This document shows, one piece after another, positions 1-64,000 of a stretch of DNA of 64,000 bases. The DNA is from Bilabrum cf. latius. Lineage: Eukaryota. The stretch lies in the NCBI GenBank assembly GCA_965178125.1, contig OZ237763.1, positions 620,001 through 684,000 on the forward strand. The letters are read 5' to 3'. Under the pieces are notes generated by a model. It saw only the letters and a program-made list of their open reading frames with translations, had not been told where the DNA came from and made no database searches. The first letter of the stretch is position 1, and every line of letters begins with the position of its first letter. A program made the translations under genes and the position numbers.

Positions 1-3000
1 TCTCTTTTTATTGCCATCAGCGTGTCGTTCGGGTCATTCGTGGTGAGGCGTAGACACAGACGGAGAGAGCCCAGCTATGCGTCCTGCTGGCTGTCGCCGA
101 TCGCCGGCAGCACCGACGTGAATCCGAGTCGTCGAATCGAAAGCCATTTTTGTACGTTCATTGCATCCATCGGATCAAAAAGCACCGCAGGAGGTAGAAG
201 CTATCATGGCAGGCAGGGCCACGTCATACAAGCTTGCAAGGGCCGGCTTGATGGATGAGTTGAGCTACGTTGGGAGCATATGGCTGGTCAACATTCCCAT
301 CACGGCGATGACCACACTGGTGTTGTCGCTCTGCGTGTACTTCATGGTCGGCTTCGCGCCCGATGCGGACAGGTTTCTCTTCTTCTGGCTGATCACCGCC
401 TTCCTCGAATTCGCCATGCAGGGCGTCTTTCGGTCCATCACCTTCGCGACGCCGACCCAGCAGCTGGGCCAGACCATCTCCAGCGCGGTCACAGGCGTGT
501 TTCTCATGATGGCAGGCTTTCTGGTGACCCGCACCAATATCCGCGACTTCATGCGCTTCATGTTCTACCTGTCTCCGTTCAGCTGGGCCATCCGATCATT
601 GGCCATCAATGAGTTCTTCGACGAGCGGTACGATGACCCGGTGCAGATCCAGGGCGGACCCATGACACCCCCAGGGAACAACACGCCCGCGGGTACGATG
701 CCCTCTCCTCCATCTAAGCGCGATGCTTTCCTGGACGTGTTCGACTTCTAGCGCGACCCCAAGGCAGAGTGGCAGTGGAGCGCGATGGCTGTGCTGACTG
801 CCTACTGGATCCTCTTCGCAGTCGTGCTGTCCACGCTGGCCGTGACCCACTGCAAGTACGACATCGCTCCTGGCACGCAACGTATCCACGACGAGGAGAC
901 CCGCAAGGAGATGTCTCGCCAGAGGACCATGTCAAGGAGGAGCCCATCGCCCATGCCCATGGAGGGAGGCAGTGCGGCTGCAGCTGCATCCGCGGCTGAC
1001 ATCCAAGTGCGATCCCGCACCCCGACGCAGGACGTGTCCAAGACGAGCAGCATGGCCAAAGCGGCGTCCAGGTTCGAGCCGGCGGTGCTTTCGTTCTCCA
1101 ACATTACATACTCGGTCAAGGTGCCGGCGGACGGCGCCGCTGCTGCTGGTGCCAAGGAGGCCGCGAGCAGGATGCGGTCGTTCGGAGAGAAACGCAAGGC
1201 CTCGGGGTACCGCGGCGAGGATAGGACCAGCGTGAATAGTGTCGTGAGTTCCGGCCAGGAGGGCGAGGACGTCGATCTGACCCTGCTCCGGGGCATTTCG
1301 GGCGTGGCTCGACCCAGGCGCATGATCTGCCTCATGGGTGCCTCGGGCGCTGGCAAGACAACTCTCATGGACGTGCTGGCGGGCCGCAAGACCTAGGGCA
1401 AGGAGGGTGGCGATGTGTTCGTGAACGGCAAGTCTCTGACCAAGTTGCAGCGCTCAGGGCTCATCGCCTACTGCGAGCAGACGGACGACCACACGGCCAC
1501 GGACACGGTGCGAGAGGCAGTTGACTTCTGCGCACTGCTGCGGCTGGACGCTGACATGGCGCAAGACTACGACGAGCGCGAAGAGTTCGTGGATGAGATT
1601 CTGCGGCTGCTCGAGCTGGACTCGGTGAAGGGGCGGCCCGTGTCAACGCTGGCGCAGGGCGAGCTGAAGCGCCTGACCATCGGCTGCGAGCTGGCGGCCA
1701 ACCCAAGTCTGCTCTTCCTGGACGAGCCCACCACGGGGCTGGACGCCAGGTCGGCGGCCCAGGTCATGCGCGTGCTGCGGAACGTGTCAGACACGGGCCG
1801 CACCGTGGTGTGCACGATTCATCAGCCGAGCTACGACGTGTTCGCGGCCTTCGACGACCTGCTGCTGCTGGCTGAGGGCGGGCGGCAGGTGTACTCTGGG
1901 CCGATCGGTGAGCACTGCAGCGACTTGGTGCGCCACTTGCAGGAGGCCTCGCCCGTGGTGGGAAAGCTGCCCGCCCGCCTGAACCCCGCCACCTGGATGC
2001 TTACCGAGCTCGAGGCGGAGAAGAAGCGCGTGAAGCTGCTGGCTGGTCGCGCGTCCGCAGAAGACGACAAGTCGGTCGGAGCAGCAGGTGGCTCAGAAAG
2101 CAAGGTGGCCGCTGCAGATTCCAAAAGCGGCGGCAGCGCAGAAGAGAAGCGAGCAGCAAAGGCAGCAGACGATGTCGACCCCGAGTCCGCCGCTGCCCTT
2201 GCATTGCAGGCGAGGTCACCCTTGCTGTTCGAGGCATTCGAGTCGTCTCCGGCAGCTCGTGCGGTGAAGGAAGCAATCCAGCAAGAGAAGAGGCAGGCTG
2301 CTAGCGGTCCCATCGACGCCATCAGCGCCAAGCAAGGTGCCCCCAGGGAGCGCGTGGGCGAGTGGGCGAGGTTCACCGCCGTGCTGAGGCGCACCTTCGC
2401 GCAGGCCTACCGCGACACACCATTCACTGGCTCTCGCGCCATCACCATGGTGGTGCTCGCGGTGATCTTCGGGCTGCTGTTCCTTGACATTGACGTGCAC
2501 AAGGACCAGGGAACGGTGTTGTCCACGGTGGGCGTGCTCCAGACTGCGGCCACCTTCGGCGGCATCATCGCGATGATTCAGCAGGTCCCTCAGCTGTACC
2601 TGACCCGCTCCATCTTCTACAGGGAGAGGGCCTCTGGCCTGTACTCGGCTTCCTCCTTCTTCATCGCGCTCGCCGTGCAGGAGGCCGTGTTCCTCATCCC
2701 TCTAGTAGCGGCCTTTGGCACGATTGTGTACCTGCTCGTGGACCTGCGGTTCGACGAGCCGGGGGTGTTTCTGGAGGCGCTCGGCGCCCTGTACGTGGTC
2801 AGCGTGTGGTATGGGTTCATGGCGCAGTTCTTCGCGACTGCGTTCCCCAACGCGCAGATTGCTGATATTTTTGTGGGGGTGTTCCTGAACAGCGGTGAGT
2901 CGGTATGAATCGTGGCTGCCTCGTGCATGCATGCAAGCTTGCGTGGTACCTTGCCCCTGACCCAGCCCCCTGAGCACATGACTGACTGCCAGACAACCTG

Positions 3001-3422
3001 CGTCGCACCAGCCCAAAAGCTCTTTCCCCCCTGATCCTGTCTTTGGCCTATTTATCGCAGTGAATCTGTTCAATGGCCTCTTTGCCTCTGGTGTGCTCAA
3101 CTACAGCGAGACGTTCCGCTGGATCGCGTACATCAACCCGCTCTTCCTGGTCAACGTGCCGCTGTCGCTGCCACAGGTGCACTGCTTCGAGGCTGGAGAC
3201 GGGGCGAGCGAGGAGGAGCGGATTGCTGCTGGGTGCCCCACCATTCCTGTGCTGAGGGACGGCCAGCTGCAGATCCAGACGAGCGAGGGGTTTGTGGAGG
3301 ACCTGCTCGACACCACGTACGACCAGAGGTGGAAGTACTACGTGGCGATCATTGGGGTGGCGGTCGTGTTCCAGCTGCTCGCGCAGCTATTGGCCACGCA
3401 CGTGAGTTTCTAGAAGCGCTGA
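1..3422 (+). CDS. ABCG/PDR-type full-size ABC transporter (5'-partial); introns 43-190 and 2895-3060; in-frame TAG (Gln) at 749, 1394, 3411
   Basis: TMD1-NBD2-TMD2 in one frame. Motifs: Walker [34 protein letters not shown]. Ends HVSF-TAG-KR-TGA, matching the PDR C-terminal consensus (N/S)FQKR. Confidence 0.93.
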
Positions 3423-3779
3423 GCGTGCTCGATCTGGCGTGGGGTCGTGGTCTGGCCGTCGGCTTGATGTAGACAGATAGGCGGGTGGGTGACCACCGGC
3501 TGCCGGCGTGATATAGACAGGATGCTGCCTGTAGCTGACGGGGGCCATGGGTATCGGCTGACACCGCTCGACGCGCTTGAGTCTTGCTATGTACTACGTA
3601 GATTAATCTTTGCTCAGATCAAGCATATTTCTAGCCGCGGCCCCGCGAAGGCGAGGTTCGCTGCCACAGGTTCGATCGGGTTCCTTCGACTCGGGTGGCG
3701 GCCGAACGTCCGGCCGCTCGGTGAAGCTGCTCACGGCTGCCAGTTCCAGCCCGTGTTGGAGCCAAGGGCGGTCGGGAAA

Positions 3780-4886
3780 ATGTCCAAGGGCGACCATCTC
3801 CAAGTGGAGCAGGCTGCGATGAATGAAAAGGTTCAAGCAGCTTCAAGCAAGCAGGAAGCCGCGCTCAAACCGAAGGATGGCCCGATGAGGCCCATTCTCG
3901 TAGTGGCTAGCCTACTTCTCTTCGCCCCGCACGCAGCAATGTGCGTATGGAAATACTTCGATACCGTCGGAAAGCCTTCTGCTTTCGCTGGAACCCCAAT
4001 TTGGGAACCAATCGTGGGTTCGATTCTGTACGCGTTTGTCGTCTTTGGTGGTCCGTGGGCTATGCGGACCTTCCAGGTGCCAAGCTTGCCGATTCGAGAG
4101 CTCATGCTTGCATACAACATGTACGAAGTGGTTTTGAATGGCGTTGTAGTAGCAATGTGCGGCTACGGCCTCTACGCCCACGAGTCGCAGCCGTTTTGGG
4201 GTGGAACCGTTGATAACTCTGCCGCTGGACACATGATTGCGTACGGCACGTGGCTGCACTACGTTTCGAAGTACATTGAATGCTTGGACACGGTGTTTTT
4301 CGTGCTGCGGCGCAACTTCCGATTCCTCTCGCCGCTGCACTGCTGGCACCACGCCATCATGTGCTGGCCCTGGTGGTGCGCTGCCGTCTACGCGTGCGGC
4401 GGAGACACGTGGTTCGGGTGCGCTCTAAATTCCGGCATCCACGTGCTGATGTACACGTACTACGGGCTAAAGGTCGCGAGGAACCCGATCACGAGCAAGC
4501 TCCAGATGGGCATGACGGTGCTGCAGCTGGTGCAGTTCCTGGCCGGGCTCATCCACGCGGTGTACTTGCTCAGCCTGACCCCGGAGGTGTACCCCAAGTG
4601 GATTACCACCCTGGAACTACTCATCATGGTCAACATGCTCATCATGTTTGGGCAGTTTTTCGCATCCACCTACTGCAAGGGCAGGGACAAGGGCAAGGGC
4701 AAGGTGAATGGCAAGGGGAAGAAGGACGAGGAGAGCAGCGAAGCACCTGCTCGGGTGCAGGGCGAGGAGGCACTGGCGCAGCAGGTCAGGTCGAGTAGCA
4801 AGCCGAGAGGAGGAAGGAAGGTTCCCTCTTCAAGTTCCTCCGGCCTGCGGAGCCGACGGGCCCCTCGAGAGGCGCAGGAGGACTGA
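3780..4886 (+). CDS. ELO/GNS1/SUR4 family fatty acid elongase
   Basis: KYIECLDTVF, LHCWHH histidine box, NSGIHVLMYTYY and TVLQLVQF motifs; multiple TM segments; TGA stop. Start chosen at ATG 3780. Confidence 0.92.
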   Translation: MSKGDHLQVEQAAMNEKVQAASSKQEAALKPKDGPMRPILVVASLLLFAPHAAMCVWKYFDTVGKPSAFAGTPIWEPIVGSILYAFVVFGGPWAMRTFQVPSLPIRELMLAYNMYEVVLNGVVVAMCGYGLYAHESQPFWGGTVDNSAAGHMIAYGTWLHYVSKYIECLDTVFFVLRRNFRFLSPLHCWHHAIMCWPWWCAAVYACGGDTWFGCALNSGIHVLMYTYYGLKVARNPITSKLQMGMTVLQLVQFLAGLIHAVYLLSLTPEVYPKWITTLELLIMVNMLIMFGQFFASTYCKGRDKGKGKVNGKGKKDEESSEAPARVQGEEALAQQVRSSSKPRGGRKVPSSSSSGLRSRRAPREAQED

Positions 4887-5257
4887 GCAGTCGACGTGGG
4901 GGGTGGGGGGGGGATTGGGGATCGGGCGAATGGAGGACTGGCGGTTGTGGTGCTAGGAGGAGGCAGGTTGGGCTGGTTTTGGGTAGGGCTGATATCCATC
5001 GGGGCGACATAGTGTAGCAAGGCCCACTGGCAGGCGGGCAGATGAGGCGTAGGCGCGGGAGCTGCGAATATCCTCGAGGGAGTCCTGGTCCCCACCCGAC
5101 GCGCAGCCAGCATGCCCATACCCATGACACCCATGCCCATGCCCATGCCCATGCATTCCTGGCGCGATTTGATTTATTTGAGATGCGTCTATTTCTTAGC
5201 CTGGAATTAATACAAGTTTTTGCATGCTGCTGCGGCCCGCATTGCCGCATTCATCAT

Positions 5258-7179
5258 TCACTCATCTTGCTTGGACAGCCACAAGAGCGCAGTGTCGTTG
5301 CCGGCCACTGAGGCGCTGACGCCTCCCGTGGCGGGCGATAGCGTCTTCTGCGAAAACACGTCCACGACAGACACCGTCTCGCCCGTCGCGAACCCGAGCG
5401 ATGTCCAGCAGTCGCCCGAGCACTCGATGGTGGTGTTTGCAGCCAGCCCTCGGTTGAAGAGGGACACGGCGGCACCACCACCCGACAGCTGCCTGCCCCA
5501 CACCTCAGCACGCTGTGTCCCCTACGCACTCGCACGCACCCGCAGAAGTGCCGCTCTCGCCTCGCGGTCCGGGTGCTGCTCCAGGATCGCCTCGGGAAGC
5601 ACGCCATTTGCGACCATCACCGCGTCGTATTTGGCCAGCCTCCCCGCCGTCGCCAACCGCTCCGGGGTCACACCGGAGCCCACCGCATCGATGGCTGCAG
5701 CCAGCCTGGCCGAATCTTGTTCCCTGGCTTCGGCGGGGAGCAGCCTGGATCCCGCCTGCCTCTTGTCGTCCTGCGAGATGGCCAGCACGTACCGGTTCCG
5801 GAGCAGTCCCAGGGCCTCGGCATCGAACGTCCTCGGGTCCACGGAGATGAGCAGCTTGGAGTTCATCATCAGCCAGAGGGCCAGATGGGACCGCTGCTGG
5901 GCCCGCGTGAGCTCGGAGGAGCCCACGAGAAGCAAGCCCGGGTCATTGTAGCCGCAGTCCATGGGTCCGCTAGCGTCAGACACGCAGCCAGAATACTGAC
6001 CGAGGGTGGCACCCACGTCCGCGTTCACGAGGATGGGGCCCCACCCGCCCCCGTCATCCTCCGCTATCCTCCACTCGTTGCCCAGGGACCGCCCGATCGA
6101 GGCCACGGTCTTGCCCGCCCCCCAGCATAGGTTGAAGAGAACTGCCTTGCCCGTGGCGTTGAGTCCATCCCGCATCTTGGCGTACTCCTGAGGGGCATCG
6201 GGGAGGCCTCCGTTGTTGCACGAGTCTTCCTTGAGGTACTCTCCGCCCACCGATGCGAAGAACTTCGCGTCCTAAGCCTCGTGACCGCCCGACCCCGGGC
6301 GCTTGAGGCCCCCGGCCCAGCAGCTGCACGTGTAGTGCCTACGAGTGACGAGGTGAGAAGAGGTGAGGTGAGGTGCCATGGCAAAAGTGGGCCAACACGG
6401 AGTCGAGGTAAACTCGACGCTATCCAGGGGCGAAAGAAAGTGAGGTGTAGACAAAGCACATCGCGCGGCTACTATGGTAGATTAAGCATAGAATACAGGT
6501 CTTGATACTATACTAGTAGGCCTACCAGAGCACCGACTAGGGGCCATCAATGTCGCGCTCACCCTCGATCAGTGTAGAAGCCCGCTCGGAACCCCAGCTT
6601 GTTGAGTTGTTGCGATACCGCGAGCATTCCGTTAGGAAAGGCTTGCTGGTCGGCGATCAGATTGCCGTTGGAATCACGGCCCTGTACGATGCAGTCGTCG
6701 TAGTTGAAAAAGATGGGCGACATGGCACTTAAGTGGTCGCTGCGGGCAGCAGCCGGCAGCTCCCCGTCGGGCACAAACAGCTGCTTCTCCTTCATAAATT
6801 CTGCTATCTTTACCGAGTCCTCCCCCATCACATATCCTGCAGGCACGAAGTAAGCAAGCAAAGGCAATGTTTGGTTCGATCCGCAGCTCGTCTCTCCAAG
6901 GCACGTTATCACCGATGCATGCACTGCCTCACCCTTATCCCAAGTGTAATTTGGATATGTTAGATGTGAATGAAGCATATACCACGTCTGCATCGTGGCG
7001 TTGGCGAATTGCAGTGTTAGCAGTGTGTGCACGACCGAACGCTTCGTCTTGGATCGTCAGTGGGATTATTGGCTCACGTTGGCACCGAGGCTTGGTTTTG
7101 TAAACCCATTGGCCAAACCATGCACATGGACCAACTGAAAACTGGCAAGGAAAGCCAAGGCCCTCAGCTGTTGCCGCAT
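5258..7179 (-). CDS. GH27 alpha-galactosidase (secreted); introns 6988-7077, 6837-6932, 6339-6562; in-frame TAG at 6272, 5522
   Basis: Signal peptide then LANG..PSLGANTW, YDDC, FPNGM, YTDRGHYTC, GSGGHEA*DAKFFA..EYLKEDSC, WRIAED, YNDPGLLLVG, EVWGRQLSGG..VSLFNRG; TGA stop. Confidence 0.9.
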
Positions 7180-7733
7180 GAGGTTAAAAGTATTTCTATG
7201 GATCGCCCGAAAGTGCAACTGCTAATTAACGAACCTTCGGTGACAAACAATTCATGATCAGGTTACAACCGCTGAGGCGCGATGCACGAAGCAGATCACG
7301 TATATTGCGCGTTTTTGGCCGCCATGATGCGCGCAATTAGGTCTATGTCGCGCGTAGCTCGTGCTGGATAGTTTGGACGCCTGTCTAGGTGAGATCAATC
7401 TGGGAGGGGGCCTTCCTGGCGAAGTCTGCTCGCCACAAAGTCGAGGGTTGTTGGAAGCCTTCCGGCTGCTGCTGTATCTGCGCCAGCTATCGCCCACTGT
7501 TGGCTTCATGTAGCATTTTATTCATCATTTATCGTGTGTTTATGTGCGATGAATGCTGCATGAGCTGGATTGCGACTGCGTTGTCATATTTCATCGATCC
7601 CCCGGATGCTGGGGTTGTTGTCGGTGTCTCGGACCTTCAAACCTTCACCCAATAGCCAAGAGAGACGCGTTGGTATATTGATGAACATGAAGATTAGTTT
7701 TGCGTCGATCGACCGCCCTTTTCCTCCCGCAGG

Positions 7734-8832
7734 ATGGGCGCGAGTACCCCCGTTGCTTCCGTAGGAGATTCTCGTCGTGGCATGGCTATGTCGCTGCAGG
7801 ACTGTGAGACCCAAACGTGGTATGAATTGCTCCAAATATGAAAGAGGTATTGCTCGCGCCCATTGGAGGGCCAGACCCGAGTTTGCCGTTGATTTGGAAG
7901 CCGTTTAGCGAGTGGTCCAGCGCCGCAAACGTCCCACCGCCCCTCTTCAGAACTCCCCCGAACATGCACCCGCAGTGAGCAAGCGAATCAAGGCCACTAA
8001 GAACGTAGCAAAGCTGACAAACGTGATGAAGCTGGTGGCCTCTGCCAAGCTCAAGGCAGTGGAGCAGGCCCTCGCCGAGGCCAAGCCCTTCGGTGCCTCC
8101 CTCATGGAATCTGTGGCGCACCCCGCCCTTGAGATCGAGCCCGGCAGCGACGAGCTCCCTCTGGGCGAGCCCGTCCCCGGCTGCAAGCGCCTTGTTGTTA
8201 TCATGACCACGGACCGAGGGCTCTGCGGGTCGGTCAACTCATCGACCGTCAGGTACGCCAGGAACTACCTCGAGCAGAGGCAGGCCGCCGGGGAGAACAT
8301 CTCCCTTTTCATGCTCGGAGAGAAGTCCCGCGCCCAGCTGGCCAGGGATTTCCACGACGTCAGCGTGCACGCGATCGACCAGTGCTTCGACAAGGACCCG
8401 ATCTTCTCGATGGCCTCGTCCGTCGCGGAGAGGATCCTGCAGCACGATTTCGACGAGCTGACCATCTTCTACAACGAGTTTGTGAACGCTGCCTCCTTCA
8501 ACAACAGGCAGAGGACGTTCTCTAACATGAACAAGCAGGAGGACGGCGCCGAGATCCCCGAGCGGTTCGAGGGATACGAGTTCGAGCCCGAGCAGCCCGA
8601 CGTGGTGCTGCCCAACCTGATGGAGTACTCCGTGTCGGGGGCGCTCTTCTACACCATGCTGGAGAACCAGACCTGCGAGGTGTCCCAGCGAGTGACTGCC
8701 ATGGACAACGCCACCACCAACGCGCAGGACATGGTGGACAGGTTTACGCTCATGTTCAACAGGGCGCGCCAGGCCAAGATCACCACCGAGCTGACAGAGA
8801 TCATCTCCGGTGCAGAGTCCCTGGAGCAGTGA
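7734..8832 (+). CDS. ATP3: Mitochondrial F1 ATP synthase gamma subunit; intron 7804-7975; true start may lie further upstream
   Basis: Spliced MAMSLQDLSKRIKATKNVAKLTNVMKLVA, TDRGLCG, QRVTAMDNATTNA, FNRARQAKITTELTEIISGA; no TAG; TGA stop. Confidence 0.93.
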
Positions 8833-9165
8833 GCGGACGATCCACGCATGGATTGGGCCACAGCGGGGCCGTGTCACGTCGTGAGAGGAGAGGTGAAAAC
8901 AGGATGGGATCCCGGCTCGTGTGGCTGGCTGGGAGGTGCTCGGATTTCGTTGTGGTTTGCACTTGTGTAGGTTGTTATCGCGAGCAGATCATAGCAGAGG
9001 TAGCTACCAGACACTATCCTCAAGTTGATGATGTAGGCCTAGCTTGTCGCCTGTCGGTTCGGTTGCAACTTCGATGTCAAACCGCACGTAACTTTATCAA
9101 TCCGAAAAAGTGCGACTTTGTACGACACCAGTCCAACACGCTGGCTTGGCAGAGCTTTGGACATT

Positions 9166-10243
9166 ATGGCTTCTAGTAGTGCAGCTACCGGTGGTGCAAG
9201 TGCCAGTGGGTCTTCTGAGGAGTATCAGGGCGTCTCGGCGATGTCTTTGAGCGGTTTCGGAAGGTTCTTTCCGTACATGCGTGAAGAGCGCTACCCCAAG
9301 CACCTTGCCGTAAACTTCAGGAATTTGAAGGTAAGTCGCATATTCACTCTTGTGTTACTCGCAAACTGCATCGAATGTTTGGCTTTGCACCCGTGCGTTG
9401 GAACGAACGCTGCTGATGCTCCAGCCGAGCATGTGCAACTGCGTGTGTCCAACCTTCCTGTTGTTGTGATCGCAGCTTCCAGCGCTTCAAAAGTACGTAC
9501 AGAAGTATAGGATTCATGTTCGAGCTGATGCTAATGCTGAAGAGTACGCGTGCGCGGTCGCTAGGCACTTCGAGAGCACTCTGGAAGTTGACGAGGACTC
9601 GACGCTTCACAGGCTCGTGAACATCATCAAGAAGGTGAACCCTTCCGTTTCCACCCCAGCAGTCGAGTTGCCCTCGGCTCGTTCGTCCGCCCGCGCTGCT
9701 GCAGGAGGCGCGGGCGCCGGCTTGGTGGGCGGGCATTCGGAACTGGAAGGCTACGCGTTGGGGTCCAAACGGAGGCGCGGTCCCGGAGGATACGACGAGC
9801 GGGGCGACTACTACGACGACATGCCGCCTGTTGAGGGACAGGCAAGCACGGAGATGGTTGCGTGCGAGCACAACATGTGCCCCAAGGAGTGGTACACGCT
9901 GCCGCAGGCGGGGCTGACGCCGGAGACCATCCCCGAGGGGAAGTGGTACTGCCCCGATTGCCGGCTCGACCCCAACGACTATTCCAGGGGAAGGCAGATT
10001 CCGAGAAGTGAGACACGTTGCCCCCCACTTTCAGCCGAGCAGTGCTCAGTTCGAATTATTGTGATTTCGGCTCGCGATGCTACCGATTTCAAGCTTTCTG
10101 CTTGCCGCCCAGTCCTTGTTGGCCTACTTATTATCGCTCGCGCACACCATCCTATCTCCGCAGGTTTGGAGGACAAGAACCGTGGACGCAGCCGAAAGAG
10201 GGTTCGGCAGGGACACCCAGCCAAGCGCAAGCGCACGCGATGA
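9166..10243 (+). CDS. SAP30-like Sin3-binding domain protein with a partial ING-type PHD finger; introns 9331-9475 and probably 10008-10163
   Basis: Spliced VNFRNLKLPALQKYVQKYRI...AVARHFESTLEVDEDSTLHRLVNIIK resembles the SAP30 Sin3-binding domain. EMVACEHNMCPKEWY...GKWYCPDC resembles the second half of an ING PHD. Basic C-terminal tail. Confidence 0.7.
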
Positions 10244-10431
10244 TCATGTCTCGCACCGTGGGTGCGTAAGAGTTGTGTGTGCATATACTCATTCATGCGG
10301 ATGGTTCAGCTCATGCTTCGATAATTCCAGCAAAATGACACAAACAACCCGGACCTACCCGGAACTCAAATCTGCAGCAACACGTTCTGGCCACAACTAT
10401 CTTTTCTGGTTGCTATACGAACACCGTAGAC

Positions 10432-12573
10432 ATGCACGCTCATTTGCTTGCGCTGTGTGTCATTCTGTGCGTGTCTTCCGCGTTCGCTGCGATCGGCTCT
10501 AGCGGGCCTGGGTAGGTCTTGGCAAGTGTCACATCCAGGTACTGGCTCAACTACAGACACACGACGGACAGCGGAGTGTTCAATGATATCGTTTCACTTG
10601 GAGACTCAAGCATGGGCTCAACCAGCTCTGGCTCCCAGTCGTTCGCGAACTTGCTCGCTGGCGACGAAGGTGCCAGCCCCAGAAACCCGTTCCCGGGTGC
10701 TGCATCATTGCCGACGGACAAAAGCGGCAGCGTTGCTCCCACCGCACGTATATGCGCATCTTCTGCCCAGGCTGCCTCGTCTGTATGCAATAGTCGAGCT
10801 GGTGATGCCGTGCACATGGACGCAACTCTCGCCTTCCTCTCAGGCCGGGCGTCCTTTCATATCCAATCCGGCGCCAGCCCCTCGTCTCACTGGATCACAT
10901 CGCTTTAGAGTAGTTCTAGATATGGATGGCGTGATCCTGCGGCAGCAGCTGCCTACATGCTTGCAAAGGGGCGATCCCACCCACATGACCTGCTCGCCCA
11001 AAGCTAGGGCTCTCCGGATGCCGACCTGCTCGCTTATTGGAATGGTCACGGAGGAGATGGCTTCCTCAAGTTCAGAGATTGGGAAGAACTAGCGTCCGAA
11101 GAGCTGGGCCGAGCGGTGGTGGAGGGGCGCAGGCGGGGGATGCACCGGAGGTCGGTGCACTGGCTGGATACCTGCCAGGCGGCCACGCTGGCTGAGGGGA
11201 TCCACGCGTTGCAAGCGCGGACGAGGGGCTTGTTGAGACTGCCAGCTTCTATAGATGCCTCTACCAGTGGTGAGGAAGATCGAATTAGATTTCGCGGCAA
11301 GGGCGCGCGATCGGTGGGATGGTTGCTAGGGGGGATGCTCGCTCGCTTGCGTGCCGAGGCGCGCGGGACCGGATCTGGGCTGCAAACCAGCAGTCTGTCC
11401 TATCAAAAGGCAGGAAAGAGAAAATCGAGGAACACGCATCAGTGGACGTGGTCCTCCGTGCAGGCGAGCACTTCTGCCCGTGGCCTCAACTCGTACTCGA
11501 GCGGGAGGGACGCAGTCACCGGGCTCTCTCTCTCCGATGGTTTCGCTGCCTATGGCATGAGAGGACTGCAGCAGGAGGGAAGGAAGCTGATGTAGAGCAA
11601 GAGGGAGGCGATGAAGGCGGCCATGCAGCTGCTGCAGAGCCAGTACTAGTACCAGTCTCAGCCTCATCCTCCGCTAGGGGCATCAGGGCACGGAGCTTAC
11701 CTGCACAATGATGATGCTGCAGCCGCTGGCTCAGTCCAGCGCAACGCAACCGAAATCGCGGCAACCGCCAGAAAACTCAACGGATACGTACAGAGATCCC
11801 GCGCTCTGCCTCCGCCCATGCGGCTCGGTTAGCTCTCGGAGCTCGCTCCAGAGCAGCTCATCCAGTCACAGATGGTGTACAGCAGCACGGGGGCGAGGCC
11901 TTGTTCCCCCCCACAGCAGCAGCAGCAGCTGCAGTAGGATGGGCGTGGTGGTGGGAGCAATGCTACCATTGACCAGAGCCTCGGTCCGGAGTCTGGATGC
12001 ATGGGGGCGGGGCAGGGAATCGGCTTTATGTTAGAGTAGGTGCAGCGGTGGGGGGAGAGATTCGTGGAGGACCCAGATGCCGTGGCAGAAGAGCTGCTGG
12101 CCGCCTTTGGGGAAGACCCCGTGGCTGTGGATGCGGGCCTCAGGGCGCTGTACCGACACGGGATGGACAACAAAGGCAGGGGGGTGGACGAGGCCGAGAA
12201 GCGGGCGAAGGGGGCATCGATGGATGGGGTGCTGTTCGGCAGGCAGGGTGTCAGGGTTCTGGGCGCGCGATATGGGGCGGGGGAACATGAACTCGCTGGC
12301 AGTGGCGCAGAGCTGAGGCCTGCTAGCAGAGAGCGTTGGTCAGCTGTGGCCTCGGAGCAGGGCTCGAGGGAAGGTTCTGCCTCGCAGGAAATGGGGATTT
12401 GGTCTCAATCGAGGGCAGTAGAGTGGATGCAGAATCAGCAGGGGATCTGGGACACTCGTGCCCAGGGTGTGCCGGCGTGGCTTTGGCTGGACGGGTGGGC
12501 CGGGTTTGGGTGCAAGGTGGTGGTCTGTGCGGCAGCTGCTGCATGTGCATCCGGATTGGCTAGTCGCCTCTGA
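10432..12573 (+). CDS. PIGK: GPI-anchor transamidase catalytic subunit (PIG-K/GPI8-like, peptidase C13); 8 in-frame TAG (10513, 10906, 11005, 11593, 11647, 11830, 11935, 12037)
   Basis: One frame with signal peptide, SRYWLNYRH, GHGGDGFLKFRDWEE (catalytic His), DTCQAAT (catalytic Cys) and a C-terminal hydrophobic segment; only continuous if TAG is read as sense; TGA stop. Confidence 0.82.
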
Positions 12574-12713
12574 TTGCGTTAAGTTTTAGGGCTGGTAGTG
12601 GGACAGGGAATGGTTTTGGAATCCGGATATTGGGAAAAAAGACACACACCTGGCCTTGTGGCTGTGTATCGCCTGGACAAGTCAATCGATCCGGAATCCG
12701 GACCGACCCGAGC

Positions 12714-14495
12714 TCAGTCCACAAGGGAGGGTCCGCCGCTGCCTGCCACTGCAACGCGGTCCTTTACCTCGGCATCACCTCTGCTGCCTTTGCCATCACC
12801 TGTACCTGGCGAATCGCGCCGCTCCTCCCGGCTGTCCCCACGCCGCTCCTCACGGCTGTCCCCACGCCGCTCCTCACGGCTGTCCCCACGCCGCTCCTCA
12901 CGACTGTCCCCACGCCGCTCCTCACGGCTGTCCCCACGCCGCTCCTCACGACTGTCCCCGCGCCGCTCCTCACGGCTGTCCCCGCGCCGCTCCTCACGGC
13001 TGTCCTCACGGCTGTCCCCGCGCCGCTCCTCACGGCTGTCCCCGCGCCGCTCCTCACGGCTGTCCCCGCGCCGCTCCTCACGGCTGTCCCCACGCCGCTC
13101 CTCACGGCTGTCCCCACGCCGCTCCTCACGGCTGTCCCCGCGCCGCTCCTCACGGCTGTCCCCGCGCCGCTCCTCACGGCTGTCCCCACGCCGCTCCTCA
13201 CGGCTGTCCTCACGGCTGTCCCCGCGCCGCTCCTCACGGCTGTCCCCGCGCCGCTCCTCACGGCTGTCCCCGCGCCGCTCCTCACGGCTGTCCCCACGCC
13301 GCACCTCACGGCTGTCCCCACGCCGCTCCTCACGGCTGTCCCCGCGCCGCTCCTCACGGCTGTCTCCACGCCGCTCCTCACGGCTGTCCCCGCGCCGCTC
13401 CTCACGGCTGTCCCCGCGCCGCTCCTCACGGCTGTCCCCACGCCGCTCCTCACGGCTGTCCCCACGCCGCTCCTCACGGCTGTCCCCACGCCGCTCCTCA
13501 CGGCTGTCCCCGCGCCGCTCCTCATGGCTGACCGCGCGCCTATCGTCCTCCCTGTAGCCGACGCGCCTATCGTCCTCCCTGTAGCCGCCGCGCCTATCGT
13601 CCTCCCTGTAGCCGCCGCGCCTATCGTCCTCCCTGTAGCCGACGCGCCTATCGTCCTCCCTGTAGCCGCCGCGTCTATCGTCCTCCCTGTAGCCGCCGCG
13701 CCTATCGTCCTCCCTGTAGCCGCCGCGCCTATCGTCCTCCCTGTAGCCGCCGCGTCTATCGTCCTCCCTGTAGCCGCCACGCCTCCAATCAACCCTGTCA
13801 TCCCACCTCCCCCTGGTATCGCGGCTGTACCTATCACGGGGTGCATACGCATAGTCACGCCGCCCCCTGTCGTCCTCGGCTCGCCGATATGAGCCCCCGG
13901 ACGCAGATGACTGGGAGTAGGCTGGCCGGGCCGGCCGTCGGTCCTAAGAGCTTGCTCTCGGTCTACCAGATGCTGTCCCGCTGCCTGAAAGCGATTTCAT
14001 CTCTTCAGCACTCTTTCTGCCTCCCTTTGCCCATTGAACAGTGAGAACACGGCTGCGAAAGATGTGAGAGCGTCTGAGTTCATTGCAGATTGCCCGGAAT
14101 ACACAAGCAGCCAACTTACGCATATCCTGAGGCACTCACCCACGAAATTCCTGCCCATCCATGCCCTTGAGAGCCAATTCTGCCTCTTCACTTGTCGCAA
14201 ATTCTACGTATCCGAACCCACGAAGCTGCGGCTACAGATAAACACAACGCTGCAGAGGACTTGTTGGACTGGGCCAACCTTCCCCTTTTGTATCAATTTC
14301 GTCCCCGAAAATTAAGTAGTAGATCAATATGCACCGACACATTCTCACCCGGTGGTTCCGTACATCTCGAGGAAGGTGAATGTCAGACACGGAACCAAAC
14401 TTCTTAAATGTGTCCATGACATCCTCCCTGGTGGTTCCGCGCGGAATAGGGCGGACGTGCAGCGAGAATGCCTGCTTAGCATTTCTTGCAGACAT
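12714..14495 (-). CDS. RRM splicing-factor-like protein (SRSF10/SCL-like) with long Arg/Asp/Glu repeat tail; introns 14226-14348, 14053-14139; in-frame TAG at 13944
   Basis: SLHVRPIP, FKKFGSVSDIHLPRD, RNP1 RGFGYVEF, LTVQWAKGGRKSAEEM, followed by YREDDRRGG and RRGDSREE repeats; TGA stop. Confidence 0.85.
12817..13523. repeat. 24-bp coding tandem repeat, roughly 29 copies (encodes RRGDSREE on the minus strand)
   Basis: Unit CGCCGCTCCTCACGGCTGTCCCC(A/G) read directly; two 12-bp half-unit interruptions preserve frame. Confidence 0.95.
13535..13778. repeat. 27-bp coding tandem repeat, 9 copies (encodes YREDDRR(G/V)G on the minus strand)
   Basis: Unit CTATCGTCCTCCCTGTAGCCG(C/A)CGCG(C/T) read directly. 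Confidence 0.95.
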
Positions 14496-14697
14496 CGTAT
14501 TCTGGTTGCTGTCCACCCAATGGAGGATAATTGTGATGTTCATCAAGTTGCCATCCAACTCTCAGCGAACGTTCGTTCGGCTGTAGAAGACTCGCGCGCC
14601 GTTTGGCAACTGCTGCAACTGCATCCATTTGAGAATTGGCTCGTTTCGGCCAACCTTGATTCCATTAGAAGCCCACAACTTATTGTTTAAGCTAGAG

Positions 14698-16307
14698 ATG
14701 AACGCGGTCGATACGGGAAGAGTCCTCCTCCCGGAGAGGTAGCCACCTCCAGCAGAGAAGCACGTTGTGGGGGGATTCGGCATCGAATCGTCCTCGAGGA
14801 AGGGAAGAGCTGTTCCAGCATTAGCATCGCGTGCTGCAGACAGCGGCAAGGAATCGATGGGCGTCTTGGCAATTCCCAGCCGCAGGCGCGTCCCTGTTCC
14901 GCACTCAAAGCCTGAGACACCCTTTGATCGTGCGACTGGTGAGGGCCGCCACACTTTCAGATTGCAATTCAGTCACGCCGACATATTGTATAGTTGTAAT
15001 TCATTCAGCCCAAACTTCTCGTCACAGCCGAGCAAATGCGATTCTACGGGGGAAAAGACGGCACAGTGCCCGTCATCGGCGTGCGGGACCCCGGCCAGTG
15101 CAAGCCCAACCTCCAGGGCTCTGTAGCCGTGCAGTCCGCCATTGGGGGGTTTGATGCGCCAGGGAGCACACCCCTCCCGTTCGGCCAATCGGACTCCTCC
15201 TCCTCTTCCTCCTCTGCCAGGCCCAAGTCAGCCAAGGAGCGTCGCTAGTGGCGGCAATACCTGCACAATCGGTCCGCTGGTGCCGCTGACGTCATCGGCG
15301 TGGCCAAAGGGGCCGCCTCCAGGGCACAGGTACCCGACGGGGTGGACGCCAGTAGCGCTAACGGGGCGGGGATCGAGAGTGCGGAGGCGAGCGCGAGGCA
15401 CTCATCACGCAGGACGACAGGGGGCGCGGTGCGGCCGGGCGGCAAGCGGCAGGTGCAGCTGCAGCAGAGCTAGGCCGTCTGGAGCATCCTGGCAGAAGAC
15501 GCGCCCCCTGCCAGTAGGAGACCAGCCACGGCCAGCGGCTCCGGATCCCAGGGAACAAGGGCCCCCGAGGAGCCCCGCGTCAAGAGGGGCAAGGGCAGGC
15601 GATACGCTGCACTCCTCGAGGGGGCGCAGGCCGCCTCCGTCACGGGGATCGGACCCCAGATCCCCGAGGGGAAGGGTTCAGGGAACAAGCCGCAGGAGGG
15701 GCCCAGCGCCGATGGGGCGTACCTCAAGGGGCAGCCCGCTAAGTCCGGCGAGACTGCCCAGCTGCGCGCCATGGAGGAGTAGGGCGCCTCGGTGGCAGCC
15801 CCCAGCTCCACCCACGGAGTAGCTCATCCACGAAAGGACCCGGGGGCTGCCGGCCTCGAGGACGCGGCCAGGGGGAGGCAGGCTCGGGAGAGGGGGCTGC
15901 CCCTCGCGCCCCCCGGCCGCTCCTTCGTCACCAGGGGTGCCCGGCCCGAGGCTCCCAGGTCGCACCACTACAACCAGCACCTCCGGTCCCAGCACGACCC
16001 CCACGGGTCTGCGGGCGCCGGTGGGGGGAGTGGTTCCCGCCCCACAGCACCTTGGGGAACAGTGGCAGTCAGGGCGCAGGATCGGTGGCGCACCGCCTCC
16101 CAGGACGCGATGGCGGGCAAGAAGCTCTCGGAGACGGCGGGGTCCGTGCACCCGAGGGGAGGCAAGGCCATGGTGGCTGGGTCCTCGTTCGGTGCCAGCG
16201 GGGCGGACAAGGGAGGGCAGCGGGGGCTCGAGGCGAGCCTGCGGTCGGGGCGCCGCCGCATCTTCTCGTCGGTCAACAACCCCTACAAGACGACGAGCAT
16301 CTACTGA
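14698..16307 (+). CDS. Hypothetical low-complexity protein; intron 14939-15027; in-frame TAG at 14740, 15246, 15471, 15780
   Basis: About 500 codons free of TAA/TGA once the GT-AG intron is removed and TAG is read through; TGA stop; no family recognised. Confidence 0.6.
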
Positions 16308-16508
16308 CTGGCCTGGCGGCTACGCAGTGCAGTGCAGTGCAGTGCAGTGCAGGATCGCGAGAGCAGCCCCTACTGCGCCTAACCCGGTCGCGCTCACCAC
16401 CTATTTGTCCGCGCACTGTGCCTGTCCCGACTTGTTGTCCCATACGATTTCCGTCCTGTTGCACGATGTGCGATGCATCTATCCTGAAGCCCAGAGTAGT
16501 TCCATCCA

Positions 16509-16616
16509 CCTCATCCAGCACTGTAAGCTGTGCCAGCTGTGCCTACAGGACGGCAGCATCCGCCTCATCCAGCACTGTAAGCTGTGCCAGCTGTGCCTAC
16601 AGGACGGCAGCATCCG
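16509..16616. repeat. Exact 54-bp tandem duplication
   Basis: CCTCATCCAGCACTGTAAGCTGTGCCAGCTGTGCCTACAGGACGGCAGCATCCG at 16509-16562 and 16563-16616. Confidence 0.92.
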
Positions 16617-16682
16617 CATCATGTCCCAGGCGGCTCAATTGCTGCAGAGCCACTGGCAGCACATGCGCTGGCCTCGCATGCC

Positions 16683-18026
16683 TCACGCAATCGAGCCGTC
16701 TCCCCGGGCAGATTCATCAGCACTCTCAGCACCAGCTCCTTCCACCACCCCTATCCCTGCAGCCTTTGTCTCCCCACCATGGTCCTCAACAACGTCCAGC
16801 CTCACGTACACCGCTACGCCAAGACTGGTTGCATCGGCGAGTGCATAGGGCCCCTCCACAAGCCCTCGCAGCGCCGGGTCATCGCGGACCATCCACCTTG
16901 CCTGCAGCTCGTACCCAAGTCCGGGTATCCCGCGGTCCAGGATCCAATCCTCGCTGTCACCGTGCCGCGGCTTGTACCCAATGACCACCGCTCTCGCGCC
17001 TGACGCTGCAATGCAGTGCAGCAGCGCCGGGTGTGCCTTGAGGTCATAGATCACGTCTGCAGCGAGGAGGAGGTCAATGCCTGTACCTGTCGTTGCCGTT
17101 GTCGAAGTCGCCGGTGACTCTGCTGCTGTGGGCGCGGACACTGGTGCTGGTGCTGGTGCTGCACTACTGGTACCCTCGGTAGCTCCGGCAGAGCCGACAT
17201 TATGTGTTCCCTCGCTAGTACTGGCAGAGCAGCTCGTGTTGGTCGTAGAGCATTGCTGTACGCCTGTTGTTCCTACATCGACAGCGGCTGAGCCACCAGC
17301 GCCGCCACTGGCAGTACCCAATTTTGCAGCCTGAAGGGCGCAAGGCTTCGACCCAATCCCTACTTTTGTTTCGGCCTCTGCGCAATCACTCCCCCCGATG
17401 CTGGCAGTGCTGCCTGTAGAGTCTCGCTGGTTCCCGATCCATTCACGGAGCATGGGTGCGCTTGCTTTCGACCAATCCAAGTCTTTGATCAGCGGGGGAG
17501 CTAAAGATGTATCATCAGCCACCCGACTACTCGACTGGCCACTCAGCTTGCCGAACTGCGACATGATACGACGCATGGCCCCCAAATTGCGAGCGAGATT
17601 CGCACGAAGCATCCGCAACACCGGACCCGTGTCGGTGGCAATCACGGTCTCGGCGCCCAGCGATGACGCCACGATAGAAGGTAGTCCAGCAGCTCCAGCA
17701 CCAATTTCGAGGATAATGGCGCCGGGGGCATCCAGCAACTCCAGAGTTTTGCTTCCAAGCGCAAAGACACCAGCAGTTGCCAGGGGCTCCTACACGGCTT
17801 TGATGGCTCGTAAGTGAGCAAATCGAATCACAAGCAACAACTCTGCCAACACATACCCACTGTGCCACGCGACTCCACCTAACACTGAGCCATTCCTCCA
17901 ATCCTGCTCCAAAACAAACTACTCGGGACACGATGGCAGCTCTACTGCAATTGTCTTTCCAAAGCGCCCATCGAGAAGACCCCGTGCAGGATTGCTGCTC
18001 AATGTTGGGTGCAAAATGAGGGCCAT
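16683..18026 (-). CDS. Methyltransferase family 16 (METTL21-like) protein lysine methyltransferase; in-frame TAG at 17919, 17790
   Basis: LEQD..LGGVAWHSGYVLAELL, motif I ILEIGAGAAGLPSI, VIATD, LDW, DLLLAADVIYD; TAG 17790 lies between conserved motifs. Confidence 0.85.
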
Positions 18027-18214
18027 CAACGATTTACTCTCCTTGTAAATGCCAAGGGACGGACCGGACGGTTCCTGTGCAACTTGGGGTTCGCGGCGAA
18101 CCGACAGCTTGGGGCGTTTGTCCAGTGAAGCTCGTTGTCAACGACTGGCAAAAGGTCGAAATGTACAACTACGTGATTGCGATTCATCGCTCATCCACGG
18201 TCAATCCATCTGGG

Positions 18215-21200
18215 TCACCCGAGCGCCCCGAGCAGCAAGTCGTCCTCGTCCTCGTCCATGGCTAGCCCACCCATGTCCCTCACTGCCCTCGACAGCCGAC
18301 TGTCCCCACTCAAGGCGTCCTCCACGTCCTCAGACTGCAGCAACAGCCTGACGTTAGGGAACCTCTGCCCCCTTTGTCTCTGCGTGTCCACCAATCGCAG
18401 CGCGGAGAGCCTCGACAGGGACTCCGCCATCTCGTCCAGGGTGGGCTGCTCCGTGTGCGAAATGCCCATGGAGCCCAGCAGCGACTGGCAACGTCCCACC
18501 GCCTGGAAGAAATCAACCTCGGCTCTGCCCAGAGCGCGGGTGCACAGCGCAGTGGCGGCGATGATGGCTCGCTCCACGGGCGCGGTGGATTTGAGGGCTT
18601 GCGTGGCCACTGAATCAGACAACTCCTTGGCGGCTGCTTGCACATCAGCCGCAGTCACCAGCGCAGCCGCCGCACTTTCAGTTGCTGGCGGCGCCTTCAC
18701 CTTGCGGCGGCTGGATTTCCTGGAAGCGGAAGCGTCCCCTTGTGCCTCGCTGCCATGCCGCCCCGCCTACAACCGCCTCAGGGCACCCTCAGCCGCCCTC
18801 CTGCAGATCTGCAGGGCGCGCCGCACGTCGCCCGACACGGCCGCCACTCTCGCGGCAGCGCCCTCGATGGCAGCTGGGTCGAAGCATCCCAGCTCTCCCA
18901 GCCTGCCGGCCACGATTGACCTGATCTGGGGCCGCGTGTAGGGCCGAAATGCTACTCGCCGAAGGCCCAGTCGGGAGTGGACCCTGGGCAGCAACCTCTC
19001 CGGCAGATCCATGGTGTTTGCAATGCCAATCACCACGGCTCTGGAGCGGGGGCGGGAGGGCCAGTCGAGCAGGTTGTAGAGCACCGCCTGCCTCCCCGCC
19101 ACCAAGTAGTCCAGCTCGTCCACCACGATGACGTTCACCGCATCGGCCCTGGACACGGGAGCCAGGTGTCTCCCGCCCGACCCCGCCCTTGCGTCCTTCC
19201 TGGCCATGCCAAGGCTGGCAAACGCAGCGTGGGGGTTGGACACCGCTGCCCTGCCGCCACCGCGCGTGCCCCTGCCCATCGACCGAGCACCGGGTGCCCC
19301 TCGCCCAATGGCCTGGTTTCCGGCTGCTCGGAGCCGGTCGAAGACGGCCTGCGCGGACGATCCACCGGTGGATTGCGCCTCCACAACCACCACGGGTCGC
19401 CTTTGCTATTTGCTTCGCTTGCCAGCATTTGGCTTGGATCGAGCCGAGGACTTGCGGCGCGAGCCGGCATCCTCCTCTTCGTCTTCATCTTCGTCCTCTT
19501 CCGCTTCGTCGCTGCTGCTTTCGTCATCAGAGTCGCTCTCAAGCTCCTCGTCACCACTGCTTTCTTCCCCATCCTCGTCCTCGTCCTCGTCCTCCGAGTC
19601 GCTGTCACCGCCAGATCCATCGCTGGAGGAGCCGTCGCTCTCTCCGCTTTCTTCTTCATCCTCACCTGCATCTCCATCAGTCTTCCTTGCATGCGCTGCC
19701 CTCGACTTTCCCAGCTTCTCAAAGTGCGCCTCCAACAGGGCAACGGCCCTGGCGGGACTCGCGTTTACACCAAGAATCGCGAACGCAAACTTCGAGTACA
19801 GCTGCGTGGGGTGAGTCAGCCGCATGGCGTTGATGTACGTGGACCGGAATGCGGGCAGCTGCCCCGACTCTGCCATCCCTCTAAGCTCCAGGAGGACCCG
19901 TTGCACCGTCGCGCTCTTTCCGGTTCCAGGCATGCCGCTGATGTACAGCGCGCAGCCCGCCCCGCCCGACTTCACCCCGTTTGCGATGAAATCCGTGATG
20001 TCCTCCCGCTCCTAGTCGCGGCACGGCAGGCGGGCAGGTGCAGCCGACAGCTGCAGGCTTGCACACGCGGCCCTTAGCCTCTCTGCCGGGTCTCGCTGGG
20101 CCATCGTGCCCGAGCCCTTGATAGTTGATGCTCCTGCTGCTGCTGCGGAGGATGATGATGACTTGCGAGACCTACTCCCACGAGGAGAAGACCTCGTGCT
20201 GCCTCTGGGAGACGAACGAGCACCTTCACTGGAACTAGCAGCAGAAGCCGATGATCCAGTCGACCGCAGCGAGGACTCGGCTGCTCGAGCGCCCGCGCCA
20301 GACCCCGACTGCATACTGCTCGCCGCCTCACCCGCGGCTGCCGCCCTCATGCGGGCCCAAGCGGCCGGGTCCTGCCCCCAGTCCGAGTGGTCCACGGCGG
20401 ACGGCACCCGCTCCACGGCTGGCCTCTCCGGGGTGGGCAGGCTAGGTCCCAGCGACGAGGAGGAGGAGGGGGAGGAGGGGGAGGAGGTGAGGGCACTTGG
20501 CAGCGACCTGGGTCCTTTGGCACGACTTGGAGTGGCCATCCCATTGTCCTCTGCAGCGGTCTTGGAACTGCAGTGCGATGCACCCTGGTCCTCGGGTACG
20601 TAGGGCCGGCTCAGCTTGGTGGTCGGGTCGAAGATGGAGCGGATCACGTACGTGGCGCGGCCCTGCGCGTCCCTGCCATTCTCGTCCAGCCAATCCTGCG
20701 GTAGCTTGCAGAAAGTGGCAGCACCAATGTTACCAGTGCTGCTTCCTGCGGCGCTGCTGCTGCTGCTGGCGGCGGCCTGGCTGCTGTGGCTGCTGGCTGC
20801 ACCGGTGCTCGCCTCGGGGGCAGCAAGTGCTCGTGCTCGTGCTTGTGCTCGCCGCGCTCGCTTCTAGGGGCGAGCACCGGAGGTCGCCTTCTGCTCGCTC
20901 GATTTCTGCAGCATTGGGCCCTGTTTGGAAGCCTCGGCTTCCCACTGCGACTCTGTCAGAACCCTGACCCTCTCCGTGACAGAGAGCACGGGGTTCGCGT
21001 CACGGTGGGTGGACAGGAGCACTTCGTGCGGGTAATGCGCGGGCGTGCGACCGCTCGGGATATCTTCTGGGTGATACAGCCAGTCTAAAGCCACCCATGA
21101 TGCGCCTGCGTGGTCCTCCCATAGGTCCACGGCGCGTCCGATCCAGCCCGCGCGGCCGTGCCCGGTGGAGCCAACGCGGACAAAATCACCCACGCGGACG

Positions 21201-21592
21201 ATCACATCCCCGCCGCCGGCCCGCTCGCCACGGGACACAACACAAGAAGTATAATGCATGCAGCTGTCTCCGGCACCAAGCCACTTGTCCCCAGACCAGG
21301 CCACCGAGCAGTCAGCAAGGACGGATGCGTCCACTCCACTGCGCCTTCGCCCTGGTCTAGCTTTTGTATCCGTTTCTTTCGACGCAGCAAATGAACCCGT
21401 GTCAGTTACATCCGAACCAACACCCAGCCTCGCTTGCAATGACCTGGGCCGCTTGCTGCCAGCAATACCGCGGATCGTCGGCCGTGCACTCGGATTCACA
21501 TCAGGTTCGCGGGCAGCAGCTTTTCGAGCAGGGATGCTTCTCATTGCCCTTGAAGGCGAAGAACGCTACTTAAGTCGTCTTGATGCAGGCAT
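18215..21592 (-). CDS. ORC1: Origin recognition complex subunit 1; in-frame TAG at 21566, 20864, 20012, 19406, 18767
   Basis: N-terminal BAH domain (VRVGDFV..WLYHPEDI..HEVLLS), LPCRD*E, Walker A YISGMPGTGKS, Walker B VVDELDYL, IANTMDLPERL, GDVRRALQICRRA, winged-helix tail; TGA stop. Start is 21592 or 21544. Confidence 0.92.
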
Positions 21593-21738
21593 AGCTACTC
21601 GAGCAGCGGCTAATGGTGCAGGCTACCGACTGCAGATGTATATTCGGCGATTGACTTGAGGCGCCGCGCGAGTTACTGCACGAAGGCGAAACGTATGTTC
21701 CGCAGAAAGGAACAGGTTTCGTTGCATTCAGGTAGCAA

Positions 21739-24700
21739 ATGCCGAAGAAAGGTGGAAAACACAGATCTCGCGGCAAGCATGCCCGACCACGAAAAGGAAG
21801 ATTATCGAAGCGTGATGCGTACGAAGCCGATGATGGTGACGACGGGGACAGAAGGATGCTGTCAAAGTGAGGCAGGTGCTCAACTGCAAACGGCTATCTT
21901 TCGCACTTGTGCTTGCTCCTTGGCCGTGTTCATCACTGCTGGTATCTGTGATAATCCATATTTAATTGACTCAGGATGGATACACGAATGATGCGCGACG
22001 CTGATGGTGGCTACGAAGCTCCTGATCCTGACGACATTCGCGGCATGGCTGAAGACGAGGAGATCGACGAAGACGAGGCGTTCGCTCCCGAAGACGAAAG
22101 GGTGTATGGTGATGTTCTCCCGAAGATGTGGCGCAGCGCTGCTCGGCGAAAGGCGATTGGTGCCGCTGACAGCGACGAGGAGGAGGAAGAGTTTGACGTC
22201 AATGTCGATCCGGACGATGACGATGACGATGACGACGATGACGACGACGAGGACGGCAACGTGGCTGTGACAGCCATTGATCTGCTAGATGCCGCCCTTA
22301 TGAAGCGCGAGAAGCACGGCAAGAAGAGCGAGGGCCTCATGTCTAGGCTCAAGCCGGAGGCCAGACAGGCCGCACTGGACCTGGATGGTGGGGAAGAGGG
22401 CAGCGAGGGGTCGGGTGCTAGCAGCAGCGAAGGTGGCAGCAGCGATGATTCTGATTCCGAGTCGGAGAGCGACAGCAGCAGCGGCGGCGAGGACGAGGAC
22501 GAGGATGACGGGGAGCTGCTCCGAGCCGCAGACTCGGCCACTCGGGTCACTGGGCTGGCGCAGGACTCGTCAGCGCGCGCTCTGCGGGCTGCCCTCGCGA
22601 GCAGGGACAGGGGAGCTGCCACACAAGAGCTGCTGAAGGGATTCGGAGCCACTGCTGCCTCTCTGGGGATCAGGGCAGACGGATCCAAGGGGGGCGCTGG
22701 GGGGCGCGCTGGCGAGGGGGTGGGAGGAGGAGATGAGGGCGATGAGGGCGGCGACAGGCAGCGGCGCAAGCTTGTGATCGCCCGCACAGAGGCAGGCGCC
22801 GAATCCGAGTATGGTGCAGCGGCGGACTAGGCGGGGCGGGCGAGAGCGTCTGGCGGATCGGATGATGACTCAGGGTCTGAGTCAGAGTCGGATTCCGCAG
22901 ATGGCGGCTCAGGCGGGTCATCGCAGCAGCGGAGTACAAACAAAGTAACGCTGGCTGGACTTGTGTCTGCTCTTGACGATAGCGGCAGCGACAGCGATGG
23001 AGACAGCGACGGCGGCGACAGAGGTGCTGCGGGCAGCAAGGCCAAGGGGGAGGGGAAGCAGAGAGCCATGGAGGCTGAGGATGGAGAACACGACGAAGGA
23101 GATGATGCCACGGCAAGTGAGAAGAAAAAGAAGAAGAAGGCATCGCGGTCCACTGGGCAGCACCGTGCCGCCCGTGACGCTGCAGATGTGCTCCTCAGGG
23201 GCTCAGCCCTGGTGGCTCCGGGCTCAAGCGCCGTGCAGGCTCGGGCGGCCAGGTCAGAGCAGTACGAGCGCACGTCCTCTGCAGTGAGCAGGTGGCAGAC
23301 CCAGGTAGCGATGGAGAGGAGAGAGGAGTCGACGAATTTCGTGGCGGAGAACCCGCAGATGAGCAAGGACTCCCGCTTCAACGGCATGTCGGGGGCTCAG
23401 GCGCTCAGCAGCCTCAAGCCAAGGCCAGGGGTGGAGCTCGAGACGGCAGAGGTGCTACAGGCAGCCGGCTTGGCGCACGAGATGCCGGGCATGGGCAAGG
23501 CGAGGAAGAGCAAGAGCAACCGGCATGGGGGCTAGGAGGAGGAGGAACTTCCCGAGGCGGACGAGCTGCGGGCGCTTGGCGTGTCCGAGGAGGAGGTGAA
23601 GAGAAGGAAGAAGCAGCTGCAGAAGCTCAAGGCCTTGCTGTCGTACGACGAGGAGAAGAGGAGGAGGGCGAACAAGATCAAGAGCAAGACCTTCAGGAAG
23701 CTGAGGAAGAAGAGGCTGGCGAGGCAGCAGGACGAGGAGGCGAGGGCAGCGGCGGAGGCAGACGAGACGGGCGACCTGGCTAGGCAGCTGGAGCACGAGG
23801 CCATGGTGCAGCGGGCCAAAGAGAGGGCCACCCTCAAGCACCGGGTCAGAAGGAGGGGCAAGTGGGCCGCGCGCGTCCTGCGGGCGGGCGGGCTGGAGCA
23901 CGAGGAGGCCACTAGGGAAGAGGCTCGCCGGGAGATCGAGAGCAGGCTCAAGGACGTGGACAGGCTGAGAGAGAGGATGCAGAGGGCGGGGAGGGGCGCA
24001 CGGGGGGGGCAAGGGGTGGACGGGGACAGCTCGGATGCGGATTCGGGATACGGTGACAGCGAGGGCAGCGGGGACGAGGAGGGGGGGGAGGCGGGCACGC
24101 TCCGGCGGGCGCGGGATCGAATCCTGGAGGCGGCATCCGGTGGCAGCGGGTCCAGTGGTAAGGGCGAGGAAGAGCTTGAGGGGCTGGAGGGGATGGCTTT
24201 CATGCGTCGGGCTGCGGATGCTGCAAACAAGGAAGCGGAGGCGGACGCCCGGGCGATGGCAGCTGAGCTGGAGGAGGCGGCGAGGGGCCTCGAGGGGCGC
24301 GGGGGGGATGGGCCATAGGATGGTGAGGAGGATGGTGGCAGCAGCGAGGATGAGGCCGAGTCTGGGGCGGCTGTGGGGCGGCTCTCCTTCGCGCCGTCCA
24401 AGTCCAAGGCGCCAAGAAAGCCAAGGAACAAGCAGCAGGACGCAGCGTAGGCTGCCAGCAGTATGCGAGCCGATGCATCTGCTCCCAGCAGCATCAGCAG
24501 CAGCAGCAGTCGATCCAGGCCGCCCACGGCAGCAGCCCTACCCCAGGGACTCGACGCAGAGAACAACCCGTGGCTTAGGGTGGACGGGGCCTCGGGCTCC
24601 AGGGCAGAATCGGCCGCGTTGGTGTCTGGCGGTCCGATGGCTGTCACAGAGGCGGGTGCGGGCGGGGCCAAGGGGGCCGAGGGCCTCGGCAGCGCGCTGG

Positions 24701-25776
24701 ATGCGCTGTCTAGGGCAGCGAACGGGCAGGATGGCGCCGCGGATGATGCAGGCAAGAGGCAGGGCAAGAGGAACAAGAAGGGGGGCAAGAAGAACGGGCA
24801 GGCAGGCGCGGGTGCCGAGCTGTCGACCGAGGGCCAGGAGTCGCTGCTTCGGAGGGCTTTCGCAGGCGAGGGCATCACTGCCGCTGAGATTGAGGAGGAG
24901 AAGAAAAAGGAGGCGTCGAGGGACGGGGCAGTGCGCCGGGCGGGAACCATCGCGGTGGAGGATGTGCGGGGCTGGGGGGAGTGGGCGGGCGGGGGCGCGG
25001 ATGGCGGCTTCACGATGCCGACGGCGGGAGCCGGAGGGAACAAGGGGAGGAAGGCCGGTCGCAAGCGGAAAAGGCAGGATAGGCAGGCAGACGACGATGC
25101 CGCCGCACTGTTTAGCGCTGTGGGCTGGTCGGGTACAGGCTCCCGGGCTGGCAGCAGCAGTGGCAGCGGCGGCGGCGGGGCCAGCAGCAGCAGCGCGGGC
25201 GGGTTCAGCGCCACGCTTCGGGACGGCTCCACTAAGGTGCTTCCCGATGCAGGGGCGAGGAGGCGCCGGGCCAAGGGAATGCAGGCCGTCGCGCTCCCAG
25301 GCGCGACGAGTGCGACCACCGGGGGCAAGGGGGAGGAGGACGATCCCTTGTCGGGGATCGTGAAGAAGAGGCGGCTGGCGTCGATCCGTCAGGGGGAGAA
25401 GGAGGCCATGGCGAGCGCGCTGGCGAGGAGGAAGGACAGGGGGCTTGGACACGTGGCGGTCAGCGAGGCCAGGCCCAAGAGGCTGGAGAGGCTGCTGGCG
25501 GACCGGGTGCCGCACCCCTTCACGAGCAGAGAGGAGTACGAGGCCTCGCTGCAGGCGCCGCTGGGGCCAGAGTGGAACGCGAACGACGCCGCGCGGGAGC
25601 TGACGATGCCGGAGACGATCACCAAGACGGGGGTGCCAGTGCTGCCCCTCCAGTACCGCAACGTAAAGAAAGAAAGAGCCGACAAGAAGTTCCGGGATGC
25701 GCAGAGTCGGGCGGCTGGTTTGGCCAGGCGATCACGCGGAATCAAGGAGGCAGCTAGGAAAGCTGCTGCAAAATGA
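21739..25776 (+). CDS. UTP14: U3 snoRNA-associated protein UTP14; intron 21867-21974; in-frame TAG at 22828, 23533, 24316, 24448
   Basis: LLSYDEEKRRRANKIKSKTFRKLRKK, RAKERATLKH, LLRRAFAG, GWGEWAG, VPHPFTSREEYEASLQAPLGPEWN; one frame; TGA stop. Confidence 0.92.
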
Positions 25777-25890
25777 ATTGATGTTTGTGACAGATTCCTG
25801 CGATATTTCGACGACCGCCGGGTGAACTGTATGATATGGTTGAAACACACAACAAAATGTGGATGATTGGTAGTTGGAGCCGCGTTCTTC

Positions 25891-26314
25891 ACGGCAGGAG
25901 TAGGCCCCGTTGAGTTGATTGAGCGGGCTACCTGGTCCGGCCTCCGTTTCCGTGGCCTTCCCTCGGCAGCCCAGGCTATTCAACCGGGTGTATTACTTGG
26001 ATTGACAATATACCATGACGAACAGTCCGCACGCAGTCCACACTGGACTCAGGCTGAGCTGCAAAGCCTGCAAGCTGGCATCCCAGCAAGCAGCCCAAAG
26101 CACGCTTCGAACCATCTTCGCCTTCACGGTGTCTGCGTGCGGGGTTTGTCCTAAAGACTGGCACTCTCTGCCGTAGTGTCCGGGGACCTTCCCGAAGCTT
26201 TTGGTCGGATACACGCTGCGAAACAACCAGCTGCGGCAAGAAGAGCAGCCCGGCGAGGCGATTCAGAGAGAACACGAGGCTCACTCCTCCTCTCCAAGTG
26301 GACCACTCCCGCCT
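25891..26314 (-). ncRNA. RMRP: RNase MRP RNA
   Basis: On the minus strand: CR-I GGGAAGGUCCCCGG (26193-26180); P8 hairpin GGCA-GAGAG-UGCC with GARAR loop (26172-26160); CR-IV-like AGUAAU; CR-V AACUCAACGGGGCCUACU that can form P4 with CR-I; P1 GGCGGGAG/CUCCUGCC; P2 CUUGGA/UCCAAG. Ends approximate. Confidence 0.88.
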
Positions 26315-27214
26315 GAAAAGCTGGAGCAGGCGCGGTACTCACAATTGATACACCACCCTAAAGTGGCGCCCGACAGCTCCACACACCCCTCTGCTGTAAA
26401 GAACGCAACTGAATTCGACCGCACAGGCCACAAATCTGTATTTCAGAAATCAAGGCGCAACAAAGGAATTCTGCGGACTCCACCGGCTGGGAGTTGCTCT
26501 GGGTACCCCACCATTCATTAGGGACAGGGTAAACCTGAAACCAACGTTTCCTATCCACCGCCCGTCGCTGGTGCGGTCGGCGGGCACCTCGGGTTGAACC
26601 ACGGGTACACGAGTTGACGGGGTATGCGTTGGTCTGCAGGCGCGCCTGGGCCCCCTCGAGTAGTCCATTGGCCCCTACATGGGCGTTGGAATCGGAGCAG
26701 GATTTCCCCAGCGCACGATTGCAGCGTCAAGGAAATCGACAGACAGGCTCGCATTCGCCGTGGCAGACGCAAAGGGCCTGTACCGCACCCCCCTCCCGCA
26801 CCCCCGCCAGCGACCTCGCAGCGTCCATCACGTAGTCGCTGGGATCCATCCACTCGCCTAGATCTAGCTTTTTCAGCTCCCAGCCCGTATGTGATGAGTG
26901 ATCCTCCACCAGGAAGGTCCCCGTGGCCCGGTCAGGCGGTCCACGAGCTCACAGGCGGTTCAAGGTGCTCGGTGTGGGTGGGTATGGGTGTGTGGGTGTG
27001 CAGGTGTGGGTGTGCAGGTGTGGGTGGGGATGAGAGTGGCCATCCTCGTACCAGGAAATCTTTGGTTCTATCTATTTTTCATTTGAGGCTTTGCCTAGCG
27101 CCTCGAAGGTGGTAAGGGCATCGACCCCTTGGGCAGCAGGACCCGTGCCCGTGGCTTATCAGCCAACGCCCGTCGACCTTGGCCACCTTCTGGTCTGACC
27201 GGCGGATCAAGCGA

Positions 27215-28439
27215 TCAAGCGTCCTTCTGCTTCTTGTTGCCACTCTTATCTGCCTTCGCCCTAGCCCTTGCCTGCTTCTTCTGCTCCCTCCGTTCTCTCA
27301 TTTCCCTCCACTTGTCCTGCCAGAGGGCCTCCCTCGCTTCCTCGTCCACTGCCGCCTCCACCTTCATCAGGAACGTGGCCTCCTTGCTGTCCCGCTTAAA
27401 CCGGCTCCACAGGTCCAGATGCAGCACGAGATTCAGGTAAGTGAAACCGCTGAACGCCACGCCGCCCATCCACCCAAGGGCCTCAGGGGCCCCATGGGAG
27501 GCCAGCACGGGCTTCCACGTCGAGCTCAGGAAGAGCCCGCTGTAAGCCATGATTCCATGGGCGGCGTACCTGGTGAAAATGTACGTGATGGCGATGGTGA
27601 GCCAGATGAACTTGGGCAGGAAGTGTCCGAGGTGCCACCTGTGCGTGGACATGAGCCACCAGAGGTGCATGAAGCTGGACTGCAGCTCGCAGGCCAGGCC
27701 CATGGCAAGGTAGGGCATGGCCACGTCGTAGTATAGCATCAGGGAGACACCCGTAGACATGCAGATGTGGTGCACCAGGATGGGCACCTTCACAGGCGCG
27801 TATCCGTGGTAGACCGTGTGCCACGTGTCGATGGCGAGGTAGCCCAGCGTGACCGCTGCCGAGAGGGCCACGATGGGACACAGCTTGCTGCTGCCGTAGA
27901 ACTCCGGCTGCCAGAACTCGAGGAGCAGCTTTGGGTGCATGGAATACGCAGCAACCGTGAGGCTGCCGGAGATCACCGCGTGCATGAAGCTGCCGAGCGT
28001 GTTTACAGCTGCGAGGCGATGTGTGCCATTGAGGTGGACGACTGCCGGTTCATGGGTAGCTGACAAGTCATCAATCCGCGGTAGGACACAAAGGCGAGCA
28101 TGTAACAACATACCTCTGTAGTGCATGCTCTTGCTGCCGCCTTTATCCTCGTCAATCAAATCGAGCCACAGCTGCTTGCCCATGGTGTACTGGAGCACGG
28201 TATCGCCCACCAAGCTGCACGCTCCGTGCGCCTGCAAAAATAATATTTGAATAGCAAACTCGTAACTTTGACTACGTATACAGCCTTCTCAGTCCGGTAG
28301 TAAGTCTGAAATATCTCACTATGAGTGAAGCTAGAACAACCCAGCCGTACTGGCTGTAGAGTGTGCTAGTTGTCGAAGCCCACCCCAGGGCGCCGAGGGC
28401 GGCCAGCAAAAACACACCTCCAACGACTTTCCAAAACAT
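27215..28439 (-). CDS. TLC (TRAM/LAG1/CLN8) domain membrane protein; introns 28232-28319, 28009-28113
   Basis: [34 protein letters not shown] motifs; multiple TM helices; charged tail; TGA stop. Confidence 0.8.
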
Positions 28440-28604
28440 GTTCCTATGTTTAAGCTCTATCTAACCGATATTCCCGACATTTCCCGGCCGTTGGTTTGGA
28501 AAATGTGTGACGAATGCTCCCGAGTTGTTGACTGGCTGCCGCATCACACCATTTATACCTGGCAACCAGAACTCTACCTCAGATTTATAGCTTCAGTCGA
28601 AATA

Positions 28605-30368
28605 ATGGGTGTTACACTATCCAGTGGGCGCGATGAACGAGGGTCAGCCGACCAGGTGACTGCCAAGGCAGCAGGTGATTCCCAGGCTCAACAGGTTACT
28701 TGGATCGCCCCCAACAATATCGCGGTGATCAAGTATTGGGGCAAGCGAGACACTGGCTTGAATTTACCTATTAACTCCTCTGTTTCGTGCACGCTTGATA
28801 CCGCGGATCTCCGTGCAAAAACGACCGTGACGCTTGCTCAGCATCTGACCGAGGATCGGCTATGGCTAAACGGCACCGAAGAGTCCGTTTCCTAGAACAA
28901 GCGCATTCTTGCCGTGCTACGGCTAGTCCGCGAGATTGCAAAGGAGCAAGGTGGAGCTGCTGCGGCATGCGCCGACTGGAAGGCGCACATCGTGTCTGCA
29001 AACTCCTTCCCTACGGCAGCCGGCCTCGCTTCCTCTGCCGCTGGATACGCATGCCTGACCGCCGCAATCGCGGACGCCCACGGCCTCGTCAGCGAGTCGC
29101 GCGCTCGGGGCATGGTGGACGGTGTAGGCAAGCCCACGGGCTCCGAAGACCCCGCACAGACCGCGCTGTGGGAGCGTCTCACGGCTGTCGCACGGCAGGG
29201 CAGCGGGAGCGCCAGCCGGTCCCTTTACGGTGGCTTCGTGCGCTGGTCCATGGGCGAGAAGGACGACGGCTCCGATAGCATGGCGCAGCAGGTGTGTCCC
29301 GCTTCGCACTGGCCCGAGATGCGGGTGGTCGTGCTCGTGGTCTCTGACAAGAAGAAGGAAACCGGTTCGACGGCGGGCATGCAGAGATCGGTCCTTACCA
29401 GCCCGCTCCTGGCGGTGAGTCGTTGCCGGCAATTCGCGTGCAGTTTCATTTTTATTGCGATGAATGCTGGCCAGCATGCATGCATGCGTGGCTTCCTCCT
29501 TGAGAGCGCCCGTGACCGCTTCCTTGTCGATTGAGCCGCACCTTTGACCCCTTTGATCGAGGCTCCATGCTGGGCAGTAGACCATGGAAGACCTCCTCAC
29601 TCCTCCTCCGTTCCTCCCTCTCTTGCACTTGCAATTGGTGTTTCCCTGCCTCTTGATCCGGACCTGACCTCGCAGCACCGTGCCAGCAAAGTGGTCCCCG
29701 ACCGCCTCAAGGACCTCGAGGCTGCCTACGCCGCCCGCGATTTCGAGACCTTCGCGAAGCTGACCATGCAGGACTCGAACCAGTTCCATGCAACGTGCCT
29801 CGACACGTACCCCCCCGTTTTCTACATGAACGACGTCTCCAGGAGGGTCGTCGCTGCCGTGCACAAGCTGAATGAGGCATGCGGGCGTGCAGTGGCTGCC
29901 TACACCTTCGACGCCGGCCCGAACGCGGTCCTCTACACGTTGGACAAGGACGTGCCGACCGTGCTGGCCGCCATGCTGTCAAGGTTTCCCCCTGCGGTGG
30001 GCGTGGGACTGAAGGAGTTCGTGAGCAAGCCGGAGGCAGCTGAGGCGGCCCTGGCCCAGGCCAACGAGCTGGTGCCGCGCGAGGCCATGCCGGTGGCAGG
30101 TGCCGAGGAGGAGCGTGGCTGCGTGTCTTACGTGTACCTAACGGGCGTGGGGGGTGGCCCGCAGCGGCTGCCAGCAGAGAGCAAAGCGGCGCTGGCCGAT
30201 GCTGTCGGGATGCCCAAGGCTGGAGGAGCTTGCCTCGATGCCGGAGTCGGCGAGGCCGGGGCCGGGGCGGCTGGAGAGGAGCTGGGGTACGGCGCCAAGG
30301 CAGGCCGGGCGCTGATGGCAGCGGTGGGTGGGGTTGCCCTGCTGTCAGCGCTTGTGGGAGGTTTCTGA
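28605..30368 (+). CDS. MVD: Diphosphomevalonate decarboxylase; intron 29415-29675; in-frame TAG at 28893
   Basis: [79 protein letters not shown] stop. Confidence 0.95.
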
Positions 30369-30730
30369 GCGCAGCTTCAAAGGACGAAAAGCTTTAAGTA
30401 TTTGGTGTGGTGTGAGCTCCGGCGAGTGGAGGATTGCTGCCTTACTGCAGCGGTCTTTATCTGCTGCTGCTGCCCCCTGCGCCTGTGCTGGGGACTCCTT
30501 GGGCGGCCCCGTGTGTCGGTTGATGGATGGCGCTTGCTGCGCGATGGCTCAGGAGAGCTGATGGGTGCGACTCGATGGTCTGAGCTGATCCGAGTGAGCG
30601 TGCTGGGTCGTCTGGGCTTACATGGGTGAGGTGGTGCTCCCATTGTCCCTTGATCTTTGGGTTCCTGAGTTAATCTATTCGACACAAGCGGAACTCTTTT
30701 GGCCGTGAATCTCGCACTCAAGCCACCCCC

Positions 30731-32812
30731 TCACTGCCTGTGTGAGCCAGCCTCCGCCTTGCCTTCAGCTGCACCAACCTTGCCTTCAGCTGCACCAACA
30801 CTGGCAGGCGCATTCCCAGCCACTGTCAAGTCCAGCAGGCCAGACGCCTTCAGCTCATCCGTCCACTCCTCTCCCAGCCTAGCCCGGATGCCCTCCAGCA
30901 GTCTTCCCGCGAACCGCGCTCCGAAACGAACCGACGAGCCTAGCCTGCCCCCCTCCGCCACGAGACCTACCGTCCTCGCTGCCGCTTCTAGAGACGAAGG
31001 CACCGACACGGCCCAGTCGCCCTGGCAGCGAACCAGGGCGTCCACTGCGGCATCTACGACGTCACACGCTGCGCTCTCTGCAGCGGCGTGCAGGGGACCC
31101 ATCGAGGCTGTGTCCCGTTGCTCCCTAGGGCTCGACGTTGGCGGATCAGCACCGGGTGTTCCACGCACCGCAGCCGCGCCAACGCCCGCGTTCAATTCAC
31201 CGGGAATCAGATCGACCTCCCTATCTTGTGTTTCGGGTCTGGGAGCGGAGCCGAACCCAGGCGGGAAGTACATGGCGCCTGCCAGTGCGCCCATCAGTAC
31301 GTGGGTGGCGTGCCCGGCCTCTGCACCCGCCTCGTCGCCGTATCCCAGAGCCTCTGCAGCAGCGGCTTCCAGAGCTCCGTCGAGGCTCAGCGATGCAACT
31401 CCCGAGGTGAACTCGATGAACCAGCCGTGGGCATCGCTGGCCGTGCCCTGCCCTTGCACTGCAGTGTAGTCAGCTGGTGCCCAAAGCCTCCTCTCAAACA
31501 CAGCAGGCTGCTTGCTACCTTTGCCGCCTCCAGCACCAGCACTGTCACCTTCCTCGCTAATTTCAATGCCTCTAGCCTTCGTTGCAGCTTTCTTGAGCCC
31601 ATTGGATCCCGCCAGGTGTCCCTACACCTCCCCAAGCCCCTCGCAGCCGCGCACATCCACCGTGTAGTAGTCCAGCTGGCGGGGTGTGGGTAAGGGCGAG
31701 GGTGAGGCAGCGCGGCCAGGATCCACGGCCGTGCAAGTTTGGCCGTGATGGCCAGTCCCACTTGCAGATGGGTCTATACCTTCACTTTGGTCGCCGCGAT
31801 CGTGCGGAACAGACACAGGCGCATGCCCGAGTCCAGGTTCAGGTCCGATTTGAAGTCGAGGTCCAGAAGCATCGACGTGGGCATTGGCATCGACATCGAC
31901 TTCGACATGTTTGGCATCGACGTCCCTCACCTCGCGATAGAAGGCCCCAAGTGGGTACAAGGCGCAAGTGCCAGGCATGGCATCAGGGCCCAAGGAGCAT
32001 GTGAGTCTACCCTGGGAATTATTACCGCCTGTGGCGTTGTGGGGGACCGAAAAGACGCATCGTACTGCTGCATCGGGCGTTTCGCTGGTTCCGATCCCGC
32101 CGCCGCCGGCAGTCGCCTCTATCGTCCGGAGTGAGAGAAAAGGCGCCATGCCTCCGAACGATGCCTCGCTCTTAGACGCTACACCGTCTTTAGATTGTCT
32201 GTGCCTGCGAACTCTGCCGCGCAGCCGTGTCACGGGGCCCGAGCTGGCTTCGTTGCCCGACAGAGGAGGCGCGCGCTCGCTGCTCTGACTGGGGTTCAGC
32301 GCTGCGGCTGATTCATGCAACGCGCGGGCAGTTCTGCCAAACTCCTACCGATATGCCTAGGGCAGAGCCATCCATGCCTTAAGCAGCCGCTGCGAGCTGG
32401 ATCTCGAGGGCCTACAATTCCCCTGCAGAGATGATGTGTCTCGTAGGAAATGATGTAGGTGCCTGTGTGGCTCCAATGCTTTCGATGTGAACATTCCCAG
32501 CCGCATGGCAAACAACACGCCAGCGGATTCCAGCTAGCAAGTGCCATGAGCTGCTATTCTGTCGGTATCAAGTGGAGAGAGCTGCACAGTTTCGGCAGCA
32601 GATCTGCAGCACTTCCCACAAGCCGTGCATCCAAAATTAAACCGCATGGACGGCTCATGATTGGAAACTATAGGCGTTTTCCCACTGGACACTTGATCAT
32701 GGCCCTATCCGAATCTAAGAGGAACCTGGCGTTGTTTTCGTCGCTGGCTACGAAGGAATGCTGCTACTTCACGGGCACTCAACAAGAGACGACGGCGAGA
32801 TTTAGATGCCAT
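30731..32812 (-). CDS. YkgJ/CxxCxxCC-type cysteine-cluster (putative Zn/Fe-chelating) protein; in-frame TAG at 32705, 32534, 32357, 32345, 31622
   Basis: With readthrough, one frame from ATG 32812 contains FNFGCTACGKCCR, then CVF...TCSL....PGTCALYPLG and GCEGLG. Arg-rich N-terminus. TGA stop. Confidence 0.72.
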
Positions 32813-32936
32813 TAGTGCCAATTATTGTACCTGAGCACAATACATTGCAGCGGAACCGCAATGATCTTCAGTATGGTGGATGTTCTGCCCCAAAGTAATT
32901 TGAATTGAGAGTGAGAACCAAACACACCAACCACAA

Positions 32937-35900
32937 TTACTAAGGCACGTCCATGTCGCTCAATCTCCCTAGTACCTCCTCGATCACTGCCTTGCGCACT
33001 GGCTTCGTCAGCACCTCCTGCGCCCCGCAATCCACGAACCACCGCTGGTCCTCAGCCAGTGCATTCCCCGTCACGCCCACCACTGGCACCCGAGCGATGC
33101 ACCTGCGCCTGTCCCCTCGCATGGCCGCCACCATCTCGGGGCCCGTCATGCGCGGCATGGAAAAGTCAAGCAGCACCAGGTCGCAAGCCAAGCCCTCTCC
33201 CTTCTTCTCTCCTCGCCCCTTGCCTACCTCGTCAGCCAGGATCTGCAGAGCCCTCAGCCCGTCCTCGCCGTCCTCAGCCGCGAGCACGCGCACGTCTCCC
33301 AGACACGCCCTAACCAGTCGCTGCATGAACACCCTGTTAGTGCGGCTGTCGTCCACCACCAGGATGGTCCGTCTAGGGGAAGCAGCAGCGGGTGCCTCTG
33401 TGCCCAGAGCGGGTGCTGCTCGGCTCGTGCTGCTGGTGGTAGTGGCGGCAGCAGGCCCGTCCAATGTGCCTCCACCAAGCTTCACTTTGCGTTTACGTAC
33501 CACTCTTCGCTTCTTACTACTGATACTGTTGTCGTTGTTGCTACTCGTATCCTGCTCTGCACCGGATGCCACCCCAGTCCGTGCGTCGGTGATCTAGAGC
33601 CCAATACCGTTCGCCTGGTGGTCACCAGCCTGGAGTTCACTGGTCTTCCCTGCTGCGGCTGCAGCTGCGCCGCCACCACCGTAACCAATGTCACCATCAC
33701 GACCGGCGCCTTCTTGGATGAAGCGGTCCTGCAGACCCTCCCCATCAGATCCATGCTTCCCTCCACCATCCAGCGGTCGCGTCTCGCACTGCAGCCACAA
33801 GTAGAATATGCTGCCCACACCATACACGGAGGAAAAGCCCACGCAACCGCCGTGCAGCTTCAGCACAGATGCCGTGATGGCCAGTCCCAGCCCCGCCCCC
33901 TGTCCCTCTGCCGTCAGCACGCCCGAGTGCAGCGTCTCGAAGGGGGTGAAGACCTTGCCCCAGTCCTGGTGCTAGATCCCCGGACCCTCGTCAAATGCCC
34001 ACAGGCACAGCCCTAGCCGCTCGCCCGCCCCTTCGCCACAAGCATGGATCGACGACTCGGGGCCAGATCGGGGCATACCCAATGTCTCCGTCGCGTCCAG
34101 CCCTGCCTCCACCCAGGCCAGCGACTGTCTCCGTACCTCCGCTGCGTGCAGCTGCCGGTGATGCCGACACGTGTCTGTCGCCGAGTAACCCGTACCACAT
34201 GCGTCACCCTTGCCATCCGACTCCACCCGGAACTCGCAACGATCATGCATGCTATTTGCCGCCGGGCCGTCAGACTGCTCTTGCTCGATGCCGCCAGCGC
34301 TCCTATCACCCACCACACCGCCAAGAGCCACGCGCCGCAGCTTGTCACACAGCGAGACCGAAAGCTCCAGCCTCGCGCGTTCCCAGTCCTCCTTCCGCCA
34401 CAGGTACGGCGGGCAGGACGATGCGCCCAGCAGCACACGAGGCCGCGCCGACGACATGCCTGATGCTGCAGGTGCGTCCGCCAGCCGATGCACCAATCGC
34501 TCGTGCGGCCGTGACCACTTCAATGCGTTCGATGTGAAGTTGTACAGTGCCCCGCGCAGCCGAACGGCATCACACATCACCTGCATGCGATCCAGTCCCC
34601 GGCCACTGTGCAGCACCAGATCCACGCCCATTCCGTCCGCCTGCGACTGGAACGTCCGTCGGGTATCTGTCAGGATGGACGGCAGCAGGCGCACCCACCG
34701 CTTGTCGATCTGGAAGCGCCCCGACTCGATGTGTTCCATGTCCAGGATGTCATTCAGCGTGGTCTGCATGGACTCCGCGGCGGCCTCCAGCGAGGGCATC
34801 GTCTCGGCCAATGTCTCTGCGGCCTCACGTACATCTGCATGCCCGTCCTCGCCGGAGCTTGCAGCAGAGACAGGCAACCCATCGCAGGCGCCCTCTTGAA
34901 TGGCTTGCCTGGCCAGCTTGGTGGCTTCCTGGCAGAAGTCTAGCCCGATGGCCATGGAGTTCAGAGGCACCCTGCACTCGTGCGAGAGAAACCGCAGCCT
35001 GGACTGCAGGGCGGCCTTCTGCCTGAAGGCTTGCTGCATGGCCTGCTGCAGAGAGGTGGAGGTCTGTGACAGCTAGAATATCATCAGCAGAATGATCATG
35101 CGCAGGAAGAGCTGTGTCGTTCGTTCTATGACGTAGCGAAGAGCAAATGACTGAGACGCCTTCGGCCACTCCACAGTGAACAGGTCCGGCGTGGATACGT
35201 CTTGCAGCTCCTCGGCACAAGGAAAAACAGCCTCGATTCCCGTGAGTCTGGCGTATGCACACGGGCACAGATCGTACGTGTTTGGCTAGTACGTAATAAG
35301 AAAGTTCGAGATGCCCATTGGGGCTAGCCCAAGCAGGATTAGGGCCAACTTCCACACGAATGCCAGAACCTCGGCTTGGTCTACGATCGGAGACAGGCTC
35401 TCTGGGCTGTCGGCGGAGTCTGCAGTGGTGCCATCGGTAAGGTGCTTGGATTCACCACTAGCCAATTGGTCCTGTATAGCGAAAGAGCTGCGACGTCTAG
35501 CTGAACACACCGAGGTCCGAAGCACTAGCGACGGTGGTGTGCAGGATGAGACCGCAGCCGCAACAACCGAATCCACCCAACGGCCACAGCCGAATGGCAT
35601 ATCCTGTTGCATGTGGCTGTATTCGAGCCTGCCAGATAATCTATGGTGGCTTGTATTCGAAGTATTTGCGGCAGACGCAGTAGAACTGCAGGCTTGACCC
35701 GCGAAGAAGTCGTCAACTTGGTGCAAGCACGAGTAGTACCGGCTTGTACATGAGCTGCTGGGCCCTGTGTCACTGACCAGTAAGCCTTGCATGAGGTCGT
35801 ACTTTTGCTATGCCTCTTTCTGTGTCGCGTCCATCCCTGTCACAGGCGTAAATATGAATGTTGCGAAAGCTATCGCACTTGCTACTGTGTGAGCTACACC

Positions 35901-37292
35901 GAACAGGGCGAAGAGCCAGGCCCACGCAACCGAGCCAGCAGAGACTGCCATGCCATCCTGAATTGCATCCACGCCTACATCCGCAGGAATAGCAACTGTA
36001 GTTGTATTGTCACTCGGGACATGCCAGGGCCAGGTGTCCCTGCTGCCAGCGAAAGAGGTATGGTTGGAGTCCGACCGAGAGGCGGCCGCTTGCGCTAGGG
36101 CAGCCTCTGCATGTGCCACCTCGAGCAGGCAAACTGTGGGCAAGTCTGCGGTCAGTACTTGATTGGAAAGTGCTGCCTGCATAGATACTCCAAAGATCTG
36201 CATGAACCTGGACCGTTCCCCGGGGTTGGTGAACCTATCTGACTAGATGGCCGCCAAGGCTTGTTGCCCGCTGATGCCACCGTCGGTGGACCCAAATACG
36301 TCAGCGGCACGACCCATGGACAGCAACCAGAGGGGCTAACCGTCGTGACCCCTCCAGTAAAGTGGAACGCTTCCACCTTGCTCCCAGTCCGGCGCTATCG
36401 CTGCATCGCTGCCGTTCCTGGCAGCAGCTGCCTGCCATTCGGACAGTGCAGATCGACCGCCTGACACGGCCGATAGCAGTGCATTACGGTTCAGCACCCA
36501 CCCCGCTCCACATAATCCCAGGTATCCCCAGTAGACGACAGAAAACCCCCCTAGAATGACGCAGGTCCTGCAGGACTTGGACTTGATCTCGTGGGCTGGG
36601 TGCCGCGACACAGACCCCCCCACTAGCACCAGCGACACATATGACAGAAACAAGAAGGTTGCTATCACCCAGGTCTCTCCGGTGGACATTAAGATAATAT
36701 TATCTGCCGTGAATGCTGCTCGAATATCTAGAACCGACATTTCGTTCGACAGACGCCCGAGCAGCGCAAGTGATGTGGACCAGATGGTGGACGGATGCAT
36801 TCCAAACAGCAAAGCGGAACCAGATCTCAACTCTCCACCAGTCTGCATCGGTGGGATATGAACGAACTGAAAGTCTGCGATCAGTATCCCTGAGGCAAGC
36901 AACAGCAGCCATGCATGCGCAACCCCTTGCGACCAAACAAATCCTCTCAAGGTTGCGATGCACACATTCATCGCTGCAAGGAAGAAAACCAGCACAATAA
37001 CTATAAAGTATATATCTCCCATTGATCCGAGTGAGCTTTGCGCCGCAGCAATAATATTGACCTGCCCGCGACTCCCTGGAGGGACAGGCATTTGCAGCTG
37101 CTAAAGCAGCATTGTCGTTGAAGAGCCGACATCAAATACACGTTCACCCCCGTGAACGTCTTGTAAAATCACAATTGCAAGTACTGTCACACAAAATACT
37201 GTGACGCTGATAACTGTGCTGCTGCATATCAATGGATGCGTACCTGCATCGCTGATTCCTTGCTTGCCATCTGATCGCTGTTTATCTATCAT
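32937..37292 (-). CDS. Membrane-bound hybrid histidine kinase, copy A; TAG at 37101, 36336, 36243, 35808, 35286, 35073, 33972, 33594, 32940; TAA stop
   Basis: Multi-TM N-terminus; H box FLSHECRVPLN; N box NFTSNALK; G1 DEGPGI; F box VFTPF; G2 GAGLGLAI; receiver ILVVDD..LLDFSMPRMTG..TGNA..KP. Confidence 0.88.
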
Positions 37293-40200
37293 TCGTAATC
37301 GGATACAGCTGCAAATAAAATCTAGTAGCAGTTAAATAAACCGTGCAGACTGGAATGGTGCTGCTTAGAATACAACTTTCAGTTGAGAGAGAGTGAGAAC
37401 AAATCCAGTACGCCGGTGGGTTCGAGAGAGGGTTCAGAAGCCAGCTTCCGGTAGATGCAATTATCAGTGAATCAAACCGCCAGGCCATATCCAAATGATT
37501 TTATACAGCAGAAAAGGCTGCCAGTGGAGTCCAGAACAAGCTTTGGGGCGTTTCAAGTACTATGTGCGTGGTCCGTCGTTGGGATGACGTTAGCTTGTGT
37601 AGTGGCTCTCGTAGTCCTATTAGCTTTCGAAATATACACTGAAAGTAATATTCTTTACACTGGGCGTACCCGCGAGTTGATGCAACGTCGACTAGCCATG
37701 CCTACGCCGGCTGCCAGTGGTGATTTGCCGTTGATTGCTGCTACACAGGGCTCATTGGGGTCAATGGGTGACATATACGCTACATTAATTGTCACTGTGT
37801 TTAGTATGACTGTTTTGAACGTGTATTGGGCGATGCATTACGAAGGCGCTGCTTCTCTTGCCGGAGCGCACGCGATTCTGCAACTGGCTGCATCCGTGAT
37901 GCTATTCGCCGATTTTCGCTTTGTCCATTTGCCCCCCTCGGCAAGTTCTAGCTCATGGCGATCTAGTGCGGCTGCAATTTACGGCATGTATCCAGCAGGC
38001 ATCTGGAAAAACTCGATCGTGATGGTCAGGAAGCTGTTGAGCACGCCATCGGTCACAGTGCTCGACATAAAGCAGTCTTTTCTCATCGACGATCAGTTGC
38101 TCTTTGCTGCCGGAGAGACCTGGGTGATTGTAACGTTCCTGTTTATTGGCTATTTATCACTCGTGCTGGTTGGTGGTTCCGTGTCGCCCGCACCCAAGCG
38201 TGAGATCCAAGCCAAAGTGTGCCGTACTAGCGTAATTATCATCGGGTTTGCGGTTGTGTACTGGGGATATTTAGCGCTTTGCAATTTAGGCTGGATCTTA
38301 CAGCGAGATGCGACCCTTTCCGCGATCGAGGCGGGCAGGTTACAGCTTGCTCAGCTTTCTGCTTCCCCCGGTCGGGTCGTGAGCACAGCCTGGCATGCGG
38401 GAATGGAGCGGCAGTACATGCGCGGTGCTGACGGCCAGCCTATCTGGATGTTAGCCATGGATCGGGCGGCCGAACTGCTCGGGTCACCCGACGGCTCCAT
38501 TACTCCGACTGAGGCTGCTGGCCTTGTCAGCAACCTCACAGCTAAAGTCACGCCAGCTGCGGTGCTGGAGCAGTACCGGCAGAGCCAGGGCACTGCAATG
38601 GAAGGGGCACTCATGAATGGACTTATTGCTTCTGACAGAATTTCGATGTGCTTGCTCGAAGCCGCACACGCTGAATCAGTGCTGGCTGCTGGTGCAGCCC
38701 GGTTACCTGAGCCTGCCGGACATTGGAACGAATCAAGCAACAACTTCATACTTCATAACCAGAGTAGCTTTGTATCGACAATTCAAGGTGGCGTTTAGCT
38801 GAGTTAGTCCTCTAGGTATGTAGCATGGGTATATGCTCTCGGGGGGTTGACACATGGTGCTGCGGCACTGGTTGCCTTGATCACTTTCGTCTTCACGCCT
38901 GTGATTGGGATGGATGCACAGCAGAAAAGCGCATTGAGGCAGTACGATGAAATGAAGTAGGAAGGAAATACCGAAAGCAATGGTACCGCTTGGCCTTTGC
39001 GGTGCTACTTTGTTTGCCTGCAAGGTATAGATGAGTACTGCGGAGCTTGGTCACCGGCTGGCCAATCTGCCCAAACCCCTCAACTCACCACAAGTAGTGC
39101 GATTCCCAGCCTTCGAAACGGCAGTTCTCAAAGTGCACAGCATGAGCAGGGTATAAAACCGCCTACTTGGGGCGGGTGCATTCACCAGGTGCTGTCAGCT
39201 GCTCTCGCGGCCTGCAACCACCCAGCTGGATGCTGCAGGTGCAACCACACGTCGAGCGTGTTAAAGAAAAGATTTCTGCAACCACGCACAGTGTTGGATG
39301 CGATTAAGCCGCGCGAAAATAATAGCGATGACGGAAATGGCTCCAATCTCGATGGCTTGTTTCCTCTCGTGGACAGGTCGGAAATGTTCGCATTCGCCAT
39401 GAAGCTGGCACTCGTGCTGCTCGGGCTAGCTCCTGTTGGAATGGCAACAGTCGTAACATCGACGCCAGGAAATACATACAAAGCATGTTCATGTGCCTAC
39501 GCCAGACTCACAGGAATCGAGGCTGTTTTTCCTTGTGCCGAGGAGCTGCAGGACGTATCCACGCCGGACCTGTTCACTGTGGAGTGGCCTAGAGCAATTA
39601 AAGCTCATGCAGCATTGTATGTCACAGAACGAACGACACAGCTCTTCTTGCGCATGATCATTCTGCTGATGATATTCTAGCTGTCACAGACCTCCACCTC
39701 TCTGCAGCGGGCAATGCAGCAAGCCTTCAGGCAGAAGGCCGCCCTGCAGTCCAGGCTGCGGTTTCTCTCGCACGAGTGCAGGGTGCCTCTGAACTCCATG
39801 GCCATTGGGCTAGACTTCTGCCAGGAAGCCACCAAGCTGGCCAGGCAAGCCATTCAAGAGGGCGCCTGCGATGGGTTGCCTGTCTCTGCTGCAAGCTCCG
39901 GCGAGGACGGGCATGCAGATGTACGTGAGGCTGCAGAGACATTGGCCGAGACGATGCCCTCGCTGGAGGCCGCCGCGGAGTCCATGCAGACCACGCTGAA
40001 TGACATCCTGGACATGGAACACATCGAGTCAGGACGCTTCCAGATCGACAAGCGGTGGGTGCGCCTGCTGCCGTCCATCCTGACAGATACCCGACGGACG
40101 TTCCAGTCGCAGGCGGACGGGATGGGCGTGGATCTGGTGCTGCACAGTGGCCGGGGACTGGATCGCATGCAGGTGATGTGTGATGCCGTTCGGCTGCGCG

Positions 40201-41785
40201 GGGCACTGTACAACTTCACATCGAACGCATTGAAGTGGTCACGGCCGCACGAGCGATTGGTGCATCGGCTGGCGGACGCACCTGCAGCATCAGGCATGTC
40301 GTCGGCGCGGCCTCGTGTGCTGCTGGGCGCATCGTCCTGCCCGCCGTACCTGTGGCGGAAGGAGGACTGGGAACGCGCGAGGCTGGAGCTTTCGGTCTCG
40401 CTGTGTGACAAGCTGCAGCGCGTGGCTCTTGGCGGTGTGGTGGGTGATAGGAGCGCTGGCGGCATCGAGCAAGAGCAGTCTGACGGCCCAGCGGCAAATA
40501 GCATGCATGATCGTTGCGAGTTCCGGGTGGAGTCGGATGGCAAGGATGACGCATGTGGTACGGGTTACTCGGCGACAGACACGTGTTGGCATCACCAGCA
40601 GCTGCACGCAGCGGAGGTACGGAGACAGTCGCTGGCCTGGGTGGAGGCAGGGCTGGACGCGACGGAGACATTGGGTATGTCCCGATCTGGCCCCGAGTCG
40701 TCGATCCATGCTAGTGGCGAAGGGGCGGGCGAGCGGCTAGGGCTGTGCCTGTGGGCATTTGACGAGGGTCCGGGGATCTAGCGCCAGGACTGGGGCAAGG
40801 TCTTCACCCCCTTCGAGACGCTGCACTCGGGCGTCCTCACGGCGGAGGGACAGGGGGCGGGGCTGGGACTGGCCATCACGGCATCTGTGCTGAAGCTGCA
40901 CGGCGGTTGCGTGGGCTTTTCCTCCGTGTATGGTGTGGGCAGCATATTCTACCTGTGGCTGCAGTGCGAGACGCGGCCGCTGGATGGTGGAGGGAAGCAT
41001 GGATCTGATGGGGAGGGTCTGCAGGATCGCTTCATTCAAGAAGGTGCCGGTCGTGACGGTGACATTGGTTACGGTGGTGGCGGCGCAGCTGCAGCCGCAG
41101 CAGGGCAGACCAGTGACCTCCAGGCTGGTGACCACCAGGCGAACGGTATTGGGCTCTAGATCACCGACTCACGGACTGGGGTGGCATCCGGTGCAGAGCA
41201 AGATACGAGTAACACCAACGACAGTAGTATCAGTAATAAGAAGCGAAGAGTGGTACGTAAACGCAAAGTGAAGCTTGGTGGAGGCACATTGGACGGGCCT
41301 GCTGCCGCCACTACCACCAGCAGCACGAGCCGAGCAGCACCCGCTCTGGGCACAGAGGCACCCGCTGCTGCTTCCCCTAGACGGACCATCCTGGTGGTGG
41401 ACGACAGCCGCACTAACAGGGTGTTCATGCAGCGACTGGTTAGGGCATGTCTGGGAGACGTGCGCGTGCTCGCAGCTGAGGACGGCGAGGACGGGCTGAG
41501 GGCTCTGCAGATCCTGGCTGACGAGGTGGGCAAGGGGCGAGGGGAGAAGAAGGGAGAGGGCTTGGCTTGCGACCTGGTGCTACTTGACTTTTCCATGCCG
41601 CGCATGACGGGCCCCGAGATGGTGGCGGCCATGCGAGGGGACAGGCGCAGGTGCATCGCTCGGGTGCCAGTGGTGGGCGTGACGGGGAATGCACTGGCTG
41701 AGGACCAGCGGTGGTTCGTGGATTGCGGGGCGCAGGAGGTGCTGACGAAGCCAGTGCGCAAGGCAGTGATCGAGGAGGTACTAGG
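32970..41785. repeat. Long inverted repeat: arms ~32970-35262 and ~39492-41785 (kinase and receiver halves of the two HK genes)
   Basis: ORF pairs 33972-35039(-)/39714-40781(+) and 32940-33572(-)/41181-41825(+) are nearly identical, with only scattered substitutions. Confidence 0.93.
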
Positions 41786-41825
41786 AAGACTGGAAAAGCT
41801 GCGAGGATCCATTCGATTACATTGA
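37455..41825 (+). CDS. Membrane-bound hybrid histidine kinase, copy B; TAG at 38796, 38805, 38958, 39678, 40779, 41157
   Basis: Same architecture and motifs as copy A in one frame; TGA stop; start is 37455 or a later ATG. Confidence 0.88.
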
Positions 41826-42104
41826 GTGTGCCCAGAGGCAGAGAATCTCATTGATGCCGTATAGATGCCCCGCATAGCACAGTATGCATCGATGGACCCC
41901 GCCCCAAGCAATGGATGTGCCTAGGCAAATTCGATGGAATGCAAAATTGGCGTGGATTTTGGCGTGCAATAAGTATATTTGAAATGGTTTGGGCCAGAGG
42001 TCGACTGGACAATCTTGCAGTTGTTCCGGTTTCCGACTTGGGCAGTGGACAGAATTTCGCATTCTTTTTGGAGGAGGCATACACAACCTGAGGGAACGTG
42101 AACA

Positions 42105-45100
42105 ATGGAAGGCGGATTATTTGTCGACGTAAGAAAGAGTCTTGTTAAGCATAGTAGATATTCCCAATTCTGTGCGTTCATGGTGTGGATCGAGAATTCA
42201 TGGTCGTCGTCGGTACTGCTGTTTGCTTCATGAAAATGTCGAGTGCTAGCATTTTTTAGAGGATGCACAAATGTCTCCGTGGTAGAATATATGTTGCTAT
42301 ACTCATCATCTCTATTCAGCAGGACAAAGCAGTTGCCCAGCGGTATGCGGCCTCGTCGTAGGCTTTGTCCAGTGTGGGCAAGGAGTACCGAGCTGATGGC
42401 GAGACGGAATCATTCCTGGCAAAGAGGCTGCAACTCCTCTCTCAATGCACACCATGGGGAACGAATGTTATAAGCTTTGTGGAAAGTACCATGCACGATG
42501 CCCTTCAGCAGCGCAAGCCGGGCGGGTTCCTAGCGGATGGGACCAGCGAGCTCCAGTTCGAGGCCGACGCGGGCCAGCTCTACAGTCGAGTGGCTGGGGT
42601 CCGTGTGTCTCCGGAGGGAGATCGGGTGCAAATACTGTTGGATAAGACAGCGAGCAGGAAAGAAGCGCTTCTTTCGGCAGCCGACGTGCGAGTCGTGGCA
42701 AAGCACTTTGTGACTGACGGGAACGTGTCGCTTTTCCCACTCACGAAGGACCTTCCGCAGCCCCTTCAGGAGGTGCAGGTGAATCCTCCCTGTCTGGCAG
42801 GCACTGCAATTGCAAGCACAATGCTGCAAGCTAGCCTGATCCTGCGTAACCTCGCCATGGGGCAGGAGATGTCTGCCAAGGCACCCTTTGCCATGCGGCC
42901 GGCTGCCGTGATGCTCGCGGCACGGGGATTATCAGACCATGAGCTGAGCTGCTTGCGCTCCATTCCAACACGAGAACAGGAGGATTCAGATAAGGCCAAA
43001 AGAGAAGCTCGCCCACCCCCGCCACAGCCCGTCGCTGGGTCATTGTGGTGGGACGTGCACGGCGAGGTGCCGGTGGAAAGGCACGAGGAGGAAGCCGGTG
43101 GAGGCATAAGCTGCACCATCGGTACCCCTGCCCTGTGCGTGCAATTCAAGGCGTTCCTGGAAGAGGCTAAGAAGGAATGCGTCAAGGATGCTGCCAGTGC
43201 TGCATGTATGGCGGACGGTTCCCCGCGAAAGCAGAGCGCCCACGGAGGAGCAGATGATGGCTCGGCGGCAGCAACCAAAGGAGCAGTGTCAGGTGCCGGT
43301 GCCCGGAAGGCTGTACCACAAGGGGCGGCAAGGGATCCTCCAGCTGCGCCTGAAGGGGTCCGTAGCAGCGGCACAGGCGTGCATCCTAGGCGCGTGCTGC
43401 TGCTGGGTCGCGCTCTTGCCGACTGCAACAACGGCGGTATGGTCAAGATGGATGACCCACACGACACGGCAATCGCCAGATTTGCACGCGACATAAATGA
43501 TAGCATCGATGTGATGTCCAGGACCTTTCCTCAGTTGGCCCGACTGCGCGAGCTGCATAGGCTGTTTGCTGCGTTCCGGGTCGCAAAGCAGCTTGCCAGC
43601 GATGCAGTTGATCCAGAGAGACAGAGAGACTGGGAAAACATACCAGCTGTCTTGAGGGGTGTGTGCTGCGACTTCAATCCGAGCGATGGAATGCTGCGTG
43701 CCGTATCTAGCGTTGAAGAGGAGTAGGCTGCTGCAAGCAAGGGTGCAAAGTCGCCCATTCAGCAGAGGTTGGTTCCATTCGCCATCGGACTGACGGGTAG
43801 ATACGATGGACTTGCAGCACAGGCAAGCAAAGGCATCGATGGCTGGGAGCCCGACGTAGGCAGCGTGGTGGACGTACAGGACAGGTACTTCCACTATTAC
43901 ACGGCAGAGGTGCTTGCAGTTAGTGCGGACAGTGCTGGTGCCCCGCTATATTTGGTTCACTTCGATGGATGGAACCACGTAAATGACGAGTGGGTTGGTG
44001 TCGAGAGAATGGCACCAATCCACACGCACACATTACGTGGAGCCCGCAGCACGGGCCCAAATAGCGGGGTGCTGGCGCATCCAGAGATGGGGACACAGGT
44101 AGAGTACAAGATCGGAAACATGGGCGACGGCACGCCGTTCTATACGCCAGCTCGCGTGCAGACCTGCAGTGGCCGCGGCGAGAGGGCTACCGTTCTGCTC
44201 GAGATGACTGCGGACTGTTTCAATCCAAGCGACAACAAGCGTGTAGTCGCAAGGGGTTCGAACGTCTACGCCGGACTGGGTTTGATCAGAATGGCCACTG
44301 CCGGCGACTCGCCGACCGAGAGTGACATTCGAGGTGGCATTTCAGGCGGAAGGGTTACACCCGGGCAGCGCGTTGATTTCATGATGGATGCATTCGCATG
44401 GTCCAAGGGAGTTGTCCTCAAAACTGATGCGCGCAGCAACAAAGCTCTGGCTCGCCCGCGTGGGCTAGGTCCAGACTGGGACCACTGGGTGCCATGTGAT
44501 CTCAGCTGTATGGCACCGGAGGGTTCTCGCACCCAGTGGCGCCAAGAGAGCCGGGGGCCGCTCGCGGCGCCATTGTTTGGCGCGCCGGTCTGGCTGAGAT
44601 CTTGCGGTGGGCCCATGGGAACGGGCTTCGAGGAGGGCATGGTAGAGTGCACTGTGGCAAAGGTAGAAGGTGAGGGGGGCCAGGCCAAAGTGTGGGCTCG
44701 GGAAGTATCCAAATCCAAATCCGCAGCCGACCCCGGCGTCTGCGTTACAATGAGTGATGGCCGTCTTCGCCTGCGCAATGCATCCAAATTCCTGCTCGCA
44801 CCAAGCTCTGACGTGTTGGGAGAAACTGACGGCTCCGGTCTGCGAGTCGGGCAGTCCGTGGACGTGCGCGACGACAGTTTTGCGTGGTTCACCAGCACGA
44901 TCGAGGCGGTGGAGAGGCAAGAGGTCGCGGCAAAGGCAGGATCAGGACCAGATGAAGCGCCCGGGCCTGCAAGGGGTCATGATAAGAAGGTGGCCATCAA
45001 GGTCAGATACGATGGGTGGAGCAGATTCTGGACAGAGCGCATTGAGTTGCCGTCCCCTCGAGTGAAGCCTCTGCACACCCACACCCCTGCTGGCTTCCGC

Positions 45101-45385
45101 TCGACCAGAGCCGCACCTGCCATCAAGTGCCCCGAGCCTGGCGTGACGGTGCATGTGGCAATCAAGGGCACTTTGGTGGAAGCGAAGGTGCTTAAATGCG
45201 AAGGAGACACGTGTCTGTTCCAGCGCGTTGCTGCGGGACCAGGGTTCGACTCATTGCACGAACCGGCTGGCAGCATCATCAAGCTGCCTTTGCCCCTGAA
45301 GTACGGCTCTATCCGGGACTCGCTGGCAATGGGAGCTGCCGTGAACAGATGCACACTGGGAGCATGGTAGTCGATCGAGGGTTGA
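42105..45385 (+). CDS. Protein with an uncharacterised N-terminal domain and three Tudor-knot/Agenet-like repeats; probable intron 42129-42319; TAG at 42359, 43724, 45368
   Basis: Repeats VGSVVDVQD..YLVHFDGWNHVNDEWV..RMAPIHTHT, PGQRVDF..WDHWV..CMAP, VGQSVDVRD..KVRYDGWSRFWTE..RVKPLHTHT; TGA stop at 45383. Confidence 0.75.
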
Positions 45386-45495
45386 GTTATAACCTTATGG
45401 GGCAGGAGGGCGGGGGCACGAGCGCAGCGGGTCCACCGGCAAACAGTGCTTGCGAGTTATTACATTGAAATTTGTTTCAGCATTCATCCCTTTAT

Positions 45496-48400
45496 TTAAC
45501 CTTGCACGTCGGCAGCATCCATTTCGTCTACCTCTGCAAATATGCCGTCCACCTGTGCCCGCAACCACTCCCTCCAGGGCTTCGTGCTGAGCTGCTTCTG
45601 CAGCTGGCTCTCCACCTGCTTCCTCAAGTCACGGTATGTGGGCAATTCCTCATCTGGGGTCTCGCTGGGGATCTACAGGATGATATCTCGCAGCACGCTG
45701 TGCACTAGCCGCAGCTCGGCACGCGTCGTACCAGGAGGCGCGGGCTTTGACGAGTCAAAGGATGAGGGCACCGGGCCCGTGACGGTGCTGGCACTTGACG
45801 CTGGAGCATGCGCCTGGGCATCCACGACACCGCTACGAGAGGCAGGGTCATGCAGACCCAGCGCCGACGCTCCCCCAGGCACACCGGGACCACCTGCAAG
45901 AGTCGCCTGCTGCTGCTGCTGCTCTTTCGCGGTACCGTCCTCGCTGCCAGTCCTGCTCTTGGGTGTGTCTACTGAAAACAAACCCTCCAGGTTGATGGCG
46001 TGGCCCGGTGTGGCGCCTGGAGTGGGCAAGGTCAGCGAGGGGTCGGTGCTGCGCACCAGGCCCACGCCAGCACCACCACCGACAGCGCTCGACTCCCTCG
46101 CATCAGAATTGCCCGCCTCAGAATCGCCACGGTTTCCCTGCTGCTCGTCAACCCGTTTGTCTCCGAAAGCACCCTACTCGATTCCAACCACAGATCCGAT
46201 CAGTCCAGCGGCAGTCTGCGCCTCCTGCTCCGACTGAAAGCACAGATCTACCCCGCCTGATGCCGCGCCGTCCCTAGTCTGCAGCACCACGCATTTACCC
46301 GCAAGCATCGACATCTTGGTTTGCACAGAACCGCGGATCAGCCGCAGGGCGGCTTTACAGCGCGCAGGTTTCTTCACCTGCACGCTGATTATGTCGCTAA
46401 GCACGACCCGACGGGCACTCGCTTCGCTTCCTTGCTGTGCGCTTTCTAGCCCGGTCCCGCTGCCTACTGTAGCTGCACCTGCCTGATCGGGCGCGCGGGC
46501 TCCCAGCTACCAATAGACAGCGTCGCCCGGCCTTGCCCACAGAGCGCCCATTGAGAAGCGAGTGTCTGCTGTGGCCGCCTTCATCCCGCACGTGCACACA
46601 ACTGGTGTTGTACGGTCCGATGTGCCGTCCTTGCCGTCGATGCCCGCGTGAGAGGAGGCAGCCAGGGCGCTGGAGGTTGCATCGGCCCCGCGCTGCCCAT
46701 CGCTTGGCCCGGCGTTCTCCCGACCCCGTTCTCCATCTTCCTCTGGGCTCCCAATGTCCAGCACATCCGTGTCCAGGCTGTCTGCGTCCCTTTCTCCTTC
46801 TGCCCAGCCGTCCTCGGAGCTGGCTGCCTGGCCCTTGCTGGCACTGCCTGGCACACCACCGTCAGCACTCCTACGACTATCACCCGCGCCGACTGCAAGA
46901 GAGGCCGCTGGAGCAGACACGCTGCGGTTTCCTGCTATCGCGCCTCCCTCGGGGAACACCAGCTGCACGAGTGGAATTTCAGCACCAGACGCTTGCGCAC
47001 CATCGACCGGTGCCGCGGCAGTGGACTGCAGAACAGACGTCCGCATGGCTTCTGCTGACGACAGCACCAGTCTGGCAGCCCTGAGAGCATCTCGCACAGC
47101 CTCCGCTGCTTCCTCTCTTGTGACGGCCTGATCCTCGCTCTCTGCCTCATGCTGCGCTGCCTTGGCTTGCCGATCTAGCGCCTCCAATTGCGCCTTGATG
47201 GCCCTGCATTCGCCCTCCAGGGCCTCTACCTCCTGGATGTCCTTCCTGGCCTCGGCTTGCATGGCTCTGGCCTTGCCCTAAGCATCGTCTCTGCTCTCCC
47301 GAGCCTGCCTGGCGGCTTCTAGGGATCGATCCAGCCTCTGCCTGCCCTCTGCCAGGCGCTTTTGCTGCACGCCCCGTTTCTTCTCGGCATCTTCCAGCTC
47401 GCGGCGGGCGTCGTCTCGCTGTTTCTGTGCTTGCTTGCGCTGCTCATCTGCGGCAGAAGTCTCTCGCCTTCCTGAGGATGCCTCTGCGACGGCTCGGGCG
47501 GCCTGCATCGCAACGTCATCGGCCTGTTTCCTAGCCTGCTCCTCATCACGAGCGGCCTGCTGGGCCCCGGCCTTGAGCCGAGCTATCTCAGCCCTGAGAT
47601 CTTCCAGTCGCATCGGGCTAGAGGCACTAGAGGCGCGCTCCTGCGCCTGGTGCAGGCTCTGCTCGGCCTCTTCCTGGGCCTGAGACAGCCGTGACAGTGC
47701 GACATCCCTCCGGCGAGCGGCTTGCTCCATCGACTGCCTGGCCCTCTGCAAGTCCTTGCCCAGCGAGGCCTCTGCCTGCACCAACTTGGAGTCCTCCTGG
47801 TCGAGCTGTCGGGCTGCCTGCGCGGACTGCGACGCCTGACGCCGCGCCTCGGCCGCCCGCTGCGTGGCCACCTCTGCCTCCCTCTCCGCCATCCCCGCTT
47901 GTTCCCTGGCCTCCACCAGCTCCCTCGCCTTCTCCCTGTACTTGGCCCACCGGTCCTCCAGCGCCTCCCGCCTCTTCTTCAGCTCGCCTCTCTGCTTGTC
48001 CAGGTGCTCCTCCAGCGCCTCTACCTCTGCCTCTGCCTGCTCCACCATGGCGCGCTGCTGCACGCGCCGCTCCACCAGCACGTCTGCCTCCTGCCGCCCT
48101 GCGGCGCTGGCTTCGCGGAAATCGGCCTCGGCCGCGGTTACCCCAGCGAACTCCAGCTGCAGCTGCCTCCGGAGCTCGGCTGCATCGGCGGCCCTCTGCA
48201 GTACCTGCCTCGTCGATGGCTCCAGGCTCCAGCCGTCCGTGAGCACAGCGGGTGGGACTGCAAGCGAGCGAACGCCCGCCTGCTCGCTGCCTTGTTCCCT
48301 GACGCCGCTCGGCATAGCTCCCTGCCTATCTGCGGCGCAGTTTCCAATCGATACATCCGGTGCCTTTGGCTTGCCGTGTGAGACTCCTGCAGCGTTGCCC

Positions 48401-50082
48401 TCGCCCTTGTGATCATCATTGCCAGCACTGGGGGTTTCAGCCCCTCCGCTTGCTCGATCTGCTCCCAGCAGGACCAACAGCGAGGCCGCCGCAGCCTCTC
48501 CGCACCTCTGGTTGTCCGATAGATCCACCCGTCGAATGAGGGGCAGGGCGCCTTTTCTGAGGCCCTCCAGCAGAACCACGGCTGCCCGGTCGTCCAGGGC
48601 ACATCCAGAGAGATCTAGCTGCTGCAGTGCACTGCCGCTCTCAGCCTCGGCCGACGCTTTGGCAGCACGGCCCGATGATTCATCTGCGTCGCTGATCTGG
48701 CTGCTGAGCAGCGCCTTCATCCCGTATGCCGTGAAGCCGCACCCGGACGAAACCTAGAGCGAGTCGCTGGAAATGCCCGCGCCGGGGCGCGATACCCGGA
48801 GCAGCCCCGAGGCGCCGCTCGCTTCCAGAGCCTCCGATATTTTGCGACCAGTCCCTCCGAGCAACTGCCTCGAATCGCCGCGTGCTCTGCTACTGGGGAC
48901 CATCGCTCCAGTCTGTTCGTTCCCATGCGCCTGCGCCTGCGCCTGCACCTGTGCCTGTGCCTGACCCCCGAGCAGCAAAGCCTTCAGGGACCCGCTGGCT
49001 CCCAAGAGCGCCCCCGCCGCCTCCATGGCCCCGTCAGTCAGGAAGTTGTCGCGGAGGTCCAGCACCTCCATTCGGGGGCACCCGTTGATCGCGGCCGACA
49101 TAACGTGCGCGGCGCCCTGGTTCCGCAGCATGCAGCTGGCGACCCGCAGTACGGCCAGTTCAAGCGCGTCCTGGAGGCCATCAGCGAGCGCACGCGCGCC
49201 CGAGGGACCGATGGAATTGCCCGACAGGTCCAGCACGCGGACTGGGGAGGACCGTCCCTGGGATCGGATCGCCTGTCCCAGGGCGGCGGCGCCCTGCGAC
49301 CGGATGAAGGAGCGAGCAAGGAGCACTTGCTCGAGGGAGGGCGCTCCCTCCCGCATGGCAGCGGCAATCGCCCTGCAGCCGCTGTTACCTACCGGGTTCC
49401 CATCAAACGAAAGCAGCCGCAAAGACTTCGAGGACTTGATTGCTGCAGCGATGGCCACAGTGCCTGCTGGTCCGATGTCGTTCAGGGACACGTCGAGCGA
49501 GGTGGTGCCTGGCATCGCTTCCAGTGCCGCCCCCACAGTGCGCGCTCCACGGTCCCACAGGCCACAGCTCCTCAAATTTATCGACTGTCCTGGAAAGGAT
49601 CCTACGGATTCAGCCGATTGGGCGCTTTCATTGATCTGTCGTATCACTGCAGGATCAAGCTGCCCGGCAGCTCTCAGCTCACCTACCGTCGGTGGATCGG
49701 GTAGGGTGCTCAGGGCTTGACTGTCAGAATGCCTAGTACCTGGATGTTGCATCATGCTCGCACCTATGATTCGCTCGCCTGGTAGGGACAAATCTGAGCT
49801 CACTATGGTGTGCGACCCAAAGCTAGCTTGTCGCAGGCCAATGCTGGGGGGATTTGGCGGCTCTGCAGGACGCCACCTCTGATTGAATCCCAGATTAGAA
49901 ACCGACTGTGCCAATGATGCGTCTTGGCGCGCAAACCTTCCAATTGGGCTGGTTGATCCGCGCAACTCCCGTCCGGCCCCGCTTTTTCGAGACAAGTAAC
50001 TACTCTCGTCGTATGCAGGGCCAGCGTCTCTCCCATCAATCATACTTGTATACACTGTACCATATCCCGAATCAAAGTCCAT
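45496..50082 (-). CDS. RI-like LRR + coiled-coil + PH-like + DEK-C-like protein; TAG at 48754, 47278, 46507, 46174, 45673; TAA stop
   Basis: LRRs (LDVSLNDIGPAG, LDLSGNSIGPSG), long A/E/Q/R coiled coil, PH-like LSDIISVQV..VDLCFQSEQEA, terminal TYRDLRKQVESQLQKQL..WLRAQVD; single frame. Confidence 0.75.
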
Positions 50083-50251
50083 CGGCCCTGGTTGCTACTG
50101 CGAGTACAAGTTGTGTCGCGCAAACGGAAGCCCGGCGCCGCGCGAAGTATCATGCGGAACCTGAACATTTCGGTTGGCGAACTGAGCACGTTCGCGGATG
50201 CATCATGCACCCAAGATAACGGCTAGATGCGCAAGATAAGGTAATATTTAT

Positions 50252-53200
50252 ATGCAGGAGCGGCGCGGACTGATGGGTGCGTCTAGTTTGGAACGTGACT
50301 CCGTGTCAACCATGCTGTCATTCGGGACCTTGAGCGTACCGTCGCGATTGGAGGACGCTGTAGAAGGTTTTCCGCCTCCCCACGTAGAATCGACGTATAT
50401 TGATCGATGCATTGGCCACGTCCCAGGGGTGTTCCCCGTGAGCCTTGGAATTGCTCTATCAGCGGATGGGTTAGACACTGTAGGACATGCGGCATTCTCG
50501 TCTGCGATTGGAGCCGCAACGGGTAAGCTGAGGAAGCTTCACATAAGAGGCCCTAAAAAACAATCTCGGACACCTAACCAGATGGCTCAGGATGCCCAAA
50601 AGCTGCCCCGTGACAAGCACAGAGGTGCTTCTGATGGAAGCGCATGCAGCGTGTTTCGGCAAGACTCGAGCGATTCATTGGCCCTATCGTTCGGAGAGGA
50701 TACTGACGCCCTTAGAGAGGAAAGCAAAGTTGCTGCAGGGGGAGCCGCTTCGTCCTCCATGGCAGGCAAGGCTCGTGGGCCCGTGCGAGTAGCATCTATA
50801 CAGGCCGTGGCAGTCCTGCGGTCGAGCGCGAACGTTGACCTATTCTTTGGAGTCCGTGACCAATCTGGGGCTACGAAAGAGCCAGATACAGATGTTGACA
50901 GCACATCACACGCACCAGAAGGCCCGATAGCAGCTGCTGCGACCGTTTCTACCACGTCTGCGCAAGCCGCTCACTCGCACGCTGGCCGCGCCTGTCTTCT
51001 TCCCAGACTCTTCGTGGATCTTGGAGGCTGGAACCCTTCAGACAGCGAAATCATAGCCATGGGACGAAGTCATGGAGACTTCACGACCTCGCTGTCTCTT
51101 CGGGACTGCCACCGAGTGTCTGCAGATGGGATCCAGCAGGGTGTCTGCAGGCTCAAGCTGCTCCGAGACCTCGATCTCGCAGGGTGCACTCGAGTGTCAG
51201 CGGCCGCGGTCAGGTCGATCGCCATTCACTGCGTGTCGCTCGAATGCCTGGATCTCTCTGACTGTCTCGCGGTGGACGACGGCGCAGTAAGGGAGCTCTC
51301 GCTGCGGAGCAGGCGCCTCTCCACGCTCAAACTTGCGCGGTTGCCTTTGCTCACAGACCTGGCGTGCCAGGGGCTTCTAGAACGACCGAGGAGATCTGCA
51401 GCTCCGTGGAAGGCGCTCTCGCTGCAGGGATGCGAGCGGATTACCAGCGCGGGGGTGCTCGCCGCCGTGTCACGAAGCAAGGGAGATCCCTCCGAGCTTG
51501 TCGAGCTTGATCTATCCCATATGGCACGGGCCAGTGACCTGTCTTTTCTGGGGGCTAAAATGCCCAAGCTACAGAAAATTGATGTGAGCGGCATCTTGCT
51601 CGGGGACGAAGCGCTCGAGTGGGTAGGACGGGCTGCCGCCGGTGCCCTCAGAGACATTGCTCTGCAAGGTTGCCGCACCATAAGCAAGGTCGGGCTGCAA
51701 GCGCTGTGTGACCAGTGCCCCGACATCGAGGTGCTGGATATTTCGCGATGCTTTCAGCTCGGAGACGAGACGCTAGGCACTCTGGGCGCATGCCTCGTGG
51801 GGTGCAGTCTTCGGGTCGTGCGGCTGGACGGCCTGCGCGAGCTGCACCCACCCAGCCTTCGGGCGTTCTTCGCCGCCTTTCCCAGGCTAGAAACCGTGTC
51901 CTTGGTTGGAGTTGAGAGAGTCGACGACAGGGCCATCGAGATCCTCGCTGGCACGGCGGGGCCCAGGCTGCGGCAGCTCATTTTGACAACGGACTGCAAG
52001 GCCGGAGACGGTGCTTCGAGCTAGTCTGCTCCCGGTCCCAGGATCAGCGACGCGGCGCTCAGGGCACTGGGGAGGCACTGCACGGAGCTGGAAGTATTCC
52101 ATGCGGCTGGAATGCGGCATGCCACAGACAAAGGGGTGAGGCGCCTCCTGGTTGGTTGCTTCCGGCTGCAGCGGGTGTCTATCGGAGGCAGCTCGAAGCT
52201 GACCGATGCATCGCTTTAGGCGATAGGCGCGCGGTGTCGTCGCATGCAGGGGCTGTTTCTTGCGCATTTGCCCTCAATGACCGAGGCTGGTCTTCTCCAG
52301 ATCGCTAGGGGATGCCAGCGACTGAGACAGGTTACGCTGTCTGGATGCGCCAAGGCGGTCACGACACTTGCCGTGATGCACCTGCTGAGGGCGTCCGGCA
52401 ACAGCCTAGTGGAGCTGAGGCTGTCTGGCTGCAGGCGAGTGCAGGTCCTACAGGCCTTCGCAAGGGTGGCCAAAGATGCCAGATCCCTCCAGCTCGTGGA
52501 TCTCTCCTACGGCCCCATACTGTGCGATGCAGCCGTGGGGCTCCTTGCACGGTCGTGCCCTTCCATGCACACGCTCAACGCCAACGGCGCGAGCTCATCG
52601 GTGTCTTCGTCTGCACTGGCTGCTGCTGCGGCCATCCTGCCGCTGGCCCGGCTGAGTCAGACTGGGTACGGCCTGGAGCCCGGGCACGCGATCGCCCGGT
52701 GCACCGAGCTGCTGAGCGCCTCGATTCAGAGGACGGAGCGGTCTGCATGGGCTGTCATCCGGCTGCAGAGCATCTGGCGCGGTCGCGTGGCTCGATGGTT
52801 CGTGGGCAGGATCCGAGAGGCTCGAGAGCGCCTGGAGCAGGCCAGGCGCACGGCAGCTGCGATTCCCGTGCAGGCCGCTGCGAGGAGAAACCTCAAGAGG
52901 AAGGCATACCTGAAGGTGATGGAGATCCGAGCAAGCGCGCAGATTCAGGTCCGGGCTGCGTGGATGGGTCACTACACCCGCAGGCAAGTCAATGAGATGA
53001 AGGATGCCATGGAGCGAGGCTTCAAGCACGCTCTCGCTATCCAGTGCCAATGGAGGTGCCATGTGGCCCGCCGGATGCGCAGGAGGCGAGCCATGCAGGC
53101 CGTCTCCAAGAAGCTACGCCCGTTCCTGCGATACCGCGCGGCCTTATAGCGGGCCGCGATTCGGCTCCAGGCCCACGTGCGAGCCTGGGTGACGCGTCGG

Positions 53201-56200
53201 CGCGCCATCGCATGGATCATGGAGCGGGTTGGGGCTGCGCTGCACATCCAGAGAACATGGCGCGGGAGGCAAGGCCGCCATTTCGCCCACATGTTGAGGG
53301 AGAGACGCAACGGCGCCGCTATTACAATCCAGTGCATGTGCCGCCAGAGGCTTGCGTACTTGGCAGCTTGGCGCCTGCGGATCGAGGCCATGAGGAAGTG
53401 GCAGTGTGCGGCATACCTGCAGGCGATCTACAGGGGGCACAGGGGGAGGCAGCTCGCCAGTGAGATCAAGCAGCTCAAGTTGCAGAGAGACTTGGCGGAG
53501 ACGAGGCGGCTGCAGGAAACGCGCGAGAAAGAGGACAGCGCCGCCCGGTTCCTGCAGCGTACCTATCGTGGGCATGTGGCGAGGCAGCGGGTCACGACGC
53601 TTCGCCAGGCACTGCGGTTTGAATCGAGGCGGCTGCAGGCCGCACGGCGCATTCAGCAGAACTGGAGAGCCAGCAGGTCGAGGAGGATGCTCCGCAGGGC
53701 CAAGGAATTTGCCGTGCAAGGAGCCAAGCTGGCACCGGCACTCGCGGCACTGGGCCAGCGACGGCGGGGGATGATGATGGCAGGGGCAGCGTGCAGCATC
53801 CAGCAGTTCTGGAGGCGGTACACGGCCAGGGACAGGGTCTCTCGCATGCTGGCCGCGGCACGAAAGGGTAGTCTCACGCGCGCGTGGTTCCTGCCCTGGC
53901 GAGACGCCCGAGTCGCCTGCGCCACCAAGATCCAGCGGGCGTTTCGGAGGTGCGCCCGCATCGCCTACTGGCGCGCCATTGCTGCCGCGCTGTTGGCGGG
54001 AAAGAAGGCCCGCCTGCAGGTGCTGGCCGAGGCCGCGGCTCGCCTGATCCAGGCCAGGTGGCGGGCGATCAAGGAGGCGAGGCGGCACCGGGCCATCATC
54101 GAGGCGGAGACGGCGTACCTCAGGGAACAAGCCGAGATGAGGAGAGTGCACCGGGCGGTCACGAGAGCGGACCCGGATCTGGAAAGAGAGGCCCGTGCAA
54201 GGGCACGGATGCACCGGGCGGACAGGGAAGCAAGCGCAAGGGGCAGCAACGCCCTGCGCGCAGCTACTGGTGGGCTGCTGGGCACAGATTCCAAGGAGAA
54301 AGAGCAGGCCGCCGAGTTTGCGGTGCGGTCGATGATGCGTCGCACGGTGAGAGAAGCCGGTGTGGTGAGCGTGGCCATCACGGTAGGCGAGCGGGAGCGG
54401 CTGGAACGGCAGCAGCGGAACGACCGTCTGAAGGAAAGCAGCCGGCCGCACGAGGTCGTACTCAGGTACGACCTCTCGGCGGCGCTGCCCCCTGACAAGG
54501 CCCTCGCTTCATTGCAGCAGAGGAGGCTCGCACTGCAGGCCTCCCTTGTGGCGGAGGGGCTCGGAAGACAGGAGATCCGGGACAGGCTGGCCCGGTGGGA
54601 GCGGCGACGGGAGCCGTCCACGTACGCCAAAGACGTCCGGCTGTGGGTGATGCGGTCCAGCGCCGGGGAACACAAGGGAGAGCCGGTGCAAGATCCCCTC
54701 ACAGATTTGCGACTGGCACCGTTGGCGCAGGGCACCTCCCGGGACGATCTGTACAAGGACAGGGAGACTGCCCGCGCCTCGGGAGATGTAGTCATTTCGC
54801 ACAGGGGGGAGGGGACCAGGCTAGAGCTGCGGGCCAGGCGCGACGGGCCCAAGCGCATCACCCAGATCGCCGTGGGCCCGGTGGACCCACGCATGCTGGA
54901 GGCCCAGGTGCTGCTTAAAGAAGAGATGGAGCCGCTGGGGGTGGACCTGTCCGAGTGCGGGCTTGCGGAAGGCCTGCAGGTCTGGGTCAAGCGGGAGGGG
55001 GTGCCCCGTCCTCCCGCCGCCGAGCAGGCCAAGCAATCGCTGAGCAAAGAGCCGTGGTGGAGCCCCCTGCTGCAGCGGGTGATCGACATGCTCCAACTGC
55101 GTCCGGGTGATGTGGAGCGGCTCCGGGGCATCTTCGAGGGGCAGAAGGGCTTCAAGAAGCGGGCGGGCAGATCCGGGGTTGTCCCTTCCAGGGATATCTT
55201 CCACGGCGTAGAGCTGCCGTACGGAGACTTCTCGAGGCACGTGGTGGTGTTCCTTGGCGTGGGGGACGGGAGCGAGGAGGACGACATGGAGTTCGGGGAG
55301 TGGGCGTGGCTGGTGGCCTCGCTTGGCCTCATGGCCAGGCCCGAGATCGCCCGGCTGGCCTTCTCCTACATCGACAGGGATGGTCTCAAGGCGGTGTCCA
55401 CGGCACAGCTGCTGGCGGGCTGTGAGGAGCTGCTCCGCGTGCATCCCATGGGCGTGTCCCTCTCCATGGTGCGTTCCAAGGCCTCACACCTAAAGAAGAA
55501 CTCGCTCGGGCAGATCCCGCAGTCAGAGTTCGAGGTCCTGGACACGCTCATCCCCGCCGTGTCGTTTCCCGCGCACCACATGAGGCAGCAGTTCGTGACC
55601 CGCGTGCTGGGAGAACGATTCTGGGAGGGTCTCAAGGCAGAGTACCAGGCGGTTCGGCGGAGGCTGAGAAGGCTGAGGGAACTGAAGAAGCTTGCCGAGC
55701 TCGAGGAACCGGATCCTGCCCTGCTTGCGGTGCGGCTGGCAGAGTCATGCGCGAGGAGGAGCCCGCTCGTGAAGCAGGCCTTCGTAGAGAGGGTGAGGGC
55801 GGCCTCGCCGCTCGCGCAACTGACGGGCCAGGGAACGTTCGGTGCTGGCGGGGAACAAAACGCGGCGGGAAAGAAGGACATGCGGGAGCGCGGGGCCGTG
55901 TGCGTGGCGGTCGTGGTGCCCTCTATGCCGGAGTGCGTCCGCTGGGCGGGGCAGAGGCGGTTCTAGGTGGAGCCCTCTGCGGCGGGATATGCCGAGCTCT
56001 GCAGACACGAGGGGCTCAGGAGAGAGGTCATGAGGAGCATCGCACTGCAGTGCAGCAAGGCGGACCTGCCTAGGGACCAGGTCCCCAGGGACCTGGTGCT
56101 GACCGCGGTGCCCTTTGCCGGCAGCAACGGGATGATGCTGCAGCCCTCCGAGCCCGGCAAGGAGCCGACCGTGCTGAATAGAGCTGCCATCCGCGCTGCG

Positions 56201-56920
56201 TACAGGCCGCACCTGCAGATCCTGGCCAAGCGCGTTGCGAGGGAGATGGGCAAGCCCACCGTGCTGGAGGAGCTGGCGAGCGCGGCCCGGGCCTTGTGGC
56301 CTTTCGGTGGAGGCGGAGGTGGAGGGAGAGGCGATACCAGTGGGGGTTAGAGAGGAAGGAGAAGAGAAGGAAGAGGAGGGAAAGGGAATGGGCAGGAAGG
56401 GCAAGGAGAAGGAGATGGCAGCATCATGGCCAGAGCCGCTGGCTTCCTTGGGATGGGGCGGGCAGGAGTACCTGGGATCGGTGCGGGTGCAGGTGCGGGT
56501 GCGGGGGCAAGGGCCGGGACAGGAACTGGGTCCTTGCACAACCGCTCGAGTTCACGAGGTGGAGAAGGGATCTCGGCGGACCAGGGGTACTCCAGGGCTG
56601 TGGCCGAGGTGGCCCGGGATGTGCGGGCCGCGAGTGCCACTGGGGCCAGTCTGCGGCACGGGGGGCCTGGGGGTGGGCTCGCGGGGGAAGAGGGCATGGA
56701 GGTGCTGCAGCACCGGCTGGCCGTGGCGGAGGCGGGCGGGGCGAGGGGCTTTAGGGAGATGCGCAGGGAGATGGCGGCGAGGGCAAGGCAAGCACAGGCG
56801 GAGGGGGAGCATGGGGCGGCAGCGGAGCGAGCGTTGGATGCGGCTGCGGGAAGGAGCAGGAGTGGCGCGCCTCGCATGCTGGTAGGGGGCAAGCCGGTCC
56901 GGGCGATCGGCCCCGGGTGA
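50252..56920 (+). CDS. FBXL/AMN1-type LRR + multiple IQ motifs + EF-hand-like protein; TAG at 52022, 52217, 53147, 55964, 56348
   Basis: Cys-containing LRRs (LDLAGCTRVS, KLTDASL*AIGARC), many IQ motifs (IQRTWRG, LQAIYRG, IQARWR), EF-like MEFGEW and AFSYIDRDG; single frame; TGA stop. Confidence 0.8.
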
Positions 56921-57067
56921 GCCATGCGGCATGCGTCTGCCTGCTGCTGCAGCGCGAGTACACCAGAGGCCACGATAGATTGCCAAAATATATGCTTCTG
57001 TCGATTGAATCTCATACCACCCACAACTCTTTCATTCCTACGTCAAACTAGAGAATGTGCACTGCAA

Positions 57068-57556
57068 TTACTCGTACCGGCCGTACAGGTACGGGTTCTG
57101 GGGCTCCTTGCCCGGCTTGGATTCCACGCACTGCACCCACAGCAAGTACCGCTCTCTCATCAAGGTGTCGAGCTCCGGCTTCGTGAATGGAGGCTTCTAG
57201 GTTCCGTACGACAAACCGGTGTTTGTGAAGTCCATGGCTGCGCAGTGAGCAAAAGTCGAGGAGGGTACGGCCTGTGGAGCAGCATGCAAATATACTTCCA
57301 AGCATTCTTTAGTGCGCACCGGTTCTGAGCTACACACCTAATGACCAATTCAAACGATTACAGATAAATGAAAGCGTAAACATATCATTCTGATTCGCAA
57401 AATCGTCTCACTGAGGCGCACATAATCGGTCCAACGGCGCTTGCAGCGGTGCTTTCCAGGCCTGAAAGGCTGAGCCAAGGAAAAGGGCCTGCCATCCATC
57501 AGGTCAGAGTCCTTGAGAGTGTCTGCGAAGGTCGAACGCTTGCCAGCGCTAGCCAT
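57068..57556 (-). CDS. Small hypothetical spliced protein (exon structure uncertain); in-frame TAG at 57197; TAA stop
   Basis: Exon 1 MASAGKRSTF...CKRRWTDY followed by GT; last exon ..MDFTNTGLSYGT*KPPFTKPELDTLMRERYLLWVQCVE..YGRYE-TAA. The junction is not resolved. Confidence 0.4.
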
Positions 57557-58199
57557 AGTTACCCTATCCTCGAAAGTGCTCCATTTCGACCGCAAACTAG
57601 TTCCGTAATTAATCATTTTAATTTGTCACGGCGCCGCGCATATTTTGTCGATCTACGATGCAATACCGGAATTGATGATCCAAGGCAAAGGCAAAGAGTG
57701 CGGGCGCAATACTCTACGATAAATGATTGAACCGAGCTGCGATTTTTGAATGGCATCAACACGGGTCTATCATCCAGCCGCACCTCGCTCGCCGGACACA
57801 TGTGTCCGGCGAGCAGCTCAGCTGGCCCAATCCCAAACACCACCGCAAGACCCGCGGAGCCGAACCGCAATGCACACAAATCAAAATATATCCAGCTGGC
57901 CAGCCCAGGCGCACCGCCCCACCGCCCACTTCTGGCCAGTGCAGAGGCCAGAGCAAGCACCAAAGCGAGCGGCGTCGCCGCGACAAGAGCGGGCGAGCAC
58001 AGCCGAATCACATGCAAGAAATCAAAGAGTAGCAACCAGAGCGCTCACGGAGCCAAGCTTTCCGGCCCAGATGATCCTCGCGCGGCACAAGCGCGAAACA
58101 TCCTCAGCCGGACAGCCGGTCGCTGGGGGCACCACCAACCACCATGCAGACGGACGCCCCGTCACGACGGCTCCAGAAACCAGAGCATACTGCTTCTGC

Positions 58200-61100
58200 T
58201 CACGCTCTCGACCCGAGCGGCGCAGCCGGCGAGAAGGACGCTGCGCTCCGCAGCAGGTCCGCGCGACTCCCTGCGCGCTGCCCGGTCAGGCCACCAGCCT
58301 GAGGGCCAGGGCCCAGGCGGACCCGCACTCGGGGAACATGGGGGCTGGAGGCACCCGCCGTGGTGACGCCCCCCTCGGTCTCCTCGATGGAGGAAGTGGC
58401 AGACCCGGTGCTGGCGGCGTCTTCGTCATCCCCTCCTCCTGTTCCCTGGCTGGACACGTCCCCGTCGCTCTCCACCTCCACGTCGATGCCGTCACCCACC
58501 GAGGGCATCGCGCCGCCGGAGGCGGACTGGGGGTTCACGCGGTTCTTGTCATTGAGAGCCACACGCAGCTGCACGGCCACGGCAATCGCCGCCACCATGC
58601 CCACGAGCGCCAGCGCCGCCACCACCACGGCACCAACGAGCACAGGCGACACGGCAGAGGGGCCGGGCGCGGAGGCACCGCCGTTGGACCCGCTGCCCTC
58701 GCCGTCCTGGGAGTCGTCACCCGCACCATCGTTCCCTGCACCCTGTTCTGGCTGTTCCCCGATCTCCACGACCAGCCTGTCGGTCAGCTGCACGCCTGCG
58801 CTGGAGCTGGCCGCCTCAAGCGCAGCCTCCGCGGCGGCCCTCTGGCTTGCAGGCACGATCACGATGGAGGCCTCGTTCCCGTCACCGTCCTCAGCGTTGA
58901 GGAACACCTGGGCGTCCACGCCTGCCGCCTGCACGGTGGCAGTCAGCTGGTAGGCAGCAGCGGCCTCGGCAGTGTTGAGCGAGGAGAAGACGGTCGCGTC
59001 GCCGGTCTCGGCAGCCACCTGCACCTGCATAATGGTGAACACGCCGGCGGTGCTGGCGGCGAACCGAGATGAAACGCCCAGGGCGGCGGGTGATCCGGTG
59101 CTGGCCGAAGACACGCCGCCGCGGATGGAGGACGCAGAAGCGGCGCCGCCGGAGGAGGAGGAACCAGTGCCTGCGGGCTCCAGATCGGCCCTGGTGATGG
59201 GCAGGCGGGTGTAGCCGAAGCTCCTGGTGCTGATGTGCCTCAGGTCAGCGTCCGACTCGAGCAGGTAGGCGGAGATGCGCACGTCCCTCTTGTTCCTCAG
59301 GGAACCCACGGGCACCACTGCGATCGTCTCGGTGCACCGCTGCAGCACCAGCTGGGCGGACCAGTCGATGGAGGAGTGCCTCGTCTCGCGCAGCACGACG
59401 GTCACAGAGTCAGGGTCGAACCGCTCGTCGGAGCAGTACCGGAGGGTGAGGGCGATGGACCCGTCGGCCAGGCGGTTGGTGTCTCCCACCACAGTCTCAA
59501 AGTCCACAAGGGCAGAGTTGGTGCGAGTCGGGGCGTAGTTCGCCACCGGGTAGCCGGGGATGATCTCCGCCGCTTCGAAGGTGGGCACGCAGTTGCGGCC
59601 GAAGCTCACCTCCTCCCGGCGGGTCTGCACCCAGTTGCCCTCGCGCGAGCTGTACGTGGATAGCGCGAACCGCAGGTCGTTCTTGTTCCTAAAGGTAGAC
59701 CGGGGGCCGAGCACGAGCACCTTGGATTGCCCGTTCTCGAGCTCGACGACCTTGTTGAAGCTCACGCTCGAGTGCCTAGACTCGGACACCAGGAAGCGCT
59801 TGCTGTCCGGCCCGAACCGGTCAAAGTAGCTAACACGCACCGCCACGTCGCACTCCTCCACGGAGCGGCCGTTGTTGTCCACCCACCCGGTCCATCCGGG
59901 GGCGCGCCTGTCCTTCCAGATGGTCTCGATGCGGCCGCCCCACGAGGACCACGAATCGTACCCTTTGGTCTCCGAGGGGACGAAGGCCGCCAGGTCGCTC
60001 TCATCGCTGTAGTCGTTCGTGCAGTGCCGGCCAATGTCAAGGCTGCGAGTGGTGCGCCATTCTGCCCTCCAGGTGTCGTAGTACTGCAGGCTGATCCTGA
60101 TGTCGTTCTTATTGCGGAAATCTGCCCTGCTGCCGAGGTTCAGCAGCGTCTCCTGCCCGTTGGTCAGGGTGACTTGGAAGGCCCGCTGGATGGAAGAGTG
60201 CCTGGTCTCGCGCACCACGAACGTCCGCTTCTCGCCCTCGCAGCCAGAGGGGTCGTTGAAGGCCACGCGCACCACCACGTCGCATCCGGGGGAGCGGTTG
60301 CGGCCGTACACGGCTGAGATCGTGCCCCTGCTCCAGGTCCTCTCCACGGTGGAGCGTGGGAACTCGGCGGACACCGCGGCCGCCTCGGGGAACGTCTCCA
60401 GGTCCCTGCTGCCGAGGTCGATCGACATGCGCTGGCGCCAGTTGCCGCGGACGTTCCACCACATCGAGTCGTAGAACAGCCCGAACCGCACGTCGTTCTT
60501 ACGCCCCAGGTCCTCCCTGGAGCCCATGTCGATGATGGCGGAGAAACCGTTCTGCAGCGTTACCTGCCTCTCAACATCAACGCTGCTGTGCCTGGTCTCC
60601 CTCACGCGGAAGGTGGTCTAAGAGGGCCCGTCGGGATCGTAGTAGGCCACGCGCATGACGGCGCGCCCCTCGGCCGACCGGCGGTTGCCGTACAAGGCCT
60701 CTAGCCTGCCGCCCTGGCCGGTCACCTGGTCCCACCGGAGATCGACGGGCTGCAGCGTGGAGCGGTCTGCCTCCGGGGGCGAGCTAAGGCACTGCCGGCC
60801 GATGCTTAGCGAGCGGCACGTCTGGATCCAGCCGCCGCGGCCGTCGGGTCGCAGCATGGTGATCCTCACATCGTTCTTGTTGCCGAAAGTGGCCCTGTCG
60901 CCGAGGTCCACCAGAGCGGTTGTGCCGAGCTCCATGGTGATCTGTCTCGCGAGCGGAATGCTGCTGTGCCGGGTCTCGCGCAGCAAGAATGTCGCAGTGG
61001 GAGCAAGCTCGGCAGTATCCCCGGCGTACGACACGCGCACGATGACGCGGCAGTTCTCGTCCCGCTGGTTGTTGGCGATTGCGTACTCGAGGCGCCCCCA

Positions 61101-64000
61101 GGAGCCCGTGTACCTCGACGTCTCCTCCACCTCGATCACGTTGGCCGCTTGGACCTCCTCCACGCAGTCGCGGCCGATGTCCACGGCGCGGCCGATGGAG
61201 TGCCACTCAGAGTCGCTGGAGGACGGGCGCTCGGCCGGCTGCTCCGTGCTGGACCACCGCCCGTACCTGTACAGCTGGTACCGCTGGTCGTTCTTGCGCT
61301 GCTTGCCCAGCACGAGCTGCAGCTCCTCACCGTCCGTGGCGTGGAACACGTACGCCAAGTTGACCGAGCTGTGCCTCGTTTCCTTGATCATGAACCAGCC
61401 CTCGCCACCGCTCTCAGAGCGGTCTCGCGTGGACCACACGAACTGCACCTGAGCCATGCACTGCGCGTTCTTGCGGTTGTTGCTGAACGAGTTGACGATG
61501 TAGGGGCCCGAGTTGCCCTCGGAGCGGTAGGGGCGGGGGTACCCCTCCACCAGCCGGTCCGCGCACTCCCTGTCCTCGCGACCAGTGCACCCGCCCACCT
61601 CGTACTGGTCGTACCCGCAGGTCGTGCAGGCGGCGCACTCCCTGTTCTGGAAGATGTCCTCCTCGTCGTCTGGGTGAGAGCCCCGGCAGCTCTTGGTCTC
61701 GTACTCCGAACCGGACCTGCACGTGGAGCACTCGAGGCACCAGTCGGCCTGCGCGAGCTGGCTGGCGTCGTAGGTGTCGGCCCTGCACACGGGGTTCTTG
61801 TACTCGCTGCTGGACCCGCACGGTGCGCAGAAGCACCTCGTGCCCACGGTGGACGTGCCTCCGATCCTGGTGAAGCTGTCGGCCTCAGAGGCGGTACCCA
61901 GGCGGTAGGCCAGGCCGGTCACTGCCCTGTTGCCGCCGTTGATCTTCAACACCTCGAGGAAGCCTTGCTGACCCTGGGCCAGCACCACGTCGGCCTGGAA
62001 GCCGTTGTCTAGGCCCTGCACGCGGAACTCGCGGTGAGGCTCGATCATGTCCCTGTACCACGCGGGCTTGTCGCCCTGGTACCATGCCACGCGCAGTGTG
62101 GACTCGCAGCTGTCGCCGCGCGCCCGCCCCTGGGTCTGCATGAGCGTCAGCTTGCCGTTCTCGAAGCCGTTCCTCGTCTCTGCGTTGGGCCCGATGGAGA
62201 AGTCATACTCGTCCGTGTTTCCAGCGCCGGAGATGGCCACGCACCGCTGCGGCTGGTCAGCGGCACAGCTGCCCAGGGGCGCGAAGCCGGCCTCGCAGGT
62301 GATCTCGGGGCACAGCACTGCCACACGGAAGCGGATGGTATCAGTGGCGCTGCCATCCTCGGCAACGAGCTGCATCTCAATCTGGTAGCTGCCCGCACCG
62401 CCGTCGAAGACGGACGCGTCGGCCAGCACGACCTGCGCCGTGCTGGGCTCGTCACCGTCACCGGGCGTGATGCGGATCTCCAAGCCGTCGGTCTCGAAGC
62501 AACCATCCGCTTCACAGGCGCCATCTGTCACGCCGCTGGGCTGCCCGGGCTTGAGGTGCGTGCAGTGGCACGTCAGCACGCCGTCCACAGTCACGGGATC
62601 GGGGTGGGAGAAGGCCACAGACGCGCCCACGATGGCGCTGCCCACGGCTGCGTTCTTGCGGATGGAGGCGGGAATGCCGTCCAGGGCGGGCTGGGACAGG
62701 ACGACGGGGGCCTCGACCACGTCCAGCACTGTCAGGGTCACGGTCACGGTGTCGGCGTCGGCCAGAGCCACCTTGCCGTCCAGCGCCGCCACGGTCACCG
62801 TGACGATGTTGCTGCCCCCGTTGGCCACCATGGCCTCGAAGTCCTCGCCGGAGCCAGCGTAGCTGATCGTGGTGACGCCAGCGCTGGTGCTGATCTGGAA
62901 GAGAGCAGCGCTGTCGCCGACCACCTGGTACGTGACCTCGTCGCTCCTGTCGCGGTCCGTGGCATCCAGCTCGCCCAGGACCACCGGGCCAGCCACGTTC
63001 TCCTCGATGCTGGCGGCGATGTCACCGCTCTGGAACTCGGGGTCGAACTCAAGGTTGCGCACGGTGAAGGAGAACCCGATCGAGGCCTTGAGGTTGCCGC
63101 TGTCGGTGGCCACCACGGTGGGGGACTGGGTCTGGGGCAAGCGGACCACGTCCTCGAACGCGATGGGCCCGCCGGTCATGGACACGATGCCCTCTGAGGA
63201 GATGGTCAGCGGGTAGGCGGCCGCGATCTGGTCGGGGATGCGCAGGGTAATGGTGAGAGAGTCGCCCGCGTCCTGGTCACGGAACAAGGCGCTCATGTCA
63301 AGCCCCGAGGAGGACTGCAGGTCAGTGCTCTGCTCGTCCACGCTGAAAGCGATCGAGGAACGGAGCCTCCTCGGCGCCTCGTTCACGTCCTGCACCTCGA
63401 TTCGGATGAGCACGCTGGCAGGCCCCGGGGCGCCAGGGCCCTCATTGGCAAGGTCTGGGTCACCGACCGTAAGCCTGTACACGAACACGTTGCCAGAGGG
63501 ACTCTCGAAGTCGAACCCGTCAGAATTGGAGCGCTGCTCCAGGATGCCCAGGTCGTTCAGGAACTCGACCTGATCCGTGGGCTCGTCGTTGGGGGTCTGC
63601 CCCTGCTGCGGCACGAACTCGATCGACCAATCGATGAAGAGCTGATCGGAGAAACCGTCGGGGTCCCGGAAGATATTGTCCGCGGCTGCGATCTGCAGGG
63701 GGAAATTGGGCACGTCGTTCTCGTCGACCTGGTACACGATGGGCGTCTGCACCCCGGGGATGATCACCACTTGCTCGTCCACGTCCCTGATCTCGATCTC
63801 GAGCAGGGTGGCGGACGAGGCCAGCCGACGGCGGAAGGAAGCATGCCTCTCGGAGTCGCCGCCCAGGCTGGCGAGCCTGCGGGAGGCGGGCTGGTTGTCT
63901 TCCACCACCAGGCGGAGGAGCCTGCGATCCTGCATGTCAGACGATCCGGAGAAGTCTGTCTCGAAGTCGAGGAGGGCGCCGCACCCCTCCCCGCTGGGCT
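58200..64000 (-). CDS. Large type I membrane protein (5'-partial): cadherin-like repeats, TNFR-like Cys repeats, six unrecognised repeats, one TM helix; in-frame TAG at 60618
   Basis: Cadherin motifs VDEN, DPD, DFE, VQDVNEAP, IEEN..ATDRD; Cys repeats CSTC..EYETKSC..NRECAACTTC; TM VLVGAVVVAALALVGMVAAIAVAV; TGA stop. Confidence 0.85.

Follow-up and report, generated by a model that had tools for sequence, protein, structure and literature searches.

What does the codon TAG mean in this genome: does it end translation, or is it read as an amino acid, and if so, as which one? The original prediction was that UAG is read as glutamine, while UAA and UGA are kept as stops. To answer, we analysed the whole 64-kb stretch of DNA (hereafter, the window), a GC-rich (62% GC) and intron-poor region whose 19 genes are distributed over both strands and whose introns measure 88-261 bases (Table 1).

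In-frame TAG codons in the protein genes of the window

Across the window, 62 in-frame TAG codons were found in 15 of the 19 protein-gene models on both strands, the four TAG-free ones being ELO, ATP synthase gamma, SAP30-like and TLC. The original observation, with counts given as about 65 TAG in 17 of 21 models, was confirmed. Our total comprises the TAG codons counted from conservative start points (61 in 17,512 codons) and one more in the last ABCG exon; stop-to-stop frames bounded by TAA or TGA alone gave 70 TAG in 17,598 codons of 18 frames. Every coordinate named beforehand (749, 3411, 6272-6274, 11647, 11935, 20012-20014, 52217 and 60620) bears an in-frame TAG, and a recount gave the same numbers for UTP14 (4), the PIG-K-like gene (8) and MVD (1); ORC1, credited with five, has six when counted from the first ATG.

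Table 1. Protein-gene models of the window and their in-frame TAG codons
Gene model	Coordinates	Strand	In-frame TAG	Terminator	Remarks
PDR-type ABCG transporter, 3′ part	122..3422	+	749, 1394, 3411	TGA 3420-3422	exons 122-2908 and ~3036-3419
ELO fatty-acid elongase	3468..4886	+	none	TGA	
GH27 alpha-galactosidase, main exon	5258..6481	-	6274-6272, 5524-5522	TGA	additional upstream exon past intron at about 6338-6561
ATP synthase gamma	7975-8832	+	none		
SAP30-like	9470-10243	+	none		
Divergent GPI transamidase (PIG-K/GPI8-like)	10339..12573	+	10513, 10906, 11005, 11593, 11647, 11830, 11935, 12037	TGA	
Arg/Glu/Asp/Ser repeat protein	12714..14135	-	13946	TGA	
Methyltransf_16-type lysine methyltransferase	16683..18137	-	17921, 17792	TGA	
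ORC1 (BAH + AAA+)	18215..21727	-	21625, 21568, 20866, 20014, 19408, 18769	TGA	
UTP14	21970..25776	+	22828, 23533, 24316, 24448	TGA	
TLC protein	27215-28461	-	none		spliced; introns 28009-28113, 28231-28318
Mevalonate diphosphate decarboxylase (MVD)	28329..30368	+	28893	TGA	two exons; GT..AG intron 29414-29674
Protein without known family	30731..32821	-	32707, 32536, 32359, 32347, 31624	TGA	
Hybrid histidine kinase HK1	32937..37331	-	9	TAA	last TAG adjoins terminator
Hybrid histidine kinase HK2	37299..41825	+	6 past Met53	TGA	head to head with HK1
Tudor-knot/chromo-like protein	42149..45385	+	4 past first Met	TGA	
LRR_6 (RNI-like) + coiled-coil protein	45496..50202	-	5 past first Met	TAA	
LRR/IQ-motif protein	50240..56920	+	52022, 52217, 53147, 55964, 56348	TGA	2226 codons
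Large repeat-bearing membrane protein	58200..63998	-	60620	TGA	extends beyond window

The coding frame contained 61 TAG, 0 TAA and 0 TGA, and the two other frames 121/35/305 and 118/57/340, respectively. Since the frames were delimited by TAA and TGA, the two zeros follow from the procedure; the case for a sense codon rests on how long the frames are and on homology that continues past the TAGs. With TAG read through, 11 frames reached at least 900 codons, compared with two under the standard code, two with TAA and five with TGA read through; at 1400 codons or more, five frames remained with TAG and none under any of the other three regimes. The longest of them, that of the LRR/IQ-motif protein, is far above the maximum of 624 codons obtained in 100 simulated sequences (first-order Markov, TAG read through). 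The long TAG-through frames thus exceed the chance expectation, and no frameshift was found in about 17.5 thousand codons of the gene models. The nucleotide 3′ of TAG (G 27, C 17, A 10, T 6) tracks the general first-base usage, so that no read-through context is visible.

Pfam domains or PDB alignments continue through TAG codons in five proteins. In ABCG (ABC2_membrane, 2.8e-46; ABC_tran, 4.9e-20) the ABC_tran match at residues 390-538 runs across the TAG at residue 425; in GH27, Melibiase_2 (2e-22, residues 61-238) runs across the TAG at residue 70; in UTP14, the Utp14 domain (1.4e-84, residues 411-1039) spans three TAGs. ORC1 has the Pfam domains BAH and AAA and a PDB ORC1 match (6e-62), with an alignment over residues 548-670 that spans the TAG at residue 572, and MVD matches MVD-like_N (9.2e-55), MDD_C (3.2e-54) and a PDB structure (1.1e-65). 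Among the other models, the methyltransferase was recognized by Pfam (1e-08) and by a METTL21C match (8.5e-4), and HK1 by Response_reg and HATPase_c; the PIG-K-like protein matched the GPI-anchor transamidase 7w72_K in the PDB (4.7e-11) and gave no Pfam match at 1e-3. The Arg/Glu/Asp/Ser repeat protein, for which no family match was obtained, is the weakest gene model.

TAG codons in public sequencing runs

Four public runs from four studies (X1, X5, X6 and X7) match the window with zero differences. The DNA run X1 covers 16600-30500 in a single piece, and among the pieces listed for X5, X6 and X7, those of X5 contain seven TAG sites and those of X7 three. An X5 contig covers 16831-18032 in the methyltransferase gene, and the UTP14 TAG sites are covered by X5 and X7 contigs, everywhere with no other letter. 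Contigs of X7 and of X5, a run classed automatically as "RNA? (probably DNA)", skip three GT..AG introns (28008>28114, 28230>28319 and 29413>29675), and at least one contig skipping the last of these, the MVD intron, also covers TAG 28893 unchanged. TAG thus stands unaltered in spliced contigs of transcript type. Zero differences, together with a spliced contig that keeps its TAG, make faulty assembly, pseudogenes and editing of the RNA unlikely as explanations.

The residue inserted at TAG

A close comparison was possible with a related species, represented by the metagenome contig L001, which is syntenic with positions 5345-8274 of the window at 77-80% nucleotide identity. Its GH27 gene ends in TGA and bears six in-frame TAGs of its own; the alignment of the two proteins has 333 identities in 448 residues. 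At its eight TAG positions, all in one gene, four partner codons were CAG, the rest being single cases of CGA, GAG, TTG and AGC, the binomial probability of at least four glutamines in eight being 1.3e-4 at a Gln frequency of 3.8%; at unconstrained sites CAG partners are inflated, because CAG is one transition away from TAG. Summed over the eight partners, PAM30 gave +21 for Q and -10 for the next best residue, E, and BLOSUM80 gave 35 for Q and 12 for E. Viewed from the window, 3 of 18 Gln codons correspond to TAG in L001, as against 3 of 428 codons for other residues (Fisher P = 0.001). One of the four TAG sites with a CAG partner lies in the conserved NQD motif of the L001 protein, where Gln stands in all five PDB alignments listed. 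The family motifs first adduced for glutamine fared unevenly. The window's own TAG70, for which the motif HEA*DA had been read with glutamine, faces Gln in three of the four PDB alignments listed and CAG in the related species. Two other L001 TAGs occupy positions of Asp (in 5/5 PDB homologues listed; Glu in the window) and of Ser (in plants and in the window).

A protein fragment from another source (P0278), 94% identical to HK1 residues 81-331, begins at the first Met after one HK1 TAG and breaks off immediately ahead of the next, at residue 332. TAG usage is common, then, to at least one other species and to one 94% identical relative.

Distant homologues do not single out glutamine and, like the in-window paralogues, are silent on the residue. 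Four usable columns (ORC1 572 and 987, ABCG 210 and 425) gave summed scores of -0.13 for K, -0.56 for Q and -0.74 for E. In ORC1 (4052 representatives at E <=0.001), Gln occupies column 572 in two of the 20 best representatives, and the LPCRD*E site, put forward earlier as glutamine (human has Gln, fly Arg), has Gln in just 11 of the 150 representatives vs. Lys in 34 and Glu in 27. The PDR terminus F*KR had also been adduced: a motif of this type ends 71 of 120 homologues, with Gln in 48 and Leu in 14 at the TAG position, those named being mostly chlorophyte; the two nearest neighbours in the ABCG tree have Asp and Ser there. Between HK1 and HK2, the partners of TAG were R, Q, L, A, A, L, G and P in a half of the protein that is 39% identical; HK1 TAG332 lies opposite CAG in HK2. 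The LRR site at 52217 and the CAG-run contexts, likewise cited for glutamine, do not test the residue. Read as glutamine, TAG (61-70 codons, beside 576 CAG and 145 CAA) would make up about 8% of the glutamine codons of the window.

Termination and alternative readings of TAG

Of the 19 models, 17 terminate in TGA and two, HK1 and the LRR_6 coiled-coil protein, in TAA. Within the window, reading TAA as sense lengthened no gene, and reading through TAA or TGA joined no gene pieces. This supports, at the scale of the window, the retention of both UGA and UAA as stops, UGA being the main and UAA the minor one.

Three other readings were weighed against glutamine. That the TAGs are not translated at all, being mistakes of assembly or consensus, codons converted to CAG by editing of the RNA, pseudogene lesions or parts of unrecognised introns, is extremely improbable and is already contradicted: to the unchanged sequencing runs and spliced contigs are added the 62 TAG in 17.5 thousand codons that are free of TAA, TGA and frameshifts, domains that align across the TAGs, and the same usage at other positions in the contig of another species. 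Nothing positive favours this reading, although a minority of edited molecules would be compatible with the contig data. A sense codon for another residue (glutamate, leucine, serine or lysine) is quite unlikely, too. The single E, L, S and R partners in GH27, the Asp/Glu position in L001, the 14 leucines among PDR C-termini and the slight lead of K over Q in the distant columns are in its favour; yet no residue other than Gln occurs more than once in the eight close comparisons, and both matrices and the NQD site point to Gln.

The third reading, in which UAG is sense internally and a terminator near some 3′ ends, has precedents in the context-dependent codes reported for Condylostoma and Blastocrithidia, and we regard it as unlikely. 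TAG is found within the last five codons in 3 of 19 models (in HK1 directly before TAA, in the Tudor-knot protein four codons and in ABCG two codons before TGA), where about 0.33 would be expected at 3.5 TAG per 1000 codons. However, the terminal TAG of ABCG is internal by homology, its homologues ending F-Q-K/R-R, and the 3′-end TAGs may equally well be vestiges of old stops at TAG, which translation now passes on its way to another stop close by. No model requires TAG as a terminator, a count that is partly circular in that frames were delimited without TAG and HK1 ends in TAG-TAA; given this end of HK1, TAG may occasionally be used as a stop.

The proposed code, its mechanism and its relation to known variants

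Taken together, the data make it highly probable that UAG is decoded as sense, most likely as glutamine, with UGA as the main and UAA as a minor stop, in the nuclear DNA of a GC-rich, intron-poor aerobic eukaryote. The original proposal is upheld to this extent at the scale of the window and one related contig. These assignments match NCBI table 15, a rare genetic-code variant, and the table-15-like code is probably that of a new lineage. Modelled on the argument in PMC5304391, its mechanism would involve a tRNA-Gln with anticodon CUA, derived perhaps from a duplicated tRNA-Gln(CUG) and predicted to pair with UAG, not UAA, as well as an eRF1 with weakened UAG recognition; the stop codon would have been captured after GC pressure had turned UGA into the ordinary terminator of the genome. 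The 64-kb window contains neither a tRNA gene nor the gene of eRF1, and RNase MRP alone reached the threshold in an Rfam search of it. If the code arose independently in this lineage, UAG would have been freed under GC pressure, with UGA a near-universal stop, and not in the AT-rich setting of ciliates, and the lineage would offer a system for studying how eRF1 recognition of UAG and of UAA can be separated.

Codes in which UAR is glutamine (NCBI table 6 type) are found in many ciliates, hexamitid diplomonads, some ulvophytes, Streblomastix and Amoeboaphelidium protococcarum, and they share with the window a stop codon read as glutamine and UGA as the main stop. A code of this type was rejected: besides the two genes that end in TAA and the failure of TAA read-through to lengthen any gene, there is no in-frame TAA, where about 15 would be expected beside 61 TAG from the CAA:CAG ratio of 145:576. 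The bacteriophage "code 15" of crAss-like and Lak phages likewise gives TAG to glutamine, but it belongs to phages, which carry suppressor tRNAs of their own, whereas the window is eukaryotic nuclear DNA with spliceosomal introns. The rhizarian exLh (UAG=Leu) and Scotinosphaera sp. (TAG=Ser) resemble the window in that UAG alone is reassigned and UAA kept; the residue differs, Leu and Ser each accounting for one of the eight close comparisons vs. four for Gln. Ciliate genomes are AT-rich, and nothing in the 64 kb, with its gene arrangement and intron lengths, suggests a ciliate.

Assignments of UAG to Leu, Ser and Glu are known in other eukaryotes from PMC11687900 and PMC8271138, and were discarded here, each being a partner in 1/8 cases with matrix sums far under that of Gln. 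Among UAG-only ciliates, PMC11687900 gives glutamine for Protocruzia tuzeti and two phyllopharyngean lineages, in which UAG is decoupled from UAA as in the window, and leucine for others. Iotanema spirale (Fornicata), according to PMC5304391, has the same three assignments (UAG=Gln, UAA and UGA stops) and the same predicted mechanism (a tRNA-Gln(CUA) not reading UAA, and an altered eRF1); it is described there as an anaerobic metamonad, in contrast to the window, which encodes a mitochondrial-type ATP synthase gamma and has 62% GC. Amoeboaphelidium was dismissed as the source lineage on account of the 40% GC of its genomes given in Table 1 of PMC10608142, vs. 62% in the window. The features of the window do not fit the UAG-only Gln lineages described in these papers either. 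In the ABCG tree, the window protein lies beside stramenopile-type sequences. There is an even chance, in our judgement, that the window represents an independent, so far unreported origin of a nuclear code with UAG only reassigned to Gln. Its carriers would form a clade of aerobic eukaryotes, possibly stramenopiles, with GC-rich and intron-poor genomes, of which at least three members have been sampled. The spliced contigs suggest that transcript data for this lineage are already public.

Results

The window has a G+C content of 62% and contains 19 protein-gene models on both strands, together with a single gene for RNase MRP RNA. Those genes that can be recognised clearly belong to a eukaryotic nucleus and encode a PDR-type ABCG transporter, an ELO elongase, a GH27 alpha-galactosidase, a mitochondrial-type ATP synthase gamma, a SAP30-like protein, a divergent GPI transamidase, a Methyltransf_16 enzyme, ORC1 with a BAH domain, UTP14, a TLC-domain protein, mevalonate diphosphate decarboxylase (MVD), two hybrid histidine kinases (HK1 and HK2), a Tudor-knot protein and two leucine-rich-repeat proteins. 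There are few introns, and they are short; the three directly seen (105, 88 and 261 bases) are each bounded by GT..AG.

Features of the window and their coordinates
Feature	Position	Strand	Remarks
ABCG transporter gene	122-3422 (3′ part)	+	
Near-terminal TAG, ABCG	3411-3413		internal by homology
GH27 gene	5258-6481 (main exon)	-	
Intron, GH27 gene	about 6338-6561		~224 bases, between ...FYTDRG and HYTCSCW...
Tandem-repeat region	12291-14135	both	open frames on both strands
Acidic stretch, ORC1	19384-19847		low-complexity, coding
Acidic stretch, UTP14	22168-22631		low-complexity, coding
RNase MRP RNA gene	25885-26243	-	Rfam RF00030, 64.6 bits, model matched full-length
HK1 gene	32937-37331	-	
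Near-terminal TAG, HK1	32940-32942		directly before TAA
HK2 gene	37299-41825	+	
Near-terminal TAG, Tudor-knot protein	45368-45370		
Repeat-protein frame	58200-63998	-	1932 codons; no Pfam family at 1e-3

The original prediction held that TAG occurs in frame across most genes of the window, and an in-frame TAG was found at each of the coordinates it had named. The stop-to-stop frames bounded by TAA and TGA contain 70 TAG in 17,598 codons, or 61 in 17,512 when starts are set conservatively; the last ABCG exon contributes another, for a total of 62 spread over 15 of the 19 models, which confirms the observation. With TAG read through, 11 frames instead of 2 reached 900 codons, and 5 instead of none reached 1400. 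Reading through TAA did not change the frame counts; reading through TGA opened many frames, none of them of 1400 codons and none matching the gene models found by homology. The longest frame in 100 Markov simulations with TAG read was 624 codons. Conserved domains continue across the TAG codons, namely ABC_tran at residue 425 of ABCG, Melibiase_2 at residue 70 of GH27, MVD-like_N at residue 189 of MVD and Utp14 across three TAGs, as does the PDB alignment of ORC1 at residue 572. The base 3′ of TAG shows no special context.

The models terminate with TGA (17) or TAA (2). No gene needs read-through of TAA or TGA, and TAA terminates two. If both TAA and TAG encoded Gln, the CAA:CAG ratio of 145:576 would predict about 15 TAA in frame alongside the 61 TAG, and none was observed. 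TAG lies within the last five codons of three models vs. approximately 0.33 expected. The near-terminal TAGs of HK1 and the Tudor-knot protein may be relics of former TAG stops that are read through to the next stop, or some residual termination may occur at TAG near the ends of these two genes.

Assembly error, wholesale editing, hidden introns or pseudogenes could each place TAG within apparent frames. The stretch 18200-25800 is present in public sequencing runs from four studies. In the DNA run X1, which may be the window's own source and is thus not independent, the interval 16600-30500 lies entirely in one contig with zero differences, and over the same interval the listed pieces from runs X5, X6 and X7 likewise show none. 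Contigs of X5 and X7, whose run types are only guessed ("RNA? (probably DNA)" and "RNA?", respectively), carry exon-exon joins across three GT..AG introns, such joins being absent from X1. According to the contig coordinates, the splice restores the MVD frame by combining two bases of one exon with one of the next, and in both X5 and X7 the intron-skipping MVD contig covers the TAG at 28893 unchanged. The listed pieces cover seven TAG sites in X5 and three in X7. The contigs show that TAG persists in the predominant form of the transcript; a rare edited form may exist beside it. Therefore, all four explanations are rejected on the zero-difference runs and the spliced, TAG-bearing contigs; consensus error or editing at the TAG sites, which the original prediction had named among the observations that would speak against it, left no trace in the listed run contigs (0 differences).

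The same usage was found in a relative. When ATP synthase gamma was used to scan metagenome contigs, it matched L001, a contig of 2973 bases collinear with positions 5345-8274, which comes from another species because its nucleotide identity to the window is only 77-80%. Six of the 457 codons of its GH27 gene are TAG, and the gene terminates with TGA. Furthermore, the public protein P0278, which comes from yet another source, a close relative, matches HK1 residues 81-331 with 94% identity over 251 residues; it starts at the first Met past one TAG and stops immediately ahead of the following one, which argues that it was split by a standard-code gene call. Such a gene caller would be expected to set these limits if the relative has that TAG too. 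Similarly, a 112-residue piece of the window organism's ORC1 (P0148, 100% identical) sits in public collections as a separate "protein". The search of shorter proteins with HK1 gave P0278 and a 46% identical relative, P0279, neither of which spans a TAG, and no further relatives emerged from scans of genome contigs with the LRR/IQ protein or of viral contigs with HK1.

The best evidence for the amino acid comes from the GH27 pair of the window and L001 (448 aligned residues, 333 identical). At the eight positions where only one species has TAG, the partner codon is CAG in four cases and CGA, GAG, TTG or AGC in one case each; with Gln accounting for 3.8% of residues, at least four Gln partners in eight have P = 1.3e-4. 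Summed over these positions, PAM30 scores favour Q (+21), with E as the next best (−10). TAG stands in L001 at 3 of 18 window Gln codons vs. 3 of 428 other residues (P = 0.001). One L001 TAG falls in the NQD motif, where five of five displayed solved homologues have Gln, and the window GH27 TAG is opposite Gln in three of four displayed PDB alignments. Another L001 TAG corresponds to Glu in the window and to Asp in five of five displayed homologues, and a further one lies where Ser is retained.

Distant homologues comprised 149 of 150 ORC1 representatives (P0148 being dropped), 120 ABCG proteins and 7 UTP14 homologues, the UTP14 search having been swamped by low-complexity words. Only four TAG columns with at least 20 sequences were usable, and in these K, Q and E are nearly level; ORC1 column 572, for instance, has K 34, E 27, D 14 and Q 11 among 150. 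The MVD TAG is opposite Q, Q, a gap, G and E, and the TAG partners between HK1 and HK2 are R, Q, L, A, A, L, G and P across a region of just 39% identity. The C-terminal PDR motif is present in 71 of the 120 ABCG homologues, with Gln at the TAG position in 48 and Leu in 14, a count limited to proteins of at least 1625 residues, i.e., a set in which fungal and plant PDRs of ordinary length are absent. TAG sites are thus mostly at variable positions, as would be expected of a rare, recently captured codon. Taken together, the alignments make it highly probable that TAG is decoded as Gln, a call drawn from a small sample of eight sites in one gene, where CAG partners are inflated at free sites because CAG is a transition neighbour of TAG. 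On the scale of the window and L001, this supports the original reading of TAG as a sense codon, most likely for Gln, with UAA and UGA as stops.

Discussion

Nuclear codes that separate UAG from UAA are few: PMC5304391, PMC11687900 and PMC8271138 describe them in one each of the metamonads, rhizarians and green algae and in a few lineages of ciliates. According to these sources, UAG alone is reassigned to Gln in Iotanema, an anaerobic fornicate by description, to Leu in the rhizarian exLh, to Ser in Scotinosphaera, and to Gln or Leu in Protocruzia and some phyllopharyngean ciliates; in Amoeboaphelidium, both TAG and TAA are reported as Gln (PMC6299283). None of these fits the combination of 62% GC, mitochondrial ATP synthase and TAA stops. 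An aphelid origin is rejected, since the Amoeboaphelidium genomes (~40% GC; PMC10608142, Table 1) have 40.5% and 39.9% vs. 62% in the window. A green-alga origin could be proposed from the PDR terminus, which resembles VSFLKR of Chlamydomonas eustigma, but the ABCG tree places the window outside chlorophytes and land plants.

In that tree (FastTree, 115 segments), the window groups with two sequences and next with Euglena and the labyrinthulomycete Mucochytrium, in a clade that includes oomycetes (support 0.885) and pelagophytes (0.995). This gives a weak hint of stramenopile affinity, weak because the tree covers a single paralogue-rich gene, sampled only from proteins 1625 residues long or longer. 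Among the ORC1 representatives, the best ten are environmental proteins with 37-51% identity, and the named UTP14 matches are fungal (26-37%). We found no report of UAG-only Gln in a GC-rich non-ciliate eukaryote in the full-text literature, subscription journals and supplements lying outside this scope. The code is of a known kind, probably in a lineage where it is not yet described.

As argued in section 9 of PMC5304391, a tRNA reading UAG but not UAA would require the anticodon CUA, and efficient use of UAG as Gln would also need an eRF1 with weakened UAG recognition. The simplest source of such a tRNA would be a mutated copy of tRNA-Gln(CUG); ARAGORN found no tRNA genes in the 64-kb window. 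UAG may have been made rare by GC pressure and then captured, and the near-exclusive termination at TGA fits this.

A further GC-rich lineage would provide an independent data point on the decoupling of UAG and UAA, and its genome would allow a direct check of the eRF1 changes and the tRNA-Gln(CUA) that are predicted. Standard-code annotation cuts about four fifths of the genes short in this genome, and TAG-bounded fragments such as P0278 already sit in public protein collections. Orthology, gene counts and phylogenomic matrices derived from such annotation will be wrong until the genes are re-annotated with TAG as Gln.

Other Features of the Window

The RNase MRP RNA gene sits between UTP14 and the TLC gene and is the only RNA family detected by Rfam in the window. 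Over the acidic stretches of ORC1 and UTP14, the summed contig depth is very high and false joints are numerous in each of the four runs, which is a mapping artefact of GAC/GAG-type repeats. The GH27 intron is a present/absent difference between the two species, as the L001 gene reads straight on at this site. HK1 and HK2 lie head to head; their C-terminal halves share 734 of 764 residues and three TAGs, and their N-terminal sensor halves only 258 of 669 residues, which suggests recent gene conversion or partial duplication.

The long tandem-repeat region consists of TAVP(T/A)PLL units on the plus strand and REERRGDS units on the minus strand; either strand is only putatively coding, and the Pfam "Cornifin" match in the plus frame is a repeat artefact. 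The protein at the right end of the window has approximately six repeats of ~110 residues, each with an E(T/S)RHSS motif, as well as cysteine-rich spacers and, by eye, a hydrophobic stretch near the C-terminus that resembles a membrane span.

Follow-up and report, generated by a model that had tools for sequence, protein, structure and literature searches.

TAG is used as a sense codon and TAA stands at gene ends in a GC-rich window of probable stramenopile nuclear DNA

Results

Gene content of the window and of the region 32937..57556

The window, meaning here the whole 64-kb stretch of DNA that was analysed, has a GC content of about 61%, and 20 genes were modelled in it, amounting to 17,728 sense codons; the gene starts and some of the exon borders are those of our own models. 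One of the genes encodes a mitochondrial ATP synthase gamma, relatives of which were found at 56-97% identity; its nearest named match was Cafeteria (57% identity), followed by the oomycetes (36-39%). No tRNA genes were detected in the 64-kb window by ARAGORN or Rfam, and no eRF1 gene was present among the window ORFs scanned with Pfam.

The genes between 32937 and 57556 include two paralogous kinases arranged head to head: HK1 (32937..37100, minus strand), a hybrid histidine kinase with HisKA, HATPase_c and receiver domains, 8 in-frame TAG codons and a TAA stop at 32937-32939; and HK2 (37470..41825, plus strand), with 6 in-frame TAG codons and a TGA end. The 3' half of HK2 is near-identical to HK1 until approximately 10 codons before the end. 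They are followed by a Tudor-knot/chromo-like gene ending in TGA (42105..45385, plus strand; exon 1 42105-42128, GT..AG intron 42129-42322, exon 2 42323-45385); a gene encoding an LRR_6/long coiled-coil protein of 1,568 codons (45496..50085, minus strand), with 5 in-frame TAG codons and a TAA stop at 45496-45498; a gene encoding an LRR and IQ-repeat protein of 2,222 codons (50252..56920, plus strand), with 5 in-frame TAG codons and a TGA end; and a small gene (57068..57556, minus strand; exon 1 57556-57412, intron 57411-57238, exon 2 57237-57068), with one in-frame TAG and a TAA stop at 57068-57070. The small gene, which carried no description in the preliminary account of this DNA, belongs to a conserved family without Pfam model: neither Pfam nor PDB gave a match for it, and a likeness of exon 2 to the N-terminus of ribosomal protein S9 (E = 0.21) was rejected, the real family being a different small protein.

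In-frame use of the three stop codons

TAG was found in frame 62 times, spread over 17 of the 20 modelled genes, whereas TAA and TGA were absent from all 17,728 sense codons. The counts in frame and in the two off-frames were 0, 34 and 55 for TAA; 0, 297 and 332 for TGA; and 62, 117 and 116 for TAG. The absence of in-frame TAA from the modelled exons had already been noted in the preliminary description, as had the use of CAA and TAG but not TAA in the AT-richer sensor regions of the kinases; both observations hold (29 CAA, 40 CAG, 8 TAG and no TAA in 1,410 codons at 53-55% GC). In the TGA-delimited frames of real genes, TAA is confined to 5' leaders, introns and the last 23 codons. Before any stop codon was opened, 38 ORFs were 300 aa or longer, summing to 17,403 aa; opening TAG brought the number to 60 (37,721 aa), and opening TAA instead gave 44 (19,600 aa). 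A coding-potential scan found coding-like sequence on both flanks of TAG at 26 sites and of TAA at a single site, 5207, which was discarded as an artefact between two genes.

The ordinary UAR = Gln code (NCBI table 6) would account for the in-frame TAG codons with TGA as the sole stop; TAA would then be a glutamine codon kept rare by base composition, and the three TAA found at gene ends would be sense codons in C-terminal tails. The GC content of about 61% is in its favour, and the preliminary description had cautioned that GC bias alone would make a sense TAA rare. This caution can be answered quantitatively. Glutamine is encoded by CAA and CAG in a proportion of 136:582 in the modelled genes (81% of the Gln codons are CAG), and if TAA were synonymous with TAG at the CAA/CAG ratio some 14 TAA codons would be expected, compared with none observed (P = 2e-6, or P = 4e-6 after dropping the 3 TAG common to the duplicated kinase halves). 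With 13 pairs of codons ending in A or G as the yardstick, the probability of finding no TAA ranged from 1e-3 (CTA/CTG) to 3e-17, values computed on an earlier count of 63 TAG. TAA is missing even from the kinase sensor regions at 53-55% GC (P = 0.013). On these numbers, with 0 in-frame TAA against 62 TAG, UAA does not share the use of UAG as a glutamine codon.

TAG faces glutamine in relatives

The best evidence for the meaning of TAG comes from the main exon of an alpha-galactosidase gene (5258..6370, minus strand), aligned with its syntenic environmental relative L001, which has itself 6 TAG and no TAA in 456 codons. Gln stands opposite TAG in 4 of the 8 TAG columns (P = 2e-4), the window's TAG being opposite an L001 Gln and three L001 TAG opposite Gln in the window; the other four columns have Arg, Glu, Leu and Ser. 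A second metagenome sequence, L002, encodes a distant ATP synthase gamma (32% identity) that shows no similarity to the window at the DNA level and was left aside. CAG is opposite TAG in the one well-aligned TAG column of the HK1/HK2 paralogues, and human ORC1 has Gln opposite a TAG to which the fly protein aligns Arg. The remaining genes add little: the closest MVD relative has Lys opposite the window's TAG, in a variable and uninformative column (K, S, A, N, R, G); the ABC-transporter column is also variable (M, T); the alignment at the first TAG of GPI8 is ambiguous (W or A opposite, depending on the gap); the TAG codons of Utp14 and ATP synthase gamma fall in unconserved parts; and the closest relative of the small protein encoded at 57068..57556 has Ser opposite its TAG. 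TAG is a widely used sense codon, facing Gln in relatives.

None of the sequencing runs is recorded as RNA; three of them (X5, X7 and X8) were taken to derive from RNA solely on the ground that two GT..AG introns are missing from their contigs. The X5 spliced contigs over TAG-bearing exons showed 0 differing letters, which rules against RNA editing of TAG. One of them spans 42323-45429 in the Tudor-like gene and is identical to the window in every letter, which places the TAG codons of this gene in RNA. No point was found in support of an artefactual origin of the in-frame TAG, be it from pseudogenes, assembly errors or UAG-to-CAG RNA editing. Such an origin has a negligible probability, given that 17 of the 20 genes contain TAG, conserved genes among them, that it recurs at other positions in an independent environmental relative, and that it is unchanged in spliced contigs from another study.

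TAA as a gene terminator

The 20 gene ends comprise 17 TGA and three TAA, the latter located, as the preliminary description had placed them, at 32937, 45496 and 57068, all on the minus strand. In HK1 the final sense codon is TAG and the TAA stop follows immediately; this TAA lies 12 residues past the Pfam match to the receiver domain, in agreement with its earlier placement right after that domain. The TAA at 45496 does close its ORF, as claimed previously, but the DEK-C-like domain said to precede it is a weak Pfam match below the cut-off (E = 0.12). The codon score of this gene drops from 21.2 bits in the 50 codons preceding the TAA to -4.1 in the 50 that follow, and a TAA TAA pair is present further on, downstream of the TAA and a nearby TGA. 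No homologue of its C-terminal 169 residues scored among 1,227 candidates, and homology could not decide this end because the alternative end is only 3 residues away. For the TAA stops at 32937 and 45496, the evidence is the fall in coding potential together with the statistics of TAA position.

Reading on in frame, TGA is reached at the 23rd codon past the TAA at 32937, at the 4th past that at 45496 and at the 12th past that at 57068. The preliminary description had itself warned that there were only three TAA ends, at least two of them with a TGA nearby; such a TGA follows all three (4 to 23 codons). A TGA at that distance behind every TAA end is what the UAR = Gln code would have if the three TAA were sense codons of C-terminal tails; however, were TAA merely a rare sense codon, the probability that all three would fall within the 23 codons before the next TGA is 1.7e-5.

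The end at 57068 was compared with the protein family, in 22 aligned homologues drawn from 30 hits and predicted under the standard code, presumably also the code of Cafeteria. Four of them (P0243, P0245, P0248 and P0252, from C. roenbergensis) end at the residue aligned with the TAA, and four further homologues end 3-4 residues earlier. As 13 of the 22 extend from 3 to approximately 35 residues beyond the end of the window's protein, this C-terminus is conserved only among the closer homologues. The closest of all, P0243 (87% identity), is not an independent witness, since a standard-code prediction cuts at TAA anyway, and only the more distant homologues count. The comparison supports the TAA at 57068 as a probable real gene end, backed by homology. 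Together with the missing in-frame TAA and the position of all three TAA inside the last 23 codons, the homologues that end at the position of this TAA leave the UAR = Gln code extremely improbable for the window.

The three TAA ends have a further stop closer behind them than the 17 TGA ends do (one-sided Mann-Whitney P = 0.036). With n = 3 TAA ends, such short distances would be compatible with TAA being a terminator that is weak or has a backup, and the nearer backup TGA likewise suits a TAA that is unassigned or a poor terminator, TGA being the sole efficient stop on which the three genes depend. Three genes are nevertheless too few to give the distance test weight, and the family C-terminus coincides with the TAA at 57068. 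The intron at 57411-57238 is absent from contigs of three runs in which depth is high, and an unassigned codon at the end of so well covered a transcript would stall ribosomes; we regard a poor or unassigned TAA as very unlikely. In the window, TAA is never used in frame and stands at three gene ends, one of which is the conserved C-terminus of a protein family. The data support a TAA that behaves like TGA and not like TAG, being absent in frame and sitting where coding potential ends.

TAG codons close to gene ends

TAG is present within the last 5 sense codons of 3 of the 20 genes, compared with 0.35 expected (P = 0.006): HK1, the ABC transporter and the Tudor-like gene, in which it lies five codons ahead of the TGA stop. 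The tails after these TAG codons have 0, 2 and 4 codons, respectively. This enrichment, and the TAG directly preceding the TAA of HK1, would be expected if TAG were ambiguous, specifying Gln inside genes and still acting as a terminator at some ends (those of these three genes), as in Condylostoma or Blastocrithidia. However, codons that were once TAG stops and are now read through, with translation halting at a backup stop close by, should leave the same pattern, and the tails after TAG are very short, as if selected. No gene needs TAG as a terminator, and TGA follows the conserved C-terminus of ATP synthase gamma. An ambiguous TAG is unlikely overall, and it concerns UAG, not the assignment of UAA as a stop.

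Discussion

The absence of in-frame TAA and the position of TAA at gene ends are confirmed, and the interpretation of UAA as a stop and UAG as a sense codon is supported as far as one window allows. The window very probably comes from the nuclear genome, GC-rich and poor in introns, of a stramenopile relative of Cafeteria, in which UAG encodes Gln, and UAA and UGA are the two remaining terminators. What is found in it, namely UAG at Gln positions, no sense UAA, and genes ending in UAA or UGA, corresponds to the UAG-only stop-to-Gln code (formally NCBI table 15).

The UAR = Gln code (NCBI table 6) is used by many ciliates, Hexamita, Streblomastix, ulvophytes and Amoeboaphelidium, and UAG alone encodes Leu in the rhizarian exLh and some phyllopharyngeans. 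The table 6 codes share with the window a stop codon read as Gln and TGA as the main terminator; they differ in that TAA is a sense codon, while in the window it accounts for 0 of 17,728 codons and ends three genes. In the ambiguous codes of Condylostoma, Parduczia, Blastocrithidia and Amoebophrya, a likeness is possible for UAG only (TAG is enriched beside the window's gene ends); unlike those codes, the window has dedicated stops, since TAA and TGA are never internal.

UAA and UAG nearly always have the same meaning, and few nuclear lineages break this rule (PMC5304391, PMC11687900). One of them is the fornicate Iotanema spirale, in which UAG encodes Gln, UAA and UGA are stops, UAA is the main stop, and eRF1 carries T32G (PMC5304391). 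Its codon assignments are the same as those of the window, with UAG sense and UAA kept as a terminator; however, Iotanema is an anaerobic metamonad with UAA as the main stop, whereas the window has mainly TGA (17 of 20), about 61% GC and a mitochondrial ATP synthase gamma, and groups with the stramenopiles. UAG, but not UAA, also encodes Gln in Protocruzia tuzeti and two phyllopharyngean ciliate lineages, and UAG encodes Ser in Scotinosphaera (PMC11687900); the precedents cited in the preliminary description were correct but lacked these published cases. The reassignment in Protocruzia and those phyllopharyngeans is the same as in the window, and the tRNA(CUA) uncoupling logic applies to it too, but they are ciliates with 27-54% GC and UAA as the commonest stop (PMC11687900). 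Neither the gene content nor the composition of the window resembles that of ciliates, and Cafeteria is its nearest named relative. The Leu codes of exLh and phyllopharyngeans and the Ser code of Scotinosphaera uncouple UAG from UAA, as in the window, where the amino acid is Gln, found opposite TAG in 4 of 8 columns, with Leu once and Ser once.

As to mechanism, UAG would be read by a tRNA-Gln with anticodon CUA. With CAG making up 81% of the Gln codons, its likely source would be a gene for the CUG-anticodon tRNA-Gln, from which a single mutation leads to CUA. UAG and UAA are able to part because a CUA anticodon pairs with UAG and not with UAA. Since eukaryotes have a single class-I release factor (PMC5304391), eRF1 would have to separate UAG from UAA and UGA; it may have lost recognition of UAG, or be outcompeted there, while keeping that of UAA and UGA. 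Genes formerly ending in TAG would have exchanged it for TGA or TAA, or would now be translated as far as a backup stop close by.

The type of code is already known from Iotanema, Protocruzia and some phyllopharyngean ciliates; the lineage with UAG = Gln appears to be new. A literature search that covered few of the subscription journals found no stramenopile, bicosoecids included, for which a change of the nuclear code has been reported. We tentatively raise the possibility, which we hold at somewhat less than even, that this is the first nuclear code change seen in stramenopiles. A lineage related to Cafeteria and represented in several environmental data sets would then have acquired UAG = Gln independently, retaining UAA and UGA as stops, in a GC-rich genome with TGA as the main terminator; the TAG codons just upstream of today's stops would be relics of earlier TAG terminators and would record how genes came through the change.

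There is a practical cost, as 17 of the 20 genes of the window are truncated when genes are called under the standard code; the public proteins P0001 and P0243 of relatives have an N-terminal start that is translated non-coding sequence. Another independent split of UAG from UAA, in another major group and at the opposite GC end from most ciliates, would test current explanations: codon capture under AT pressure cannot explain this case, whereas a tRNA(CUA) derived from the dominant CAG-reading tRNA-Gln can. The organism, if in culture, would be suited to experiments on the discrimination of UAG from UAA by eRF1.

Gene content and lineage

The 64-kb window, free of N and with a GC content of about 61%, carries a typical eukaryotic nuclear gene set: a PDR-type ABC transporter, a fatty-acid elongase, an alpha-galactosidase, mitochondrial ATP synthase gamma, a GPI8-like transamidase, ORC1, Utp14, mevalonate-diphosphate decarboxylase, two hybrid histidine kinases, LRR and IQ proteins and a cadherin-repeat protein, together with an RNase MRP RNA gene (25885-26243, minus strand; Rfam RF00030, 64.6 bits, match over the full length). 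Introns are few, short and of the GT..AG type, two of them confirmed by contigs of public sequencing runs (X5, X7, X8; taken as RNA-derived) in which they are spliced out. Since the nearest named relative of the ATP synthase gamma is from Cafeteria roenbergensis (57% identity), with oomycetes next (36-39%), the source organism is read as a Cafeteria-related stramenopile; environmental proteins reach up to 97%, 88% and 61% identity.

Two intergenic spacers are very short: the stops of the convergent genes at 45385 and 45496 lie 110 nt apart (an X5 contig of one extends 44 nt beyond its TGA), and about 115 nt (32821-32937) separate the stop of the kinase HK1 from the ATG of the next gene on the same strand. 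Tandem repeats of 24 nt, dozens in number, encode the tail (12714-14135, minus strand) of an SR-like protein rich in arginine, in units of R, G, D, S and E; their three frames are all open, so that ORF-based scoring takes the wrong frame, with a TAA end at 12764.

The kinases HK1 (minus strand) and HK2 (plus strand) lie head to head (32937-41825). Their N-terminal sensor halves have diverged; near-identity extends over about 780 C-terminal codons and ceases about 10 codons short of the stops (993 of 1,529 aligned columns identical), which looks like recent gene conversion or inverted duplication; HK1 ends in CCT TAG TAA (32937) and HK2 in TGA. X5 and X8 contigs skip 166 nt of HK2 (39796-39963) with non-canonical CA..CG ends; candidate explanations are an allele, an artefact of repeat collapse between the kinase copies, and unusual splicing.

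TAG as a sense codon

TAG is a sense codon in this window. With all three standard stops in force, 38 ORFs reach 300 aa or more (17,403 aa in sum); opening TAG gives 60 (37,721 aa, five exceeding 1,400 aa), and opening TAA instead gives 44 (19,600 aa). The 20 modelled genes (17,728 sense codons) contain 62 in-frame TAG, distributed over 17 genes. A codon log-odds score blind to all three stop triplets found 26 TAG with coding-like 50-codon flanks on both sides, one such TAA (5207, minus strand, between the alpha-galactosidase stop and the elongase antisense) and three such TGA, each a gene end or in an antisense frame. The TAG codons are present in RNA and are not edited away, because spliced X5 contigs match exons with TAG codons in the Tudor-like and LRR-IQ genes letter for letter. 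A 435-codon ORF left out of the gene set (15000-16307, plus strand; GC3 0.82) has three TAG and a TGA end.

The amino acid assigned to TAG

Alignments indicate that TAG means glutamine. A metagenome scan yielded contig L001 (2,973 nt), whose ATP synthase gamma matches at 93% amino-acid identity and which is syntenic with 5345-8274 (DNA identity 65-80%); its alpha-galactosidase (456 codons) has 6 TAG and no TAA. Four of the eight alpha-galactosidase columns with TAG in either sequence have Gln opposite (chance of at least 4 among 8, P = 2e-4), one TAG being from the window and three from L001, including a TAG-TAG pair facing Gln-Gln; the remaining four have Arg, Glu, Leu and Ser opposite. Two of the Gln positions are presumably conserved across the enzyme family. 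Between HK1 and HK2, the sole TAG column within a well-conserved stretch has CAG opposite, and the ORC1 TAG faces Gln in the human protein and Arg in that of the fly; the other aligned TAG columns gave no information on its meaning. One alpha-galactosidase intron (6371-6561, minus strand) is missing in L001 and a second, short upstream one is seemingly common to both, pointing to intron gain or loss among close relatives.

TAA in reading frames and at gene ends

As the preliminary description had claimed, there is no in-frame TAA in the modelled genes (0 in 17,728 codons), even where the kinase sensor parts are richer in AT (CAA:CAG 29:40, 8 TAG, no TAA; P = 0.013). Its caveat that GC bias would make a sense TAA rare is answered: at a CAA:CAG ratio of 136:582 about 14 TAA are expected beside the 62 TAG (probability of none 2e-6, or 4e-6 once three TAG common to the duplicated kinase halves are left out), so GC bias alone cannot hide a sense TAA. 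Thirteen A/G-ending codon pairs gave probabilities from 1e-3 to 3e-17, computed with 63 TAG, before one turned out to be intronic. The reading frame excludes TAA (0 in frame, 34 and 55 in the two off-frames) just as it does TGA (0, 297 and 332); TAG is not excluded (62, 117 and 116).

TAA also ends genes: TGA closes 17 models and TAA the three already described, at 32937, 45496 and 57068. In the TGA-delimited frames of real genes TAA occurs only in 5' leaders, introns or the last 23 codons; were TAA a rare sense codon, the chance of all three downstream TAA falling there would be 1.7e-5. The reservation that these termini are only three, at least two of them with a TGA not far downstream, is correct: all three have one, at a distance of 4, 12 or 23 codons. 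For the 17 TGA ends the next stop lies farther away (P = 0.036, from three TAA ends only), which could reflect a weaker TAA terminator or have no meaning.

At 45496, an LRR_6/coiled-coil gene, the codon score drops at the TAA, with 21.2 bits before it and -4.1 bits after; the alternative end is just 3 residues further, and a search for homologues that could decide between the two found none. The 57068 gene (57068-57556, minus strand) has two exons with one common frame, 57238-57411 being spliced out in X5, X7 and X8 contigs at high depth (CT..AC on the plus strand, GT..AG on the minus). An exhaustive search with the 55 exon 2 residues gave 30 proteins, a conserved family of small proteins (roughly 85-125 residues) with no match in Pfam or PDB. 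Four of 22 aligned homologues (P0243, P0245, P0248 and P0252, the last a hypothetical protein of Cafeteria roenbergensis, whose code we take to be standard) end at the residue aligned to the last of the 57068 protein, four stop 3-4 residues earlier, and the more distant rest extend 3 to about 35 residues past it. Read-through of the TAA would add 11 residues missing in the closer homologues; the closest is not independent, because any standard-code gene caller would cut it at TAA.

TAG close to gene ends

TAG lies among the last five sense codons in 3 of 20 genes (0.35 expected, P = 0.006): directly before the TAA of HK1 (32940-32942, minus strand), three codons before the TGA of the ABC transporter (3411-3413) and five before that of the Tudor-like gene (45368-45370, plus strand). 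Most simply, these codons probably once served as terminators and are now translated, the gene running on to a backup stop nearby. Alternatively, TAG might still terminate near gene ends, as residual termination.

Mechanism and precedents

Because wobble rules are established and eukaryotes have a single release factor, according to excerpts of two papers (PMC5304391, PMC11687900), we propose that a tRNA-Gln(CUA) would read UAG and that eRF1 would be blind to it. No nuclear code change in a stramenopile turned up in a literature search of incomplete coverage. The precedents cited in the preliminary description do exist: the same excerpts describe UAG = Gln with UAA and UGA as stops in Iotanema spirale, Protocruzia tuzeti and two phyllopharyngean lineages, and UAG-only reassignment to Leu and to Ser (PMC5304391, PMC11687900). 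The window shares its code with these Gln cases and differs in lineage, GC content and the use of TGA as main stop. The code type is thus already known, and we file the window as a further case of the UAG-only Gln code.

Follow-up and report, generated by a model that had tools for sequence, protein, structure and literature searches.

In-frame TAG as a probable glutamine codon in GC-rich nuclear DNA of a stramenopile-like eukaryote

Two neighboring kinase genes in a stretch of 64,000 nucleotides (the window, taken at its full length) raise the question of how TAG is read in this organism: at one position an in-frame TAG in one copy stands opposite the glutamine codon CAG in the other. The window is gene-dense, intron-poor nuclear DNA of a eukaryote with a GC content of about 61%. 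Of the 19 ORFs that were scanned, 13 matched Pfam families characteristic of nuclear genes in eukaryotes, among them ORC1-type AAA, Utp14, ABCG, ELO and ATP synthase gamma, and RNase MRP RNA was the sole Rfam match. The ATP synthase gamma gene encodes the mitochondrial protein. The organism has introns with GT..AG ends and lengths of 172-224 nt. The features under study are collected in Table 1.

Table 1. Positions of the genes, codons and repeat arms discussed in the text
Feature	Position	Strand	Context or partner
Probable hybrid histidine kinase copy A	32937-37292	minus	1451 codons when TAG is read, 9 in-frame TAGs, ends TAG-TAA
Probable hybrid histidine kinase copy B	37383/37455-41825	plus	ATG at 37455, 6 in-frame TAGs thereafter, ends TGA
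In-frame TAG, copy A codon 319	36336-36338	minus	YWRGHDG-TAG-PLWLLSMGRAA
CAG (Gln), copy B codon 352	38436-38438	plus	YMRGADG-CAG-PIWMLAMDRAA
TAG, copy A codon 495	35808-35810	minus	TTG (Leu) in copy B; well-aligned column
CAG of copy B	38073-38075	plus	Frame of P0123 (76% identical) ends here, '...VTVLDIK'
Inverted-repeat arm in copy A	32961-35135	minus	Holds shared TAGs 35073, 33972, 33594
Inverted-repeat arm in copy B	39618-41792	plus	Holds shared TAGs 39678, 40779, 41157
In-frame TAG, gene 42105-45385	43724-43726	plus	On spliced, transcript-like X5 contig
In-frame TAG, alpha-galactosidase	6272-6274	minus	'GHEA-TAG-DAKFFAS'; CAG in L001
GAG (Glu), alpha-galactosidase	6239-6241	minus	TAG in L001; Asp in 5/5 solved homologues shown; against Gln
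Two adjacent CAG, 'RAQQRSH', alpha-galactosidase	5894-5899	minus	TAG-TAG in L001
CAG in 'AISQDD', alpha-galactosidase	5771-5773	minus	TAG in L001; Q in 5/5 solved homologues shown
In-frame TAG, alpha-galactosidase	5522-5524	minus	TTG (Leu) in L001; against Gln
In-frame TAG, gene 10432-12573	11005-11007	plus	Q in P0129 (78% identical)
In-frame TAG, gene 10432-12573	11593-11595	plus	E in 81% relative (P0125); stop conserved in 99% relative (P0126)
In-frame TAG, gene 10432-12573	11830-11832	plus	R in 81% relative (P0125), D in 46% relative (P0128)
In-frame TAG ending Gln run, gene 10432-12573	11935-11937	plus	'QQQQQLQ-TAG-DG'; Q in P0125

In-frame TAG is abundant and sits within nearly every long gene of the window. 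With TAG as a stop, the ten longest ORFs began with 1127, 939 and 806 aa, and with TAG read through they began with 2227, 1933, 1569, 1509 and 1465 aa. Dropping TAA as a stop left the ORF lengths almost unchanged. In 14 confident nuclear genes, comprising 15157 codons, TAG occurred 50 times in frame, versus 106 and 92 times in the two other frames of the same genes. UAA and UGA still terminate; neither was found in frame in these genes, a result that follows in part from the use of TAA and TGA to delimit the ORFs. The ratio of CAA to CAG in the 14 genes was 121:529, and if TAA were scaled to TAG likewise, about 11 in-frame TAAs would be expected, while none was seen. UAA is not reassigned in the window genes. 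A code in which UAA and UAG both specify glutamine (NCBI table 6) was thus rejected, based on the absence of in-frame TAA from the 15157 codons and on the very small gain in ORF length when TAA was read through. With TAG read through, the gene set comprised 25 ORFs, of which 21 ended with TGA and four with TAA.

The two genes with the TAG/CAG position, copy A and copy B, are head-to-head paralogues and probably hybrid histidine kinases. Hybrid histidine kinases carry HisKA, HATPase_c and a receiver on one chain, and both copies have HATPase_c and Response_reg matches above the Pfam cut-offs (37 bits, cut-off 26.4, and 48.8 bits, cut-off 30.2, respectively), the HATPase_c match spanning only profile positions 44-108 of 111. 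They differ from the known enzymes in that HisKA stays below its cut-off (19.9 bits, cut-off 26.9), a long insert lies within the ATPase domain, and the N-terminal approximately 700 residues have no family match in Pfam. Both copies contain the motif 'SHECRVPLN', which we take to be H-box-like. Judged from its sequence, the N-terminal part looks like a putative multi-pass membrane domain; an ESM Atlas search with this domain of copy B gave a best value of 0.78, which is below the counting threshold of 0.9, and a lead to multi-pass membrane families.

The original prediction treated the TAG of copy A and the CAG of copy B as a synonymous exchange and as an internal control for the use of TAG and CAG as equivalent sense codons. 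All of its coordinates and peptide strings for the kinase pair were correct, and the two codons fell into the same column of a MAFFT alignment, within the best-conserved surroundings of all unshared TAG columns. The pair is thus real, but as a control it is weak. CAG was the partner in only one of the nine unshared TAG columns (one of eight without the unalignable C-terminal tail), and the others faced CGT, CTC, GCA, GCT, TTG, GGC, CCA and CAT. The BLOSUM62 sum over the eight columns was higher for alanine (3) than for glutamine (-3), and the kinase pair was set aside as uninformative for decoding TAG. The interchange of TAG and CAG is upheld by the orthologue comparisons and the window-wide statistics, and not by the paralogues. 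If TAG encodes glutamine, the position in question would carry a synonymous or near-synonymous C/T difference at a glutamine position.

Three further TAGs had been noted as common to both kinase copies (35073/39678, 33972/40779 and 33594/41157). They are indeed present in both, but they are not independent events, because they lie inside an inverted repeat with arms of 2175 nt that are 98% identical; their presence in both genes goes back to common descent or gene conversion. The 3' 2.2 kb of the kinases was probably kept 98% alike by gene conversion, which would be the reason why these TAGs are common to both genes. Over 724 codons the arms differed in 41, of which 25 were synonymous and 16 nonsynonymous, and the changes by codon position 1/2/3 were 7/10/25, so that 25 of the 42 base changes were at third positions. 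This bias suggests that coding selection acts across the TAGs in the repeat arms.

The reproducibility of the TAGs was seen in contigs of X5 and X6, runs from two other studies, which cover 35782-37346, 37483-39542 and 37470-39082 with no differences. Record 4 of X5 skips 42129-42322, a segment with GT..AG ends, and continues with 42323-45429, again with no differences. The ORF across the spliced joint of gene 42105-45385 was checked, and the TAGs at 42359, 43724 and 45368 are retained on this contig, from which the intron has been removed. The RNA nature of X5 is a guess, as the run is labelled 'probably DNA' and the spliced joint alone favors RNA; no RNA sequencing run containing window sequence was listed in the run search. 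These contigs exclude a sequencing error more directly than the shared TAGs, which had been cited for that purpose. Under the standard code the TAGs would have to be sequencing or assembly errors or pseudogene mutations. Apart from the role of TAG as a stop in that code, all observations speak against this explanation: the frames are interrupted by TAG alone, the TAGs are identical in contigs from other runs and studies, they are kept at orthologous sites in relatives, and across the TAGs the repeat arms have diverged mainly at third codon positions. It was rejected as already contradicted by codon counts, independent contigs and conservation, and its probability is negligible. We give equally little credence to the idea that the TAGs lie inside short in-frame introns or are changed by RNA editing. 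The organism does have GT..AG introns, but homologue alignments pass through the TAGs without a gap, and the contig with one spliced-out intron keeps three TAGs unchanged, so that this explanation was also rejected. In-frame TAG is specific, reproducible and conserved, and the residue that it faces more often than any other is glutamine.

The evidence for the residue comes from orthologues. L001, a metagenome contig that shows synteny to the window and a nucleotide identity of 77-80%, contains an alpha-galactosidase ORF of 492 codons with seven in-frame TAGs and no other stop. Codon alignment of further gene pairs had been proposed as a check of the TAG/CAG exchange, and in the alpha-galactosidase it gave the expected result: four of the seven TAG-containing codon pairs between the window and L001 were TAG/CAG, with a chance probability of about 5e-5, and the others paired TAG with GAG, TTG and AGC. 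For the TAG at 6272, the five solved homologues shown have Q in the three best, followed by V and I. Thirteen orthologue comparisons were available in total, in which either a TAG of the window or the stop of a relative was compared. The partner was Gln in seven cases, Glu in two, Arg in two, Leu in one and Ser in one. At a Gln codon share of 4.3%, at least seven Gln in 13 would occur by chance with a probability of about 4e-7. The BLOSUM62 sums were 39 for Gln, 21 for Glu and 14 for Arg. An excess of TGG or TAC partners, which would have spoken against the exchange, was not present; neither TGG nor TAC/TAT was seen.

Alignments to solved structures are collinear at the TAGs. The ORC1 segment 'LPCRD-X-EREDI' (X being TAG) aligns without a gap with 'LPCREREFENI' and 'LPCREQEFQDI', and the same is true for the alpha-galactosidase segment 'GHEA-X-DAKFFAS' and the kinase segment 'GPGI-X-RQDWGKVFTPF'. 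In the latter, the GPGI motif, presumably the G1 box, precedes the TAG at 40779, and the distance to the F in 'VFTPF' equals that in solved kinases without a gap. As far as these collinear alignments tell, each TAG occupies one residue. The ABCG, ORC1 and kinase columns do not reveal which one, as they vary among distant homologues (M/T, L/I, R/Q and A/P), and were rejected as decoders; the ABCG TAGs, for example, face M/T/M/T and L/I in the solved homologues. Four Utp14 TAGs were also set aside, as they lie in low-complexity stretches with poor alignment to solved Utp14.

In this organism, as in two or more related species, UAG is likely not a general stop codon and specifies one amino acid, most probably glutamine, while UGA and UAA end genes. 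Six of the 13 orthologue comparisons in this small sample were non-Gln, and TAG could also be a sense codon for another residue, e.g., Glu, Arg or Lys, or be decoded ambiguously by near-cognate tRNAs. The two Glu and two Arg partners, one TAG of L001 at a conserved acidic position, and the Arg at the TAG column in fly ORC1 would agree with this, yet we regard it as very unlikely. Glutamine was the most common partner and had the highest BLOSUM62 sum, the alpha-galactosidase pairs were mostly TAG/CAG, and one TAG is at a Gln that is conserved in all five solved homologues shown. In addition, GAG, TTG and TCG-type partners can be reached in one step from TAG or CAG, in keeping with ordinary replacements in genes of only 75-81% identity. 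Reading of UAG as glutamine would involve a tRNA-Gln with the anticodon CUA and an eRF1 that no longer reads UAG. No tRNA gene was found in the 64-kb window or in the L001 contig, and no match to the eRF1 family was found among the 19 window ORFs scanned with Pfam.

Protein fragments from other relatives were also compared. P0121, a copy-A fragment with 94% identity, ends exactly before the codon of TAG 36336, and P0122 ends with '...GMDATQKEA', directly before TAG 35808, indicating that the stop is conserved at both sites. P0125 and P0126 also stop exactly at TAGs of the window. P0121-P0126 are protein-only, and thus the terminal stop is inferred from the ORF end, the stop codon itself not being visible; for P0125-P0130, the ORF ends could also be contig ends. 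P0124, from a contig with the same recorded 1259 nt as that of P0123, resumes downstream of 38073, at which the P0123 frame ends. The fragments P0125, P0126, P0128 and P0129 align with gene 10432-12573, which we take to be GPI-transamidase-like and which has no Pfam match. The runs X8 and X9 contain a relative that is about 90% identical in DNA, and among the 40 listed of about 2130 differences to this relative, none is at a TAG site. The window by itself offers about 60 TAG sites for such comparisons.

The ends of the genes deserve separate attention. Context-dependent codes are known in Condylostoma, karyorelict ciliates and Blastocrithidia. UAG could likewise be read as glutamine in the interior of genes and as a stop close to their true ends, which would be compatible with the glutamine reading. 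Two of 13 confident genes have a TAG close to their final stop: in copy A it lies one codon upstream (32940, with TAA next) and in gene 42105-45385 five codons upstream (45368), while about 0.3 would be expected at a frequency of 0.33% TAG per codon. However, the numbers are small, the same picture would arise if translation now passed former TAG stops and ended at the following TGA or TAA, and in 11 of the 13 genes the last 50 codons before the stop are free of TAG. A dual meaning is regarded as unlikely.

With glutamine as the meaning of UAG, the question arises whether such a code is known. The closest named relative was the bicosoecid stramenopile Cafeteria, with 58% identity in one protein, and by this one protein the host lineage looks stramenopile-like. 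Nuclear codes in which UAG alone means glutamine and UAA is a stop are described for the fornicate Iotanema spirale and the ciliates Protocruzia tuzeti, Hartmannula sinica and Trochilia petrani (PMC11687900). The same source gives UAA as the terminator of 87-98% of genes in phyllopharyngean ciliates (PMC11687900). A tRNA(CUA) is reported for some of the ciliates with UAG as glutamine. The window resembles these codes in having in-frame UAG at Gln positions, in that UAA is not reassigned, and in being lineage-specific. In contrast to Iotanema and those ciliates, its host is stramenopile-like and has a mitochondrial ATP synthase gamma, the DNA is GC-rich, and the main stop is TGA rather than TAA. 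NCBI table 15 carries the same assignment of UAG to glutamine. UAA and UAG are both listed as glutamine codons (NCBI table 6) for many ciliates, Hexamita, Streblomastix, ulvophycean algae and Amoeboaphelidium (PMC11687900). These codes share the capture of a stop for glutamine with the window, in which in-frame use of TAA is absent and four of 25 ORFs end with TAA. For UAG as leucine, an uncultured rhizarian and TARA phyllopharyngean MAGs are named, and for UAG as serine, Scotinosphaera (PMC11687900; PMC5304391). UAG alone is reassigned in these cases, as it is here, but Leu and Ser were each seen once versus seven of 13 for Gln. TAG is recoded to glutamine ('code 15') also in crAss-like phages, as described in PMC9523058. 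Codon and residue are the same, but the window is cellular nuclear DNA with ORC1, Utp14, RNase MRP RNA and spliceosomal introns. A search of viral contigs gave no match to the window. UAG as glutamine with UAA and UGA as stops would be a known type of code in an apparently new lineage.

A report of a nuclear code change in any stramenopile was not found in the full-text literature, a coverage that excludes subscription journals. We lean slightly towards the view that this is the first nuclear code change in stramenopiles, present in a clade of three or more heterotrophic flagellate species, GC-rich and Cafeteria-like, with UAG as glutamine and UGA (mainly) and UAA as stops. If this clade-wide reading is true, the change would be recent enough that sister species still exchange TAG and CAG freely, old TAG stops may persist in the form of read-through tails, or termination at TAG may still take place at gene ends, and, because the genome is GC-rich, the reassignment would not be predicted by the usual 'codon capture' account, which relies on AT pressure. 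Departures from the standard nuclear code are described as few, and those in which UAG and UAA differ in meaning as fewer still (PMC11687900). A further independent case of UAG as glutamine, in a free-living, GC-rich stramenopile lineage, would be tractable for the study of stop capture where TGA dominates. Gene calling with the standard code fragments these proteins, as seen for the database fragments P0121-P0126, which end at TAG sites, and metagenome annotation pipelines for this reason under-call and mis-call the lineage. Several related species are already represented in public reads, apparently with transcript data.

Reading through TAG lengthened the longest open reading frames of the window (about 61% G+C) from 1127, 939, and 806 amino acids to 2227, 1933, 1569, 1509, and 1465 amino acids; reading through TAA instead left the lengths almost unchanged. 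The 25 non-overlapping TAG-read frames ended with TGA (21) or TAA (four). A Pfam scan took in 19 of them, leaving out six short ones, and 13 had matches, all to families of eukaryotic nuclear-gene type. The matched genes encode an ABCG transporter, an ELO elongase, an alpha-galactosidase, a mitochondrial-type ATP synthase gamma, an ORC1-like BAH+AAA protein, Utp14, LRR and IQ proteins, and two kinases, both with Response_reg and HATPase_c above and HisKA below the cut-off. In addition, three GT..AG introns of 172-224 nt were placed, and an RNase MRP RNA gene was found, which is overlain by a probably spurious ORF of 204 codons (26006-26617, plus strand). The best named match of ATP synthase gamma was Cafeteria roenbergensis (58% identity), and on this single protein the host would be placed as a bicosoecid-like stramenopile. 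Cafeteria has a G+C content of about 70%, and a non-standard code is described for its mitochondria only (10.1101/751586).

Features of the window and residues found opposite TAG codons in related proteins
Feature	Position	Strand	Remark
Kinase copy A, reading frame	32937-37292	minus	9 in-frame TAG, terminus TAG-TAA
Kinase copy B, reading frame	37383/37455-41825	plus	7 in-frame TAG, terminus TGA
Near-terminal TAG, copy A	32940-32942	minus	1 codon before TAA
Near-terminal TAG, gene 42105-45385	45368-45370	plus	5 codons before TGA
RNase MRP RNA gene	25885-26243	minus	Rfam RF00030, 64.6 bits, full model length
Alpha-galactosidase intron, 224 nt	6339-6562	minus	GT..AG; absent from relative L001
ATP synthase gamma intron, 172 nt	7804-7975	plus	GT..AG; spliced out in database protein P0001
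Intron of gene 42105-45385, 194 nt	42129-42322	plus	GT..AG; skipped in X5 contig
TAG residue 192, gene 10432-12573			P0129: Q
TAG residue 388, gene 10432-12573			P0125 (81%): E; P0126 (99%): fragment ends just before site
TAG residue 406, gene 10432-12573			P0125: deletion
TAG residue 467, gene 10432-12573			P0125: R
TAG residue 502, gene 10432-12573			P0125: Q
TAG residue 536, gene 10432-12573			P0125: fragment ends just before site

Across the 15157 codons of 14 confident genes, TAG occurred 50 times in frame versus 106 and 92 times in the two other frames, and in-frame TAA and TGA were both absent, zeros that are partly built in because these codons delimit the ORFs. Solved homologues could be aligned without gaps through the TAGs of ORC1, alpha-galactosidase, and the kinase ('GPGI-X-RQDWGKVFTPF'). 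Contigs from X5 and X6, sequencing runs of two other studies, covered the TAGs of the kinase finding without a single difference. That the TAGs lie in introns was rejected, because an X5 contig (X5 being RNA is a guess) omitted the intron at 42129-42322, matched 42323-45429 with no differences, and retained the TAGs at 42359, 43724, and 45368; the frame across the joint is opened by the ATG at 42105. TAG is thus almost certainly a sense codon. Five TAGs within 25 codons at 8968-9042 (plus strand), just downstream of ATP synthase gamma and probably untranslated, show that TAG is also common outside coding regions.

The original prediction had treated the TAG at 36336-36338 in kinase copy A as a synonymous exchange with the CAG at 38436-38438 in its head-to-head paralogue, copy B. 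The MAFFT alignment (TAG written as X; 1430 aligned columns, 990 of them identical) confirmed this pairing and its context (WRGHDG-TAG-PLWLLSMGRAA and MRGADG-CAG-PIWMLAMDRAA). This column, with the best conserved surroundings, is one of nine unshared TAG columns, and the remaining ones stand opposite CGT, CTC, GCA, GCT, TTG, GGC, CCA, and CAT. With a Gln codon in one of nine columns, the pair is a weak internal control, and it cannot identify the TAG residue; the BLOSUM62 sums over eight columns were 3 for Ala and -3 for Gln. The three predicted shared TAGs (35073/39678, 33972/40779, 33594/41157) do exist, but they are not independent: all lie within the 2175-nt arms of an inverted repeat with 98% identity, and thus one codon set was copied and three independent events are excluded. 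The arms (32961-35135 and 39618-41792) form the 3' 2.2 kb of both genes, whose 5' halves are far more diverged, and look like a gene-conversion tract. Between them 41 of 724 codons differ (25 synonymously, 16 not), and 25 of 42 base changes fall on third codon positions; this bias and the synonymous excess indicate that both copies have evolved under coding constraint across the TAGs they have in common. A 120-nt stretch of 89% identity adjoins the arms, and the X5 depth over the one arm examined was 2-3 times that of the flanks. One of the TAGs in copy B directly precedes the ATG at 37455. A scan of genome contigs yielded one stretch, reported without a locus, that encodes a relative of the copy B N-terminal domain.

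Most TAG columns were variable in distant homologues (ABCG M/T/M/T and L/I, ORC1 R/Q, kinase A/P), and related species decided more about the TAG residue than paralogues or distant homologues. L001, a 2973-nt metagenome contig of a relative, is collinear with 5345-8274 at 77-80% nucleotide identity, and its alpha-galactosidase ORF (492 codons) contains seven TAGs and no other stop. The codon alignment with the window (354 codons, 75% amino-acid identity) had seven TAG-containing pairs, four of which were TAG/CAG (6272, 5897, 5894, 5771), next to one each of TAG/GAG (6239), TAG/TTG (5522), and TAG/AGC (5315); an additional L001 TAG, located in the first exon, stood opposite Arg. In the solved homologues, the window Gln at 5771 corresponds to Q and the Glu at 6239 to D in five of five cases each, and the window TAG at 6272 to Q, Q, Q, V, and I. 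Further orthologues were found for the gene 10432-12573, which has eight in-frame TAGs (see table), and for the kinases. P0121 (94% identical) and P0122 are copy A fragments of a relative that end exactly before the TAGs at codons 319 and 495, and thus these stops are conserved there. P0123, a copy B fragment of a relative, terminates with '...VLDIK' at the site of CAG 38073 in the window, and P0124 resumes downstream of it; the recorded lengths of their source contigs are equal (1259 nt).

Altogether, 13 orthologue comparisons gave Gln seven times, Glu and Arg twice each, and Leu and Ser once each; the chance probability of at least seven Gln is about 4e-7, and the BLOSUM62 sums were 39 for Gln, 21 for Glu, and 14 for Arg. 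Neither TGG nor TAC/TAT, partners named beforehand as speaking against glutamine, occurred, and the equivalence of TAG and CAG was supported independently of the paralogues. TAG therefore most likely encodes glutamine.

If TAA:TAG followed CAA:CAG (121:529), the genes should hold about 11 in-frame TAA; not one was found, and thus the code is of the UAG-only type. A reassignment of UAG to Gln that leaves UAA and UGA as stops is a known kind of code change, here in what seems to be a new lineage and common to at least three related species. The part of PMC11687900 consulted gives UAG-only reassignments to Gln (Iotanema, Protocruzia, Hartmannula, Trochilia), to Leu (a rhizarian and TARA ciliate MAGs), and to Ser (Scotinosphaera); the present host, which is stramenopile-like, would share the type of the first four, and stramenopiles are absent from the reassignments in that part. 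A literature search of full texts outside subscription journals found no nuclear code change in stramenopiles. By analogy with described cases, decoding would need a tRNA-Gln(CUA) as well as an eRF1 that does not recognize UAG; no tRNA genes were found in the window or in L001, and none of the 19 scanned frames of the window matched eRF1. A TAG one or five codons ahead of the terminal stop was present in two of 13 genes. These TAGs may be relics of former stops, or they may indicate that translation can still terminate on TAG at or near gene ends.

Two minus-strand regions had no family match. A long tandem array of Arg/Asp/Glu-rich repeats (RGDSREER and GGYREDDR units) lies at 12717-14135, with one in-frame TAG upstream of the array. 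An ORF of more than 1900 codons (58200-63998; GC3 0.88) runs off the window and contains repeated 'RETRHSS' modules and one TAG only.
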